Origin: an uncultured virus (IMG/VR IMGVR_UViG_3300023198_000928)
Lineage: Duplodnaviria > Heunggongvirae > Uroviricota > Caudoviricetes
Virus record (IMG/VR): IMGVR_UViG_3300023198_000928
Direction: 5' to 3' (one strand)
Length of the DNA stretch: 64,000 nucleotides
Shown: positions 1-64,000 of the stretch, in pieces
How the letters are laid out: each line of letters begins with the position of its first letter
How positions within the stretch are numbered: position 1 is the first letter of the stretch
Notes under the pieces: generated by a model
What the model saw: only the letters and a program-made list of their open reading frames with translations
Told to the model about the DNA's origin: nothing
Databases searched by the model: none
Translations under genes and position numbers: made by a program

Positions 1-2593
1 ATGTATCTAGATTAACTCCACCTTCCTCTATAGGCTTAGTCAGATAATCTCCGAACCCTGACCAAAAATTAGACCACCAATCACCTTGCCCTTTAGCAGT
101 TCCTGTCTGAGCTTTTATAACCCTTCCAGAATTATTATAATATAAAGGACCATTAACAAATCTTCCTCCATCACGTTTCTTTTCATTTCTAGGTTTAAGA
201 TTTACTGTTTTAGCACGTGCTTCTTTAGTTCTCATACCTTTTAAAGATCTTCTCAATTCAGTAATAGTAAACTCTTCCATCTGCTCTTTAGTAAACTTTC
301 TTCTCTTAAACTCAGCAATTACTTCTTTCTCAGTCATATCATAGTCATACTTACTACCACGAATTACATCTGTAGTAAGAGCTGCTTTAATCATTGCTCT
401 ACCAGCTCTACCATTTCTAGGAGCTATAAATTCAGTAACAGATCCTGCCTTTCTAACCAAGCCTGCTGTAGCATCTTTTCCTTTTTTGGCTGATCCTTTT
501 AATTTACCTAATCCTTTCTTTATCAAAGATTTTGATTTAGGTACTAACTTTTTACTTTTCTTAGTTTCTGTTTTAATACTAGTCTCTAATTTTTCAAGAG
601 CTTTCTTTTGAGTTTTAGTAGCTACCCCAGCTTCATTATTAGCTGTTTTTGGTTGAGCTTTTATTTGATTTTCTAAATCTTTTTTATTCTTTTTAAATCC
701 TGCTATCTTCTTTTCACTCTCTGATTTCTTAGCTTTTAATTTAGGAGCAGCTTTAGGAGCCTTTACAGCACCTTTACCTAATCCTTTTTTTATTACTCTT
801 TTTCCACCTATAGCACCATGAACTTCTCTAACCTGTTTTTTCTCAGTCTTAAGAATTTTCTTTCTTTTAGCCGTAGTTTCTGCTATTCTACTTTTTCTTT
901 TAGCAATAAGTTTAGACGCTCTTTCTCTTTTTAAAAGACCTTCATCTGTTGATTGTTTTTTAGTTATTGCTTTTTTCCTTTTAATATTATCAGCTTTAAT
1001 TTTATCCCTAGTTGTATCATAAGTATCCTCTACTTTCTTAATTTTTGCTTTAGTTTGTTTTTTTAAATTTTTAAGATCTTCCTGTTTAAAAATATTTTGC
1101 TGTTTAGGATCATATCCTTTTGGCTTACGACCAGGTTTAGGGGCATATTTTTTATTTATAGCAGCTAATCCTTTCTTATGTTCAGCTCCCACTTTTTGTC
1201 TATTGCCTTTCTTAGCAACTAAAGCAGTTTTATATTCTCCAGTCCTTTTTTTATTAGATGCGGCAATATTTTTCTTAGCATCAGTACCTATCTTTTTATA
1301 CCCGGCAGTCCCTTCAAGTTGTTTTTTATGAGCAATCAACGAAGTTTCCCTCTTTTTCACATCCTTCTTAACCACAGGAGCTTTAGTGGTAGCTTTTGTT
1401 TTCTTTAAAGTAAGGGCATCTCTTTTTCTAGTACCTCTACCTGACATAACACCAATCAATGATTGAGTAAGCATTGCAGCTGTTCTATATTCATCAAGTC
1501 CCCAATCTTCTTTACTAAAAAGTTTTTGCCATTCTGCTCTAGCTGTTGCATCTATCATACCGCCTAACATAGCAATATTTACAGCTTTTCTTATCATTTT
1601 ACCCGTACCACTAGCTTTACTGAATTTTCCAGCAAGACTTACAGGAGCTAAAGCAAATACTTCTACAGCCTCTAATCCAAGGCGTACTCCAACATTTTTT
1701 ATTATATCACCTGTAGATGCTCCAGCATGATAATCACCGGCCGCTCCAAATGCAGTAGCCATTAATCCTCCTCCAATATTTACAGCTGCTCCAGGAATTG
1801 CTCCAATACCGGTAGCCTTTGCTCCCATTGCAGCAAAAGAAGATAATAAATCCGTACCTAATTCAGCTAAATGATAACTATTTGCAGTAGTCCATTCAGG
1901 AATATCCTCAGGAACCATATTATCTTTTATCTCTTGTACCTGTTCATCCGTAGCTCCATCATCAATAAGTTTGGAACCTTTATCATTTCCTTCTTTTTCT
2001 TTCTCAGACTCAGGAGATTTATTAAACATATCCAATAATTCTCTAACTTCTTGGATGGCATTAACAGCATATACTTTTTTACCATTTTCAGTACTCTCAA
2101 TCCAATATCTTTCAGATCCGGCCGCCTTCATAATGGTAAGACCCTTGCCTTGAATTTTTTCTACTGCCTGCAATGCTCTTCCAAGCTGAATTCGTCTATC
2201 TTCAGAGATGCCTGTTAAATTAGCAATTCCATGTCTCATCTGCTGAGTATTCATAGTAACAGCTTCCTTATTTTCAGGAACAGCTCCAGCTCCACCTAGT
2301 ACATGCAGAGCCTGACTATTCTTTACATTTTGTATAGCATCATGTAAAATAAGGTTATAAGAATTTTGGAGTTGATCTATTTCAGCATTCTTCTCTGGGG
2401 AAAATTGTGAACGAGATACATTAGGTGAATGAGCAACCTGTAGAAACTTCTCCATTGCACCAATAGGCTCTGGTTTATCTTCGATCGTACTAACACCGGT
2501 AGAGCTATTAGCTAATACATCTTTAGACTGTTCTTCTAAGTGTTTATTAGAATCCTCAGTAGTTTTATTTGGAGTTGTTACTATTTGTGCCAT
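1..2593 (-). CDS. large virion cargo/ejection-type protein, N-terminal part (runs off left edge; missing from ORF track)
   Basis: ATG at 2593 (MAQIVTTPNKTTEDSNKHLEEQ); same frame is open where I translated it near the edge (RNEKKRDGGRFVNG...IKAQTG); Gly/Ala hydrophobic segment ~1600-1850 and long Lys-rich region; crAss-like phages place large cargo/vRNAP genes after the tail module. Confidence 0.7.
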   Translation of the reverse strand, partial: MAQIVTTPNKTTEDSNKHLEEQSKDVLANSSTGVSTIEDKPEPIGAMEKFLQVAHSPNVSRSQFSPEKNAEIDQLQNSYNLILHDAIQNVKNSQALHVLGGAGAVPENKEAVTMNTQQMRHGIANLTGISEDRRIQLGRALQAVEKIQGKGLTIMKAAGSERYWIESTENGKKVYAVNAIQEVRELLDMFNKSPESEKEKEGNDKGSKLIDDGATDEQVQEIKDNMVPEDIPEWTTANSYHLAELGTDLLSSFAAMGAKATGIGAIPGAAVNIGGGLMATAFGAAGDYHAGASTGDIIKNVGVRLGLEAVEVFALAPVSLAGKFSKASGTGKMIRKAVNIAMLGGMIDATARAEWQKLFSKEDWGLDEYRTAAMLTQSLIGVMSGRGTRKRDALTLKKTKATTKAPVVKKDVKKRETSLIAHKKQLEGTAGYKKIGTDAKKNIAASNKKRTGEYKTALVAKKGNRQKVGAEHKKGLAAINKKYAPKPGRKPKGYDPKQQNIFKQEDLKNLKKQTKAKIKKVEDTYDTTRDKIKADNIKRKKAITKKQSTDEGLLKRERASKLIAKRKSRIAETTAKRKKILKTEKKQVREVHGAIGGKRVIKKGLGKGAVKAPKAAPKLKAKKSESEKKIAGFKKNKKDLENQIKAQPKTANNEAGVATKTQKKALEKLETSIKTETKKSKKLVPKSKSLIKKGLGKLKGSAKKGKDATAGLVRKAGSVTEFIAPRNGRAGRAMIKAALTTDVIRGSKYDYDMTEKEVIAEFKRRKFTKEQMEEFTITELRRSLKGMRTKEARAKTVNLKPRNEKKRDGGRFVNGPLYYNNSGRVIKAQTGTAKGQGDWWSNFWSGFGDYLTKPIEEGGVNLDT

Positions 2594-2632
2594 AATCGTT
2601 TATATTAAATTTATTCTATCCCGTAAGTCAAT

Positions 2633-2664
2633 AAGCCCCTGCCTCAATATATAAGGAGGGGACT
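2633..2664 (-). terminator. GC-rich hairpin, weak terminator or attenuator
   Basis: CCCCT-G-CCT...AGG-AGGGG inverted repeat in intergenic gap; poor U-tract. Confidence 0.4.
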
Positions 2665-2686
2665 GGTATATCATTGTGGTAAAGTA

Positions 2687-3001
2687 TTAAACTCTGTTTC
2701 CTACGAAAATACCACCCTTTCTAAATACAGGTTCTCCTTCAGCAGGTGCTGGTGCTGCTTCTCCTCCGCCTCCTTGCGCTGCTTGTACTTCCTGCATAAT
2801 CATAGGTGCTAACATTTGACCTAATTGAGCCGCTGCTTCCATATCTCCAGATACAGTAGCTTGAGCTAGAGCCATAATTTGTTCTTCTTGACCTCCACCA
2901 CCTTGTTCAGGACCTGCTGCTGCTGGATCTACTGGTGCTGGTGCTACTCCACCTTCTTGGAATTTACGGTGCTTAGTTCCGTATTTCTTTAAGTAACTCA
3001 T
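2687..3001 (-). CDS. small Ala/Gly/Gln-rich putative internal virion protein
   Basis: 104 aa ORF with N-terminal KFQEGG and C-terminal FRKGG tags; own AGTATTATA motif upstream. Confidence 0.7.
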   Translation of the reverse strand: MSYLKKYGTKHRKFQEGGVAPAPVDPAAAGPEQGGGGQEEQIMALAQATVSGDMEAAAQLGQMLAPMIMQEVQAAQGGGGEAAPAPAEGEPVFRKGGIFVGNRV

Positions 3002-3058
3002 AATTATTTCTTTTATAATGATTATTAATGATTTCTATTAAGGTAACTATTCTATGTG

Positions 3059-3067
3059 TATAATACT
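3059..3067 (-). promoter_or_regulatory. putative late promoter motif AGTATTATA
   Basis: exact copy in intergenic gap ~58 nt upstream of ATG 3001. Confidence 0.6.
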
Positions 3068-3094
3068 TCTTTTTATTTAAAAAATACTACTCCG

Positions 3095-4162
3095 CTAGTT
3101 AGAAACGTATAATTCAGGGTTATTTTTCTCATAATCTTTCGATAAAGTACCATCAGAATTCACAGATGACACCATAAATTTAATATGTCCTGTATTTCCC
3201 TGTCTAGCTCCAGTACCTGATCCTGTCCAGTCATAATAGGATTGTCCCTCAGGCATATCAAATAAAGCTTGACCCCTTTTTACAGAAGTTCCAACTAATT
3301 TATCTTTTATATTCATGATAGATTTATCAAGATGAGCATAAGTACCTACTTTACCATCAGGCATTAATATACGCATATAAGCCCCACCTGATCTACCCTC
3401 TGACGGTAACATCTGACTACCATCTCCTTGCATCCCTACTTCAATTATTTTACCATGAGTTAGAGATATCGGCATATTAGTTCTATTACCCATATCGTCG
3501 AATCCCACTAAATCAATTCCTCTGGAATGCTCACCTTCTCTTCCGGGCACTGTATTAGCACCTGACCTGATTCCAAAAGTATTTGTAATTTTATATGAAT
3601 ATTTTCCTACGTTAACATGTTGACCAATACTTAATTTCTTTATAGTTTTATCAACTGTAGAATCCTCATCAGTTTTTTCTTTTTCTTCTGTATCAGTCTT
3701 AGTTGATGTTTCAGGCAATATCGCATCTATAGGATTATATGCAAATTGTTGACCCTCTTCCGTGGTTTCTTCCGGGGTAGTGGATTGAGGTTTCTGGCCT
3801 TGTGATTGTCTTTTAGCTAATGAACTTATAGCATTCTTTAATGATTCACTTACCTCTAATGAATGTTTTCTACCTGCACTTATCTGTTCTTGTAGAGCAC
3901 TTATAGTTTTACTACTACTTTTATTACTATCAGACAAAGCTTTCTCATATTGTTGACGTTGCTGATCCATCTTACCCAGTAATTCTTCTCTATACTGTGC
4001 ACTTTTATCTTCAGGAGCTTCTTGCTTTTGCTCAGCAGGCTGTCGCCCAGGAAAAAATGATGCAGATAAATTAGATATTACAGAAGACAGCTTAAAATCT
4101 TTTTGTCTATTATAAGCTATTTTCCTTTTTAAATTTCCATATCTAGTTGTTTTCCTAGCCAT
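3095..4162 (-). CDS. coiled-coil plus M23/LytM peptidase-fold protein, probably catalytically degenerate
   Basis: FGIR..HSRGID, YAHL, VGTSVKRGQ; HxH motif replaced by HIK. Confidence 0.75.
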   Translation of the reverse strand: MARKTTRYGNLKRKIAYNRQKDFKLSSVISNLSASFFPGRQPAEQKQEAPEDKSAQYREELLGKMDQQRQQYEKALSDSNKSSSKTISALQEQISAGRKHSLEVSESLKNAISSLAKRQSQGQKPQSTTPEETTEEGQQFAYNPIDAILPETSTKTDTEEKEKTDEDSTVDKTIKKLSIGQHVNVGKYSYKITNTFGIRSGANTVPGREGEHSRGIDLVGFDDMGNRTNMPISLTHGKIIEVGMQGDGSQMLPSEGRSGGAYMRILMPDGKVGTYAHLDKSIMNIKDKLVGTSVKRGQALFDMPEGQSYYDWTGSGTGARQGNTGHIKFMVSSVNSDGTLSKDYEKNNPELYVSN

Positions 4163-4887
4163 TATACATATTCAGGTGTTTGGTTATTTTGAGTATCAAT
4201 TATTTTTGCCATCAATTTACCAAGTTCTTCATCATCTGCTTCTCCTAAATCTATCTTCTTAGCAAGTGCTATTAATTTTTCTGTATGATCTATAGAAAAT
4301 ATACGTTCTCCTCCTTTAAGATTCATTAATACTTTTCCTGTATCATCTAAAACCTGTAAAGATCCTTCTTGTGCTTTTACCTGATCTTCATACATTTTAA
4401 AACTACCGCCAGTGCGTAATATATCTTTACCTCCAACTGTGATAGTAATTATAATGTTTTCAGATGATTTTTCATGATTTTCTTCCTCATATTTCTCATC
4501 TGTATTTTCTTTATTTTTTATAGCAATATTACATTCCTCAGCAAGTTCTCTTGTAAATTTAACTTTTTCCCTAGTTAATCCATCTCCTTCTCCTTCGCTA
4601 ACTTCCAATACAAATCTACAATCATTGCAGGTGGTTTGTATATCCCCTTTACGCATCGTTCTAACATCAATCACTTCTAAATTATCATTAATAAATATCA
4701 TATCTAAAGAATAATTCATCCCTATCATATTCATAGTAATATCTTGAGATTCTTTAAAATCAAAGAAAAGGCCTCTATTCGGAGCTAACCTTGGTTTTCC
4801 GGAGAGACCTTTCTTCATTTCTTCCTCCTCTGATATAACAGCAACTCTAAAAACGCTGTCTTTAATTTTGAGCGAATATAGTTTCAT
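4162..4887 (-). CDS. DUF192 (COG1430-like) domain protein with C-terminal cargo-type domain
   Basis: KGLSG..GLFFDF..M..MNYSLDMIFI..FVLEV matches DUF192 pattern; TAATG coupling to next gene. Confidence 0.75.
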   Translation of the reverse strand: MKLYSLKIKDSVFRVAVISEEEEMKKGLSGKPRLAPNRGLFFDFKESQDITMNMIGMNYSLDMIFINDNLEVIDVRTMRKGDIQTTCNDCRFVLEVSEGEGDGLTREKVKFTRELAEECNIAIKNKENTDEKYEEENHEKSSENIIITITVGGKDILRTGGSFKMYEDQVKAQEGSLQVLDDTGKVLMNLKGGERIFSIDHTEKLIALAKKIDLGEADDEELGKLMAKIIDTQNNQTPEYV

Positions 4888-6211
4888 CTTTCGGTGTATA
4901 TTTATTTAAATCATCGAACTTAGGTGTAAAAGAATGTGTGTTATTTAATATTTGCGTTTTTACGAATGAACCAAGATAATCAAAATCTCCTTTTTTAGCA
5001 AGATCTTCAACCTTTTTAGTGGCATCTAATGTAAATATCATTTCATCTTTTTCAATCTCATATTTCTTTTCACATGAATTATCTTTACATTTTACCACTG
5101 GCATTCCCTTATCCCCTAAATCATTAAACTCCTCATGTAGAACCCCATTAGGAATAATATTTTCCGTAGGTTTTATCGTGCCACCACGCTTAAACTTTTT
5201 TGGCGTTAACTCCGGAGGAGCTTGGTATTTAATACTATTTGGAGCATCACTTACTGAAAATGTTATAGGAGAAAATGACCCTCCTGTTTTTCTTGATCTA
5301 ACCCCATATCCAGAACTATATGGTCTTGGAGTTTGGGCTGTAGTTGTAGGAGCACTTGAGAGTAATCTATCTCTATTAAGTACTTCACTACGAGTAATAT
5401 TTTCAGCTACTGCTTTTTCTTTTGCAGTTTTTACTTTTAAATGACCTGCAGCTTCTTTCTTCTTCTTTTTATTTTTAATTAATCCTGTTATAAGACCTAC
5501 TGCTGCTCCTATACCTATTGAAATAGGATTAAACCCTGCAGCCGCTCCTGCCGCCGCTCCACTAAGAATACTTCCTCCTATAGTACCAGCCTTTTCTTTT
5601 CCTGAATATTTATAATTCTTATTATCATCAATTCCTTGAAGCAGTCCTCCTGCCAATGATCCAGCTGCTCCGATACCTGCCGCCGCTCCACCAGAAAGTC
5701 CTGAAAAACCACCTGAAGGAGGTTTAATTCCAGCTACATTAGCTCTCTCAAGTCCTCTTACTCCAGCATCTTGAAGTGCATTTGGTGCAGCTACTGCTGA
5801 TGCTACATCTGGTGCTTTAATAGTTGGAGCAGTTTTACTCATACTACCGAAACTTGGCGCAGGAGCATTCTTAGTCATGAAATCTGTTTTAGGCGCATAT
5901 TTGTTAACAAAAGAACTAGTACCAGCTCCAGTACCTGATCCCATGTTATCAAACTGTTTAGAATAGCTAGGCACTGCACTAGTATTTAAAGCTTGGTTAG
6001 TTTTCTGATTACTGTCAAATTCCCCTAATCTAGCTTCTCTTGCTCTTCTTCTTCCTCCAAATAATCCATTGTTTGTTATATTATTGGAAATATTATTTGC
6101 ATAACCACCAAAGGATGTAGCAATAGTACCAGTAAGGTCATTAAATGTAGTTCCACCAGTTTGATACTTTCTGATTAAAGGCTTTTTATAAATTAATCCT
6201 ACTTTTTTCAT
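4862..6211 (-). CDS. putative ejection/cargo protein with glycine-zipper membrane segments
   Basis: GGAAAGIGAAGSLAGGLL and GAAAGAAAG..GIGAAVGLITGL followed by poly-K; KYQTGG, RKTGG, KFKRGG tags. Confidence 0.7.
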   Translation of the reverse strand: MKKVGLIYKKPLIRKYQTGGTTFNDLTGTIATSFGGYANNISNNITNNGLFGGRRRAREARLGEFDSNQKTNQALNTSAVPSYSKQFDNMGSGTGAGTSSFVNKYAPKTDFMTKNAPAPSFGSMSKTAPTIKAPDVASAVAAPNALQDAGVRGLERANVAGIKPPSGGFSGLSGGAAAGIGAAGSLAGGLLQGIDDNKNYKYSGKEKAGTIGGSILSGAAAGAAAGFNPISIGIGAAVGLITGLIKNKKKKKEAAGHLKVKTAKEKAVAENITRSEVLNRDRLLSSAPTTTAQTPRPYSSGYGVRSRKTGGSFSPITFSVSDAPNSIKYQAPPELTPKKFKRGGTIKPTENIIPNGVLHEEFNDLGDKGMPVVKCKDNSCEKKYEIEKDEMIFTLDATKKVEDLAKKGDFDYLGSFVKTQILNNTHSFTPKFDDLNKYTPKDETIFAQN

Positions 6212-6233
6212 AATTATCAGTTTAAATTATTTA

Positions 6234-6854
6234 TTAAGAGACTATACAATATACTACATTATTATCAATAGTACCTAGTCCGTTATATTCTGCTTGTGTT
6301 AAAGTTACTTGTCCTGTAATTTTAGGGCTCCCTTCAAAAATATCAGCATCATTAGTTATAATATTTGGAGATATCATCTGATCGCCAGTAATTACATCTG
6401 CTGTTACATTAGAAGTAGTGATATCACCTTTCTCAGTGACTTGTTGTAAAGTGAAAGCACTTTTAATAAGGTTCCCAGAGTATATAAATGCATCTGTTTG
6501 ATTATCAATAACTACTTCATATAAATCTAATTTAGTAATTGAATTAAAATCAGCTGATGAAATGATAGCATCTCCGTTCTTATATCCTAATAAAGAAGGG
6601 GTTTGACCTCCTGAATTTAAAAAAGCCTCCACATCTTCTTGTCCTCCATAATATACAGATCCTTTATCTATTACAGCAGATCCTCCTTCATTAGTACTAT
6701 AAGTTCTAGTAAAAGTTTTTGAATCCGCATCATACGCCACATATGCTAATCTATTTCCAGTACTCTGTTCAGTAAGTTCAAATAGATTTAAATTTTTGAA
6801 TTCTTGAATTTCTTCAAAAGATATCTTTTCTATATTTGCATTATCGTTATCCAT
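6234..6854 (-). CDS. short fibre/adaptor protein, paralog of N-terminal half of 6866..8272
   Basis: colinear similarity (NANIE.[IV]SFEEIQEFKNL.LF); ends in LTQAEYNGL..IDNNVVYCIV. Confidence 0.7.
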   Translation of the reverse strand: MDNDNANIEKISFEEIQEFKNLNLFELTEQSTGNRLAYVAYDADSKTFTRTYSTNEGGSAVIDKGSVYYGGQEDVEAFLNSGGQTPSLLGYKNGDAIISSADFNSITKLDLYEVVIDNQTDAFIYSGNLIKSAFTLQQVTEKGDITTSNVTADVITGDQMISPNIITNDADIFEGSPKITGQVTLTQAEYNGLGTIDNNVVYCIVS

Positions 6855-6865
6855 TTTATCTTATT

Positions 6866-8272
6866 TTATAAATCGTACTGACTGATAATTGAGTTGGTTT
6901 TCCCTATAGTATAAAGTCTATTTGTCGAAGATCTATACCACATATCTTTAATATCATGATTGAACGAATTAGTAACCGTACTTATACCAGCATATGATGA
7001 TGAAAGTAAGTTATAAGGCGCCATATTATATTTATGAACAATATCATTATCATTTACTATATAATAACTACTACCATCATCCGATAAAGCAAAAGCCTCT
7101 CCTACACCTACTTCCGATGTAAAGTTATATCCATCAATATGAATTTGAGTATTCATCTGATATGGAGTAGATACTGTAATTTCTACAATAGCTACATTAT
7201 TTGTTAATATATATAATTTAGTACCAGTATTATTCCATTTAATACCAGAAGACATATTCGCGAAATTTAGACTAGGATAAAATTCTCCATTATAATAAAG
7301 AGTACTAAGTAGATATGGGTCTCCAACCTCATAATATACTGATCTAATAGTAGCAGAATCCACCCTAACTATAACCATAAACTTTGTACCGTCACCATTA
7401 AAAGAAATTCCCTCTATAACATTACCATAATCTAATATCTCATTTCCGTATACAAACCCATCCCAACTAGGAGATAAATTTGGAGCGGACACATCCCATA
7501 CATTCCCAGACATATTTCCTTGATGAAAAATTCCATGTTCCATATCTGCATAATATACATAAGAACCACTAGGATCAAAAGTAAAAGGACCAGGATTATT
7601 AGTATATGTTGGAGCTAAAGATGTAAATCCATATACAGCTATATCAGGAACTTCTTCAGCTGTTACATAGTAAATTGTATTGGCATCTGGAGTAATTCCA
7701 TCATACTCTGTTTGTGTAAGAGTAACATTACTTGTTATTTTCGGTGCGGATACAAAAGTGTCAGCATCGTTGGTAATTAGATTAGGAGCTACCATTTGAG
7801 AACCGGTAACTATTGCCCCTGTCATATTTGTAGTAGTAACATTTCCCTCATCTGTAACTTCTTGTAATGTAGGTACAGAACCAGCAAGATTTCCAGAAAA
7901 TACGAATTCATCTGAAGGGCCATCAATAACCACCTCATATAAATCATATTTATTAACAGTACCTGCTACATCTGATGCAAGTATAGCGTCTCCATTTTTA
8001 TAATTAAGAACAGATGGAGCAGATCCTCCTGAGTTCAAAAAAGCATCAATAGCTACTTGTTCTCCGAAATATACAAACCCTTTATCTGTTGTTGCAGTCT
8101 CATCTGCCTCAGTTCCATATGATTGTACAAATGTTTTAGTATTTGCATCATATCCCAAATATACTAATCTATTCCCTGTACCTTCCCAAGTAAGATTAAA
8201 TAAATCCAGATTTTTGAACTCTTGAATCTCTTCAAAAGATACTCTCTCTATGTTTGCGTTATCGTCGCTCAT
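6866..8272 (-). CDS. fibre/adaptor protein with C-terminal beta-propeller-like domain
   Basis: shared N-terminal domain, then repeats FNGDGTKF, WNNTGTKLY, LSDDGSSYY. Confidence 0.7.
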   Translation of the reverse strand: MSDDNANIERVSFEEIQEFKNLDLFNLTWEGTGNRLVYLGYDANTKTFVQSYGTEADETATTDKGFVYFGEQVAIDAFLNSGGSAPSVLNYKNGDAILASDVAGTVNKYDLYEVVIDGPSDEFVFSGNLAGSVPTLQEVTDEGNVTTTNMTGAIVTGSQMVAPNLITNDADTFVSAPKITSNVTLTQTEYDGITPDANTIYYVTAEEVPDIAVYGFTSLAPTYTNNPGPFTFDPSGSYVYYADMEHGIFHQGNMSGNVWDVSAPNLSPSWDGFVYGNEILDYGNVIEGISFNGDGTKFMVIVRVDSATIRSVYYEVGDPYLLSTLYYNGEFYPSLNFANMSSGIKWNNTGTKLYILTNNVAIVEITVSTPYQMNTQIHIDGYNFTSEVGVGEAFALSDDGSSYYIVNDNDIVHKYNMAPYNLLSSSYAGISTVTNSFNHDIKDMWYRSSTNRLYTIGKTNSIISQYDL

Positions 8273-8296
8273 CTTATTCTATTTTATCGTTACTAA

Positions 8297-8305
8297 TATA
8301 ATACT
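8297..8305 (-). promoter_or_regulatory. putative late promoter motif AGTATTATA
   Basis: exact copy 25 nt upstream of ATG 8272. Confidence 0.65.
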
Positions 8306-8349
8306 AAAAATTTTCTTTAAAATCACGCTATGTTATTAATTAGGTGTCT

Positions 8350-9618
8350 CTATATCATATTTATCTCGTTATCTACCTTTGAAAATAGATGAATATTGGC
8401 ACTTGCACTACTTGACCAAACAGATGATGCCTCAGATACTTTAGTCTGAGATATACTACCTGTAGCACCAGATCCATTAGCAAAATTACCAGGAGTATTA
8501 ACAACCATTGTTTTAATTGTATTACCTGTAGCATCAGCAAAATATAATAAACTCTCAGCTTCATTAATTCCTCCACCAGTGATATTTAAACCAGAAGTAA
8601 ATGGTCCATAAGATATAGTATTATTAGCTACTGATGTAGTTAAATCCCATGCCTGACTTAAATATACTTGAAGAAACTGTCTGGTACTTGTATCCATAGT
8701 ATACCAAGATAAACCATTTCCTGCCCAAGTAAATCCTTGATAATTAGTGGAAGGAGTGAAATTAGTTAATATTTGAGGAGGGTACTGTGCGGTACCGACA
8801 TCCCACTGAAGTCCTAAAGTAAAAATCAGCATACGATTAGTGGGCACGTTGGTCCAGGCATACATTTTATAACCAGTACCATCAATATCTAATGACTTTA
8901 TACTTGATGCCCAACTTCCAAAAGAAAGATAATCCCAAAATGGAAAGCTAGTTGAAGCGATAGTACTCCAGCTCACATATATTTCTCCATTATAAATAAT
9001 TCTTTGTTCATTATCAACCCAATAATAATAAGGAGCGCCAGTCCATCCGGCTCTAACAAAGGAAAAATCCCATGAATTAACGCCATTTGGTTGATATCTA
9101 TCAATTAAAAATACTCCATCAGTAACTCTAGCACTGATTACACTAGTTTGAGCACTTTCATTTCCATTTCCATCATAAGCGGAAACAGACCAATTATTAT
9201 AATCATATATAGTTTCTCCTAAAATTCTTTCAGAAGTAGAGGTAGAAAAAGTATCAACATAGAAACCTCCATTTTTATATATCTTATAACCTGTTACTGC
9301 TATATTATCAGTAGAAGCTGCCCAATAAAGAGTAAAACTCGTTTCGCTATATTGCTCATAATAAAAACTAGACGGAACCGATGGCGCTTCTTCATCTATT
9401 ATAACTATTGTCTGATTTGTACAGTCAGGAGTATCACTCACTACATAAAAAGTATCAAGAGCTTCATCTACTACGAATTCAACACTAGCCTCTAATGCAG
9501 CCTGTGTAACTCCAGTCAATATTAGATTAGGAGCGGATACAGCTGTATGATAAATATTATAGTTGCCCGTAGATCCTCCGATATTTGTCTTTGTTAATGT
9601 TACTGTCTTATTTGCCAT
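8350..9618 (-). CDS. FN3 plus beta-propeller-like virion adhesin
   Basis: DEEAPSVP..LYWAASTDNIAVTGYKIY..VSAYDGNGNES (FN3); QWDVGTA and AWDLTTS propeller repeats. Confidence 0.75.
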   Translation of the reverse strand: MANKTVTLTKTNIGGSTGNYNIYHTAVSAPNLILTGVTQAALEASVEFVVDEALDTFYVVSDTPDCTNQTIVIIDEEAPSVPSSFYYEQYSETSFTLYWAASTDNIAVTGYKIYKNGGFYVDTFSTSTSERILGETIYDYNNWSVSAYDGNGNESAQTSVISARVTDGVFLIDRYQPNGVNSWDFSFVRAGWTGAPYYYWVDNEQRIIYNGEIYVSWSTIASTSFPFWDYLSFGSWASSIKSLDIDGTGYKMYAWTNVPTNRMLIFTLGLQWDVGTAQYPPQILTNFTPSTNYQGFTWAGNGLSWYTMDTSTRQFLQVYLSQAWDLTTSVANNTISYGPFTSGLNITGGGINEAESLLYFADATGNTIKTMVVNTPGNFANGSGATGSISQTKVSEASSVWSSSASANIHLFSKVDNEINMI

Positions 9619-9628
9619 ATTTTATATT

Positions 9629-10894
9629 TTACTCAGTATATGTTACTTCTATTTTTACCCATCTTACTCTAGCGGTTATTGGAGCTCCTCCTATTGCTTG
9701 AGCTGATACTTGCATTCCAAAATCAGAACTATTTATTAATGCCGGTGTCCATGATGCACCTGCATCCCATAAATCTGTAGGACCACCTATAACCTTCTCC
9801 TCTCCATTAAGATGCCATGATGTTCTATCTTTAGTATCTTCCCCTGAAGTCACCCAACTAGTTGTCACAAGACGTAGTCCCATTGCTTGTATTTCTCTAT
9901 TAAGAGGTAAGCCTCCCCCAACATCAGCTTGTCTATAATAAGTTAACTCAATTCCATCTATAGTAGCTCCTGCTGGGATTGAAAAACCAAAGTTTTTTGT
10001 GTATAACCAATCAGTATACCAATTCTGTGTTACTATTTCTACATAAGAATCAGTAAGATTAGTATATCCTCTACATCCAGTTAAATTTGACCAATTAGGC
10101 CCTGTATCTACGTAGTAATTATCAGATGACGAATCTCCTGCATACCTGACTTGTGAGGTAACAGCACTAATAACTACAACGATAGAATTACTAAGAGCTG
10201 AATCTAATCCAAATGCATTTCTAGCTTGTAGTGTAAAAGTCCAAGTTCCTGGAGGTAAATCATTAACATAATCTGGATTAGTATCCATCAAGAAACTAGT
10301 ATTATATGGGCCTGTTTGAGTCATCCAATAACTAATAGCCCCTGTAACATCATTTCTACTTAAAGTAGCTGCGTTATCTAGTTGTCCATCAAGAGTTAAT
10401 ACTGGAGCGGCACATAAAGTTCCCCATGAAGATATATCAGACCACTCACTAAATTGTTCATTAATATCCACAGTTCTAACTTTCCAATCATCAACAATAC
10501 CTGCTCCCACACTAAATTGATAAGTTAAATTTACCCCATTTGGTACAAGTGCATCATTAACCCAAAATTCATATCGTTCAAGTCCTGCTTCTGCTGTTCC
10601 TGCTGTAAAAGATACTAAATAACCAGATGTAGTAGTATTATTAAATGTAGGAGTTCCTGGAGGTGTTGGTCCAGCAATAGGTATTAGACTTTCTGATCCT
10701 GTTACATTTAAGGTACAGTCAATAACACCATAGTTTTGAAATCTTGACATTCTATTGTCTACAGCATCATAAGCTAAGTCGAATTTTTCCGGATCAGCAA
10801 TTCCAAAAGCAGTGCTTAATGAAAAAGGATTACTCCCTAATAATTCTACCCTTACATCCTCTAAACTAAAAATTGGTGAGTCTACTATTGCCAT
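9629..10894 (-). CDS. fibre-tip adhesin (SLxDVRxEL attachment domain, two FN3, C-terminal beta-sandwich)
   Basis: N-term FSLEDVRVEL..FSLS..MSRFQNYG resembles attachment domains that follow S74 fibres; TAATG-coupled to the fibre gene. Confidence 0.65.
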   Translation of the reverse strand: MAIVDSPIFSLEDVRVELLGSNPFSLSTAFGIADPEKFDLAYDAVDNRMSRFQNYGVIDCTLNVTGSESLIPIAGPTPPGTPTFNNTTTSGYLVSFTAGTAEAGLERYEFWVNDALVPNGVNLTYQFSVGAGIVDDWKVRTVDINEQFSEWSDISSWGTLCAAPVLTLDGQLDNAATLSRNDVTGAISYWMTQTGPYNTSFLMDTNPDYVNDLPPGTWTFTLQARNAFGLDSALSNSIVVVISAVTSQVRYAGDSSSDNYYVDTGPNWSNLTGCRGYTNLTDSYVEIVTQNWYTDWLYTKNFGFSIPAGATIDGIELTYYRQADVGGGLPLNREIQAMGLRLVTTSWVTSGEDTKDRTSWHLNGEEKVIGGPTDLWDAGASWTPALINSSDFGMQVSAQAIGGAPITARVRWVKIEVTYTE

Positions 10895-13164
10895 TATAGA
10901 TTAAGATTATTAATTATATTCTCTAAATACTCTAATCTAGATTCCATTTTTATTTTATCATCCTCTAATTCTGCTACCTTAGCTATTAACAGTCTTGTAT
11001 ACTTAACAGCATCCATATCATTTTCAGTCTCTCCTTTTATTACAAACTCAGGATGTTTTTCTTCAAGTTCATCAGCTATAACACCTACTTGAACTTCATC
11101 AGTTCCTTTTAATTTATATTCTCTCCATTTAACATCAATCTTTTTAACCTTATAATCTTTAATATCTTTTTTTAATCTTCTATCAGACTGATTAACATGA
11201 TCTACAGCAGTTGAATTACCTGCAAATGAACCATTACCTAAATTAGTAACTGTAAATTTAGCAACTACAGTCCCTCCAAAATATGAGAAAAGACCATCTC
11301 CTTCAAGAAATCCGAAAGAATATCCTCCCGTACCGTCAGCTCTTATATCTATATTATTACCTGCACCTGAAGCTAGGATATTCCCTGCAACAAGCACATC
11401 TCCTCCGAATGTTTTATTACCTCCAAATGATTGTGTTGTATTACTTACAACTCCAGCTAATGAAGGAGTGGCAGCATTTAGAGTTCTATCAGTAGTCCCA
11501 TTAACTGTAAAAGTAACATTAGTCGCATTATGAGTAATACCACTTAAGTAGTAGTTAGTGTTAGTGTTAGGAGGCGTAACCCAAGAAAATGTACCGTCAC
11601 CATCTGATCTAAGATATTGTGAGGTTGTTCCATTTCCAGAAACAGCTAAGGCATCAGCATATATGTCGTTTGATAAGTCTATAGATACATTACCAGCCGG
11701 TCCTGACACAGTAGCAGTTAATATACTAGTACTAGATACATAACCTAACGCACTTATGTAATTATTAGTATCAGTATTAGGTGGAGTGGCCCAAGTAAAA
11801 GTACCATCTGCGTCACTACGTAAATATTGCGAAGTAGTTCCATTGCCCGACACTGCTAAAGCGTCCGCATAGATTGCATTGGATAGATCTAAAGTAGGGT
11901 TAGCTGCCCCAGATACTGTAGCAGTAACTATACTTGTAGCAGATACATACCCTAAACCTGTTAAATAATAGTTCGTATTAGTATTAACTACTGTTTCTGT
12001 GGCTGTAGCTAATCCTGTAACATGCCCATAGGTATCTAACGTAATATCTTGTATGTAAGTTCTCCCTGATCCATTAATAGAACCTTGAGAAGAAGTATCG
12101 TTATGATTAAAAGTTACAGTAGGATTAGTTTGATTAGTAACTACGGCAGTTGTTGCATTTCCATTTATAAAATTAACTTCTTCTGCATTAGTAACAGCTA
12201 CTTGAGTTCCACCATTAGCTTGTACATTAAAACTAGACATTGAACCTACTCCAGTAGCACCTGTTGATATAGCTGTTACATGCCCTAATGAGTCTACTGT
12301 AATTTGATCAATCTTAGTACCATCAGCAGTACTTCCATAGATACCACTTAAAGTGGATGTATCATTATGATTAAAGGTTACAGTGGGGTTAGTCTGTGAA
12401 ACTACAACAGCAGTCGTTGCTGTACCATTTATAAAATTAATCTCTTCTCCAGCACTAATATTAGTTTGTGGACCGCTATTGGCCTGTATATTAAAATTCG
12501 TTGTATCTGTATTTGTTACTGTTTCTGTGGCGGACGTTAAGCCAGTGACATGACCTCTAGAATCTAGGGTAACATCCTGTATATAAGTTCTTCCAGAATT
12601 ATTAACAGACGCTTGACTAGAAGTATCTTCATGTGTTACAGTAACCGTAGCTCCTGATAAACTTATGTCAATCATTGTACCCTCTTTAAAGTCTACATTT
12701 TCACCCGATGTTATTCTGTTAGCTGTTCCTGTATTAACTTGTAAATCCCAACCATTATAGTTATCATACACAGTACTGGTAAAAGCATTGCTCCCTAGTT
12801 CCCTAGTTCCTACTACACCTGAACCATTAATCATCAAGGAAGTATTCTCAGATCCCTGTCCGGATAATCCTAATAAGGTTAAATTATATGTACTTAAAAG
12901 ACCTGGAAAGTATGAATTACCAGAAGTGTCACAAATAGTAACTGTATTTCTTCCAGCCCATAATGATCCCCAGTTATCCGGGCTACTGTTAATTTGTAAC
13001 CCAGATTCTGCATTGAGATATATCAATTCTCCTGTTTGCCCTGTAGCTTGGCCTGCTGACTCACCTGCATTTAATACTAGTTGTGTAGCAGTTTTACAAT
13101 TTATCTCATCTACAATTAGAGATCCATCTATATCTACATCGGCATAAAATTTTCTAATTGCCAT
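10894..13164 (-). CDS. tail fibre with C-terminal intramolecular chaperone (peptidase S74)
   Basis: SDRRLKKDI, GVIADEL, AVKY, terminal coiled coil; internal D..GHVT repeats. Confidence 0.85.
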   Translation of the reverse strand: MAIRKFYADVDIDGSLIVDEINCKTATQLVLNAGESAGQATGQTGELIYLNAESGLQINSSPDNWGSLWAGRNTVTICDTSGNSYFPGLLSTYNLTLLGLSGQGSENTSLMINGSGVVGTRELGSNAFTSTVYDNYNGWDLQVNTGTANRITSGENVDFKEGTMIDISLSGATVTVTHEDTSSQASVNNSGRTYIQDVTLDSRGHVTGLTSATETVTNTDTTNFNIQANSGPQTNISAGEEINFINGTATTAVVVSQTNPTVTFNHNDTSTLSGIYGSTADGTKIDQITVDSLGHVTAISTGATGVGSMSSFNVQANGGTQVAVTNAEEVNFINGNATTAVVTNQTNPTVTFNHNDTSSQGSINGSGRTYIQDITLDTYGHVTGLATATETVVNTNTNYYLTGLGYVSATSIVTATVSGAANPTLDLSNAIYADALAVSGNGTTSQYLRSDADGTFTWATPPNTDTNNYISALGYVSSTSILTATVSGPAGNVSIDLSNDIYADALAVSGNGTTSQYLRSDGDGTFSWVTPPNTNTNYYLSGITHNATNVTFTVNGTTDRTLNAATPSLAGVVSNTTQSFGGNKTFGGDVLVAGNILASGAGNNIDIRADGTGGYSFGFLEGDGLFSYFGGTVVAKFTVTNLGNGSFAGNSTAVDHVNQSDRRLKKDIKDYKVKKIDVKWREYKLKGTDEVQVGVIADELEEKHPEFVIKGETENDMDAVKYTRLLIAKVAELEDDKIKMESRLEYLENIINNLNL

Positions 13165-13188
13165 ACTATAATATTATTATTATTATTA

Positions 13189-15543
13189 TTATCCTATTAC
13201 TAATATTTCATATTCACCTGCAGTCGGTGCAGTATTAAAGTTTACTGTACAAGTTGTTGTATTTGTTAATACTACTTCAGCCTCAACTTGATCCCAAGGA
13301 GTAGTTGATCTAAACACCTGTACTTGTACATATCTATTACCAAAACTATGTGCACATGGAGTAGCTATTGCTGCTAAACAAGGGAAAGTTCTTCTCTGAG
13401 TTAATGAATTCTGTGCTCCAGGAACACCAATCTCGGTATGAGCTGCCTCTACTGAAGTCTCTAACTCTTGAAGAGCGACTTTAAGTACAGCATTATCTGT
13501 GATGGTAGTACCTGTGTAAGTACCCATTGTTTTATCTTCTAAAGTATCAGGTGTCACATATCTAGATGTATCTGTACCAGTATTTACTTCAGTTTGTGTT
13601 GCTCTTTCAACAATACCAAGAGTAGTTGTAGTAGCGGCTACTTCATCCCCAGTATTTGTACCAGAGGTGTTTGCAATATAAGTTGTAGATATTGCAGAAC
13701 CTTGCCATACACCTGTTGCAATAGTACCAAGTTTAGTTATTGCCCCAGCACCACCTGTCCAATCGTTAAGGCCATCAGGAGTTACTGCTCTTGTAGCGTC
13801 AGTACCGGTATTTGTTTCAGAAACAGTAGCTAGCTCAACAATACCCTGAACGGTAAGACTAGCAGAAGGTTCATCTCCTGTATTAGTACCACTTTGATTC
13901 TGTAAGTATGCTTCAGCAATAATGCTACCTGCCCATGTTCCTTCAGAAATTGTACCGAGAGTAGTAATACTTGTTTGCCCTACATATGCGGCAGAAATAT
14001 CTACTATTGGCACTGTTACAGTACCTCCTATAGTAATTCTACTACCAGTTCCACTTATACTTGCAACCTTAGCTTCAGTATATGTATTATCAATTAAAGT
14101 ACCTGTCCATGTACCCGTGCTTATTGTTCCTAAAGTTGTAATATTAGCAGTTCCTGGCCATGCTCCTAAAGTATTAGGTCTAACAACTCTTGTTGTATCA
14201 GATCCTGCATTCACTTCACCTTGAGTGGCTAATTCAACAAAACCAGCAACTGTTTCGGTAGCATATTCTAAATTAGTTTGAACTATAGTCCAGTTAGCTA
14301 GCGCTGCAGCAGGTGTTCCTGTTACAGTAGAGAAAAGTACATCACCAACTTCAAGAGCTACTCCAAAGAAATCACCTGCAACTGTTACTTTATAAGTATC
14401 TCCTGTTACAACTGTAGGAGTTCCTATTTGTAAAGAAAAAGATCCTATTTCTGTTAAATCCGTAGTTGCATTATACCCTCCTTTAAAGATAAAGGCTGAT
14501 GTTGAAACAGCATCTACATACACCTTAACTGATTGCTGAGTAGGTACTTTTGTATCAGAATTAGAAATCATATCATCCTCATCTAAAACCCATGTGTTAC
14601 CCGATACATTAGTATCTGCATTTAGAGTTACAGCCGTTCCTAAATTATTAATCTGAGCTTCTGTAATACTGATTAAAGGTTCTGAGGCACTTGTAATTCT
14701 ACCTTTTTGATCTACTGTGAATACTCCAACATGTGAAGCATCTCCATAAGTACTAGGAGCAACTGCTGTATCAACTAAGTCTATTGCAACTGTGGCAGTA
14801 GTAGTCAATTTAGAAATATTTGTTGTAATATTAGAAGCTGTACCAACTATGTCGAGTAAATCTCCTGAATTAACAGTTTGATCTGTTCCTGTAGTTCCTC
14901 CAACATCAAAATTAGAGAATCCACCTGCAGGAGTAGCCCACTGGCCATCTCCTCTCCAGAATGTAGTACCACTTGCACTAGTTCCACTATTTAATCTCGC
15001 TACTTCTAAATTACCTTGAACATCATTACTACTAGTTAAATCTACTTTATTTCTTGTAATAACTTGTCCAGATATTGTAATATAATCAGGAGTACCTGCT
15101 AAAGTAACGCCTGTACTATTATCAGTGCCTGCTGGATCAAAAGGTAAACTTGAGATTAAAGCTTTTTTAACATTGTCATCTGTAACATCATGATACATTA
15201 TATAATCAGATGATGTAACTCCTGCATTTAATGGGGCTGAATTAACTATGTTATCAGTCCCTAAATAATCTATTTCAGCTGCAAAGGTTGGATCTGCGCC
15301 AGTGCCTCCAGTAGTTACTGTAATTCCATCTCCTCCTGTTACAGAAACACTAGTTACTGTACCAACGGTAGATGATAGAGGTACCCAAGCACCATTATAC
15401 AGGTACAATGAATTTACTCCAGTATTGTAATATAATTGTCCTGTTACAGGAGAACCTGGATCCCCTCCTAAATTTTCAATTCTCGCACTTACTAGTTGAT
15501 TCTGTGCAAGGTCTATGTCTACTAAAAAAAGTCTTTTTGCCAT
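13189..15543 (-). CDS. tail fibre shaft protein
   Basis: A(S/T)xTxxGxVELATxxE..GTDxTRxVTP repeats, ITTLGTIxTGxW repeats, PTQQSVKVYVD. Confidence 0.8.
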   Translation of the reverse strand: MAKRLFLVDIDLAQNQLVSARIENLGGDPGSPVTGQLYYNTGVNSLYLYNGAWVPLSSTVGTVTSVSVTGGDGITVTTGGTGADPTFAAEIDYLGTDNIVNSAPLNAGVTSSDYIMYHDVTDDNVKKALISSLPFDPAGTDNSTGVTLAGTPDYITISGQVITRNKVDLTSSNDVQGNLEVARLNSGTSASGTTFWRGDGQWATPAGGFSNFDVGGTTGTDQTVNSGDLLDIVGTASNITTNISKLTTTATVAIDLVDTAVAPSTYGDASHVGVFTVDQKGRITSASEPLISITEAQINNLGTAVTLNADTNVSGNTWVLDEDDMISNSDTKVPTQQSVKVYVDAVSTSAFIFKGGYNATTDLTEIGSFSLQIGTPTVVTGDTYKVTVAGDFFGVALEVGDVLFSTVTGTPAAALANWTIVQTNLEYATETVAGFVELATQGEVNAGSDTTRVVRPNTLGAWPGTANITTLGTISTGTWTGTLIDNTYTEAKVASISGTGSRITIGGTVTVPIVDISAAYVGQTSITTLGTISEGTWAGSIIAEAYLQNQSGTNTGDEPSASLTVQGIVELATVSETNTGTDATRAVTPDGLNDWTGGAGAITKLGTIATGVWQGSAISTTYIANTSGTNTGDEVAATTTTLGIVERATQTEVNTGTDTSRYVTPDTLEDKTMGTYTGTTITDNAVLKVALQELETSVEAAHTEIGVPGAQNSLTQRRTFPCLAAIATPCAHSFGNRYVQVQVFRSTTPWDQVEAEVVLTNTTTCTVNFNTAPTAGEYEILVIG

Positions 15544-15550
15544 GATATGT

Positions 15551-17236
15551 TTAATTTAAATAAGCTTTCCCTGCAAAGGAAGAACTATAGGTTATTGTTA
15601 ACTGAGTATTATTTATATGTTTAACTGCGCCTTCTACCTCATCACCTGATGTGGTAACTATAGTAGTTGAAGGAAATTTCCCTAAGTTATGGGTTATTGT
15701 CCAAAGAGCCGAAGGAATTCCTTGATCATATTCAAAATGTTTGTCTACTTCTGGTCCTCCTCCTGCTATTGTATCCTCAACCCATTCTCTTGTGGTTAGT
15801 ACCTTTCCTGTAGGTTCAGCATCAATAAGTGATGTAGTTAAACTATCTCCTGTTATTGTACCATTTGTTAAGATTCTGAAAGCATCACTTCTTACGGAAG
15901 CTACTCCTGAGTTACTTATAGTACCATTACCTACAATTAATATAGGATCTATAGCTTGATTAGGTAATCCATTAGATCCTGTATAAGTTTTATTAGCCTT
16001 ACCGAAAATAGCTGTTGAAGCACTATCTCCATGTAATCCTGTACCTGCCATAATTCCACCTAAACTAAGTAGACTAAAATTATGACTACCAAATACAGCA
16101 GAAGAGTTAGTTCCACTAGAGTGTCCTAAGTTTTGATTATCATATCCTGTAGTTACAGTATTATATCCTCTAGCCGTATTTTCAGACCCAAACATTACTG
16201 AGTAAGCTACTGTTCCATCAAAATCTAACAAATATCCTGATGCAAATGATTGGAATCCATGATTAGTTACACTATACCCTTGAGAAAAACTTAATTGGTC
16301 ACTTGCAATGCAATCATAACCTTGTACAAATGAACCCCAACCTGAAGATGTTACATCTAATCCTTGAGCAAAAGCAGAAGATTCAGTTGCTCCTAGTGTC
16401 CCACTTGGGCTAGATGCTCCACTAAAATCTATTGCATTGGATCCAATATTACCATAATTTGCTGAATCTCTTCCAATAATTCTCCAACCTACTCCATTAC
16501 CTTCGTCTAAAGACTCTAATCCAGATGCTCCATAATTAGCTGCTCCATATTCACGAGTAAGTAAAACTTTTCCTGAAGTCTCAGCATCTATTATTGTAGT
16601 AGTCATTGATGGAGCTGTAATTTCCCCACTCTTCAATACCTGTAAAGCATTGCTTCTAACATCTGCTTCCCATTTATCTGTTTTTGTTATAGTACCATTA
16701 CCTATTATAAATAAAGGATGTGTTGGGTCATTTGCAGTATCAGGTAAGGAAAATTCTTCATTCGCTGTCCCAATAACTGTCACTCCAATAGATCCTTGTG
16801 ATTGTAATGCAATACCTAAATGTGTACCTAGTTCACTGTCATTATTATTATTATCACCAACTCCAAATGCGCCATTTCCAGGTAGAATCATATTACTTCC
16901 TAAAGCTATCGCTCTAATACCTGTTGCCGCATTATTTAGCCCATGTACAAAAGAATTCTGTCCTAAAGCCCCGAGAGTTGAATTAATTATACTATTCACT
17001 CCAAAGTCAATAGCACCAATTCCAATATTCCCATAATAAGTAGGATCCCTGTCAACTAGCCTCCATCCAACACCATTCCCTTCATCAATAGCTTCTAAAC
17101 CTGTGCTTGTAATAGCATTAGGATCATATAAACCCAATGACCCATCACCTAGTACTACCTGTAGATCTGAACCTCCATTCGTTACAAAAGCATCGGCGGT
17201 TATAATTTCTATTATTTCCGGGTTATATAATTTCAT
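15551..17236 (-). CDS. fibre protein with two YadA-head-like beta-roll modules and C-terminal HNLG domain
   Basis: duplicated GLExxDEGNGVGWR..YGNIG..AIDF and GNGT..VRS(N/D)A; SFxxG repeats; WTITHNLGKFP. Confidence 0.75.
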   Translation of the reverse strand: MKLYNPEIIEIITADAFVTNGGSDLQVVLGDGSLGLYDPNAITSTGLEAIDEGNGVGWRLVDRDPTYYGNIGIGAIDFGVNSIINSTLGALGQNSFVHGLNNAATGIRAIALGSNMILPGNGAFGVGDNNNNDSELGTHLGIALQSQGSIGVTVIGTANEEFSLPDTANDPTHPLFIIGNGTITKTDKWEADVRSNALQVLKSGEITAPSMTTTIIDAETSGKVLLTREYGAANYGASGLESLDEGNGVGWRIIGRDSANYGNIGSNAIDFSGASSPSGTLGATESSAFAQGLDVTSSGWGSFVQGYDCIASDQLSFSQGYSVTNHGFQSFASGYLLDFDGTVAYSVMFGSENTARGYNTVTTGYDNQNLGHSSGTNSSAVFGSHNFSLLSLGGIMAGTGLHGDSASTAIFGKANKTYTGSNGLPNQAIDPILIVGNGTISNSGVASVRSDAFRILTNGTITGDSLTTSLIDAEPTGKVLTTREWVEDTIAGGGPEVDKHFEYDQGIPSALWTITHNLGKFPSTTIVTTSGDEVEGAVKHINNTQLTITYSSSFAGKAYLN

Positions 17237-17245
17237 AATATTAGT

Positions 17246-18559
17246 TTAAATAATTCCTGTATTCCATTTATCAATATAGAAAGACTGATTACCTAGAGAA
17301 CCCTCTGCTCGAGATACAAACATAGTTTTATTATCTCCGATTGCAGTAGATTCAAATTTATTGCCATTATATGAATAGAAGAAATCATTTTCATGAGGAA
17401 CATCTCCACGATATTGTTTAATTCCAGATATAAGGCTCTTTCTGAATATTAATAAATTAATAACTCCTATATATGTTAAAACTCCTATTGCTGTGGATGG
17501 TATTACATTATTATACACAAAGTAATATCTTCCTGGATTATCTGGATCCTCGGTTGGCACTGCATTTTCTATATCATATGGTTCATTCATAATATATTCA
17601 ACTAGATACGTACTTAAGTTTCCAAGAATAATATATAAATGAGTACCATCTTCATTAAATGTAAAATCTTTAATTATTAATGCAAACTCATCACCAACAT
17701 ATCCAATATCATCTTGAGGAGAGATGCTAGCTACAGGAGAACCAAATTCAGTAATGTCCCAGCTACCGTTAAGTAATGGAAATTTACTAATTGAATGTTT
17801 AGGAAAAATACCTTGTGATGAAGCCATAAATGCATAATTACCGTCATTAGTAAAATCTAATCCATATGAAGGATTTCCTCCTAAGTATTCATTTATTCCT
17901 ATATCGCCTATTGTCATACTACTTAAATTATTAGGGATAAACATTGAATATTCATAAACTGCTCCATCTACTCCGACATAATAACGTAGTCCATCCTTTC
18001 TAAGATAGGTACCCAAAAGCCATAATGTATCAATTGGAATATTTGACATAGGATATGAACTTCCTGTAAACATGCTATCTTTTACTGACCATCCAGAAGT
18101 AGGATAACCAAGGCCTATAAATATCCCGGCTATAAGTTTTCTTAAAGCTTCTCCATCTGAATATATTCCATTACTGGCAAATTCTGTCATGATTGAATCA
18201 CTATATAATGAATCTGCAGTTTGAAATGTTTCTGAAATAGGTATATAAACCATCTTAGTAACCATCTCTGTAACTGAATTTGATGATCTATAATTCAAAG
18301 ATATTTGCTGAGCTGTTATACAACTATTACTTATAATAAAAGTAGAAGCTTCCCAACCACTGTGTATGTCTGTATCTCCAATAGCATCAACCTCAAGATT
18401 ATATTCTCCAGGAATAGTTATATCAGGAGTTTTTGGATCTGTATTATCTATGACAAAATCGATCCATGACTCATCCCCAAATTTCCTGTATCTACCGTCA
18501 GAGTTGGGTCCTAAGGTTTTACCATTAGTTACGTTTATTGTTATATTAATTATACACAT
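17246..18559 (-). CDS. virion accessory protein (Ig-like N-term, one YSDG module, propeller-like C-term)
   Basis: N-terminus paralogous to 18576..20012; FTNDGNY, FNEDGTHLY, SWDIT and PYDIENA repeats. Confidence 0.65.
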   Translation of the reverse strand: MCIINITINVTNGKTLGPNSDGRYRKFGDESWIDFVIDNTDPKTPDITIPGEYNLEVDAIGDTDIHSGWEASTFIISNSCITAQQISLNYRSSNSVTEMVTKMVYIPISETFQTADSLYSDSIMTEFASNGIYSDGEALRKLIAGIFIGLGYPTSGWSVKDSMFTGSSYPMSNIPIDTLWLLGTYLRKDGLRYYVGVDGAVYEYSMFIPNNLSSMTIGDIGINEYLGGNPSYGLDFTNDGNYAFMASSQGIFPKHSISKFPLLNGSWDITEFGSPVASISPQDDIGYVGDEFALIIKDFTFNEDGTHLYIILGNLSTYLVEYIMNEPYDIENAVPTEDPDNPGRYYFVYNNVIPSTAIGVLTYIGVINLLIFRKSLISGIKQYRGDVPHENDFFYSYNGNKFESTAIGDNKTMFVSRAEGSLGNQSFYIDKWNTGII

Positions 18560-18575
18560 AGTATTTATTTAAGTA

Positions 18576-20012
18576 TTAAATGCAAGCTCCATCAACTCCT
18601 CCACCAAAGGCTGTCCCATTCCAGAACCTATGTTCTATACCATCAGAGTATTCTCCTGAATCTGCTAAAGTATGCGGAACTGTTTCTTCATTCCATAATA
18701 AAGAAGCGTTTGAGAAAGTTTCTCCATTCGGTATATAATAATCTGTTTGACCTGCTGCGCAAGCTGCTACAAATTCACCTAAAACAGCGTCGAATCCTAG
18801 ACTTACTGTAACTGGAGGGATACATGAGATTGGTCCGGTAAATGAAGCACCATTCCAACTTCTAGATGTTGAACCATCAGAATAATATCCTGCTATATCA
18901 TAATTACCAGGAATAAAGTTATTGCTTGTCCATATTCCAGTAGCATTTTGCAATGTAGATGAATCTATCCATCTAGCGGCTGTACCTGTACCTGCACAAG
19001 CTGAGCCAGCACCTGTAAGATGATATCCTGTTACTACAGAGTAAGTACCGCATGGCCCTTCTTCATATATACCTCCTGATAAGAAAGCACTTCCATTCCA
19101 ATATCTATAATAACTTCCATCAGACAACCAACTTTCATCTACAGAGATTGTTAAATTAGAATCTGACCATATACTAGTAGCAGTTTGAAATGTTTTACCA
19201 TCTGCTACATAATAAGATAAACCTGATCCTGAACTATCAGCACATGCTGCATTTCCAGTGAATAAATCTGTACCCATATCAGACAATTCTACAGAGACAG
19301 TACAAGTTCCTTCTGAACCTCCTGTTGCAAAATTTCCACCATCCCATACTCTATAATCAGTTCCATCAGAATAAGTTCCTGCTACTGCTAGATTTAATAA
19401 AAATTCATCAGTATATAATAATGTAGCAGTAACAAAAGTATTTGCAGCATTAATATAATAAGGTGTAAGACTTGCAGCACAAGCATCTAAAGAATCTGCT
19501 CCAGTACTTAAATTTATTAATTGAGATGATATACAAGTAATATTAAATCCTATTACAGAAACACCGTCCCATGTTCTTGAAGTAACTCCATCTGAGTATA
19601 TATCTGCAGGAGCAGTGGTTACATTAGTAATATGATCATAGATTACATCAGTAGTACTAAAGGTTTCAGTACTAGGAATATAAAAAGTAGTTCCTCCAGG
19701 AAAATCCGCACAGGCTTCTACTGAACTAGCTGATCCTCCGCCGACACCAAAATTTATTGCAGTTCTACTTGCACAATTGGCATCTACCGTGAAAGCGCTG
19801 GCTTCCCATACGCTATCAACCCCTAAATCACTAGTTATCTTTACCTCTAAATCGTAAAGACCATAATCTATAATATTAGGAGTCTGCGGGTTAAATAAAT
19901 CTATATCAAACTCAGGCTCCCAAGAACCCGCTCCATTAATTCTATATCTACCTGTTGCCGAGGCAAGCGTAACCCCATTTGTTACATCTATTGTTATTGC
20001 TATTTGACACAT
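18576..20012 (-). CDS. virion accessory protein with five Cys-bounded ~80 aa repeats
   Basis: ACA..YSDG..RxWxG..C module repeated five times. Confidence 0.7.
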   Translation of the reverse strand: MCQIAITIDVTNGVTLASATGRYRINGAGSWEPEFDIDLFNPQTPNIIDYGLYDLEVKITSDLGVDSVWEASAFTVDANCASRTAINFGVGGGSASSVEACADFPGGTTFYIPSTETFSTTDVIYDHITNVTTAPADIYSDGVTSRTWDGVSVIGFNITCISSQLINLSTGADSLDACAASLTPYYINAANTFVTATLLYTDEFLLNLAVAGTYSDGTDYRVWDGGNFATGGSEGTCTVSVELSDMGTDLFTGNAACADSSGSGLSYYVADGKTFQTATSIWSDSNLTISVDESWLSDGSYYRYWNGSAFLSGGIYEEGPCGTYSVVTGYHLTGAGSACAGTGTAARWIDSSTLQNATGIWTSNNFIPGNYDIAGYYSDGSTSRSWNGASFTGPISCIPPVTVSLGFDAVLGEFVAACAAGQTDYYIPNGETFSNASLLWNEETVPHTLADSGEYSDGIEHRFWNGTAFGGGVDGACI

Positions 20013-20035
20013 ATTATTTATTTTTATTATTAATT

Positions 20036-20584
20036 TTAATCCTCCTCTATACTTTCACAATCTACATTACTGTAATTAACTGACTTATTACCTAAAGCAT
20101 CAACAGCTTTAACTTTATAACAATGAGTTACAAGTCCAAGTACAGTATCATCAGAAATCGAAGTTGTTACAGTTGTTGTTAAAAGTGAATAAATTCCTCC
20201 TTCATTATTTCTCCATACCTCATAATGATCAACTCCAACATTATCTATAGCAGCATTCCAACTAACCCCTACTGGGCCATACCCACCTATATTTGTAGTA
20301 ACTAACCCTGTTACATCAGATGGAGGAACAATATCCCCTTCTGAACAACATGAGTCATTTGTTAATGTTATTATTGGACCATCAAAAGGATTTGCACAGC
20401 ACGGAGCATTAGTCAAATCAAATAATGGTACAATATTCTTACAACACTCTTGATTAGTAAGAGTAAATGTAGGAACAACTTCTATTGGCCATATCTTTAC
20501 CGTTCCAGCATATACAGAGGCTATATCTGTAGCTCCTATTTTTATACTCACAGGTGATACTCCATTTATTTTTAAATCAGCCAT
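20036..20584 (-). CDS. small fibre-tip protein with LTNxxCC repeats and FN3 domain
   Basis: N-term IKIG..VYAGTVKIWP; DIVPPS..WNAAIDNVGVDHYEV..YKVKAVDALGNKS. Confidence 0.7.
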   Translation of the reverse strand: MADLKINGVSPVSIKIGATDIASVYAGTVKIWPIEVVPTFTLTNQECCKNIVPLFDLTNAPCCANPFDGPIITLTNDSCCSEGDIVPPSDVTGLVTTNIGGYGPVGVSWNAAIDNVGVDHYEVWRNNEGGIYSLLTTTVTTSISDDTVLGLVTHCYKVKAVDALGNKSVNYSNVDCESIEED

Positions 20585-20710
20585 CGCTATAATATTATTT
20601 ATTTATAAGTCTTAAGATCTTTCTTTTAAAGGAAATCACATTATGTTGCTCCTATTAATAATACTAATAAAATACTTAAAATAATTGCTCGTCTCATAAT
20701 TTGATTCAGT

Positions 20711-21244
20711 TTATTTACCATTCAGTAGTTTAGTCTTAGATTTACTCCCCATACTAGATCCAAAAAAGAAATTAATAACTTGTTGTCTTTCTTGCAGTAA
20801 TGCCGTAGTAATACCACCAACTGCACCAGAAATAATAGCAATAAGTACTTTATCCTCTAAGTACATAACACAAAGGATTTCTATCACTAAAGCGGCCATC
20901 ACAACCCATAGGTTATAAGTAATAACTCTTTGAGCGACATAATCGGCCATCTCGTGATCAGTACTCTTATACATATCTCTAGCATTTGCTAAATCCTGCA
21001 TATCCATTTGTAATAATGATAATGCCTCTGCCTTTTCTTCAGCATTCAATTCATCCGAAGTTGTTATAAGATTACTAATGGCCTCTGTAACTCCAGAAGC
21101 TCCAGGAACTAATCCTCCTGCTACTCCTAAAATAGTTTTAAGTAAATTAGGCCCTTTTTCTTTTAGGAACATACCTATTTTAGTTTTCCCATGCACTTCT
21201 TTAAATGTTTTCTTTTTCGGGTCTTTTTTCTTTTCTGTTGCCAT
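20711..21244 (-). CDS. putative holin (3TM/GTA-holin-like)
   Basis: DLANARDM, hydrophobic helices, VINFFFGSSMGS..K C-terminus; near endolysin. Confidence 0.65.
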   Translation of the reverse strand: MATEKKKDPKKKTFKEVHGKTKIGMFLKEKGPNLLKTILGVAGGLVPGASGVTEAISNLITTSDELNAEEKAEALSLLQMDMQDLANARDMYKSTDHEMADYVAQRVITYNLWVVMAALVIEILCVMYLEDKVLIAIISGAVGGITTALLQERQQVINFFFGSSMGSKSKTKLLNGK

Positions 21245-21267
21245 CTTTAAATTTTTAAATTAATATC

Positions 21268-21900
21268 TTATGGTACCAACTCATACTTTTCATTGAAATC
21301 ATCTGTAAATAAAACTTCAAATGTTGCTGGTACTTCTGGAACTCCTGGTATATAATCTTGTCCGCCAGATAAACCTACCGGTGTTCCCGATGAGGTTGAA
21401 TCTGTGGAGATATCTGTCATAGGAAGATTTCCGAATGTTCCCACTATAGTATAATTTGCTTGTACATTAATAACCGGCCCTACCACTGATACTAATGTTA
21501 AGTGCAACTCGTTATTTATTATTACAGACAAAGCTGTTGCTATATCATCTGGAAGTTCTCCATTTGATGGTGCATATACATAGTTAGTAGCATTCCACGA
21601 GAATCCTACAAGTCCGTCTCCAGTAGCAGTTCCAGATACTGTAAAACTACCTGTAGCTTGAATATTAGGTACTGAAGGTACAGCAGCTACTGTATCAGTT
21701 AATTTAACAATCCATTGATCCTCTCTTGATAATGCTGTTCCAGTTTTTGTATTTACACTAACATAAGGCCCTAAAGCATCTTTCAATACAGAAAGTTGTA
21801 TACCGTGAACCATAACATATAATGCAATATCTGTAGGAGTTTGACTTATTGCTAATTGTATTGCTGCTCTTTCAATGAGTTTAGTTTGATATTGTGCCAT
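21268..21900 (-). CDS. hypothetical protein: small phage domain interrupted by a tail-sheath-like insert
   Basis: ATGSFTVSGTATGDG..DIATAL..IN..GN..SGG flanked by Pro/Val linkers. Confidence 0.55.
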   Translation of the reverse strand: MAQYQTKLIERAAIQLAISQTPTDIALYVMVHGIQLSVLKDALGPYVSVNTKTGTALSREDQWIVKLTDTVAAVPSVPNIQATGSFTVSGTATGDGLVGFSWNATNYVYAPSNGELPDDIATALSVIINNELHLTLVSVVGPVINVQANYTIVGTFGNLPMTDISTDSTSSGTPVGLSGGQDYIPGVPEVPATFEVLFTDDFNEKYELVP

Positions 21901-21915
21901 AATTATTTATTTTTA

Positions 21916-22086
21916 TTAATATTTCTTTTTATCTATTTTTACTGAAGGTGCTATTGAATCTACAGAAACTTTTGATTGGTTATCTACCTTAACATTAGAA
22001 GAGTTCTTCACTAATATTATAGAACACGCGATAATACCCACTATAATATAAGCAAAAATCAACACCTTAAATAATTTATTTCTCAT
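21916..22086 (-). CDS. 56 aa putative lipoprotein (o-spanin candidate), missing from ORF track
   Basis: MRNKLFKVLIFAYIIVGIIACSIILVK..; basic n-region, hydrophobic core, IIAC lipobox-like; fills the gap between neighbours. Confidence 0.55.
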   Translation of the reverse strand: MRNKLFKVLIFAYIIVGIIACSIILVKNSSNVKVDNQSKVSVDSIAPSVKIDKKKY

Positions 22087-22095
22087 AATAATTAG

Positions 22096-22461
22096 TTATT
22101 GTTCCTTTAGTTTTTTAATTTCTTGTTTGATCTGAAACATTTGATCTGCATTAAGCATGATTATAGAGTCAGTCTTTTTTCTTGCTCTAGTCTCCTGTAA
22201 ATATACAGAATCTCTCATTGCCCTTGATTTAATAGCGTTAGAATTATTAACACTATCTAAAAGTATAGCTCTCTGTTGTTGCTCAGGTGTAGGACCTTCC
22301 TCTACATGTTTAACTACCACTACTTTCTGTTCTGGAGAGTCAAATACTCTTCCTTCTAAGCTCTGTGACTCAGCGCCTTGATTATAAATCCATCCATAAG
22401 CACCAATTATACCTCCTAGTATCATTGCTACAAATCCCCAATATTTTTTAAAAGTTTCCAT
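22096..22461 (-). CDS. N-anchored membrane protein with helical C-term (i-spanin or holin candidate)
   Basis: single N-terminal TM (WGFVAMILGGIIGAYGWIY); TAATG-coupled to endolysin. Confidence 0.55.
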   Translation of the reverse strand: METFKKYWGFVAMILGGIIGAYGWIYNQGAESQSLEGRVFDSPEQKVVVVKHVEEGPTPEQQQRAILLDSVNNSNAIKSRAMRDSVYLQETRARKKTDSIIMLNADQMFQIKQEIKKLKEQ

Positions 22462-22880
22462 TATAATAATCGTCTATAAGTTAATAATCTATGTCTAGGA
22501 TATGCTGATATTTTAACTTGATTTGATTGATTTCCTCCAAGTACATAAATATAATCTTCATTGCTATTAACATAGAATGCTACATGTCCTTTCCAACTAC
22601 TAGGTGACTCTCTCCAGAAGACTACTATATCCCCAAGTTTTGGTTCTGTAGCTTTTACGCCTACGTTCATCCAACTTCTTGCGTTTAATTGTCCTGAACA
22701 GTCTAACCCTGAATGCATACAAACCCAGTTAGCAAATGCTGAGCACCAGGCTGTTTCGTCTTTTAATGCAGAACCATCAAATCCTAGATCATCAAAATAT
22801 TTAATAACCTCAGGATTATCTTGACTCCCTGATATTTCTTTAATTCCGTATTGACTAAATGCTAATTCTATATGTGTCAT
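22461..22880 (-). CDS. TIGR02594-family NlpC/P60-like peptidase, likely endolysin
   Basis: DETAWCSAF, ARSW, GDIVVF, GHVAF, LGGNQ. Confidence 0.88.
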   Translation of the reverse strand: MTHIELAFSQYGIKEISGSQDNPEVIKYFDDLGFDGSALKDETAWCSAFANWVCMHSGLDCSGQLNARSWMNVGVKATEPKLGDIVVFWRESPSSWKGHVAFYVNSNEDYIYVLGGNQSNQVKISAYPRHRLLTYRRLL

Positions 22881-22891
22881 AATTATTTATT

Positions 22892-24976
22892 TTAAGGGGT
22901 AATCATTGGTTTCCATACCCCGCCTATATTTACTTTAACTGCTTGTACAACTTTCCATGTTCCACCTACATTTATTTTAATAGCTGTCATATCCTTCCAT
23001 GCTCCTCCTACATTGATGTTCATTCCCGGAGCTGCCCCAGCAACTTCAGTCACATTGAAACTTCTTGTTGGTGTATTTGCACTATATGAATTACTACCAT
23101 TTGGATCTATTGTTTTTACTCTCCAATAATAAGTACCTGGTCTTAAAGGTGAAATTACATTTATTTGAAAACAAGCATCTATAGGAGAAGCTACCCATGA
23201 ACCACTCCAAGTTACTCTATTACCTTGATGAGTTGAACTTGTATCATCATGCCAAACCTCTACATAATTAGTTACATCAAATACTCCATCTATAACCATA
23301 AAATATACAGTATCCTTAACTAAAGTATATCCTCCTGGAAAATTAAATGTTATAAAAGTATCCTGTATTCCTAAGTTTGCTGCCTCAACAGTATCTGATG
23401 TTGCCAGAGGTGCGCCAGTTGGTACTCCACCATCACCGAAAGTTCCTGAATGTGCATATAATTTTGCAGTTACTGGACCTGTTGGTGCAGTCCCACGATG
23501 TGCTAATGAAAATTTTGCATTAAAAAGATCTCCTCCTTGTGATTTAAATGATTGACCAACTCTAGTTACTGTACCATCTAAAGTTTCCCAATTATTTTTA
23601 TTACTTTCATCATACTGATCATCAACTAATGTTAGATCGTTTACTTCAAAACTTATCTTTTCTCCTGAGTTAAATGGTTGAGTATCACCCCCGTTAACTG
23701 TATTTACAAATCTAGTATCTCCTGTTGCTGAGTCTGCAATAAGAAAGCCTGCATCTCTATCCGCGTAAAAGATTAAATCTGTTGACGGAGACTCTATAGT
23801 ATAAGTACCATCGTCATTTGCCCACTGATTTCCTGAATGATTTGCTGGAGGAACTTGACCAACTTGATTTCCTCCTACTTGTACTTTATTTGTCTCATTA
23901 CCACCTTCAAACCTTATACTTACAGAATAGTACCAGTTTCCCACATCTTCATTTGCAAAATGCGGTGTTGAGAATCTCCAAGTTACTGTTTCCCAATTAG
24001 TAGATATATTTTCTGCTAAGATTGAATTAGACGTTGCAAGTATAGAATCATACGAGTGAGCATCTACCCCATAAACATTATGTTGATCTACAGTATCGTG
24101 AGACGTTCTAGATAATCTACAAAAAACTGGCCCTGTAGGAGCTCCAATAGTTCTAATATGCCAAGAAACTTCATTTATATTACCTGCGTTAGCAGTAAAG
24201 CATTGTCCTACTTCTTGATTTATATCTGCTTGTATATACATTCCAAATTTTAAATTCCCTTCAACAGGAAAATTATCAATATTCTGTACATTCGCATCAA
24301 ACGTTGGAGCAGTATCTAATTCAATTACATATTCTAAATCATCGCTAGTAGGATCTGTTCCTGTAAACTCTAGTAGCGGTAAAGCTGGTATTACAAAATC
24401 TACTGCATCTGCTGTATTTGCTACTATCGTTGGTGGAAGATTAGGCAAATCATATTGTACATCCAATACAAGGGTATCAAGCATAATCTCAGCCTCTGCG
24501 GAGGCATTATTTGCTACTTTGACACCACAATTTAATCTTATTTTTATAGTACTATTTGATGCTTCTATTGCTGCAGGAATAGAAACGACTCCTCCGTTTT
24601 TTGTAGCGTATGTTGTTGTTCCGCTTTGTTGCGTTGATGCAATTAATGTAGCTTGTAAAATACTTCCACTATCTCGAATCTCCAAAGGTCCATACTGTTC
24701 AAAATCCGGTACATTTATTTCATTCGCCCTCCAATCAAATGAACTTGCATTAATCTGTGTTATTGTAGAACCTGCCGAAATACCTAACGTCTCCCACGTA
24801 GTAGTTAGTTCAATATAAGGATAACCCTCATCTCTTCTACCAAGAACACTAAATACAAAGTGCCCTGTTGGATTACCTCCTGAACTAACCCATCCACCCA
24901 AAGAATTGCCTTCGTGAGTTACTACGAAACCTTCTGTATCAGATGTAAAATTATATGTCTTTATTATATTAGGCAT
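22892..24976 (-). CDS. multi-domain receptor-binding/fibre-tip protein
   Basis: two VGQxF..PTGPV beta-sandwich domains nested in an FN3-like frame; C-terminal NVGGxWK x3. Confidence 0.7.
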   Translation of the reverse strand: MPNIIKTYNFTSDTEGFVVTHEGNSLGGWVSSGGNPTGHFVFSVLGRRDEGYPYIELTTTWETLGISAGSTITQINASSFDWRANEINVPDFEQYGPLEIRDSGSILQATLIASTQQSGTTTYATKNGGVVSIPAAIEASNSTIKIRLNCGVKVANNASAEAEIMLDTLVLDVQYDLPNLPPTIVANTADAVDFVIPALPLLEFTGTDPTSDDLEYVIELDTAPTFDANVQNIDNFPVEGNLKFGMYIQADINQEVGQCFTANAGNINEVSWHIRTIGAPTGPVFCRLSRTSHDTVDQHNVYGVDAHSYDSILATSNSILAENISTNWETVTWRFSTPHFANEDVGNWYYSVSIRFEGGNETNKVQVGGNQVGQVPPANHSGNQWANDDGTYTIESPSTDLIFYADRDAGFLIADSATGDTRFVNTVNGGDTQPFNSGEKISFEVNDLTLVDDQYDESNKNNWETLDGTVTRVGQSFKSQGGDLFNAKFSLAHRGTAPTGPVTAKLYAHSGTFGDGGVPTGAPLATSDTVEAANLGIQDTFITFNFPGGYTLVKDTVYFMVIDGVFDVTNYVEVWHDDTSSTHQGNRVTWSGSWVASPIDACFQINVISPLRPGTYYWRVKTIDPNGSNSYSANTPTRSFNVTEVAGAAPGMNINVGGAWKDMTAIKINVGGTWKVVQAVKVNIGGVWKPMITP

Positions 24977-24985
24977 ATTTTAAAT

Positions 24986-27900
24986 TTATGGTGTGTATTG
25001 AATATATAATGCTCCTTCTGTTACTGTTCCTGCCGATGGCGGTGTCGCTGATGTTCCATAACATACATTAACTACTTCATCGACTGATTCTGTGCCGTGA
25101 TCCCCAACAACAATTGTTTGTCCATTATGATTATGTGTAGTGTCTGATTTAAGGTCTAGCGCAGTTTGCGTATCCGTAGACACTGGTTTATCTGCATCCG
25201 ACGTGTTATCCACATTTGATAATCCTACATCAGTAGCATTAACACTATGTGGGTTTGTTGTCACATCTCCAATATGTGTTTGAATATTAGCGTTGTATGC
25301 TTCAACTGTTACTCCAATATCTCCAGGTTGCAATGCTGAATCTACAGTAGCTTTTTCAGCTATAGTTAAATGTTGATACTCTCCTTCATTCAATCCATCT
25401 AAACTATTATGTTTAATAATTAAAGGAGTTTGTAAATAAGAGTAATGTTCACTACCGTTTTTATATAGACTTACAATTCTATTAGGATTAGATGTAGTCT
25501 CTATAAAATAAGCTAATAGCATCTCATCAGCAGGATCCATAGGTATCTCTGAATGGACAAGTTCATTTATAAATAACTTTGGCTCAACCTCTGTAATTAT
25601 ATCTGTTGTAATCCTAAATTGTAAGTAATATAAGTAAAAAGTTACTCCACTTTCATTTATATATCCTGCCTGATCAGTAACAGCTGTAACTACAGTATCA
25701 CTTGCAAATGAATCAATCCAAAATGTTTCAGTTGGAGTTTCAATTAAGGTTGCTTCTAAAATTGAAGCGTTAGCATCCCCAGATACAAATGTACCACCAT
25801 CAGTTGCAGTAAAAGTTCTTGTTATTCCTGTACCAGTAGTTGTTACTGTACCGGGCTTTAAAACTCTTTTATTTAATCTTACGTGAACAATTGATGCTCC
25901 AGAAGACGAGTCTACAGATAAATAATTACGGAATATCCATGTTCCAGCAGGTAATGAATCTACATTTAATCCATCTGTTACAAATCTCTCTATAAATTTA
26001 ATTCCATCAGCTGCAGCCACGGTAGTTTGTATCTCAACTTCAGCACCACCTGCAGGAGTAGTAGTTAAATCTAGATTATCTCCACTAACAATATTATCTC
26101 CTAAATAATAACTTAATCCCTGACCTGCAGAAGCAGATACTCCAGTTATATTTTGTCCATTAAAAGTAGGAGAAGAACCAATAGTCACATCTTGATTTAT
26201 AAAAGTATGATCAGAACCATCTCCATTTTTATGACTTGTAAAAACATCTCCTTCAGTTACAGTGCCTGCAATTGTTCCGAAATTTTTATTATAGGCTGTA
26301 TTCTGAGTAACTGCATTGTTTATTGTTACTACTCCTCCGGCACTATATACTACAGAAATATCAGTTCCTGCAACAATGTCTACTTCTCCATTAGAAACTA
26401 TAGTAGTTCTTTGTACACCATTAGTCTTAAGATTAAAGCTTTGATAATTATCATATGGTCCTAAGTCTGTTATGTCAGCCTCAAGATGCGAATGACCAGT
26501 TAAAGAATAAAGTCCCGCATGGTCTCCCCATCCGAATGCTGTATCCCAATTGGCACTGTTATCTGTAAAATCTAGAACATCTGCAATCTCATGAGTATGT
26601 GCAAAGTCTGTTATATCTGATTTAGGATGTGTATGTCCTGCCCAATCTCCCCAACCAAAAGCAGTATTCCAGTTAACACTATTATCTGTAAAACCATAAT
26701 CAGTAAGTAAATCTGTAAATCCTGGGAATGAAACTACATCGCCATCATACAAGAAGGTACCATCAGATAACGCTGTATTAAAATTAGCTTTGGTATCAGA
26801 TATTCCGTATCCTGCTAAGGTTGTTATACCTGTAGATAAATAACTTCCGAAATCACTGATATCAGCCTCTAGTAAAGCTCTACCAACATAACCAGTTGTA
26901 CCATTAGCCACTAGTACAAATTTATCTGTATTTGTAGCGCTAGCTATATCTGTGTGATCTGTTACTGAACCCCATCCTGGGAAAGAAACTACATCTCCAG
27001 AGAATAAGAAGTCTCCATCAGTCAGTTCTGTATTAAACTCAGATTTAGTACCTGATATTCCTACTATAGATGTTTGGTCCGCTGCCCATGATTCCGTGTT
27101 ACTAATCTCAGATCCTAATAGTTGTCTAATAGAATATGTAGTAGGGGAATCTGCTGCTAACACATGACCTATAGTCTCTCCTGAAATTGTATGACTCAGC
27201 AATGTATGACTTGTAGGAGGTCTGGCATCAGTTAACCTTGAATCTCCTTCATATATAAAAGTACCATCAGACAACGCCGTGTCAAAGTTGGCCATTGTAT
27301 CACTTATTCCATAACCAGCTAAGGTTGTAGGTGTTGATGTTACTTGACTCCAACCAATTGAAAGAGCTGCTTCATGTTGTGTAACGCTTGTTTCGGTAAT
27401 ATTTGCATCCGGTACATTTGCCCAAATAACTGCGGCGGTTAAATCATTAATCTCAGTATATGCTGCGGTGATTATCAATTCTGCATCTAATGCTGTTCCT
27501 GATGTTGTTAATGTAACTCCAGTTCCTTCTATGAACTTTACACTACCTCCACTATCTGAAAGTGTTAAAGTATGTGCTGTTAATTCTGAAGAACTTATAA
27601 ATGTCTGACTTCCACTACCACCTGTAGGAGCTTTCCAAGATGCTGTACTTGCACTATCTGCACTTAATATCCATCCTACGGTTAAACCACTAAGGTCAAG
27701 TAAGTTAAGTTCTGCAAATGTCGCAGTAACATCAGTTGCCCCTTCTGCTAATGTATGTGTATGTGCTGTTGGAACATCCCCGGTAAACATAAATGTTCCA
27801 TCACTTAACGATGTATTGTAATTTAATTTTGAATCACTAATACCATAACCTGCCAGTGTTGTAGGTGTTGAAGTCAAGTCACCGAACGCGTGAGTAGGTT

Positions 27901-30900
27901 CTACATAACCATAGTCATTAAATAGAGTATCAAACCCCGGGAATGACACTACATCTCCGTCATATAGGAAAGTACCGTCACTTAGGGCCGTATCAAAGTT
28001 AGCCTTAGTATCTGAAATACCATATCCTAATAAAGTTGTTGGAGTTGAAGTTAAATCCCCAAATGCATGTGTTGGCTCTACATATCCGTAATCGTTGAAT
28101 AAAGTATCGAAACCTGGGAAAGATACAACATCACCGTCGAACAAGAAATTTCCATCTGATAGGGATGTATTGTAATTTGCTTTAGTATCCGAGATTCCAT
28201 ATCCAACAAGCGTAGTAGGAGTAGATGTGATTTCTGAGAAAGCATGAGTATGTGATACAAGCGAATATAACCCTGCATGATCTCCCCAACCAAAGGCAGT
28301 TTGACCATTATTTATTCTAATATCATCCCCTTCAGCTACAGTACCAGAAGCTGTTCCAAAATCTTTATTAAATGCCGTGTTCTTAGTAAATGCTAATTCG
28401 AATGCAAGACTGTCAAGTCCATCTAAAGTATCTGCGTCAACATTAAGAGCATCAATACTAGCTTTAGTTTCATCTCCAGTATTTGCACCAGAAGATGATC
28501 CAGTAAAGTTAGCTGCAGTTATATTTCCAGTTGTGTCAACATCGTTAATAAAGAAAGCTTTACCATCTCCCATTATATGGAATCTTCTACCGCCTGCTCC
28601 TGAAACAATCTCCATTAATACGTCGGTCGCTATTGCTGTTGTACCACCTACTCGACCATCAAAAGTTATTATACCGCTAGTTGCAGAAGTTCCGCTAGTA
28701 TTATCTCCAAGGAAATATAATGAGGCATATGCTGTATTATCAACTCTACCACTAATTAATGGATAAAAATCTCCTGTAGCACCATTACTAATTCTAAATC
28801 TATCATCTCCAGTTGCTGCTGCAAAGTCAATATAGTTTTGGAATGATATAGCAGTATTAATAAGACCTTGAACTTGGGCCGTTGAGTTAATAGCTGTTCT
28901 TCCTCCAGTTACTACTTTAGGCATTGATTGTTCTACTGTAAAGTCATTATCTATATTCGTGTACGCTANNNNNNNNNNNNNNNNNNNNNNNNNNNNNNNN
29001 NNNNNNNNNNNNNNNNNNNNNNNNNNNNNNNNNNNNNNNNNNNNNNNNNNNNNNNNNNNNNNNNNNNNTTCTGCGTCTACTGCAGTACGACTTATCGTTT
29101 GTGTAGTACTAAATGTATTGTCAACATTATTATATGCTGTATTGAAATCATCAAGATCTTGTTGTAGTAAAGTAACAGCTCCTGTACGTGTATTCCAGGA
29201 TGCTACTCCTGAACCTGATATCGCATTATCTACATAAAGTTTATTTGCAAGATGAGCATCATCGGTTGGGACAGCGCTTGCTAATACATTACTTGAGAAA
29301 GTAGCTACTTCAGATGTATTATTAATAGATAGAACCGCCGTGTCAGCAGTATTGTAAATTTTTATATCTCCTGAAGAATGTTCTAATCTAGCTACTCCTG
29401 CTACGGAACCTATTACAAAGTCATCGCCATCATTTGCTCTAAGATATGTAGTTGCGATAATATGGCCAGTGAATGTATTATCTTGATTCAGATAAGCTAC
29501 GTTAGTTATATTAGCAGGGTCAAAATTTCCTGCATGATATACTACTCTATCAATACCATCATTAAAGTATAATTCTCCAAAACCACCGCCAATATATGTA
29601 TTATCGTCTGCCCCATATTTAATTAAATTATAATAACCTCCAGCTACATCTTTGGATAAATATGAAACGTTATTATTTGCATAGAAGCCGTTACCATAAA
29701 CACCTACTGTCGCTATAACATCACCTATTACATTTTGAGTAGTGGTAAAATTATTATTAACATTTGTATAAGCAAAACTTCCTGATGGTAAATCTGTAAT
29801 TACAGCTAAAGTACCGCCTACAGCAGGTAGTAATACATCTATATTTGCCGCCGTGCCTGGATTAGTTTTTATGTTAGTAGCATTAGTACCATCATTCATA
29901 GTTATTACCGGCTCTGTAGTCACATCCATATCTATAGCACCATTAGATGTAGTCACACCAAAATAATTTGAACTATAGTATCCAAACTCTCCTGCTAAAG
30001 TATCATCAACATTAATAGCTATATTACCAGCTTTTGATAAATATAGATTATTTGTAAATGTTTTTGATCCACTAATATTACCTTGTGTTGTGGTAAAATC
30101 TAAATAATCTGTATTATCAGGTATATCTGTAGTTACTGCTATCTGGCCTCCATTATCACCTAAAGTAAAAGCTCTAGCTGTTGTAAGAGTTCCAGATTTT
30201 ATAGAACTAAATAAACCACCTCCGGCATCAAGTATTAATCTTTTATCTCCACTAATAGTCTGATCTTCAGTAAATATATTAGCCACATTAGTATAAGCTA
30301 CATTAGCTATTCCTAATACTTTATTATCTACATACAATTTATTAGTAAGGTGATCATCTGTTGTAGGTACAGTAGAAGAAATAACATTTCCACTCACCGT
30401 TTGCTCAGTAGTAAAATTATTATCTACTGTTGTAAGAGCTATATTATCTGGGATATCTGCTGTTAATGCTAATGTCCCAGTTCCATTAGGGATTGTAATA
30501 GTATAGTCAGTTGCTAATCCTGGAGCTACTGTTAGAGTTATAGATGATGGAGTAGTATTTACATCATTAATAAATTGAAGTCTATCACTAAACATAAAGA
30601 ATGCTGTACCGTTAATTGCATTGTCATCATCAACAACTCCTATACTGTCGTTAAACATCACTGCACGTTGAGCTTCTAAATTTGCACTAACTTTTACTTT
30701 ATCATATGTTATTGCTGCCTCCTCATTTGGTGCAGTAGTATTTAATACTGTTAAACCTTTAGTAACTGAGTTTGAAATAAACATATTATCAATAAAGGTT
30801 TTCTCACCTGCTACTGTTTGATCTGTAGTTAAATCTACGTGATCAGAAACACCTTGAACTAAGTCATCAACCTCTGTTTTAGTATATGCATCCGTTATTC

Positions 30901-33900
30901 CATATCCTGCAAGAGTTGTAGGAGTGCCTGTAAAATTACTCCAGTCTAGGTAGTAAGCTCCATTTTGAGTTTCTAATAAGCTAGAATCAGCTGCTGTTGC
31001 AGTTAACCCTAAGTAGAAAGAACTGTAGTCACCTACTTCAGCAGTTATAGCACCTGTTCTAGTGAATACTGAAGTTACTGTATTTGCTTCTGCCGAAGTA
31101 CTCAAAGTAAGAACTCCACCTGCAGAATAGGCAACACTTAGAGGACCGTTGGCAACTAAATCAAAGTCTTCAGTAGATCCTATTTGTTTACGTTGTATTC
31201 CATTAGATTTTAAATTCCAATATTGGTAATTATCTAATGTAGGAATACCAGTAAGATCTCCCCAATCCGGTTGAGCTGATGTAAATACCCCTGTACCAGC
31301 ATTATAAGAATTTAAAAACTCTGAAGCTATTCCTGGTTTATTTATTGATTCCTGTGGTGTATTTGTATGATTAGTGTAATCTAGATAGAAAACTCCGTCA
31401 GCTCCTCCTAATAATGCTGCATTAGATGCTGTACCTGTTAAATTTCCTATAAATGTAGGAGCTGTTACATCTTGAGCAAACGTTACTTCTCTTACATCTC
31501 TATCTACTTCAAATATATTTCCAACTGTAGTTAGATTAGCTGAATCAAAATAGAATTTATTTGTAACAGCATCTGCTCTAAATTTATATCCATATGTATC
31601 AGTTCCCCAAGTATTATCATCCTCTACAAATTCAATTGCCCCTGAATTAGCTATTCCTGGAGTCACTGTACCAATTCTTAATATTGGGTCCGTATCTGTT
31701 ATTATGCTCTGTCTTATACTAAAATTATTATTTACATCATTATATGCAGTATTGTGAGCGTCTAAATCGGCTTGTAATAGTGTAACAATACCTGTTCTTG
31801 AATTCCAAGAAGCTACTCCGGCTGTTCCACCTGCTATTGCCTCATCTACATACAATTTATTTGTTAAATGATCATCAGCACTAGGTACAGATGCATTCAA
31901 TACATTAGTAGTAAATGTTTTTTGTCCTGTAATTGTTTGTGCAGTAGTTAAATCTACATAATTTGTTAAATCTAAACTTCCTCCGCTGCTTGATGTAGAA
32001 GTTTGAATATCCCACTCATCTGATATAAAAGCATCTTGAACTTGGATATCTATACCATATGCATTGTCATCAAGAACTATATTATCATAGCTATCATCAA
32101 CTATTAAAAATCCAGCTACATTAGCATTTGGCAGATAGTAATTTAAATCCTCATCCCATGTAATAGGTGTAGAATCAACAGTTTCAAATACAAAATTCAT
32201 TGCAAGACCTAAGATACCTTGCACAGAAGGAATAACACCAAATTCTAAATAAGCTCCAGGATCTACAATACTTTGAATAGTCCATCTAACTCCAACCCCT
32301 TCTATAATATCACCAATAACAAGATTTGCTAATTCTGTACTTCTATCACCTACTGTATCTGACTTATGAATTCTCATTAATGAAGTCTCCTTACCCGCGT
32401 GAGTAATCTGTCCTGAAGTAGGTATTGTAGCATTTTGAGGTGTTAAATAATCCCAGTCACCGTTAAAAGTTGCTGGAGAACCATCAATTTCAGTCGTTAC
32501 CGCAAGAATATCATATTTTTCCCCGGCTCTTATTAAAACTCTAGATATACTAAATTCTTTCCATCCAGTATAATTAGCAGTGAATACTATTTTTTGATTT
32601 ATTATTTGAGCTCCTTCTGGATCCTCTACTGAAAATATTTGATAAGTAAAAGTATCATTTATGAATATTCTATATTTATCAACAAATGTATCAGTAGGAA
32701 AAGTATATCTAGTACCAAACATAACCTGTTTAGCTACTGCTGCATTTGGAGCAAGAGTTCCTTCAAATACATATCTAACATCTCCAATAGGTTGAGGTGA
32801 AGGTCTTTCAGTAGTTATAGTATTTGCTATAGCTAAATAACCATTATCACTAACTTGATCACTAATTTGATAAGTAGCTACAGGATCCCAAATACCTAAC
32901 CATCTAGTTCTTTTATCAGTATACTCCTTAGTAGGAACTGTCTGAATATCAGCTGTTTCTAAATATAGTAAAGTAGAATTAGTTCTTATATCTCCCTCAA
33001 CATCTAATTGAGCATTAGGAGCTGTTGCCTTACCTAATGATAATGTTGTATTAATATAATTATGAGAAGATGGATGATCTCCTAAAAATATATTAGTAAC
33101 TCCTGCTGAATCAGATAAGGACATATATGTCCCAGTAGTGTCAGCAAACATCCTAGCTAGAGAAGTCCCTACTACAGACGATATTGGGGCAGTAGTAGCG
33201 CTATCTACGATTACTCCTTGAGCTGAGGTAAACAAATTATCCCCAATGTTAACAGGCTGATTTGCGCCTGTATAAGGTACTAAAGTTGTGTCAGTAGTCT
33301 GTAAACTTTCTAAAGCATCAGAAGCAGTTGCTCCGGGTACTGATGATACATTTAAAACAGTATCTGTATTTATAGGAACAGGAACTGATGCATATCCTTC
33401 ATGATCATATCCAAAGTAATGAGTAAGTGTAATTGGTGGACCTGCTGCTGGAATCTTTATTGCTCCTATTCTTGTACGAACTCTTTGTCCTGTAGTTCTT
33501 GTAAATGTTTCTAAAAGTACCCCCGATATACTTTTTTGTGTTTCTACGTTAGCTCCAGATACATCAACAACACCTGTAGTAAGAATAGATACAACAGGTA
33601 CGCCATAACTACCAATCGGTGCTCCTGTAACTCCACTAGGAAGAACATTTCCATCAACATCTGCTAAGTATAATTCCAAGTATAGTTGTACATTATATTG
33701 AGAGCTACTGGCTGTAAAAGTAATAACTCCTGTATAATCTCCTGCATTTATAGTAAAAGTATCTAGTACTGGCAGTGTTATAGTATCCTGTGCAAACCAT
33801 GCTACAGTTCCATCAGAAGCTACCGATTGAGTAACAGAAGCTACTGCTCCTTTATCTAGAGTCAACGTTTGATAAAATGTTCCAGCTGCCTCGACAATAG

Positions 33901-36900
33901 TATCTCCTGTAAAATATACATTATTTAATAATCCTGCAGTGCTTCCAGGTATAGCACTAATTAATGGATTTCTAACATCAGTTTTATCAATTGCAATACC
34001 AGTTCCAGCAAATACGTCTTCTAGGGTATCTTCTAATCTAGCTAAAGTACCTCCAGCTGCTGGTAAATTTACAGCAATAGAAGTAAGGCCGTGAACCTGA
34101 CCGCGTAATTGAGTAGTATCTCCTGTGTTTGTGATATCCAGTCCTTGATTTATAATAGATGTCTCAAAACCACCTACAGTATCTCTAACCACTACTGAAG
34201 TAGGATTTAATTCTGACTGAACACCTACTACACCTGAAGAAGATATTAATGAATTAGTTGTAGAGTTTCCTATATCCGTAACATATTGCAAATCAATTAC
34301 TTCTACTAATCCATCAACATATAATTTATTTGTTAAGTGGCTGTCAATTGTAGGAGCTGTAGAAGCTATAACATTACCTGTAACAGTAAGATCACCTGTA
34401 AAAGTGTCTGTAGTATTAAGAAGATATTTACCGTCAGAAACAACAGTAGTCTGATAATAAAGTTGTATCCACTCTCGTGAAGTTAATATTCTTCCAGTCG
34501 CTTCTGCATCTATTAAAGCAGTAGTTAAACCTGCCGCTATTATCTCAGCTGAATCTTTAACTAATAATTTAGAAGTTGAAGCATCTAATGTAGTCCCAGT
34601 TCTTAAGTCTATATCATTATTATTACCGGTAGCTATGAACATCTCCTTATCAGTGTAAAGAGAAGCATTACCTCTTAAGTAAGGTGTCACATAATTACCT
34701 CCGTGCATAGTTATTCCGAAAGTATTAGTGTATAAAGCTCCTGAGCCTTTAACTGTAACACTTGAAACTGCTGAAGTTCCTACATCATCAATATTTGTTG
34801 AACTAAATCCTATATTACCATTAAAACTTCTATTAACATCAAATCCATTATGCAGAGGATCTAATGGAGATAGTCTAGTACCAATATTAGCATCTGGAGT
34901 AACTGTTGTTAAAAATGCAACAGCTGCTATCTCGTTATCTACGTATAACTTATTTGTTAGGTGACCGTTTAATACCGGAGCAGAAGTTGCTATTATAGCC
35001 TGGGTGAATATCTTATTTCCAGCTATTGATTGATTACTAACTAAATCTACATAATCCGCGTTTGTAGGTAAATCACCAAGCAAAGCCAAAGTACCATCAT
35101 TATCAGGCACCTGTATAGTTCTATCTGTAACCGCCTCAGGAAATTGAATTGTAACATCAAAAGGAGTAGATTCAGTTCTAGAACTACTTACTATTTTATT
35201 TTGATACAATCTCATAGCATCACCTGCTGTTCTACTATCTGTATCCTTAACCTCTATATACGTAGGATGCAATGATGTCTGCTGAGCTTCGTTATTAGTG
35301 TATACAGTTATGTCTGCTGAAGTTATACGGGTTCTAGCAATACTAGCCGTACCTACAAGAAGTTCTGTAGCGCTGAATGTCTTAATTCCTCCTACTGTCT
35401 GATCATTTACTAAGTCTACATAATCTGTATTCGTAGGAATGTCATCAGTTAAAGCAATTGTCCCAGTCGCTGCTGGTAAAGTATGAGTGTATGATCCTGA
35501 TGGGAAATCTAAAAGGTAAGTACCGAAACTAGTTGAATTTCTAATATTACCCTGCTCTAAGAATGTTCCATATCCTAAATGATCTAATACCCCTACATAA
35601 TTGTATCTTACAAGTCCATATAAAGGATTAGCTCCAGTGTTATTAGTAATCAAAAACTGAGTATCAGTAATTGTTGCTGTCTTATCGTTTAATTTATCTA
35701 CTATAATATCATTATTAGTAGTACTTCCTTCATCTGTAATTTCCTGAAGATTAGGTGTATATAGTCCATTTTCAGCTGAAAGTATTTTATAATCTGCCTC
35801 AGTACCAGTTGTAGTACCTAAATATTCTACATAAATATATCCGCTATCAATTATTGTAAATCCACTTCCATCATCAACATAGTATAGAGAATCTATAGTC
35901 TGATTTCCCATATCCGCGATTAATGTTGCTATATCTGCATAATGATCTGCAATACCTGAATCTCCTCCAGGTGCGCCGTTGACTAGGGCCCATTCTTTAG
36001 TAACTACTGTCTTCCCATCTCCTGCATCTATCTCTGCAATAGTAACCTGAGATTTAATATCTCCATCTACATTAAGAATTGTTGGATCGACTTGATTAGG
36101 TGTTAGTTGATCAAATCCTACTTGGAGTCTTGAACCTAGTGAAGAAGCTCCCTTTTCCTTAGGCTGAGCTATTAATGCTATATGATGTCTCTCACCTTTA
36201 CTTATTAATATAGTTCCATAAGGAAGTCCATCAGTAGTTCCACTCCAATTTAAAGATGTTTCACTATCATAATTTCCCTCCATCACTCCTAAAAATCCTC
36301 TTTGAGGACCGTCTCCCATTCCTCCTGATCCTGTAACATTACCAAACCACCTAAAAGCACCTATGTCAGGTTTCGCGTTAGTAGTTAAATCAGTTCCATC
36401 AATATCGGCTACAAAATTTCTAAATCCATCTGTAGGAGTGTTCCATGTAGAAGATACAAATGCCTGCGCATCAATATTATGAATAGTAGTATTACCTACT
36501 GTTGTAACACTTTGTAAGTCTTGATTTATAGGTTCGCCTGCTACAACACCTCCTACTAAAGTAGCATAACCGGCTCGTGGTAGTCCTGGGGGAAATGTGA
36601 TAACTAAACTATTAAAATCAATACCTTCTATTTTAAAAGGCCCTATTACTTGACTATTTTCATCGTACACAGTAAGAACTGGTCGAATAATACCAAGATT
36701 ATGGGTTATAGTCCATTGCTCTGCTGGAGTATCTTGTTCATGAACAAACATCCCATATGTTCCAGCTCCCACTGGTATCCATACCGAATTATCAAGGATT
36801 AATGCTCCTGAAGCATCATCAATTAATGCTCTATATAGATAATCTCCTGATATTACAAAAGATCCTTTATCATATAAATCTGTAGGAATAACTTCGACTG

Positions 36901-37030
36901 CTTTTATATATTTCCAGGATAGATTCCCATCAACATCAGAAGTTCCCACTTTTCCATTAGCTGGTAAAGTACTATTTGGATTCTTCAGTTGAACATTTTT
37001 GCTTATAACTATAGATCCTCTTACTTTCAT
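24986..37030 (-). CDS. giant mosaic tail fibre (~4000 aa; spans a scaffold gap, true length uncertain)
   Basis: HLTNKLYVD, YVDLxxxQTxxGxKTF, AYxNVxNxFxxxQ, PTTLAGYGI repeats; N-terminal HNLG domain; C-terminal EGALYIQY. Confidence 0.8.
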   Translation of the reverse strand: MKVRGSIVISKNVQLKNPNSTLPANGKVGTSDVDGNLSWKYIKAVEVIPTDLYDKGSFVISGDYLYRALIDDASGALILDNSVWIPVGAGTYGMFVHEQDTPAEQWTITHNLGIIRPVLTVYDENSQVIGPFKIEGIDFNSLVITFPPGLPRAGYATLVGGVVAGEPINQDLQSVTTVGNTTIHNIDAQAFVSSTWNTPTDGFRNFVADIDGTDLTTNAKPDIGAFRWFGNVTGSGGMGDGPQRGFLGVMEGNYDSETSLNWSGTTDGLPYGTILISKGERHHIALIAQPKEKGASSLGSRLQVGFDQLTPNQVDPTILNVDGDIKSQVTIAEIDAGDGKTVVTKEWALVNGAPGGDSGIADHYADIATLIADMGNQTIDSLYYVDDGSGFTIIDSGYIYVEYLGTTTGTEADYKILSAENGLYTPNLQEITDEGSTTNNDIIVDKLNDKTATITDTQFLITNNTGANPLYGLVRYNYVGVLDHLGYGTFLEQGNIRNSTSFGTYLLDFPSGSYTHTLPAATGTIALTDDIPTNTDYVDLVNDQTVGGIKTFSATELLVGTASIARTRITSADITVYTNNEAQQTSLHPTYIEVKDTDSRTAGDAMRLYQNKIVSSSRTESTPFDVTIQFPEAVTDRTIQVPDNDGTLALLGDLPTNADYVDLVSNQSIAGNKIFTQAIIATSAPVLNGHLTNKLYVDNEIAAVAFLTTVTPDANIGTRLSPLDPLHNGFDVNRSFNGNIGFSSTNIDDVGTSAVSSVTVKGSGALYTNTFGITMHGGNYVTPYLRGNASLYTDKEMFIATGNNNDIDLRTGTTLDASTSKLLVKDSAEIIAAGLTTALIDAEATGRILTSREWIQLYYQTTVVSDGKYLLNTTDTFTGDLTVTGNVIASTAPTIDSHLTNKLYVDGLVEVIDLQYVTDIGNSTTNSLISSSGVVGVQSELNPTSVVVRDTVGGFETSIINQGLDITNTGDTTQLRGQVHGLTSIAVNLPAAGGTLARLEDTLEDVFAGTGIAIDKTDVRNPLISAIPGSTAGLLNNVYFTGDTIVEAAGTFYQTLTLDKGAVASVTQSVASDGTVAWFAQDTITLPVLDTFTINAGDYTGVITFTASSSQYNVQLYLELYLADVDGNVLPSGVTGAPIGSYGVPVVSILTTGVVDVSGANVETQKSISGVLLETFTRTTGQRVRTRIGAIKIPAAGPPITLTHYFGYDHEGYASVPVPINTDTVLNVSSVPGATASDALESLQTTDTTLVPYTGANQPVNIGDNLFTSAQGVIVDSATTAPISSVVGTSLARMFADTTGTYMSLSDSAGVTNIFLGDHPSSHNYINTTLSLGKATAPNAQLDVEGDIRTNSTLLYLETADIQTVPTKEYTDKRTRWLGIWDPVATYQISDQVSDNGYLAIANTITTERPSPQPIGDVRYVFEGTLAPNAAVAKQVMFGTRYTFPTDTFVDKYRIFINDTFTYQIFSVEDPEGAQIINQKIVFTANYTGWKEFSISRVLIRAGEKYDILAVTTEIDGSPATFNGDWDYLTPQNATIPTSGQITHAGKETSLMRIHKSDTVGDRSTELANLVIGDIIEGVGVRWTIQSIVDPGAYLEFGVIPSVQGILGLAMNFVFETVDSTPITWDEDLNYYLPNANVAGFLIVDDSYDNIVLDDNAYGIDIQVQDAFISDEWDIQTSTSSSGGSLDLTNYVDLTTAQTITGQKTFTTNVLNASVPSADDHLTNKLYVDEAIAGGTAGVASWNSRTGIVTLLQADLDAHNTAYNDVNNNFSIRQSIITDTDPILRIGTVTPGIANSGAIEFVEDDNTWGTDTYGYKFRADAVTNKFYFDSANLTTVGNIFEVDRDVREVTFAQDVTAPTFIGNLTGTASNAALLGGADGVFYLDYTNHTNTPQESINKPGIASEFLNSYNAGTGVFTSAQPDWGDLTGIPTLDNYQYWNLKSNGIQRKQIGSTEDFDLVANGPLSVAYSAGGVLTLSTSAEANTVTSVFTRTGAITAEVGDYSSFYLGLTATAADSSLLETQNGAYYLDWSNFTGTPTTLAGYGITDAYTKTEVDDLVQGVSDHVDLTTDQTVAGEKTFIDNMFISNSVTKGLTVLNTTAPNEEAAITYDKVKVSANLEAQRAVMFNDSIGVVDDDNAINGTAFFMFSDRLQFINDVNTTPSSITLTVAPGLATDYTITIPNGTGTLALTADIPDNIALTTVDNNFTTEQTVSGNVISSTVPTTDDHLTNKLYVDNKVLGIANVAYTNVANIFTEDQTISGDKRLILDAGGGLFSSIKSGTLTTARAFTLGDNGGQIAVTTDIPDNTDYLDFTTTQGNISGSKTFTNNLYLSKAGNIAINVDDTLAGEFGYYSSNYFGVTTSNGAIDMDVTTEPVITMNDGTNATNIKTNPGTAANIDVLLPAVGGTLAVITDLPSGSFAYTNVNNNFTTTQNVIGDVIATVGVYGNGFYANNNVSYLSKDVAGGYYNLIKYGADDNTYIGGGFGELYFNDGIDRVVYHAGNFDPANITNVAYLNQDNTFTGHIIATTYLRANDGDDFVIGSVAGVARLEHSSGDIKIYNTADTAVLSINNTSEVATFSSNVLASAVPTDDAHLANKLYVDNAISGSGVASWNTRTGAVTLLQQDLDDFNTAYNNVDNTFSTTQTISRTAVDAEXXXXXXXXXXXXXXXXXXXXXXXXXXXXXXXXXXAYTNIDNDFTVEQSMPKVVTGGRTAINSTAQVQGLINTAISFQNYIDFAAATGDDRFRISNGATGDFYPLISGRVDNTAYASLYFLGDNTSGTSATSGIITFDGRVGGTTAIATDVLMEIVSGAGGRRFHIMGDGKAFFINDVDTTGNITAANFTGSSSGANTGDETKASIDALNVDADTLDGLDSLAFELAFTKNTAFNKDFGTASGTVAEGDDIRINNGQTAFGWGDHAGLYSLVSHTHAFSEITSTPTTLVGYGISDTKANYNTSLSDGNFLFDGDVVSFPGFDTLFNDYGYVEPTHAFGDLTSTPTTLLGYGISDTKANFDTALSDGTFLYDGDVVSFPGFDTLFNDYGYVEPTHAFGDLTSTPTTLAGYGISDSKLNYNTSLSDGTFMFTGDVPTAHTHTLAEGATDVTATFAELNLLDLSGLTVGWILSADSASTASWKAPTGGSGSQTFISSSELTAHTLTLSDSGGSVKFIEGTGVTLTTSGTALDAELIITAAYTEINDLTAAVIWANVPDANITETSVTQHEAALSIGWSQVTSTPTTLAGYGISDTMANFDTALSDGTFIYEGDSRLTDARPPTSHTLLSHTISGETIGHVLAADSPTTYSIRQLLGSEISNTESWAADQTSIVGISGTKSEFNTELTDGDFLFSGDVVSFPGWGSVTDHTDIASATNTDKFVLVANGTTGYVGRALLEADISDFGSYLSTGITTLAGYGISDTKANFNTALSDGTFLYDGDVVSFPGFTDLLTDYGFTDNSVNWNTAFGWGDWAGHTHPKSDITDFAHTHEIADVLDFTDNSANWDTAFGWGDHAGLYSLTGHSHLEADITDLGPYDNYQSFNLKTNGVQRTTIVSNGEVDIVAGTDISVVYSAGGVVTINNAVTQNTAYNKNFGTIAGTVTEGDVFTSHKNGDGSDHTFINQDVTIGSSPTFNGQNITGVSASAGQGLSYYLGDNIVSGDNLDLTTTPAGGAEVEIQTTVAAADGIKFIERFVTDGLNVDSLPAGTWIFRNYLSVDSSSGASIVHVRLNKRVLKPGTVTTTGTGITRTFTATDGGTFVSGDANASILEATLIETPTETFWIDSFASDTVVTAVTDQAGYINESGVTFYLYYLQFRITTDIITEVEPKLFINELVHSEIPMDPADEMLLAYFIETTSNPNRIVSLYKNGSEHYSYLQTPLIIKHNSLDGLNEGEYQHLTIAEKATVDSALQPGDIGVTVEAYNANIQTHIGDVTTNPHSVNATDVGLSNVDNTSDADKPVSTDTQTALDLKSDTTHNHNGQTIVVGDHGTESVDEVVNVCYGTSATPPSAGTVTEGALYIQYTP
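27780..28240 (-). repeat. 177-nt (59 aa) coding tandem repeat, about 2.5 copies, further copies at 26.7-27.3 kb
   Basis: PTTLxGYGISDTKANxxTxLSDGxFLxDGDVVSFPGFDTLFNDYGYVEPTHAFGDLTST; offset 27884 to 28061. Confidence 0.85.
28969..29068. other. scaffold gap (100 N)
   Basis: run of exactly 100 N. Confidence 0.98.
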
Positions 37031-37039
37031 GTCTCTGTA

Positions 37040-37606
37040 TTAAAAAATTGATACTTTAAATTGCTCTCCAATTGCAGGAGCTGGATCGAATACTACTAAT
37101 ATATGATCTGCAAATGCCTCAATACGATCCGGATATTGCGTAGATGCATACGAATCTTCATCTGATCTTACTATAACATTAGCAGTAATTGGATCTTTCA
37201 ATATATGTAAAGGTAAATTTCCATTAGGTATTTTCAGACCTGTTGGTGCCTCTATTTCATCGTATGTCATTTCAATACGATTTGTCGTATCCGCAATCAC
37301 CAAATTATATGTCTTACCTGCATAATCCTGACCTTGAATATCATTAAAATGTATAGGATACGAATATCCAATATCTAATAATCCATATTCAGATTCTCTC
37401 CATATAAAACTCCTTCCAGTGTCTCTTGTTATAATCATTAAACCATCATACATAACCCCAGGAAATAATTCTATATTACCTCCTGCAGTAGCTGCAATTA
37501 TATCTAGCTCACTTTCTACATATAATCTATCATCGATAGGGGTCGCTTCTGTAACACGAATCCCTACCGAATCAGTTTTATTTAGATATTGTCTTTTTAA
37601 CGCCAT
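37040..37606 (-). CDS. structural/fibre-docking protein (PIDxR..YxG domain)
   Basis: TPIDDRLYV..MYDGL; TAATG-coupled to upstream gene, directly precedes giant fibre. Confidence 0.55.
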   Translation of the reverse strand: MALKRQYLNKTDSVGIRVTEATPIDDRLYVESELDIIAATAGGNIELFPGVMYDGLMIITRDTGRSFIWRESEYGLLDIGYSYPIHFNDIQGQDYAGKTYNLVIADTTNRIEMTYDEIEAPTGLKIPNGNLPLHILKDPITANVIVRSDEDSYASTQYPDRIEAFADHILVVFDPAPAIGEQFKVSIF

Positions 37607-39057
37607 TAAATCACGGAATTAAGGAAGTAATCTGCTGGATTTGTTACTTGTGAAGGCGCAACATTGTATAGGTACGCTGTAAAGAAACCACCTGCTCCTA
37701 CTCCGGTTATTACATTAAATGCTGTTGCATTGATTGGACCTGAACCTCCATCAAATACTATATCTGGCCATGTACTAGGGACTTCAATTACAAAATATAC
37801 GAAGTCTACTGTATCACCAAAAGTGTTTACTTCCGCACCTGTATATACTTCTTCATCTACATTACTTAGTATATAATTAGTTTGGAATATATCTCTAGGT
37901 ATTCTATTATTGTATTGTAATACATTTACTGCATTATCAGGATCGGATCCAATTTTAACCCAAGGTTGAGCAGGAGCTGGTTCATAACTCATGATAGCTG
38001 CATCTAGATATCCAACATTTGCTCTTAATGCTGCAATAGCTACACTAACAACTACTGATGCATTGTCTAGCTCTGTCTGTACTACATCTTCAGGCTCTTG
38101 TATTAATAAATGGTATTTCTGAGTATAAAAATCTCCAGGAATAGCTTGAATATTTTCATTAAACGTACCAGTAACATCTTCACTATCTTGATTTCCCGTT
38201 CTAAGAGTAATTAATGGTCCACCAGCTACTGTCTTAGCAAGTTCCCAACTAAATACATCTGGAGTAAAATCATTTTGAACTATTCCATAATCCACTGTTA
38301 TTAAAATGTTTTCAGTGTTAGTAATCGCTGTAGGAGAAACTGAAACATCTCCGATCAAACTATTTCCTCCCATATAATATTCAACACTTGACATAACTTT
38401 CTCATCCATTTTAGTTCCATCATCTGTAAGGTCGTATACAACCACTAATGTGAAAGGTAAATAAGTTCCCACATTATTTAAATAGTACTCAGATGATACT
38501 GTATATGTAAGAGCAGTGATATCACCATTATCATTAACATAGGTTCCATTAGTAGAATTTAAAGCACTTCCTGAATAAATAGGAACTGATGATCCATCTA
38601 CTAAAATTGACCAATAAATATTTCTACCGTCGTTCTCTTCTATACTAAAATCAAAAGTAACGGTTTCATCTTTTCCAATATACTTATCCAATAGGAATGT
38701 AGTAATCGCAGGTGATGTCCCTATCTGTATATCCTGACAAGTGCCGTCATCAACATACGCTACTAAAATAGTAGTAGTTATTGAAGGATTGGCTTTTAAG
38801 GCTGCTCCTCCTTTACTTATACTGATCTTATTTGCACCAACCTGTGTATAATGCTTATTTTCGATCAAGTTTACCCCATTAACAGTCACATACAGAATAG
38901 TCTCTATTCCGAATGCAGTTATAAACGAAGTTTCATTTCCTTCTGTGAAAGTATTATCGGATAATCCTACTTCCCCATATTCTTGTCTGAATGATATATT
39001 AGTACTACTTTTTCTAATTATCAATTCGCTGTCGATTATGTTATAAATTTTCTTCAT
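37606..39057 (-). CDS. Ig-like tail structural protein
   Basis: acidic beta-rich; VTVNGVNLIENKHYT; between muzzle and fibre genes. Confidence 0.55.
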   Translation of the reverse strand: MKKIYNIIDSELIIRKSSTNISFRQEYGEVGLSDNTFTEGNETSFITAFGIETILYVTVNGVNLIENKHYTQVGANKISISKGGAALKANPSITTTILVAYVDDGTCQDIQIGTSPAITTFLLDKYIGKDETVTFDFSIEENDGRNIYWSILVDGSSVPIYSGSALNSTNGTYVNDNGDITALTYTVSSEYYLNNVGTYLPFTLVVVYDLTDDGTKMDEKVMSSVEYYMGGNSLIGDVSVSPTAITNTENILITVDYGIVQNDFTPDVFSWELAKTVAGGPLITLRTGNQDSEDVTGTFNENIQAIPGDFYTQKYHLLIQEPEDVVQTELDNASVVVSVAIAALRANVGYLDAAIMSYEPAPAQPWVKIGSDPDNAVNVLQYNNRIPRDIFQTNYILSNVDEEVYTGAEVNTFGDTVDFVYFVIEVPSTWPDIVFDGGSGPINATAFNVITGVGAGGFFTAYLYNVAPSQVTNPADYFLNSVI

Positions 39058-42000
39058 TAGCTATAGCTTATACTTAGTGTTGATATTATACCTTGAATAA
39101 ATGTCTTACTATTTCCTGTATAGATAAACCTTACCCTAATGGCCTTGTCTCTAATTCTTTTATTACTTCCTTTTAAATCGGGATCATATCTCATTTTTCC
39201 TACTTGAATATATAACCCACTGTTTTTATAATACGCATTTTCATCTAGAATACCAAGACGCCTGTTAATTCTTGTGGTATTATTCCTAGTGATCACATCC
39301 TGAGTTACTACTCTTTCACCAGTGCTCTGTTCCCAAAGATTGGTTGCAGCATCATTATCATCTCCTGAGGTAGTATATACAATCTGGGCTGGAAGGACTT
39401 TATTAGTAATAACATCCAAGGTTTCTAGAATCTTCTGTAATCTAGATTCTTCATTAAGGGTAAACTCAAATTCATAAGTACAATCAACCCCTTTAAAGTG
39501 ACTATAAATTATAGGACCATCTTCTCCATCTGTAAGAGCTTCTTCTTCCCAAATTCCTTCCTCATTTGTTATACCTGTGGAATAAGTTACTGATCCTAAT
39601 GACATTGCAAACTTGGTTCCTTCCTCCATTCTTGATACCCATTTACCATCTACAGTATTATATACCACTGTACCTACATCAGTTTGTTTTTTAGTACTAG
39701 GATTCTCAGATACATAAGTAACTATAAGAGTATGTTTTACAGTGTTATATGAAGAATAAATTTTAGGAATTCCCATACTATTATTAATCTCTTTTTTAAA
39801 TCTCTCTAATATTGTTTTAATAGCAAACTCACTGACAACATTCAATTTATCTCCTTCATATAGCCAAACTGCATTGTTATTATAGTCAACTCCTGCAATA
39901 GTATTCTCTGTTCTAACTATAGATTCAGGATTAGTAGATCCATAGATATCTGAAATCACTTTAGAATATTCACTTAAAGCTTCTGCATTATCAACATAAA
40001 TATCAGCTCCTTCTCCCATCATCGTTCTCTGATCAATACCAATAGCTAAAACACCAGTAGGATGTATTGATAACAACACATTTCGAATAGACATAATTTT
40101 TACTATCCTTCCTAAATCAGTTCCATAATCTCTAAAGTTAAATCCATTTAAATCTCTAAAAGAATTAAAGAAACTTTGAGTCTGATTCTTATCAGATAAC
40201 ATGATTCTGTTAGGAAATTCAGTACTATAAGAAGGAGAGTTCTCTTCTAATCTACTGTATGATATAGGATTATCTATACCTGTATATCCTTGATTATATC
40301 CTATTGAATCTGGCCTGCTGTCTCCAAATAATTCTTTTCTATTAGGGTAAAAATCTCTATCAAATCCATGTAATGATGAATCAACATCCGAGAAATGCTC
40401 GGTAGATCGAATATCAGCATTAATATTACTAAAAGACGCTATTTCTAATATTTGTCCTACATCAAAAAGTCCTCTACCTTTATCAACTTTCTCAAAATTT
40501 TCTGCATCTGATTCCTCATTATATTTTAAACCTTTTGATTCTGTAATACCTATTCCAAAAGTAGCCGCATCTGCCGATGTAGCTGACTGAGATTCAGGGA
40601 CTCCTACTTTATATGAAGTTCTTTTATATATTCTTGAAATAAATCCATCACCTCTATATATAGGTACAGATTCAGTGACTAGAGGAATTCTATCTGTTAC
40701 AGCATAGTATGTATCATTACTATCATACTTGTATATATTTACTAAATCACTTTGTTTCCATCTACCTGTAGATGATCTAAATACATTAGTAAGATGTCCT
40801 GTATTTAAGTACATAATATCTGTATCATCTGGAAATCCTTCAGTTATTTCATCATATTCTCCGGATAGATCTTCTAGTGGTATTCTATGATAGTTGAATA
40901 CAGGGCCAGGTTCTTCGGAAGTATCAATCTCTAATCCTAAAAATACTGAGTATGACTGCCCTATTGAAGAATAAGGATAAAATCTTCTAGCATCATTTGG
41001 AAAACTATCATCTAATGTACCAGTTTTATTATGTTTAGAATCATTACTTAATATATTATAGTCAGCTGCTCTTTCAGTTGCACTTGGTGCTGGCAAATTA
41101 CTAGGATCTGGATCAGTACGTTGTGCAAATGGATAATAACGAAGACCAAACCCTTTTACATCTCCATCAAGTGTAGGATCTACAGGAGCTGAAGATGCTC
41201 TTACATTATCTGAAGCAAAAGATAAAGCTCTGTCTGTCTTTGCTGTAAAAGCATTATTTGCATATACCTGTTGACCACTATCCATTAATGTAGCAGTAGT
41301 ATATTTAGCTTTAATAGTTTGAAATAAGGCTCTATCATAATCAATAGGTTCAAAAATATTGGTCACTAAATTAGATGCACTAGTATAGTATTGACCTAGA
41401 CCAGCTGAATATGTATAAGCTACTGGTGAGGTTTGATTAAGTGGGTCTGAAGATACTCTTCTATTCTGTATTTCTAATTGTGGATTAATTCCATTTAAAT
41501 GTCCTTCTATGTTAGCAAAATTGAGATCTAATTCTGCAGAATAAAAAGCTACATGAGATTTTTTAGTATCTTCTCCAAGTCTGGTAATAGTATTTCTATA
41601 TTCAGTACTTGTAATATCTTGGCTAAGAGATCCATATGCGAACCAGGATTTATCAAATGTGATTGTATTAATAAGTTGAGTAGGTTGAGGTACAAATACC
41701 ATATCAAAATCCTCATTAAAGATTGCTTCTCTATTATTAGCATCTACATAATCTTCCATACCTTGGAACTTAGCATTTAGCCCTATAGTAGGTTCTCGTA
41801 TTACATCATGTTTAATACAATATCTCTTAGCACAATCTAATTCAGTTTGATATGATTTTACGTCTTCTGCTATTACAGGATATTTTGAAGGTAACTTTAG
41901 AGTAGGTACCGCCATTCCCTGCATTAGTACATTTTTAATTCTAATACGTCGTACAAAGAAAAATCCTGATACTATACTTCTAAGTTGTGTATCTCCATAT

Positions 42001-43643
42001 AACATATTTGTTAAAGCTCTCACATACGTTATTGTTCTAATATCTTTATTCTCTGTAAAATTTCTCTCAAACAGAGGCCCACTATTAGCTGTTCTAAATA
42101 CTCCTTTATTATTAATAAGAGAAGGTTCACTCCCAGGTGGATCTGTTGGGACTGTTGTATCAAATCCATCTAAATCAAGTGTATATGGAGGATATACTTT
42201 CATTTCTATATCTTCTGGCACTTCATCTACTATTTCACTAACTGTAGTCGTACTATAACTATTCTGCTTATTTTTTAAATTATCCATTCCAGTTATAGGA
42301 AATACAGGTGATACCCCTTTTCCAATAAGTAGAAATACTACTCCAAACTCATATGTTTCACCCTTCCAATATCCAAGTTTATTAGCGGCAGTATTAGGAT
42401 CTGAATAATCAGTATCAATTTTTTCACTTTGTTCTGTAAGAGTTATTTGTTTTGCAGCCTCACTTAAAATATTTATATCACTTTCTGATAAACTAGAAGA
42501 TACTCCTCCAATAGCAAGCCTATCACTAATTATCGATATACTAGCTACTGTGTCTATAGTTGAAAATTGAGTGTTTAATTCTTCTATAGAAATTGGTTCT
42601 ACCTCTTCAAGTCCTGTGTGAGTTATTATTAATGTGCTAGCCCCCTCAGTATAACTAAATACGGCAGATATAGTAAATAACTCCATTTGAGCAATATCCT
42701 TTCCATCAAAATGTGCAAAATAAACTTTTACTCCAGTATACGAGCTATCTAAATCAGTAAGTATAAATCTAACAAGTTTATCTGAAACCTGATCCTTAGT
42801 AAGACCTAATATTCCATTAGCTATCGGGATTAATGGTGATTCATATAAAAGCTCGGTAGTATTTCCCTCTTGTGTAGTATACTTAAAATAATAGCGATAT
42901 CCTCCACCCCTTAAATATCCTCCTTCATCTACTTTGAATTCCTTCACTGTAACTGGATAATTACTATTTTGTATTAGTGCTATTCTATCCCAATCAGCAT
43001 CTGAATATACATTACTATCAGTAGTACCTATTCTATCTGCAAGTTTTACATAATCACTAAGCTCTACTCTTTTAAATCTAGAATTAATGATTAATAAATT
43101 ATTTAATTCATCCGTGAAAAGAATATTAACAGAACCATCATAATCTGCTTGTATCTCCATATCGATGAATCTATTCTTTTGAAAATTAAATAACTTAGAT
43201 ATAAATGGATCAGTATATTCAGTTCCACCCTCCTTTTTATAATTATGAAGTTCACTATATACATACCTAAGCGAAGACGATGCAGTTGGATCATCATTAA
43301 TCACGCTCCAATCCGGACTAGGAAATGTTCCTATAGCCCCTTCAATAAAATTTCCATCTATATCAAAAGCTCCAGTTAAGATATATGCTATTGAATTATG
43401 TATTTTAATTCCTAAAGGTATGAAGAAATGTTGATCATCTTCAGTTTTAGGAAAATCCATAATCCACTTATCTCCTGCTATATTTTGATACATATACTGA
43501 TTTTCACCAGTTGTAATTATCTCCATATTAAGAGCATCAAATGCTGAATTTTTAGGACTTACTAATTTATGTAAATCAGCAACAAGTCCTCCCTCAAAAG
43601 AGTTTGAAGACATTATTTTACCATTACTCGATCTGTTTGCCAT
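39057..43643 (-). CDS. tail stabilization/muzzle protein (P22 gp10-like, crAss-type)
   Basis: NSFEGGL..D, DALN, YDGSVNILFTD..INSRF, GGYRYYFKY, LGYW..ETY.FG, YRGDGFI, RIRDK; synteny. Confidence 0.85.
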   Translation of the reverse strand: MANRSSNGKIMSSNSFEGGLVADLHKLVSPKNSAFDALNMEIITTGENQYMYQNIAGDKWIMDFPKTEDDQHFFIPLGIKIHNSIAYILTGAFDIDGNFIEGAIGTFPSPDWSVINDDPTASSSLRYVYSELHNYKKEGGTEYTDPFISKLFNFQKNRFIDMEIQADYDGSVNILFTDELNNLLIINSRFKRVELSDYVKLADRIGTTDSNVYSDADWDRIALIQNSNYPVTVKEFKVDEGGYLRGGGYRYYFKYTTQEGNTTELLYESPLIPIANGILGLTKDQVSDKLVRFILTDLDSSYTGVKVYFAHFDGKDIAQMELFTISAVFSYTEGASTLIITHTGLEEVEPISIEELNTQFSTIDTVASISIISDRLAIGGVSSSLSESDINILSEAAKQITLTEQSEKIDTDYSDPNTAANKLGYWKGETYEFGVVFLLIGKGVSPVFPITGMDNLKNKQNSYSTTTVSEIVDEVPEDIEMKVYPPYTLDLDGFDTTVPTDPPGSEPSLINNKGVFRTANSGPLFERNFTENKDIRTITYVRALTNMLYGDTQLRSIVSGFFFVRRIRIKNVLMQGMAVPTLKLPSKYPVIAEDVKSYQTELDCAKRYCIKHDVIREPTIGLNAKFQGMEDYVDANNREAIFNEDFDMVFVPQPTQLINTITFDKSWFAYGSLSQDITSTEYRNTITRLGEDTKKSHVAFYSAELDLNFANIEGHLNGINPQLEIQNRRVSSDPLNQTSPVAYTYSAGLGQYYTSASNLVTNIFEPIDYDRALFQTIKAKYTTATLMDSGQQVYANNAFTAKTDRALSFASDNVRASSAPVDPTLDGDVKGFGLRYYPFAQRTDPDPSNLPAPSATERAADYNILSNDSKHNKTGTLDDSFPNDARRFYPYSSIGQSYSVFLGLEIDTSEEPGPVFNYHRIPLEDLSGEYDEITEGFPDDTDIMYLNTGHLTNVFRSSTGRWKQSDLVNIYKYDSNDTYYAVTDRIPLVTESVPIYRGDGFISRIYKRTSYKVGVPESQSATSADAATFGIGITESKGLKYNEESDAENFEKVDKGRGLFDVGQILEIASFSNINADIRSTEHFSDVDSSLHGFDRDFYPNRKELFGDSRPDSIGYNQGYTGIDNPISYSRLEENSPSYSTEFPNRIMLSDKNQTQSFFNSFRDLNGFNFRDYGTDLGRIVKIMSIRNVLLSIHPTGVLAIGIDQRTMMGEGADIYVDNAEALSEYSKVISDIYGSTNPESIVRTENTIAGVDYNNNAVWLYEGDKLNVVSEFAIKTILERFKKEINNSMGIPKIYSSYNTVKHTLIVTYVSENPSTKKQTDVGTVVYNTVDGKWVSRMEEGTKFAMSLGSVTYSTGITNEEGIWEEEALTDGEDGPIIYSHFKGVDCTYEFEFTLNEESRLQKILETLDVITNKVLPAQIVYTTSGDDNDAATNLWEQSTGERVVTQDVITRNNTTRINRRLGILDENAYYKNSGLYIQVGKMRYDPDLKGSNKRIRDKAIRVRFIYTGNSKTFIQGIISTLSISYS

Positions 43644-43908
43644 CTTTATCTAAATTAAATCTATTCTTATATCCTTTTTGCATGTTCTTTAAATGATGTT
43701 TGCCAAAAATTCTAGCCATCACAAACTTTGCTTGCGTTCCTACAAAAGAGTCCTTACTTCTAATACTAAATCCTCTCTGATATTTTCTTAAATAAAAAGA
43801 AGTTCTAGTAGTTATATCCTCCACTATTCTCTTAAGTTCTTTTTTCTCAACTTGAGGAAAATATAAATGTAATTCATCTATATAATCTTTTAAATATTTT
43901 GTTTTCAT
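43624..43908 (-). CDS. small basic protein, IHF/HU-like by synteny
   Basis: 94 aa, Lys/Arg rich; position before muzzle gene as in crAss-like phages. Confidence 0.5.
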   Translation of the reverse strand: MKTKYLKDYIDELHLYFPQVEKKELKRIVEDITTRTSFYLRKYQRGFSIRSKDSFVGTQAKFVMARIFGKHHLKNMQKGYKNRFNLDKDGKQIE

Positions 43909-44402
43909 CTTTTCTTATTAATCCAAAAATCCTTAGTACTCTTAGCATATTTCTTACCTTCATTTACTTTTTCTATTAATAATGAAAATAAGTATATTGG
44001 CACATTAACCAAACAAGGAGTACCGTGTCCTCCCGGATCAAACGCTATAAAAGGCGTTCTATAGTTAGTTACTTTAAGATCAATTTTAGGTATTTTCATA
44101 TCTTCCTTATCATACTCCCCTTTAATAAATGCTTGACTCACTGGTCTAGTATCTACATATAAAAAAGAAGTTGAGTATTTATTAAAATATACTATATATC
44201 CCTCAATTACATCCATTATCATAAGCTCCAGTAACTTAAATAATATCTTTGCATACACCTGAGATGTACCATGATCAGAGACAATATCTTTATTACTAAA
44301 TCCTTTCTTATATTTTATCTTATCTACTTTCCCGTGTAATAATTCCGATAACGGAGTAATTATTTTATGAGTAGTTTTTAAAATTCTATTTTTATCTCTC
44401 AT
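43905..44402 (-). CDS. IHF-like crAss conserved protein
   Basis: basic; KILF..L..MIMDVIEG..V.F pattern; synteny. Confidence 0.55.
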   Translation of the reverse strand: MRDKNRILKTTHKIITPLSELLHGKVDKIKYKKGFSNKDIVSDHGTSQVYAKILFKLLELMIMDVIEGYIVYFNKYSTSFLYVDTRPVSQAFIKGEYDKEDMKIPKIDLKVTNYRTPFIAFDPGGHGTPCLVNVPIYLFSLLIEKVNEGKKYAKSTKDFWINKKR

Positions 44403-45249
44403 ACCTAGATGGTCTATTTATACTTTTTCTATTAAATGTTGTCTTAGCATCTAATAATTCATCTATCTCATTATCATTAATTTCTTCTGCCATAGAAGCT
44501 CCTTGCTTTAATCTAGCACTCTCCGTTATCAAAAATTCTAACATCGATGCCATATTCTTATCTCCCCGTATTGCTGCTTTTATCGCTATGGATTTTGCTG
44601 AAATTGCTGCTAAAGCATTTGCTTGTTTTCTAGTAATCATTGGATATCCTTCAAGATCTACCATAATTCCTGTAAAAGCAATTCCAATATCTGTACCTGC
44701 AAGAGATACCCCTACAGTTATTGCCCCTTTACCTAAATGATAATCTATATAACCATCTTCTCGTAAAAGCGACATTCCAGGAAAGTCTTTACTGTAAGGT
44801 CTACTTCTAACCTCACTTAGGCTTGAGTAACCTGTTCTCACCACATCCATTACTTTGGCAGCAGCTATATAAACATCATTTCCATAATTATCTAAAAGAG
44901 CATATGGCATTCTAGAACCAAAAGCTTTTCGCGCTACTAATGATGTACACACTGCATCTACTGTTTCTGCATTGCATGGAATTGGGATAATACCATTTTT
45001 AGGAACTGTAGTTATTGCTATATATTCTTCTGTACCAAAATGTCTAATATCTCTAAGAGCATTTACAGCTAGATCTATATAATCCCATTCATCGATATGC
45101 AGACCATATTCAGATTTTAGAATAGCAATCCCTGTTCTAATATTTAACACATGCTCAACAAAAGGAGCATTTTTCTGTGTATATAATTTTCTATCGTCTC
45201 CGTTCGAAGGTATGTTACCGTTTTCTGAGGTATAATTTCTATGTGCCAT
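44392..45249 (-). CDS. tail ring/tubular protein
   Basis: IPCNAETVDAV, GIMVDLEGYPMITRKQANALA, EIDELLDAKTTFNRK; synteny. Confidence 0.75.
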   Translation of the reverse strand: MAHRNYTSENGNIPSNGDDRKLYTQKNAPFVEHVLNIRTGIAILKSEYGLHIDEWDYIDLAVNALRDIRHFGTEEYIAITTVPKNGIIPIPCNAETVDAVCTSLVARKAFGSRMPYALLDNYGNDVYIAAAKVMDVVRTGYSSLSEVRSRPYSKDFPGMSLLREDGYIDYHLGKGAITVGVSLAGTDIGIAFTGIMVDLEGYPMITRKQANALAAISAKSIAIKAAIRGDKNMASMLEFLITESARLKQGASMAEEINDNEIDELLDAKTTFNRKSINRPSRYER

Positions 45250-45923
45250 TATGCTTGTTGAGTATTAGGTTTAGGAGTCATGTGAAGTTGTCTGTAATAA
45301 TTAACATACTTCTGTGTCAAAGTATCTATAACTTCAGATTGTATGTAGAATGGAGCATAGAATTCTGCTGAAGCAAATTGCTCGTAGTAATTAGTTTTTA
45401 ATAAATCATAAGGATTATCAAAATTAGCGTCAATAGAAATAAAATTCATGTTATTATATTTCCCTGTATTAAATAGGTATACATCAAATAAACCATTACC
45501 TGCTGCTGTAGTACTTACCCATGCGAAAGGTTTCTTAGAGGTAGCCAGTCTATACTTATGATATCTATAATCTCTATCGAAATAAACCTTAAATGTAAGA
45601 GATGATTCCATAGAACCTAAAAAAGATATTGGATTTTTTACAGCTCTATTTAAATTAGGAATAGTAAAATGAGGTACCTTAATATCCGTTTCTACTTCAC
45701 AATTAGAAGATATATCAGCGCATTCTATTCTAATACCATCTATTCGTTGAGAAAGAGAGCCAGGCTCAATTAATCCTTGTAAAGAAAGTTTTGCTATTAT
45801 AGTAGAAGATGTTAATAAAATCTCATCTTTTAGTTGGTCCATAGAAAATGATGTAGACCCTACTCCGTCTAATCCGTCTACTACATGATTCCTTATAGCC
45901 GAAGCCATTTGTGCTAGTGTCAT
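45249..45923 (-). CDS. tail ring protein
   Basis: LAQMASAIRNHV..GL..SMDQLKDE, PHFTIP, YYRQ..PNTQ. Confidence 0.75.
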   Translation of the reverse strand: MTLAQMASAIRNHVVDGLDGVGSTSFSMDQLKDEILLTSSTIIAKLSLQGLIEPGSLSQRIDGIRIECADISSNCEVETDIKVPHFTIPNLNRAVKNPISFLGSMESSLTFKVYFDRDYRYHKYRLATSKKPFAWVSTTAAGNGLFDVYLFNTGKYNNMNFISIDANFDNPYDLLKTNYYEQFASAEFYAPFYIQSEVIDTLTQKYVNYYRQLHMTPKPNTQQA

Positions 45924-45947
45924 ATCTGTGAATATTTTAGTTACTAG

Positions 45948-45956
45948 TATAATACT
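45948..45956 (-). promoter_or_regulatory. putative late promoter motif AGTATTATA
   Basis: exact copy 25 nt upstream of ATG 45923, just downstream of a terminator. Confidence 0.7.
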
Positions 45957-45970
45957 AATTATAGTGTAAT

Positions 45971-45998
45971 AAAAAAAGCAGCCAACTAAGTGACTGCT
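45971..45998 (-). terminator. intrinsic terminator
   Basis: minus strand AGCAGTCA-CTTAGT-TGGCTGCT-TTTTTT. Confidence 0.85.
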
Positions 45999-46041
45999 CT
46001 TTTCTTCTAGATATTTCCTCTCTTTTTAAATTAAGATTAAA

Positions 46042-46141
46042 NNNNNNNNNNNNNNNNNNNNNNNNNNNNNNNNNNNNNNNNNNNNNNNNNNNNNNNNNNN
46101 NNNNNNNNNNNNNNNNNNNNNNNNNNNNNNNNNNNNNNNNN
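46042..46141. other. scaffold gap (100 N)
   Basis: run of exactly 100 N. Confidence 0.98.
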
Positions 46142-47070
46142 CCATCATCATTTCCACTGGCACCAAATACTAATGCACCAATAGCAATAATTGCTGTAGT
46201 TGCAGAAGCTTCATTACAGAATGCAGAATACTGGCGAGGCGCATACGTTTGAGTCGTATTTGCATCAGCTTCTCCTAACATTTCATGTGGCATCCATCCA
46301 GCTTCGTGATCATCACTAGTAGACCAGTGAAGTTCAGTATAAAGAGCTCTTACATCAACTGCAGAGTTTCCACCAAATGCGATTCCATAAGGATCAATGT
46401 TTTCAAAAGTAGCATTACGTACTTCTGCTTCAAGGATTCTACCAGTATTTACACCGGCATTAGGTGCAACAGATTCAGTCACAACAAGTGCTTCTTCTCT
46501 ACTAGTAATATTAGCAGCAGTTGTAGCCGCTACTCTTACAGTAGTTATTGCTTTAATTTCTAGCCCCTCATAGCCAGGTTGGAAAGTTGCTACTCCAGCT
46601 CCACTAAATTTAATAATCTTGTCATTTAATCCGGCAACTTGACTAGCTACTAATGCAGCATCCCAAGCATTTGTTGCAGTAATCTGCACTTGGAAAAGCA
46701 AGCTATTTAAATCATAAGGCCATACTTCACCAACAATTCTTGATTGTCCCGTAACGTAAACTCTTACATCATAGATATCTCCTGCAGTTTCACCTGTTGG
46801 TGGTGCTACGTCATATACTCCAGCTGCTACTGCGGCTCCAACTGTTTTAAAGTTTGTTCCTAAAACACCAAGGCCTCCATCTAGTTGACCAGCAGGGATT
46901 AGAAAACTTCCGAAACCTTCAATCTCTACAGATTGTCCAGCATCAATAACATCAGCTGCTCCAGCATCGGCTAGAAAAACTTTTTTCCCGTCACCATCAA
47001 AAGTACCATCCCATACTTTAACAACTGCTTCCGAGTTAATAATAATTTGTTTAATTCCTAAATTGAACAT
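46042..47070 (-). CDS. auxiliary capsid (decoration) protein; true C-terminus probably lies in the N gap
   Basis: MF....QIIINS start, Ala/Gly-rich, lies between ring genes, followed by strong terminator. Confidence 0.6.
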
Positions 47071-47156
47071 AATATATAATTTTTATTTGTTCCACCTTAT
47101 ACCAGTATAGGCTTCACGTGTTTATAAAAAAACCTGGAGCTGGTATCCCCAATGAC

Positions 47157-47894
47157 TTATTTACTACTTTTCATCCCTGTTGAGGTATCACTAATCGCTT
47201 GATTTACTGCCACGTGTGACTGTAATCGCTGATCTCTACCTCTTTCAAGAATTAATTTTAAAGCTATTTTTGTTATCTCATCACACACATCCTTCGAAAA
47301 TTCTAACTTCTCTGATGTATCTGCTTCCACATCAATCATTTCGTCAGTTAATACAACTTCCTTCGGTTGCTTGAGATATTCTATTACTATATTACTAATA
47401 ATTACCGACTTTGTGTTGATATTACCAACATTTATTTTTATTTCATTATCTAAAATTTCAAAATATGGTCTGTAAAACTGAGCGCTTAGGTATTCATTAT
47501 TAAGAATTCCATTTTTAATATCAGAGGACATTCTAACAACTTTATAAGTCTTAGTTTCCCCTGCACTCTGCTCACATCTCATATTAGGCCGTACAGTCTT
47601 CACGTCTATAGTGCATCCTAGTAAGTGCCTATAATGAAATCTAGGATTAACGTCATCTCCTATATTATCTATAACAACAGTTAATGAGTCAGAGGAGTAT
47701 TGTTTTTTCCAGGACCTCATATCATCTGCTAACTGTTGATTTGTTTCAAATAGCTCATACCTGGTTTTCATATACTCGCTTATAGCTTTATTATAGAAAT
47801 ATAAATAATCTTCTAAATATAGTATAGGAGATTCTTCTTTTACTAATTCAGTTAATATATTTATATAAACCTCTCTTGCTGTATATGTATACAT
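47157..47894 (-). CDS. tail ring protein
   Basis: TAREVY..IL.EL.K..SP.L.LEDY.YF.NKAI, YRHLL.C, YRPYF, EYLKQP, EF...VCDEI. Confidence 0.75.
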   Translation of the reverse strand: MYTYTAREVYINILTELVKEESPILYLEDYLYFYNKAISEYMKTRYELFETNQQLADDMRSWKKQYSSDSLTVVIDNIGDDVNPRFHYRHLLGCTIDVKTVRPNMRCEQSAGETKTYKVVRMSSDIKNGILNNEYLSAQFYRPYFEILDNEIKINVGNINTKSVIISNIVIEYLKQPKEVVLTDEMIDVEADTSEKLEFSKDVCDEITKIALKLILERGRDQRLQSHVAVNQAISDTSTGMKSSK

Positions 47895-47905
47895 AAGCTA
47901 TTAAT

Positions 47906-48877
47906 TTATTTTTTATTCTTACCTATTGTACCTTGATTACGCTTTCTAGTGATAGCTGCTTTTTGCTGAGGTGTTAGCACTTTTTCTTCCGGTTCTGTAA
48001 ATGAACTAGTTGGCACTCCCTCTGCAGTAGATGTAGCAATATCTTCTATATGATCTTCATCTACTATAGTATCAGTTACTGCTACAGATTCATCTTCTAA
48101 TGGATTTATTTTATTAGAAAACGTCCCATATGTCACAGCTTCTATAGCCTTAGTTGTTGCATTATTTTTAGGATTAGCAAAGAAAGCTACTACAGCACTC
48201 TTCTCAACTCCTAGTAATGCTTCTCCAAATATATAAACTCCTCCTCGTTTAGAGATTACTTCTCTTTGAATCGCATGCATTAGCAATAATTCTAAAGAAA
48301 ATGTTTTGCTTTCATATACTTGTCTAATTTTAGCCGGCTCTGTCACAACTAAACCTAGTAAATATTCTTTTACATCGGTAATAATTGATCCACTCATATC
48401 CATACCTAAGATACTTACTCTATTATATAAATTCTCTGGAGAATCTGTTAAAATATAATTTTGTAACTCAACTAATTTCGTAGCTTCGGCAACAGCTTTT
48501 GCTGACTCAACTCCTGGTCTGTTTATATAGAAATATGCTTTTGGTGATGCTTGTCCTGTAGCGAAGTCATCTGCAATCTCATCACAGTACTTCATCCATT
48601 CCCAGTCCTTTATCCATTGAGGATTATTTAAATCCACTTTCATATCATCATAAAGCTTTATTCTACTTTCTGGAGACGGAACATATCCCATCTCTAATTT
48701 TTTAATTTCTGGTATATTTTCGTTTATACCTAGATATCTCCCGTTCTGATCTTTGGCTGGAGAGATAGTACATCTGTCACCTTTAAAAAAGGATTTCAAA
48801 ATGAGAACTTTGTCTGAAGGTGTTCCATTAGCTAATTGAGCACCACTCATGCCGATAATATTTTTTTGATAAGTCAT
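47906..48877 (-). CDS. conserved crAss-like protein downstream of MCP
   Basis: synteny; acidic low-complexity tail ending in basic AAITRKRN. Confidence 0.65.
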   Translation of the reverse strand: MTYQKNIIGMSGAQLANGTPSDKVLILKSFFKGDRCTISPAKDQNGRYLGINENIPEIKKLEMGYVPSPESRIKLYDDMKVDLNNPQWIKDWEWMKYCDEIADDFATGQASPKAYFYINRPGVESAKAVAEATKLVELQNYILTDSPENLYNRVSILGMDMSGSIITDVKEYLLGLVVTEPAKIRQVYESKTFSLELLLMHAIQREVISKRGGVYIFGEALLGVEKSAVVAFFANPKNNATTKAIEAVTYGTFSNKINPLEDESVAVTDTIVDEDHIEDIATSTAEGVPTSSFTEPEEKVLTPQQKAAITRKRNQGTIGKNKK

Positions 48878-48918
48878 TTTTTTATTATTTTATTGATTCA
48901 TATTAACATTTAAAGATA

Positions 48919-48941
48919 GGGAGGAATTATTAGTCCCTCCC
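48919..48941 (-). terminator. hairpin after MCP, probable leaky terminator
   Basis: minus strand GGGAGGGA-CTAATAA-TTCCTCCC then TATCTTT. Confidence 0.6.
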
Positions 48942-48962
48942 ATACTTTCACTACTTATTTTT

Positions 48963-50384
48963 TTATCCTAGTGGAGAATAAGATTCTTTCACGATTGCAG
49001 CATTATATGGGTTAAACACACAAACTGCAGAGTATCCTAACAGGTGGTACTCACTTCCATCAACAGATGTTGCAAGATCCATGTTATTCTCCTTACCGCT
49101 AAATCCACCCATACCTTTCAACTTACCAGAAAGCATCTCACGACCCTCTAAAGTAAACATTGAAATTCCTGAGTTAGATGTAGTTTGATCTACCCCTACA
49201 TTGATACAGAACCCATATCCAGACGCTGGATACCAGTCAGATAGAATTTTATCTACCATAAATACAACAGTGTTACCTTGGAAGGTATAGCTGTCATAAT
49301 GAGCACCTACTCTAATTTTATTTCCATTCTGGTTTGTCCAATAGTAATCCCCAGCATCAGTAATAAAACGTAAATCATCTTTCAATAATCTACCTACTTG
49401 GTCATATAATCTTTCGTTTACCACAAAAGCGTACATGTTACCAATAGAGTTAGGAGATTTTTCACGCATTGACGCCATGATATCTTCTAACCAACGAGTA
49501 GATAAAACAGCATAAACGAACTTTTCACAGTAACGCTCAATTTGTTTGATCACACCATCCCCAATTGGAATGTCTTGTCCCTTCTCATCCTGCATAGTAC
49601 ACTTACCATTGGCATCGAAGTTAGTTTCTCCCCATAAAAGGTGATTTTCTCTCGCCCATAAGTACGATTCCAAAACATCTTTTTCAAGCTTTTGTAATCT
49701 GTAGTACTCATATTGTAACTTACCGTTAGAGGCATTTTTTTGTCCTCTCTCGATGTAATATTCTTGAGCAGCAGAATATTCAGCCGATTGAACATCAGAT
49801 GATCTGTGCTTAGATAAGAAGTTACGGTGAGTTTCTGTATTGAATTGGTACTTAACATACCCTCTCACAGATAATTCTGGGTGATAATTAGAACGGAATT
49901 GTGTCAAACGACCTGCCGTAAGCATTGCCGTGTTAGGCACTCCATTATAATTAGAAACCATTTTTACTTTATGAAGCCATTTGTTAGATCCTGCATACTT
50001 TACAGGAGCAACTACAAATAGTTGTGTTCCATCCTCAAGAGCGAAAGTTTCGTTCTTGTTATAATACTTTTCTTCTAAGTATAAATCAAATACCCCTGCG
50101 GTAGGAGTAGCTTGAGTTTGTACTATCTTCACCTTCTTAATGAAGTTTACATCAATCTTCCATTGGATTGCGTAAGAATTAATAGGAGTAAATCCTCCTA
50201 CTTGCTTTTTGTTGGTGTACACGTTTCTTAATCCTTCAGTAAGGTTACTGATGGTCAAACGCGGATACATTCTTACTACCTGTCCCATTACATGAGGTTT
50301 CTCTCCTAGAAGAGTACCAAAATGCTGGCGAGTACGTGTTGTATGAATGTTTTTGTCGATAAATTTTCTATCTACGATTCTCAT
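48963..50384 (-). CDS. major capsid protein (crAss-like HK97 fold)
   Basis: LTEGLRNV, SNYHPELS.RGYVKYQ.N.ETHRN, IGDGVIKQIER, GYS..CVFNPY; position after scaffold. Confidence 0.9.
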   Translation of the reverse strand: MRIVDRKFIDKNIHTTRTRQHFGTLLGEKPHVMGQVVRMYPRLTISNLTEGLRNVYTNKKQVGGFTPINSYAIQWKIDVNFIKKVKIVQTQATPTAGVFDLYLEEKYYNKNETFALEDGTQLFVVAPVKYAGSNKWLHKVKMVSNYNGVPNTAMLTAGRLTQFRSNYHPELSVRGYVKYQFNTETHRNFLSKHRSSDVQSAEYSAAQEYYIERGQKNASNGKLQYEYYRLQKLEKDVLESYLWARENHLLWGETNFDANGKCTMQDEKGQDIPIGDGVIKQIERYCEKFVYAVLSTRWLEDIMASMREKSPNSIGNMYAFVVNERLYDQVGRLLKDDLRFITDAGDYYWTNQNGNKIRVGAHYDSYTFQGNTVVFMVDKILSDWYPASGYGFCINVGVDQTTSNSGISMFTLEGREMLSGKLKGMGGFSGKENNMDLATSVDGSEYHLLGYSAVCVFNPYNAAIVKESYSPLG

Positions 50385-50416
50385 CCTTGTTAAAATTAAA
50401 GGTTAATATTCTATTT

Positions 50417-51670
50417 TTATTCTCTATTGTTTTCTTGATCAAATAATTCTTCTTCTGTTAATACCCTTCCAAAAGTTACTCCCGAGCCTACTGGCTGTGA
50501 ACTTCCTTTATTTCCTCCTGTTTGTCCTGTTGGAGAAATAATAGTCGGGTTAGCTGGCATTCCGTTTATGGCTTGATTATAAGCTGTTTTATGAGCTTTA
50601 GATACTTGAGTTTTCCAATAGCTGTTCAAATTATTAATATAATCTTCCCCGTAGTGTAAAAACCAATTCGCCTTAAACATAGTTTTAGGATCACTGAAGA
50701 TATTCTCCATTAATATAGGATCTCTATCTTCATTCAATTCCATAATGTCGTGTAACAAGAACTCTTTCATTTCAGGAGTAATTCTAGCTCCGGCAATATC
50801 TTCCATTTCCTCTACTGTCTGAACTACTGAATGTCTCTGTGCTTCTAATTCCTCATTAAATGCTTTATCAGATTTATTCTTTTCCATTCCTGCAGCATAA
50901 TTCTGCTGATTGATATATCCTTGTCTTAAGCCTTCTGTAATATCATCATAAGTAGAAAGAGCTTGAGCTTTTACTAATTCTGCCGCTACCTCATCGTCTG
51001 TAATTTCAGGTTTAGAATCCATTAAATGTTTTACATAAATTGCATCTGGTTCTGCTCCTGCATAATCTACATTTTGTAAACTACTCTTAGCTGAAAGAAC
51101 CTGTAATCTATGATCAATAATACCATTAATAAATTCTTCAGGTGATTGATCACTTTCCCGAATTGCATTCAATAGATTTACTTCGCCATCATCAAGGTTA
51201 TATTTTTCCTCTGTTGTTGGTACACTATCTTTTATCAAAGAACTTAAAATACTACTTTGCTCTGCTGCTTCTAAATCAGAAAATCTTGATGTGGATCCAT
51301 CCTCATATGTGATTATTCCACCGTTAACTCCATAGTCTGATAAAAACATTTCTACTCCTGATAATTCTTCAGAAGTTGGTGGGTCTGCTGGCGGATCGGT
51401 TGATGTTTCAGTTGAAGTATCTTCTATTCCTCCTTCTGTATTACTAATTAATCCTGAACCTCCCATATTCCCTAGATCAGTTGCTCCTGCTAAATTTCCC
51501 GCCTCTGGTGGGTCTGCTGGCGGAACTCCAGTATCTACTGGTGGATCTAATGGACTTGTACTTGTGCCTGCTGCTCCTGTTCCTGTTTCTCCTGCGATTA
51601 CTTTATCGTCAAATAATTCATCTTCGTCGATAATTTGGCCGCCGCCTTGAAATTTTCTAATTTTAGTCAT
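50417..51670 (-). CDS. putative scaffolding protein
   Basis: very acidic, disordered N-term, helical core, immediately upstream of MCP; starts MTKIRKFQGGG. Confidence 0.7.
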   Translation of the reverse strand: MTKIRKFQGGGQIIDEDELFDDKVIAGETGTGAAGTSTSPLDPPVDTGVPPADPPEAGNLAGATDLGNMGGSGLISNTEGGIEDTSTETSTDPPADPPTSEELSGVEMFLSDYGVNGGIITYEDGSTSRFSDLEAAEQSSILSSLIKDSVPTTEEKYNLDDGEVNLLNAIRESDQSPEEFINGIIDHRLQVLSAKSSLQNVDYAGAEPDAIYVKHLMDSKPEITDDEVAAELVKAQALSTYDDITEGLRQGYINQQNYAAGMEKNKSDKAFNEELEAQRHSVVQTVEEMEDIAGARITPEMKEFLLHDIMELNEDRDPILMENIFSDPKTMFKANWFLHYGEDYINNLNSYWKTQVSKAHKTAYNQAINGMPANPTIISPTGQTGGNKGSSQPVGSGVTFGRVLTEEELFDQENNRE

Positions 51671-51701
51671 ATTATTTCTTATTAATTTATTTTCTCGTTT
51701 A

Positions 51702-51710
51702 TATAATACT
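51702..51710 (-). promoter_or_regulatory. putative late promoter motif AGTATTATA
   Basis: exact copy 32 nt upstream of scaffold ATG. Confidence 0.7.
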
Positions 51711-51736
51711 CTTTATTTTTATATTTGTAAAGCGCA

Positions 51737-52150
51737 TTATATTTTTCTGTCATCTAATGAACCAGTTCTAAGAGCTAATTTAAGATTTTCCTCTACTCCA
51801 ATTCCTGTTCCAATAAAGTATGCTGTTCCACCCGCTCCTATCTCTACTTTAGTTCCTTCAGTACAGCCTTGAAACTCTGGCATGTCATAACTACTTCCAA
51901 AAGTCAGTGTTTTCTTTATTCCACTATTATTTACTATAGTTATTTCATGTAATGATCTGCTAATCAATGTGGTACCTACCCAAGCTGCGACATCAATGTC
52001 TGCTGGAGAATTAATAATATCCCACTTTTGAATAGTATTTCTAGCTCTAAAATCAGGGCTAAAAGGAGTTTCTGCAGGTTTAACTGTAAACTCTTCACCG
52101 TTATCTTGGTATGTATCTTTGTATGGTTTATAACCGTTATCTAGTCCCAT
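51737..52150 (-). CDS. hypothetical structural protein
   Basis: 137 aa beta-rich ORF in portal operon. Confidence 0.6.
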   Translation of the reverse strand: MGLDNGYKPYKDTYQDNGEEFTVKPAETPFSPDFRARNTIQKWDIINSPADIDVAAWVGTTLISRSLHEITIVNNSGIKKTLTFGSSYDMPEFQGCTEGTKVEIGAGGTAYFIGTGIGVEENLKLALRTGSLDDRKI

Positions 52151-52410
52151 CTTCTTATGTCTTTAGTGATTAATTTTATATTATTATATAATTTAGAAAT
52201 TATTAAATTTTGATCTTTAGAATGTCCGATATTTAATTCACCTAAAGCATAAATATTGGCATACAGTTTCATACAAGCTAGCTGATCTCTGTCATTAATA
52301 GTAATATCTCCCGAAAAAGAAGATCTCTTTGCTATCTTTAACTGTAACATTGCTATCTGTTCCCATCCCTTATTTACAGCGGTCCAAACGTCATCAATAT
52401 CTATTAACAT
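52141..52410 (-). CDS. small helical protein, tail-hub-like
   Basis: 89 aa; follows hub-like gene. Confidence 0.5.
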   Translation of the reverse strand: MLIDIDDVWTAVNKGWEQIAMLQLKIAKRSSFSGDITINDRDQLACMKLYANIYALGELNIGHSKDQNLIISKLYNNIKLITKDIRRWD

Positions 52411-52421
52411 AATAATTTATT

Positions 52422-53483
52422 TTAACAATTAAATTTAATACTTCCAGATCCTGCACTACTTGAGCATAAAGCGCTTGAACACATTTTTCTAGAGGATTCT
52501 AAGATTATTTGAGCATTTCTAAAAAGTCCGTTTAAAAACATAATAGATGCTGCCTCTCTTTTCATTATTAGTTTTTGCCAATCTGAATATTCCATTGGAC
52601 CACAACAATCTTCCATGGCGGCGTTTACTACCTCACTTGTAATTGCATCTCTAATTTCTTCAGTAACTAATATCTGAGAATGAGTAAATATTGCAGTTGA
52701 TTGTGTAGAGTAGTCAGAACCTACAGCATTCAAACTAAATAAAATATCCTCATAGTCGTGACTTTCTTCCTGTGGAATCCCATCTTCAATTAAAGTTTTT
52801 CCTACAGGAATTATAAGTATATCTCCTGACTCAGAATTAATAGCAATTTTTCCATCATCAGTTGCTTTGAATATAAATCCAGAAATTCCATAAAATATAT
52901 CTTTAAGTACATTAGAATTTGCAGCAACATCTCTAAAAATAATATGAGTATATGTGTACCATCCATCTAAATATACAAGATTTCCTGATACTTGCGGTAA
53001 TCCAGAAACTGTAGTTGGAAATGATCTAATAGATTTTGCTAAGTAAGTTTTTTCTCCTTTACTAAGAATCCCTTCCTGGTAATGAATAACATCCACTGTT
53101 CCATCATACATAGAAATATCAATTAAATACTCATCTGAAGCAACAGTACTTGCAGGTATCTCTGTACCATTAGGATTATATTCCATAACTGGAGCGGTAT
53201 TCATATCCACAATTCCAGCTTGACTTTCTAATACAGTAGAATATAATTTATTAGTATATCCAAAAGTTCCATTATATGCTAAGAATGAAATATATGTGGA
53301 AGGCATAATATCAGAAATAGCAGTATACGTTATATTATTTGGTGATAAGAATAGAGTTCTTTTATCACTATCAGGATCAGAGAACCATGCAGAAACTGCT
53401 TCTTTTTCTGGATCATTTTTAAACGTCTCCTTAGAAAGTGCCCCATCCGTATCCTTTATCAATATGGTTTTAGTTTCATTCAT
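52422..53483 (-). CDS. tail hub / fibre-docking protein candidate
   Basis: DGWYTY motif, C-terminal helical bundle with Cys cluster (DCCG..AQIILE..MC..LC..C). Confidence 0.55.
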   Translation of the reverse strand: MNETKTILIKDTDGALSKETFKNDPEKEAVSAWFSDPDSDKRTLFLSPNNITYTAISDIMPSTYISFLAYNGTFGYTNKLYSTVLESQAGIVDMNTAPVMEYNPNGTEIPASTVASDEYLIDISMYDGTVDVIHYQEGILSKGEKTYLAKSIRSFPTTVSGLPQVSGNLVYLDGWYTYTHIIFRDVAANSNVLKDIFYGISGFIFKATDDGKIAINSESGDILIIPVGKTLIEDGIPQEESHDYEDILFSLNAVGSDYSTQSTAIFTHSQILVTEEIRDAITSEVVNAAMEDCCGPMEYSDWQKLIMKREAASIMFLNGLFRNAQIILESSRKMCSSALCSSSAGSGSIKFNC

Positions 53484-53489
53484 GACTTA

Positions 53490-55811
53490 TTAAAATTTAT
53501 TGTTATTAATCTCTTTTGCATTACCCTCTCCGAATAATAGTTGCTCTCGTTCAAGTTCTACTACTGCTTCTTTGACAGCAATATCTTTTTTGTCTATTTT
53601 ATTTTTCTCTCTGTTAGCTTTATCAATAATATCAAGTTCTCTGCTACGTAACATCTGATCTGATTTATCTTTAGCTTTCTCAACCTCAAGTTTCTCTTTC
53701 TCAAGTTTAGCTGCATTATTAGTTAATCTATCTACTTCAGCTTGAAGTTGTTTAGCTTGATTAGTAGCTTCTTCTAACTGTTTTTCCATAGCCTGGATAT
53801 TCATTGTCTCTTCCTTCTTCTTAGCAATAGCTACTTGTAATATATTTTCAATTTCAGCAATAGATTTCTTATTTACAATTTCTACTACTATATTAGGATC
53901 TACAGCTCCCGCTCCTACTAATTCTTTAGCTAATTGCTGTATCTTAATAAGCTTAGCATTTTCTATTCCTGCAGAAATTACACTTACTTGATAATCTGTT
54001 AATGAAAATTTAGACGGAGATAAAATAAAAGCAACCATAGCCACCCCTAATTTATATACTCCTTTTTTAGTTTTATTTCTATAAGCCCATTTAAAATTGT
54101 CAAGAGTTTCCTGCATTCCTCTACACATCAATTTATCAATATCTCTAAACATCTCTAATGATAATACAGATACTTGATTGATCCCCACCTTCACATTTTC
54201 TACAGCATCTCTTTGTTCTATAACACCTAACATTTGTCTAGGAACACCTGATATAATATCTGCTTGAACAGTTAACGATTCCAGTACAGCATTAATAGCT
54301 TCCATAGCTCTACCATCTAATCCAGCATCAAAATCGCCGTAGTGCTGAAATAACTGTGCTCCGTCTTCAGTTGGATCTATAAGTTCCACTCCCTGTTTTC
54401 TTAATGTAATCCATTTAAGCAATCTTGGCATAAATTTCTTACCTAATGATTTCGGAATGGCAGCAACATTTACACGAGAACCCGAAACCCCTGAGTTTGC
54501 AACGAGATTATTTCTGAAAAACATTATAATATCGTATAAATCCTGGATCTCTCTCAAACTGTTTGACATAGATTCTACGCCTCCAGAAGGAGTAGTGTTT
54601 ATTAAGCCCTTATAAGATAAAGTGGTTTTCCAAGGTTTGTCTTGTTTCCTTGGCGCTTCGTCACATCTTCTACCTCCCACATAAATGTCAGGACCAATTC
54701 TGTAACACTCATAACGATCTTCTCTATAAACATACCCGCCACCCGATTTTGGAATTTTAGTAGATGCTAACCATTCTATATGATAAAAATCTACTAATTC
54801 ATTAGGCAATCCTCCGGCAACATCTGACCAACCAGTTTTAAGTGGAGTCAGAAGGTCCATCTGATTTGGATTATTAATTTCTAAGTTTGCATCCCCTGGT
54901 CCATTCTTTATAAATAAATCAGATGATAATCTAGTATAAGAGGTAAAAATCTCCTCTGCATCTTGTTTTGTAATTTTATCACCTAATAATTTAATAACAT
55001 TATGGACAGTCATAGTTTTTTTATATACTATTACGTCAGTATTCTCTAATGTTCTATCTCCTGTTGGACGATTGGTATGAAGGTATTCTGGAGCTATATG
55101 CAACTTCTTTGGATCTTTACCATCTCCTACATATTCTTCTTTAGTATAACATTCCCCTGTAATAAAATAATCTTTAGACACCTCTTTCTTAATAGTATCT
55201 AATCCTATTTCAGCATCAGTTTGAATTAAATTTAAAACATGTTGAGCGGCTATTTCATATGATGATTTATAATTTGGTCCAAACTTAATTAAAGTATCAT
55301 CAAACCATTTCTTAGTTCCTTGAGAAGGAGCATTATCTTTAGTTCCTTGAGGATTTCCTTGACCTGCTTCTCCCTCTCTAGCACCGGCATTAACTCCTAT
55401 CTTTACTTCTGCTTGAATCTCTTTTAAAACAGCATCCATCTTTTCTTTTTCTACCTTTTTAAAAGTATTAAGATCTGTATATGCTACAGAGAATTCAGGT
55501 TCTGAAAGTAAGCTCATCCCTACCAGAGCGTCAACTCTAGGTTTTATGATATTAGTGAATCTTAAATCGATTGGATTTTGCATTCCATAAATATCTTCTA
55601 AATATTCAAAATCAAGAACATTTCTTTTACTAGCATAATAATTTCTAGCTGAATAAATATGCACTCTATCATCTAGTAAAGATTCTATATAGAAGCGCGC
55701 TTGGGTATTGAAATATTCCTTTTTGAGCTTCTCTCCCTCTGTTAGGAACACCTCTTTCTTTAAACCTAAATAGCCGGTTACAGTGTCCATATGGCTTCTA
55801 TTTTTATCCAT
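53490..55811 (-). CDS. portal protein
   Basis: ARNYY, YG..NP.D..FT.IIKP.VDALVG, LQD.YD-like, SGV.RQ.LG.IEQRDAV.NV..G; C-terminal coiled coil. Confidence 0.9.
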   Translation of the reverse strand: MDKNRSHMDTVTGYLGLKKEVFLTEGEKLKKEYFNTQARFYIESLLDDRVHIYSARNYYASKRNVLDFEYLEDIYGMQNPIDLRFTNIIKPRVDALVGMSLLSEPEFSVAYTDLNTFKKVEKEKMDAVLKEIQAEVKIGVNAGAREGEAGQGNPQGTKDNAPSQGTKKWFDDTLIKFGPNYKSSYEIAAQHVLNLIQTDAEIGLDTIKKEVSKDYFITGECYTKEEYVGDGKDPKKLHIAPEYLHTNRPTGDRTLENTDVIVYKKTMTVHNVIKLLGDKITKQDAEEIFTSYTRLSSDLFIKNGPGDANLEINNPNQMDLLTPLKTGWSDVAGGLPNELVDFYHIEWLASTKIPKSGGGYVYREDRYECYRIGPDIYVGGRRCDEAPRKQDKPWKTTLSYKGLINTTPSGGVESMSNSLREIQDLYDIIMFFRNNLVANSGVSGSRVNVAAIPKSLGKKFMPRLLKWITLRKQGVELIDPTEDGAQLFQHYGDFDAGLDGRAMEAINAVLESLTVQADIISGVPRQMLGVIEQRDAVENVKVGINQVSVLSLEMFRDIDKLMCRGMQETLDNFKWAYRNKTKKGVYKLGVAMVAFILSPSKFSLTDYQVSVISAGIENAKLIKIQQLAKELVGAGAVDPNIVVEIVNKKSIAEIENILQVAIAKKKEETMNIQAMEKQLEEATNQAKQLQAEVDRLTNNAAKLEKEKLEVEKAKDKSDQMLRSRELDIIDKANREKNKIDKKDIAVKEAVVELEREQLLFGEGNAKEINNNKF

Positions 55812-55824
55812 AAAACCTTAATTT

Positions 55825-56571
55825 TTATTTTGTATCTAATGTTGCCAGTACATCTGCAGCAAACATTATAAGGTATCTCCCTTCATCTTCAGTCGTGGTA
55901 GCGTTTAAAGGCATTCCCACATACGCATCAAATACTACAGAAGTTCCTACGGCTACATTTTTATATGCTTTTCCGTATTTATCAATTTCTCCAATAGCTA
56001 ATACTTTACCTGTTTTTGTTACTGCATCATTTTTACTAAAAGCAGAATCATCTCCTACATTAGTTATTAAACCAGATTCTAATACTACTTCTTTTTTAAT
56101 ATTTACCTCTACAAGAATATAGTTAATTCCTGGTTTAAATGTTTTTGGGTGATATGCTAATGTACTTTTCATGTCTTCTTCTTTTTTATAAGCGAAAATA
56201 TCCGTTTCTGTTATTAATTTTGCGTGGCCTGTCTTAGTCGTTATATGATGTCCGGAATACATTGAAATTATTGCAATATCTCCTTTTTCAATAAACGTAA
56301 CATCTTCTCCAATGTCTTCAACTTTTGTGATGTATTTTTCTCCTCTAATTATAGTATAACTATCAGGGACAAATATTCCACCTTGACTTTGGGATGGCCA
56401 TGCTTTTATAGAAATCATTACTCGATTTCCAGCAGGGACAAATTCGTTTAAATCATGTTCAGCGGTGAGGTTTTTAGCATTTGCTAAACTTCTTACTTTC
56501 TCTCCACTTCCATTCGCGTAGGCTACTTTATTTTTTACGGCGCCTAAATCCATAGTTTTCTTATTATCCAT
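55825..56571 (-). CDS. groES: co-chaperonin with two tandem GroES domains
   Basis: PAGNRVMI..SQGGIFVP..V.DIG..V..GD....Y.G..ETDIFA and PGINYILV..ESGLI..GKVLAIG..VAVG..VVF..Y.G..DVLA. Confidence 0.8.
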   Translation of the reverse strand: MDNKKTMDLGAVKNKVAYANGSGEKVRSLANAKNLTAEHDLNEFVPAGNRVMISIKAWPSQSQGGIFVPDSYTIIRGEKYITKVEDIGEDVTFIEKGDIAIISMYSGHHITTKTGHAKLITETDIFAYKKEEDMKSTLAYHPKTFKPGINYILVEVNIKKEVVLESGLITNVGDDSAFSKNDAVTKTGKVLAIGEIDKYGKAYKNVAVGTSVVFDAYVGMPLNATTTEDEGRYLIMFAADVLATLDTK

Positions 56572-56595
56572 ATTAAAATTATTTTCTCTTGGTTA

Positions 56596-56604
56596 TATAA
56601 TACT
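56596..56604 (-). promoter_or_regulatory. putative late promoter motif AGTATTATA
   Basis: exact copy 25 nt upstream of ATG 56571. Confidence 0.7.
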
Positions 56605-56620
56605 TTATTAAATTGAAACT

Positions 56621-58798
56621 TTAATGCTCTGAGGCATCAATCCAACTAAATTTAGAATGATCTCTCATTTTATTTGCCTCTTCTTCTGCAATACTTTGAA
56701 TTTTCTCATCATCTTTGATAGGAATTTCTCCCCATCGCTTCCTTCCATTCTGGTCTCTATACATCCCAAACATAGTCAACTCCTTAGAGGCTTCTCCACT
56801 AGATGCGGCCGGTTTACCCATCATATCCTCATCAGCTAATTCTGTGAGACCCATAGCTACAACAAAATCAAACTTTGTTCTGTTATTAGCGTCATAATCT
56901 TTACATTGCTCTAATGCAGGAATATATCCTATTTGATAATAATAATCATTTATATAATCAGCAAGTTTCTGATCCTGATGGCTAATTACTGCATTAGTAG
57001 CAGGTGAACCTATTAGCATACTAGCTTTTAGACCACTAACATTAGCTCCTATGGCAATAGAAGGTCTTTGTAGAAATCTATGGAATTGTTTTTTATCTCT
57101 GAAGTATGATACAATATTAATCTTAGTATATTCCAGATTTATCCTAGCATTATACCATATACAAATTTTAAGTACATTTTCATAATCCCACCGTACATCT
57201 TTAGATCTCTCATTATAAAAACACACATATAAATTACTAGTTCGTGTAAACATATTATCAGTGAATCTTTTCTTTATAGTACAGGCTAGCTTAGATCCGT
57301 CCACTAATGAATCCATTTGCCCCTGATCAATACTATCCACTCCACCAACATATAATCCCTTCTTGATAGTACCATCTGATTCTACTTCCGGAGGTTCTAC
57401 TACAATAATCTTTCCTCCAGCTATCTCGACAAACTCTATTCCTGTAATATCTCCCTTACTATTTCGAATATAATCCAATCTTCCTTCTTTCCATGGTTTA
57501 TCTACCAACATTTTAAGTTTAGCAAGTTGCTCAGCAATCTTATCCTGATTAAAGATATTCATACCCTTCACTGTAAATACCTCTTCTAATGTTATTGGAA
57601 ATTCCTGAAGTTCTTGCATATATAAAACTGGATCGGTTTCCAAAGTCTTTCTAGAAATTACTATTAATCTCATAGCAAGCTCTATATTTGGAGTTCCAGT
57701 ATGTTCCCAAGTTCCTCCATATTTCAAGAATGCAGGAATAAATATACCTGTTTCTTTTCCCCATTCATTGGTTACTAATAAGTTGGATCCTCTAGGATTT
57801 GTAAATACATCTTCAGCATCTTTATTGTTTACAGAACCACCTGTTCCAGTCATCATAACAAACGCCTTCTTAAAAGCACCCATTACTTTCCAAGATCCTT
57901 TTGACTGTCCTAAACAATTCTTAAGAGATCCCTTTGATGGATGTGAGGGGAATGATGCAAATTCTTCTATGTGTTGGAAGTGTGGACGACGTCCTCTAGT
58001 TACGTTAGGATTATCTCCATATACAATTCTTCTAATTTCATTCTGAGATCCTCTTTTCTTTTTATTATTATGAGAATCTAAATATTCTTCTCCTGCTAAT
58101 ATCTTTTTAGTAGAATCTGTAATTCTTTTTTGATGAAATCCTGGATATTCTTCTTCAATTAAATCTATAGTGTCTGTAACTTTATCCCAAGCTTCTTCTA
58201 CAATAGGTTCTGAAGTAGCTGATACAATTATTTCTTGCTTTTCAAATATTACATAAAACCACGCAAGTACTGAATCAGTAATATATGATTTACCAATACC
58301 ACGACCACCCATTATAGCAGCATATTCTTTCTTTTTAAATCCTTGCCATAATAAGTCAAAAATATATCTATCAATTGTAGAATATAGAGGTCTTCCTATT
58401 TCTGATCCTTCCATGGGATTTCCTTTAGCATCATATAAAGGAATTTCAAAAATAAAAACAGTCAACCAGAAACAGAACATAGGATTATAATATTCTTTCC
58501 CGACATAAAGTCCTTCACTACATAATTTTACCAGCTTCTTGTAGTATTGCTGCATTTCATAGCTTTGGGGATGTACCTCTGGTTTTTTCTTAAATGCTAA
58601 TAAAGCTTTTGGAAGAGGTCTATATACTAAATAATCTTTTAAACGAATCTGTTCTTGTCCTGTTCTAATGCCTGGTAAAAACTCTAAAGTATCAGTAACA
58701 TCCCAATGCCCGTTCATAACCTTATCATCGATATGGGTAAGAAAAGATACCTTCGATTTATTAAACCTATCGTATGTAGTATTACCTCTTATTTTCAT
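56621..58798 (-). CDS. terL: terminase large subunit
   Basis: Walker A GGRGIGKS, Walker B HIEE, motif III TGTGG, nuclease GGVDSID and FDFVVA. Confidence 0.92.
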   Translation of the reverse strand: MKIRGNTTYDRFNKSKVSFLTHIDDKVMNGHWDVTDTLEFLPGIRTGQEQIRLKDYLVYRPLPKALLAFKKKPEVHPQSYEMQQYYKKLVKLCSEGLYVGKEYYNPMFCFWLTVFIFEIPLYDAKGNPMEGSEIGRPLYSTIDRYIFDLLWQGFKKKEYAAIMGGRGIGKSYITDSVLAWFYVIFEKQEIIVSATSEPIVEEAWDKVTDTIDLIEEEYPGFHQKRITDSTKKILAGEEYLDSHNNKKKRGSQNEIRRIVYGDNPNVTRGRRPHFQHIEEFASFPSHPSKGSLKNCLGQSKGSWKVMGAFKKAFVMMTGTGGSVNNKDAEDVFTNPRGSNLLVTNEWGKETGIFIPAFLKYGGTWEHTGTPNIELAMRLIVISRKTLETDPVLYMQELQEFPITLEEVFTVKGMNIFNQDKIAEQLAKLKMLVDKPWKEGRLDYIRNSKGDITGIEFVEIAGGKIIVVEPPEVESDGTIKKGLYVGGVDSIDQGQMDSLVDGSKLACTIKKRFTDNMFTRTSNLYVCFYNERSKDVRWDYENVLKICIWYNARINLEYTKINIVSYFRDKKQFHRFLQRPSIAIGANVSGLKASMLIGSPATNAVISHQDQKLADYINDYYYQIGYIPALEQCKDYDANNRTKFDFVVAMGLTELADEDMMGKPAASSGEASKELTMFGMYRDQNGRKRWGEIPIKDDEKIQSIAEEEANKMRDHSKFSWIDASEH

Positions 58799-59376
58799 GA
58801 TGTCGTTCTTAGCATTCCTTTTTCTTTGAAACTAGTACTTCCACCTCCACGTACTTTTCCACTCGCCTCTTCTTTCCGTATAGCGTTCATAAGCAGTGAC
58901 TTACTCTTCATTATAGTCTCAATCTTACTAAATAAATTAAGTATAATAGTTAGATTGGTATTAAATTTAGTCTCTCCTGAATTGGCTATTTCTTGAGCGA
59001 TTACTGGCTCTGTCTTATTTAGTAACGTTGATATCTGATCTAATTTTTTATTTACAGATTTTAATAATCTAGTTTCTGCAGTAGTATTATATTTTAAAAA
59101 CAACTCTTCGGCAGCGTCAAATTTTATCTGTGTTGCTTTAGGTACTTTTAAATCTTTCCAATGACTTTTATTAAATACAGCTCTAAGAACATTCTCATCA
59201 ATTACACTTTCATTCAAATCTCTAAAAGGATTTTCTACATCTCTAGAATATCTATAATAAATTACCTGTAAAAATTTTTGTCCTTCCTTAACATCATATA
59301 GTGCCTTCAACTCTTTAAATAATGCTATATTAGGATCCAATACTAATACTCCTTTGGAGATAGTAAATTTAAGCAT
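58795..59376 (-). CDS. conserved protein upstream of TerL (small terminase candidate)
   Basis: 4-nt overlap with terL; helical, basic; ends KVRGGG. Confidence 0.5.
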   Translation of the reverse strand: MLKFTISKGVLVLDPNIALFKELKALYDVKEGQKFLQVIYYRYSRDVENPFRDLNESVIDENVLRAVFNKSHWKDLKVPKATQIKFDAAEELFLKYNTTAETRLLKSVNKKLDQISTLLNKTEPVIAQEIANSGETKFNTNLTIILNLFSKIETIMKSKSLLMNAIRKEEASGKVRGGGSTSFKEKGMLRTTS

Positions 59377-59632
59377 CTGGCTCTCTATATTTTATTAAGT
59401 CTTTGGTATTAAATCTATATTTCTGAAGGCATAGATCACTAGAAAACCAAAAACAAGTTACCCCAAGTAATGCTGTTCCATTTGTTTCTTCTTTACCAAA
59501 AGCTGTAATTTTGTCTATAGTTTGTACAATCATTATAGGTTTATTAGGAATATCATGTCTTAGTATTACTCGATCTCCTGAAGCAAAGAATACTTTTTCT
59601 TTTCTGGGCCTTAAATTATTCTTATCATACAT
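59369..59632 (-). CDS. DUF2158/YodC-like small protein
   Basis: F.SGD.V.L....P.M.V, VTCFWF, F...DL. Confidence 0.75.
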   Translation of the reverse strand: MYDKNNLRPRKEKVFFASGDRVILRHDIPNKPIMIVQTIDKITAFGKEETNGTALLGVTCFWFSSDLCLQKYRFNTKDLIKYREPDA

Positions 59633-59651
59633 ATCTTCTCGTATTAAATTA

Positions 59652-60545
59652 TTATATTATTCTATATGGGTTCTCAAGATAATCATAATCTTTTGAACTA
59701 TCATAAACTTTTTTTCTCCAATCATTATATCTAGCATGTAAAATACCTTCTGTAGATATCCAAATCTTTATAGGATACCCCTCAACTAGGGAAGGACCTT
59801 CAGGAGTAACTACCATCAATTTCTTACTTACCACTTTAGTACCTAATTTTCCCATAAGATATCTGTAAATCTCCATTTGTACACTATAATGGAAATAGTT
59901 ACAATCCATTAATTTGCTAAACGGCCCGTACATATGTTTATACTTCTTAGTAAATCTATTGTAAAAACTCTTCATCTCTAAAGGCTTCTTCAAAAATTTA
60001 TAATCTAATATAATATATTCAGATGAATCTTCGTTCTTTATTAATAAATCTACTTGTCCTGCTAATCTAAATGTTGTGGAGTATACAAGTAATTCAGTTT
60101 TAGCAAGAATATATTTCTCAGATAGTCTCTTGTGTATTCTCTCGACATATCTAGTTTTTATATTATCTGGCCCCGGCATTGGCCATTTATTCCATAGGGA
60201 TTCTCCATATGCGTGAAGTAAAGTACCTTCCTCACTAGCAATATCACCCAGCATTTCCCAGCTATAAGCCAGTTGTTGCCAGGTGATCGGTAGTTTGTGC
60301 TTCTTTATATATTTCTTTGCTTGTGGAATTGTATCAAACTCCTCATGCAAATCTTTTATAATACCAGTTGGAGATTGAAAAGCAAATTTAGATTCTTCAA
60401 AAGGTACTATCTTGTTATCTATTATATCATCTTTATGAAAATACTTGTGACCCTCCTCTATAAAAAATACATTTCCATTCGGAGAAATATTATCACATTC
60501 TATACCTTCACAATATAACTTGGGTCTCCAGTCATCTATTAACAT
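59652..60545 (-). CDS. PD-(D/E)xK nuclease
   Basis: EEGHKY, GTLLH, E..V..LAGQVDLL, ILDYK, YSVQ..IY. Confidence 0.85.
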   Translation of the reverse strand: MLIDDWRPKLYCEGIECDNISPNGNVFFIEEGHKYFHKDDIIDNKIVPFEESKFAFQSPTGIIKDLHEEFDTIPQAKKYIKKHKLPITWQQLAYSWEMLGDIASEEGTLLHAYGESLWNKWPMPGPDNIKTRYVERIHKRLSEKYILAKTELLVYSTTFRLAGQVDLLIKNEDSSEYIILDYKFLKKPLEMKSFYNRFTKKYKHMYGPFSKLMDCNYFHYSVQMEIYRYLMGKLGTKVVSKKLMVVTPEGPSLVEGYPIKIWISTEGILHARYNDWRKKVYDSSKDYDYLENPYRII

Positions 60546-60571
60546 ATTATTCTTATTAACTTATTTTATTT

Positions 60572-61963
60572 TTAGTACTTAGCTGGAGGTTTTACCCACT
60601 CACTTCTTTGTACTCCTGTATTTACTCTAAAAGGATTATTACTTGCAGGAACCGCATTCCTAAAAGGAGATCCTGGTCTCTTGACTGGAAGTGCTCTAGC
60701 TGGAGGAGGAGTTCCTGGATTTGAATAAACAGGTGGCGCTGGAGAATCTGCTCCATACATTTCATAGTTTACAGAATTCATTGGCCCTTTATCTCTGTTC
60801 ATATACATATTATATGCAGCTTTTGATTTTGGTCCCCATACCCCATCAACTTTTCCTTTATATCTTCCATCAGCTTGCATTCTAGCTTGTAATCTAGAGA
60901 TAGCTCTAGCATCTGTAGGGACAATAGAATCTACACTTATCATACCTCCTTGCTGCATTTTAGGATAAAAAATACCTCCATTGTGGTATCTTCCAATATA
61001 TTCTTCTCTTCTAGCGCGATCTGCTCTTCTATCTGCACGTCTTTCTTCTCTTGGAAGTTCTCTTCGTTCTGCTCTATCTGCACGTCTACTGTCACGTCTC
61101 GCGCGTCTAAAGTCATCTCTAGAATACTTTTCATCATCGTCATAACCTAATAAGCCTTCTTTTTCGAATATCTCATCTTGTAATTTTTTCAGATCAGCGG
61201 CTTGATCAGCTTTTTTCTGTAATTCTACTTCTGAAGGTGCTGCTACTACGCTAGTCCCTTTATTATTTTTAAATTTTTCATATGCTTCTTCAGTCTTTAC
61301 TCCCCACATTCCATCAATCTTACCCTTGTAAGTTCCATTTACAGACATTTTTTGCTGGATTCTAGCTACTTTAAGCATTTGTGCAACCATGTTATCATCG
61401 TACTTAGACTTGATAATCTTTTCTACTACTGCAGGGTCCATTCCTCCTGTTTTAAATCCTTCAGAAGTTCTATCTGCATTAGGTTTATCTGCTCCTTCTC
61501 CTGAAGTTTTACTTTTTTCAGGTTTTGCTGCTCCACTTCCAATAGGTGTTGTAGTTATAGGTTCATCACTTTTTTGAGGGATAGCAAATGCTGGGGCCAG
61601 TGTTGTTGGTACTTTGCTTGCAGGAGGTATAGGAAATCCCGGAGCTGGGGTTGTTGGTACTACACTTGCAGAAGGTTTAGTTACAGCGCCAGGTGGCGTA
61701 GTTGGTATCGGTGTTACTCTTGGTCTACTTCTGAAGTACTCAGGATATAAACTATTATACATAGCATCAGGATCTTTTGCTGGGAATGGATCATATGCTA
61801 CAGGTCCTAGTCCTTCATTAGGATCACTTGCCTGTACAGGTCCTAGATCTGCGGTAGAAGGCGAGTCTGCTGCAGGTGCAAAATATGAATTTAGCCCAAA
61901 AGGATCGCTTGCCGTAGCTCCTCCACCTTGCATTTTCGCTACTTTATTTTTGTAAAAAATCAT
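60572..61963 (-). CDS. Pro-rich putative cargo protein with two peptidoglycan-binding-like domains
   Basis: IQQKM..Y.GKIDGMWGVKTEEAY and LQARM..Y.GKVDGVWGPKSKAAY; KMQGGG, FKTGG, YHNGG, KMQQGG tags. Confidence 0.7.
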   Translation of the reverse strand: MIFYKNKVAKMQGGGATASDPFGLNSYFAPAADSPSTADLGPVQASDPNEGLGPVAYDPFPAKDPDAMYNSLYPEYFRSRPRVTPIPTTPPGAVTKPSASVVPTTPAPGFPIPPASKVPTTLAPAFAIPQKSDEPITTTPIGSGAAKPEKSKTSGEGADKPNADRTSEGFKTGGMDPAVVEKIIKSKYDDNMVAQMLKVARIQQKMSVNGTYKGKIDGMWGVKTEEAYEKFKNNKGTSVVAAPSEVELQKKADQAADLKKLQDEIFEKEGLLGYDDDEKYSRDDFRRARRDSRRADRAERRELPREERRADRRADRARREEYIGRYHNGGIFYPKMQQGGMISVDSIVPTDARAISRLQARMQADGRYKGKVDGVWGPKSKAAYNMYMNRDKGPMNSVNYEMYGADSPAPPVYSNPGTPPPARALPVKRPGSPFRNAVPASNNPFRVNTGVQRSEWVKPPAKY

Positions 61964-61996
61964 AATTTATTAAATTTAATGTTAGTATATACACTA

Positions 61997-62692
61997 CTAT
62001 AATACTCTATTTAATAATAAAAATATTACTGAGTCTGAATCTTCTTTATCTAGGAGCACCTTTCTACCTCTAGAGTTTAATCTTTTTTTATCAATATTTT
62101 TTCTAATGAATGGATTACTTAATGAATAGGAGATATAAATTTTATAGTTATTTTTAATATTATTAATAACTTCTTCACTAATAGTTACTTTTTTACCTAT
62201 TAATAATATATTTTTCGTATCTTGATTAATTAAATTAAATCCTTCAGGGCTAATATATCCTAACATCTTTAAAATTTCTATAGCTATATTATAAAGAGAG
62301 TAGTCATTTTGATTAATTTCCCATAATGCAATTGGATCATCCACTTCTAGTACTCGTGATTTGTGTAATTCTCGGACCATCTCTGTCAACGTAATATAAG
62401 GAATTACTCTACCTTTATCTACCTTTTCTATAAACTCATCAAATTTTCCTCCAGGTTTAAACCATTCTGTACCACCATTTCCTTTATATCTAGGATGTTG
62501 AATTCTATTCTGCCTATACATAAAATGAAGATCACTTTCAATATCTCTACTAATTAAAGCAATAGGTATTACCTCATTACGAATACATAATGATTTAAAA
62601 CGCTGATGTGGGGAGGTTGTCTTTCCTATCTTATAGATTTTTTCTTTAAGATCTTTCAAGACATAGGTATATACTAATTTCTTAGTACTCAT
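61997..62692 (-). CDS. T5orf172/Mug113 GIY-YIG-like nuclease domain protein
   Basis: YVL..YKIGKT..P..R..L, E..LH..Y...R, EWF. Confidence 0.8.
   Translation of the reverse strand: MSTKKLVYTYVLKDLKEKIYKIGKTTSPHQRFKSLCIRNEVIPIALISRDIESDLHFMYRQNRIQHPRYKGNGGTEWFKPGGKFDEFIEKVDKGRVIPYITLTEMVRELHKSRVLEVDDPIALWEINQNDYSLYNIAIEILKMLGYISPEGFNLINQDTKNILLIGKKVTISEEVINNIKNNYKIYISYSLSNPFIRKNIDKKRLNSRGRKVLLDKEDSDSVIFLLLNRVL
61998..62006 (-). promoter_or_regulatory. putative late promoter motif AGTATTATA
   Basis: exact copy overlapping upstream stop codon, 35 nt before ATG 61963. Confidence 0.55.
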
Positions 62693-62700
62693 ATATAGGG

Positions 62701-63534
62701 TTACTTAGTTCGAAATGGTTTATCCTCGCCTATAGTGTTAATTTTCTTCTTTAATATTACAATCTCATCTTTTAATTCTTCAATATATGCAAGTAATTCT
62801 AAAATTCTAGTAGTCTGTTCTTGAATAGTAGTATTCTTATCTGACTCTGATTGTCTAGCTTCTTCAAGTTCTTCCTCTAAATCAAGTTGACGTCTTACTA
62901 ATCTGCTTTTAGAATCTAACATTATTCCTTCAACATCTAATGCATATATACCATCTTCATCAGAATCAATCACATACCCAAGAGTATCTAATTCATCTAT
63001 AGACTTTCTTATAGCTTTCCTACTCATACCAGTCTCCTTCATTAATTCTTTTATATTACCTATATTAGTAATTCTATAGGTACCCAACATTATAATCTTA
63101 AGGATCAACGCTTTAGCTGGATTAGATATATCTGATCTAGATATATAAGAATATGTTATAATCTGATAAGTCTCAGAAAGTTTTAAAATATTGGCAATAT
63201 AAGCTTTACCGGATCTTCCTTTATTGATAGTAGTGATTATTTTTCTATCTTCAAGATCTTTAATTGCTCTATTAATAGTTCTTTTGCTAAATTGAAGCAC
63301 TCTAGCAATATCAGACGTTTTTGTAATTCGTCTAGGTCGTTTTCTTTTGAACCACAGGTCAGTATACTGATCCATATCAATATACGCTAATACTAAGAGA
63401 CTAGTGGTACTTAGGTAGTCTAGTTTAATAGTTACCCGTGAATGTAATCCATAATCAATAATTGAATCCCCTCGATGAAGATTAATTTTAAACTTAAATT
63501 GATTATCTAGGCCTTTCTTTTTATTTATACTCAT
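62701..63534 (-). CDS. tandem winged-HTH DNA-binding protein with coiled coil (RepL-like)
   Basis: DIARVLQFSKRTINRAIKDLEDRKII and ELMKETGMSRKAIRKSIDELDTLGYV. Confidence 0.75.
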   Translation of the reverse strand: MSINKKKGLDNQFKFKINLHRGDSIIDYGLHSRVTIKLDYLSTTSLLVLAYIDMDQYTDLWFKRKRPRRITKTSDIARVLQFSKRTINRAIKDLEDRKIITTINKGRSGKAYIANILKLSETYQIITYSYISRSDISNPAKALILKIIMLGTYRITNIGNIKELMKETGMSRKAIRKSIDELDTLGYVIDSDEDGIYALDVEGIMLDSKSRLVRRQLDLEEELEEARQSESDKNTTIQEQTTRILELLAYIEELKDEIVILKKKINTIGEDKPFRTK

Positions 63535-63558
63535 AATCTATAATTTATATACAAGATA

Positions 63559-63566
63559 CAAAATTA
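63559..63566 (-). promoter_or_regulatory. Bacteroidota sigma-A -7 element (TAnnTTTG)
   Basis: TAATTTTG on minus strand 25 nt upstream of ATG 63534. Confidence 0.45.
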
Positions 63567-63592
63567 ACAGTAATGAAGCAATAAAAAACAGC

Positions 63593-63700
63593 ACTTTTTG
63601 TCGCTAAATAAACTACGAATATTTAAGTCAGAAAAATGATGAATTAATAAAATAAAAGGGAACTTTTGGCGCCAATAAGTGAACCTTTTGTCGCTGATTA
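63593..63700 (+). repeat. three iteron-like direct repeats, core TTTTG(T/G)CGC(T/C)
   Basis: cores at 63596, 63664, 63686 (spacing 68 and 22). Confidence 0.6.
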
Positions 63701-63832
63701 AATCGCTTAGCCCTTAGTATCATTGGCCGGAGCGCTCCTCTAACAGTATAACAGGGTGAACTCCACCGATTTTCACAATTGTTCTCCCCCGCAGGGGTTG
63801 TAAAATCGACGCAGTCCTAACCATCCACCCTT

Positions 63833-63842
63833 TAAATTTGCA
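63833..63842 (+). promoter_or_regulatory. Bacteroidota sigma-A -7 element TAAATTTGCA
   Basis: matches TAnnTTTG, faces divergent gene at 63945. Confidence 0.4.
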
Positions 63843-63901
63843 TTTAATCCCTCCTTCCTTTTTAATACTTTAGTCCCTACTTTCTATTTATGATTTTTTA
63901 T

Positions 63902-63910
63902 AGTATTATA
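63902..63910 (+). promoter_or_regulatory. putative late promoter motif AGTATTATA (plus strand)
   Basis: exact copy 35 nt upstream of ATG 63945. Confidence 0.65.
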
Positions 63911-63944
63911 TTATTATAGCTATAACAATTAAATCTATAATATT

Positions 63945-64000
63945 ATGAAATACGATTCACCAAAGACTCCGGCTATTAAGTATGCTAAAGGAGGATTAAT
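63945..64000 (+). CDS. start of divergent gene (partial)
   Basis: MKYDSPKTPAIKYAKGGL; A/T-rich leader; carries KYAKGG tag. Confidence 0.6.
   Translation, partial: MKYDSPKTPAIKYAKGGL

Follow-up and report, generated by a model that had tools for sequence, protein, structure and literature searches.

Occurrence of an N-terminal motif in unrelated proteins

The question raised by this locus is whether a short peptide near the start of several otherwise unrelated phage proteins is a genuine signal and, if so, what it does. The initial annotation saw in it a shared K-[FYM]-x-x-G-G tag on proteins destined for the capsid lumen. We analysed a stretch of 64,000 nt (the window), in which every gene is on the minus strand, using a set of 45 non-overlapping minus-strand ORFs. 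The pattern K[FYM]Q.GG is present within residues 6–20 of four of these, encoding a 104-aa, a 449-aa, a 417-aa scaffold-like and a 463-aa protein, which bears out the sharing of an N-terminal motif by unrelated proteins for the form that contains Gln. A fifth copy occupies residues 335–340 of the 463-aa protein. As first described, KFQEGG and KYQTGG map to positions 2948–2965 and 6152–6169, and the MCP, portal, ring, muzzle and fibre proteins are among the remaining 41 ORFs, none of which has the pattern.

Comparison with shuffled sequences places the motif far above chance. In 5000 per-protein shuffles, 0.021 copies were expected (5 observed), as were 0.0008 proteins with a copy in the first 25 residues (4 observed), and no shuffle matched either observed value. 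The GG dipeptide itself is not enriched in the window proteins (156 observed, 155.2 expected). In an unbiased scan of all four-residue patterns spanning at most six positions in the N-terminal 25-mers of the 45 proteins, K.Q.GG ranked at the top (4/45); a count of four was reached by any four-residue pattern in 1/500 and 2/500 shuffles, and was ordinary when only three residues were fixed. In the window and related contigs, the density per residue of [FYLM]Q.G[GA] is approximately 0.0015–0.002 at N-termini versus approximately 0.0001 internally. The codons for the two glycines vary by gene (GGT GGA, GGC GGC GGC, GGA GGT), and the A/T-rich sequence upstream of the tagged genes contains no Shine-Dalgarno sites; because of this codon variation and the lack of Shine-Dalgarno sites, selection acts on the peptide and not on the DNA. 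The leader is basic, comprises 11–20 residues, often with an [LI][LIF]Y-x-K element, and ends in K-[FYML]-Q-x-G-G, with an invariant Gln at position −4 and a hydrophobic residue at −5. Across families at 30–40% identity, the Gln and both glycines are invariant while the flanks drift. The tag is a real, conserved N-terminal peptide signal, for which a literature search found no printed description, just as none had been known to the initial annotation.

The looser form without Gln, originally counted as part of the same tag, is not enriched, and most of its instances are at chance level: [FYLM][^Q].GG occurs 28 times (24.2 expected; 28 reached in 481/2000 shuffles) and [KR][FYLM][^Q].GG three times (1.8 expected; three reached in 535/2000 shuffles). 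FKTGG, KKRDGG and KAQTG lack support as tag copies; KFKRGG, RKTGG, FRKGG and LRTGG...KAQEG are kept in orthologues. These four conserved instances sit at domain boundaries or C-termini. A divergent ORF on the plus strand at 63945–64000, starting MKYDSPKTPAIKYAKGG..., has KYAKGG without the invariant Gln and only 18 codons before the window ends, and its membership is doubtful.

The tagged protein families

The 417-aa scaffold-like protein (50417–51670, minus strand, as are the features below) is assigned by synteny, being encoded directly upstream of the MCP gene (48963–50384, identified by Pfam Crass_capsid); family profile searches gave no family match of its own, and 62 homologues were found. 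Its leader and tag, residues 1–11 (MTKIRKFQGGG, 51638–51670), precede at fixed spacing an acidic D-E-D-E-L-F-D-D segment, residues 15–22 (51605–51628), which is also found in crAss001 gp31 and gp33. The tag on the scaffold, KFQGGG at its start, is confirmed and is present in 48/63 scaffolds, where it ends 6 or 7 residues before the Leu of LF in all 48. The 13/63 scaffolds that are untagged start 8–12 residues before the LF motif, close to where the Gly-Gly of tagged members would lie, which hints at leader removal. The scaffold is tagged in two related genomes (G001 and G002), and untagged in G003, G004 and MT835470, a relative from the human gut whose MCP is 35% identical. Other proteins are tagged in these last three. 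Because 13/63 scaffolds, and that of MT835470, do without it, the tag is dispensable for scaffolding.

The cargo block also encodes a 104-aa protein rich in Ala, Pro and Gly (2687–3001) that is tagged at both ends, with a leader and tag at residues 1–18 (MSYLKKYGTKHRKFQEGG, 2948–3001) and F-R-K-G-G at residues 93–97 (2711–2725), followed by a 7-residue tail. In an alignment of 40 homologues (A4), the two GG motifs are the only invariant columns (Q15, G17 and G18; P91, G96 and G97). The N-terminal tag is present in 78/97 homologues and the C-terminal motif in 69/97; the homologue in MT835470 has 106 residues and carries RFMQQGG.

The 449-aa protein (4862–6211) consists of a leader, a Gly-rich segment, a Lys-rich helix, GG motifs and a conserved C-terminal domain; its AF2 model has helices at 181–286 and low overall confidence. 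The leader and tag occupy residues 1–20 (MKKVGLIYKKPLIRKYQTGG, 6152–6211), and an internal pair, SRKTGG (306–311) and KFKRGG (339–344), directly precedes the C-terminal domain (5180–5293). G310 of RKTGG and G343 and G344 of KFKRGG are invariant in 41 sequences, and the strict tag pattern is present in 78/114 homologues, with degenerate forms in most others. By hhalign, the C-terminal domain of the family matches residues 264–353 of crAss001 gp45 (probability 89.5%, E = 2e-6, 77 columns), an alignment that links it to a proven cargo protein, since both mass spectrometry and cryo-EM detected gp45 (cargo protein C1) in crAss001 virions (PMC10172136). The two share the layout of basic N-terminus, Gly-rich segment, Lys-rich helix and, before the conserved domain, F-x-x-GG, and gp45 starts with a basic leader followed by NIFDTGG, but it lacks the Gln and is almost double the length. 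Steigviridae gp45 homologues likewise start with a basic leader and [IMK]F-x-x-GG (3/3 inspected), and two further relatives have NMFENGG and NMFEDGG. No Q-type tag occurs in the 95 kb of crAss001 scanned, where the loose motif is not enriched (2 observed, 2.17 expected). In the crAss001 study, gp45 is treated as one continuous chain with residues 425–552 modelled as a domain, and the words scaffold, cleavage and protease do not occur (PMC10172136). Because an F-x-x-x-GG stretch of gp45 (residues 442–449) falls within this modelled domain, internal copies may be structural.

The 463-aa protein (60572–61963) has two PG_binding_1-like repeats (Pfam PG_binding_1, E = 5.7e-5), with further matches to NCBIfam SleB-type and PHROG endolysin-type stretches. 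Its leader and tag, residues 1–15 (MIFYKNKVAKMQGGG, 61919–61963), have a counterpart in the G001 homologue, which starts MNYYKNHKGAKRKFQTAG. A second copy of the leader, residues 325–340 (RYHNGGIFYPKMQQGG, 60944–60991), stands between the repeats and precedes the second one, and this repetition is a further hint of removal.

Genomic context

Besides the scaffold and the gp45-like protein, the tag is found on further members of a conserved block after the muzzle gene; the order of the block is gp45-like (tagged), DUF192, M23-like, 104-like (tagged), a protein of 1187–1347 aa (untagged) and a further tagged protein. Across 14 metagenome loci, the tag is present on the 104-like (6/6) and downstream (5/5) proteins and absent from the large (0/6), DUF192 (0/13) and M23-like (0/10) proteins. 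The DUF192 protein and the "left-edge cargo protein" lack an N-terminal tag, which orthologues have in 0/13 and 0/6 cases. Conservation in orthologues was otherwise evident, with three unrelated families tagged. In MT835470, four N-termini are solidly tagged (proteins of 275, 106, 1554 and 610 aa), and a fifth match, QYQVGG in a fibre-like protein of 482 aa (at residue 30), is likely due to chance. Tagged ORFs there number 0/63 on the plus (early) strand versus 5/51 on the minus strand (Fisher p = 0.016), which supports a limitation of the tag to late-module proteins.

The 241-aa DUF192 protein (4162–4887; Pfam PF02643, 58.5 bits), whose N-terminus is untagged, is encoded by a gene that overlaps that of the tagged 449-aa protein by 26 nt. 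It directly follows the gp45-like gene in 13/14 related loci and in MT835470, and in crAss001 it was undetected across the first 95 kb. Residues 157–175 (4363–4419), at an internal domain boundary, form a degenerate version of the motif (LRTGGSFKMYEDQVKAQEG), and relatives have KFQAGGSFKLYE or KFEQGGSFQL (KFQAGG or KFEQGG) at the place of LRTGG...KAQEG. At two loci (L055 and L057), the gene is present as two ORFs split at this internal motif, the first ending ...KIFRQGGLFINRR, which hints at processing there.

The other fixed neighbour is an untagged 355-aa protein (3095–4162) with a C-terminal M23-like domain. Its Pfam Peptidase_M23 match is below the cut-off (E = 0.078); its Atlas feature score is 0.95, with TM values of 0.51–0.58 to M23 clusters. 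Its metal motif is altered: canonical M23 enzymes have HxH, and all eight aligned members have H[IVT]K. The protein is present in 10/14 related loci and undetected in MT835470. Among the 45 window proteins, and among the 92/114 ORFs of MT835470 that were scanned, no match to a peptidase family reached threshold; most of the remaining 22 had already been paired with window proteins, and the others were giant ORFs and three short antisense ORFs. A 353-aa gene beside the portal gene was considered as a protease and rejected as structural; its product best matches the tail barrel chain 7qoj_G of crAss001 (Z 6.9, rmsd 5.3, 164 residues aligned).

Possible functions of the leader

The capsid-lumen proposal is sustained in so far as the tag is N-terminal, conserved, confined to late proteins in a recurrent genomic company, and carried by the scaffold and gp45-like protein, but not for the DUF192 and left-edge proteins. 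We infer from the sequences that tagged proteins reside in the virion, share a partner and may be cleaved. The reading that we tentatively favour is a shared head-assembly or cargo-loading signal, recognised by a common partner and cut after Gly-Gly, removal at this site being probable. The system would belong to a lineage of large (about 120–170 kb) crAss-like phages, and the leader would mark proteins needed inside the procapsid, i.e., the scaffold, the gp45-like, the small Ala/Pro/Gly-rich and the peptidoglycan-binding proteins, together with further cargo-block proteins outside the window. One partner would bind it during procapsid assembly, following the pattern of the T4 capsid-targeting sequence; the leader would then be cut off following Gly-Gly, the same step would trim related hydrophobic-x-x-G-G sites between domains or close to C-termini, and the gp45-like cargo protein would thread towards the tail. 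Against this reading stand the lack of a protease match in the window and scanned MT835470 ORFs, an M23-like neighbour that has H[IVT]K and is undetected in MT835470, crAss001 without a Q-type tag in 95 kb, and the existence of untagged scaffolds.

An uncleaved docking peptide is a somewhat unlikely explanation. It would bind a fixed site such as the portal channel, tail barrel or muzzle and lead the way for the proteins that exit the head first, and the scaffold would nucleate assembly at the portal through the same site. The N-terminal parts of crAss001 gp45 occupy the tail barrel, with a 14-residue helix near the muzzle tentatively given to this region (PMC10172136), and both the Steigviridae-type leaders and the lack of a protease match in the window and scanned MT835470 ORFs suit such a role. 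However, one would not expect the scaffold to travel as far as the tail, motifs near C-termini and between domains make no sense for a leading end, and the untagged scaffolds start close to the would-be cut. It is improbable that the motif is instead recognised by DUF192, acting as chaperone, loader or new processing enzyme. Its position after the gp45-like gene and its apparent lack in tag-less crAss001 favour this, but the phyletic match is based on three genomes, we know of no activity for DUF192, and the sole PDB entry that it matches in sequence, 3pjy, bears the name hypothetical signal peptide protein. A predicted complex of the full 241-aa protein with the 104-aa protein (alignment A4) scored 0.45 (runs 0.44, 0.48 and 0.45; best of three controls 0.00; at least 69% of contacts common; partner pLDDT at least 50), graded as "weak support". 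The mark was met by 116/157 solved complexes and 2/215 mismatched pairs, but only 18/157 solved complexes passed at ≤0.60, as did both passing mismatches; by this calibration so weak a pass is wrong in the majority of cases, and as no interface was given, contact with the tag is not implied.

Still less probable is a leader devoid of shared function, spread as a mobile segment by late-gene recombination or arising as a by-product of composition or translation start. The tag does hop among proteins of relatives, as the scaffolds illustrate, and its loose form is not enriched, but the invariance of Gln and both glycines amid drifting flanks, the unconserved GG codons and the untagged early-strand ORFs argue against it. 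A double-glycine secretion leader for a host peptidase-containing ABC exporter, which an N-terminal leader of 11–20 residues ending in GG and the Pfam peptidoglycan-binding match might suggest, is already disfavoured and very unlikely. Such leaders are acidic and have their hydrophobic residues at −4, −7 and −12, whereas here the leader is basic with Gln at −4 and a hydrophobic residue at −5; the tag is carried by proteins of up to 1554 aa and by a scaffold needed in the cytoplasm, and the window and scanned MT835470 ORFs gave no match to a C39 or ABC family.

Comparison with known systems

In phage T4, internal proteins bear a capsid-targeting sequence removed by the prohead protease gp21. 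As in the head-assembly reading favoured here, a short N-terminal leader ending at a conserved site is common to unrelated head-interior proteins, and the scaffold core is within the same system. The present motif is hydrophobic-Q-x-G-G, unlike the (L/I)-x-E of T4, neither the window nor the scanned MT835470 ORFs gave a match to gp21 or another prohead protease, and the phage is a crAss-like podovirus, probably of a Bacteroidota host, in which targeting and cleavage are putative. Related papers on the T4 system are PMC9026906 and PMC7697877. Prohead proteases cut the propeptides of the giant phages phiKZ and SPN3US (PMC5694885, PMC7411985, PMC10052503). These two phages likewise place one short processing motif on many head and ejection proteins, internal sites included, but the motif differs and their essential protease is known, while none was identified here.

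The adenovirus protease cuts core and cement precursors at (M/I/L)-X-G-G|X, and core proteins of ASFV and poxviruses have GG-X sites. In these viruses, too, several virion-interior proteins carry a short motif ending in Gly-Gly, be it N-terminal, internal or close to the C-terminus. They are, however, viruses of eukaryotes; relative to adenovirus, the hydrophobic residue here is one position further from GG with Gln between, and the searches gave no clan CE cysteine protease. Double-glycine leaders of bacteriocins share the N-terminal position and GG end but differ in composition and hydrophobic register; the cargo here is large, and there is no C39 exporter nearby. In Staphylococcus phage 80alpha, leaders of scaffold and capsid protein are cut by the host protease Prp, an enzyme that trims ribosomal protein L27 as well. 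The scaffold leader is again common to another phage protein, though here the MCP is untagged and the motif is different. We know of no host protein with the tag motif; by analogy, a host enzyme could explain the absent phage protease. The tag represents an undescribed signal that most likely selects proteins for loading into the head or for processing inside it.

A glutamine-diglycine leader on otherwise unrelated proteins

Among the 45 non-overlapping minus-strand ORFs of the window, a K-[FYM]-Q-x-G-G leader stands at the start of four proteins and is lacking in the other 41. The four are a 104-aa protein (2687-3001, minus strand; MSYLKKYGTKHRKFQEGG), a 449-aa gp45-like protein (4862-6211, minus; MKKVGLIYKKPLIRKYQTGG), the 417-aa protein in the scaffold position (50417-51670, minus; MTKIRKFQGGG), and a 463-aa peptidoglycan-binding protein (60572-61963, minus; MIFYKNKVAKMQGGG). 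The leaders are 11-20 residues long and end in GG, and residues 325-340 of the 463-aa protein hold a second copy (RYHNGGIFYPKMQQGG) directly ahead of the second peptidoglycan-binding repeat. Over 5000 shuffles, the five observed copies of the tight motif compare with 0.021 expected and the four tagged N-termini with 0.0008, and no shuffle reached either count. K.Q.GG was also the top pattern in a scan of every 4-residue pattern, where a count of four for any pattern occurred in 1/500 and 2/500 shuffles; the 3-residue scan gave no discrimination, a maximum of four being typical. General GG richness is ruled out as the source of the tag (156 GG observed vs 155.2 expected), as is a Shine-Dalgarno or other DNA-level artefact: since the GG codons vary from one gene to the next and all 45 lack an upstream Shine-Dalgarno site, the signal lies in the peptide. 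The A/T-rich gene starts fit a host that we take to be of Bacteroidota type.

The initial annotation had proposed a looser K-[FYM]-x-x-G-G tag on scaffold and cargo-like proteins, acting as a capsid-loading or maturation signal. Its tight N-terminal form is real by the counts of four proteins in 45 and of five motif copies against shuffled sequence. Without the Q, the pattern occurs at chance level (28 vs 24.2 expected, and 3 vs 1.8), and alignment of orthologues divides the looser hits: KFKRGG, RKTGG, FRKGG, and LRTGG...KAQEG are conserved, and FKTGG, KKRDGG, and KAQTG are left unsupported. KYAKGG at 63945 drops out as well, as it has no Q and belongs to an ORF cut after 18 codons.

Genomic setting

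Every long ORF of the window is on the minus strand, the GC content is 31-37%, and Pfam and PHROGs matches mark it as part of a distant crAss-like phage. These include the major capsid protein (MCP; 48963-50384, Crass_capsid, E = 3.4e-13), the muzzle (39057-43643, crAss_MUZ, E = 2.6e-25), a weak match to Ring_2 (45249-45923), the portal (53490-55811), the large terminase (56621-58798), a tandem GroES (55825-56571), and a DUF192 protein (4162-4887, PF02643, E = 7.5e-16, 58.5 bits vs a cut-off of 27). The genome is estimated at about 160-170 kb because the window is a 64-kb part of a contig that measures 157,887 nt, and the completeness of a related 64-kb contig is rated at 37%. The tandem, i.e., two-domain, GroES/Cpn10 gene, located between those for the large terminase and the portal, is kept in relatives; the crAss001 version has one domain and is encoded upstream of its terminase. 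A single ORF of 4014 aa (24986-37030) has no Pfam family, and its residues 2939-3435 contain repeats with up to 61% identity to a fibre-like protein (672 aa) encoded on a related contig. The adjacent genes at 6234-6854 and 6866-8272 have near-identical first 140 residues, share a Phage_tail_C tip motif, and resemble alternative fibre or receptor-binding cassettes. Between a replication-initiator-like gene and a divergent ORF, the intergenic segment 63535-63944 holds three CTTTT(T)G(T/G)CGC-type words, each followed by an A/T-rich stretch, together with a GC-rich inverted repeat (CCCCCGCAGGGG), which could be iterons, origin, or operator sites.

Conservation of the leader in orthologues

In the scaffold family (63 proteins including that of the window), [FYLM]Q.G[GA] is present in 48 and missing in 13, and the other two are N-terminal fragments. 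The end of the tag is separated from the L of an acidic D-E-x-x-L-F motif by 6 or 7 residues in all 48 tagged scaffolds. The 13 untagged scaffolds, one of them from an internal Met, start 8-12 residues ahead of the same L, and therefore near the end that a cut after GG would leave in the tagged ones. An acidic [DE]-x-[LI]-F-[DES]-[DE] motif near the N-terminus of the window scaffold recurs at residues 322-327 and near the C-terminus, and crAss001 gp31 and gp33 (27101-28270 and 29891-30883 of that genome) have it close to their N-termini; it may serve scaffold docking across the order, separately from the tag.

The strict pattern occurs in 78 of 114 members of the 449-aa family, most of the others having degenerate forms such as KFQTGN, KAQVGI, and KFEAGF, and the leader also has a conserved [LI][LI]Y-x-K element. 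Within the internal KFKRGG and RKTGG of the 449-aa protein, G343, G344, and G310 are invariant in 41 sequences. In the 104-aa family (97 proteins), the N-terminal tag is kept by 78 and the C-terminal motif by 69, and many of the rest look like fragments or frameshifted calls. The only invariant columns in a 40-sequence alignment of this family are Q15, G17, G18, P91, G96, and G97, the last three at the FRKGG motif near the C-terminus. At the place of the internal LRTGG...KAQEG of the DUF192 protein, relatives have KFQAGGSFKLYE or KFEQGGSFQL. The tag of the initial annotation is thus conserved among orthologues of the scaffold, 449-aa, and 104-aa proteins.

Distribution and gene neighbourhood

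Partial IMG/VR relatives with an MCP identity of 51-86% encode additional tagged proteins of 710 aa (MSKGIFYKSKKQKFQSGG), 480 aa (MKKLKGLLYNKNKMRKFQPGG), and 108 aa (MSLIYKPRKFQEGG), and a 386-aa homologue of the 463-aa protein (MNYYKNHKGAKRKFQTAG). Searches of the partial contigs (G001-G010) detected neither the 449-aa nor the DUF192 protein, the 463-aa, 449-aa, and P0128 proteins have no close relatives in the viral contigs searched, and the phage collection contains no cultured member of the tag-bearing lineage. In the human-gut relative MT835470 (MCP identity 35%), proteins of 275, 106, 1554, and 610 aa are tagged, the 568-aa homologue of the 449-aa protein has a degenerate tag, and the scaffold is untagged. 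The initial annotation would have been undermined by an equal frequency of the motif in non-virion proteins; in MT835470, the pattern is present in the first 35 residues of 0/63 plus-strand ORFs, which serve replication and nucleotide metabolism, vs 5/51 minus-strand ORFs (Fisher p = 0.016), one of the five probably by chance. The first 95 kb of crAss001 contain no Q-type tag.

A profile of the 449-aa family was used to collect 14 metagenome loci, two of which (L050 and L051) are near-identical and not independent in the counts. These loci have a fixed gene block composed of a tagged gp45-like protein, DUF192, an M23-like protein, a tagged 104-like protein, an untagged protein of 1187-1347 aa that is homologous to the left-edge ORF of the window, and another tagged protein, such as MTKRKNTGLIRYGTRNYTKKLQKFQEGG. 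The tag is present in 6/6 104-like proteins, in 5/5 of the downstream proteins, and in 5/9 gp45-like proteins with an intact start, the other four being degenerate. It is absent from the large protein (0/6), from DUF192 (found in 13/14 loci, tagged in 0/13), and from the M23-like protein (found in 10/14, tagged in 0/10); the left-edge cargo protein and the DUF192 protein, which the initial annotation listed among the motif carriers, are not tagged at the N-terminus. MT835470 has the same block order directly after the muzzle gene, to which its gp45-like gene is adjacent, except that a zinc-finger ORF replaces the M23-like gene. The muzzle and gp45-like genes of the window are separated by others, fibre genes among them. 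In two loci (L055, 791-1618; L057, 489-1316), DUF192 is divided into two ORFs 36 nt apart, with the split at the internal GG motif: the first ORF ends ...KIFRQGGLFINRR, and the second begins MSTRKHTGLLYSP...RFKRGG. Seven more cargo-block proteins from relatives had no informative Pfam match.

In Intestiviridae, small cargo-block proteins (Carjivirus gp48, cr3_1 gp_19559, and crAss002 gp30) end in [FY]-R-C-G-G and a short basic tail, and have internal [FY]-[KR]-C-G-G repeats. These motifs are reminiscent of the C-terminal F-R-K-G-G in the 104-aa family and of the KCGG repeats in the tagged MT835470 protein of 275 aa.

Relation to crAss001 gp45

Residues 264-353 of crAss001 gp45 align with the conserved domain at the C-terminal end of the 449-aa family (hhalign probability 89.5%, E = 2e-6, 77 columns); BLASTP gave no match. 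Judged by eye, IIPNGVLHEE resembled the portal-bound domain of gp45; this match was not significant (12 columns, probability 0.27%) and was rejected. In the crAss001 atlas, gp45 is cargo protein C1, detected by mass spectrometry of virions and resolved at two places, the portal and the tail barrel (PMC10172136). The layout of gp45 is like that of the 449-aa family, with the start MAKKKIKRRGKMPPNIFDTGG and the segment NAFAEGG just ahead of the aligned domain. Among six further Crassvirales records, a basic leader and F-x-x-GG start are found in both Steigviridae gp45 homologues (NIFADGG and KFANGG) and are not clearly seen in those of the four Intestiviridae records; two close relatives from a supplement have NMFENGG and NMFEDGG. 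In crAss001, the loose motif shows no statistical enrichment (2 observed vs 2.17 expected). As a lead from these sequence comparisons, the Q-type tag may be an older C1 leader in sharpened form. An AF2 model of the whole 449-aa protein (mean pLDDT 50.9) has the leader and GG region disordered, with no intramolecular docking visible.

Search for a processing enzyme

No peptidase family, the prohead protease types S77, S78/U35, ClpP, and S49 included, was found at threshold in the 45 window proteins (by Pfam, PHROGs, and NCBIfam) or in 92 of the 114 ORFs of MT835470, and no clan CE cysteine protease was seen in the same proteins. The 353-aa gene between the portal and scaffold genes (52422-53483) encodes a protein with a confidently predicted fold (pLDDT 76.7), a β-sandwich with a helical bundle. 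As a candidate prohead protease it was rejected, its best VIA match being a tail barrel chain of crAss001 (7qoj_G; Z 6.9, rmsd 5.3, 164 residues); Foldseek gave nothing in the PDB at E <= 0.001, and the Atlas was uninformative.

The 355-aa M23-like protein (3095-4162) scores below the cut-off for PF01551 (E = 0.078, 13.6 bits vs 28.7), and has an Atlas feature score of 0.95 with TM values of 0.51-0.58 to M23 clusters. M23 enzymes have an HxH metal-binding and catalytic motif. In our alignment, all eight family members compared, including homologues from the metagenome loci, have H[IVT]K at this place, and the domain may be a non-catalytic one of LytM type. This substitution, together with the non-detection of the gene in MT835470, weakens the case for the M23-like protein as a GG protease.

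Cleavage or docking

We tentatively favour, at somewhat less than even probability, a shared head-assembly or cargo-loading leader that is probably removed. Such a leader fits best because the tag marks the scaffold together with cargo-block proteins, is not found on proteins of the shell, portal, or tail or on early ones, and is under strong constraint at the peptide level. Synteny and the gp45 alignment suggest that the tagged proteins are located in the head interior. The leader would act both as targeting sequence and as cleavage site, following the pattern of phage T4, where the capsid-targeting sequence is likewise a short N-terminal leader common to unrelated proteins. The T4 leader ends in the cleavage consensus (L/I)-x-E, whereas the tag ends in [FYL]-Q-x-G-G. 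Removal at GG is favoured by the untagged scaffolds starting close to the post-GG position, by the occurrence of similar GG motifs at domain boundaries and close to C-termini, and by the natural split of DUF192 at one such motif. Cleavage is disfavoured by the lack of a protease among the 45 window proteins and 92 of the 114 MT835470 ORFs, by the untagged scaffold in part of the lineage, and by the continuous chain with which gp45 is modelled in the crAss001 study (PMC10172136). The main rival is a peptide that stays uncleaved and docks to the portal or tail channel, which we consider unlikely, though a serious competitor.

A mechanism centred on DUF192 is improbable. DUF192 is the sole enzyme-like gene that the two tag-bearing lineages have in common, and the first 95 kb of crAss001 gave no match to it; a literature search found nothing on DUF192 function. 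A predicted complex with the 104-aa protein scored 0.45 vs 0.00 for the best control, rated "weak support" with no interface returned, and by calibration passes as weak as 0.45 are more often wrong than right. We give a similarly low probability to head maturation as in adenovirus, ASFV, and poxviruses, where scaffold and cargo would be cut at hydrophobic-x-x-Gly-Gly sites in leaders, between domains, and near C-termini by an enzyme of no known family, either DUF192 or one of the host, with the leader also serving as an address label for cargo. In adenain-type sites GG ends a motif on several virion-interior precursors, and it is the sequence pattern only that matches here; the adenain consensus has a hydrophobic residue four positions before the cut, vs five before the GG end in the tag. 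A small remaining share of probability falls jointly to a secretion leader and to no shared function at all. C39-type double-glycine leaders are, like the tag, N-terminal and GG-ended, and of comparable length (about 15-30 residues); they are acidic, with hydrophobic residues at -4, -7, and -12, and direct a small peptide to a C39-ABC exporter. The tag is instead Lys/Arg-rich with an invariant Q at -4 and a hydrophobic residue at -5, the tagged proteins are 104-1554 aa long, and neither Peptidase_C39 nor ABC gave a match in the window proteins or the 92 MT835470 ORFs. A 3C-like cut directly after Q is disfavoured by the free choice of the following residue (P, R, W, E), and a transglutaminase Q-tag by the covalent cross-link, which would make no sense for a scaffold.

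Significance for crAss-like phages

Full-text searches found no relevant description of the tag motif or of a crassvirus scaffold, propeptide, protease, or targeting signal, although subscription journals and supplements may hold more; this agrees with the initial annotation, which knew of no formal description. Nor does the crAss001 atlas mention scaffold, cleavage, proteolysis, protease, or targeting signal (PMC10172136). We regard the tag as a signal of a kind known elsewhere, none having been described before in this phage group. The crAss001 structure left open how several megadaltons of cargo are selected and loaded into head and tail (PMC10172136), and a leader common to the scaffold and cargo-block proteins is a mutable handle on this loading. 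The tag predicts packaged proteins among the unannotated ones of uncultured phages, points to particular semi-tryptic peptides in existing virion data, and could target reporters into crass-like capsids. Since gp45 homologues of Steigviridae have a weaker leader of F-x-x-GG type, part of the idea is testable in cultured crAss001, and the tag may supply the first functional context for DUF192.
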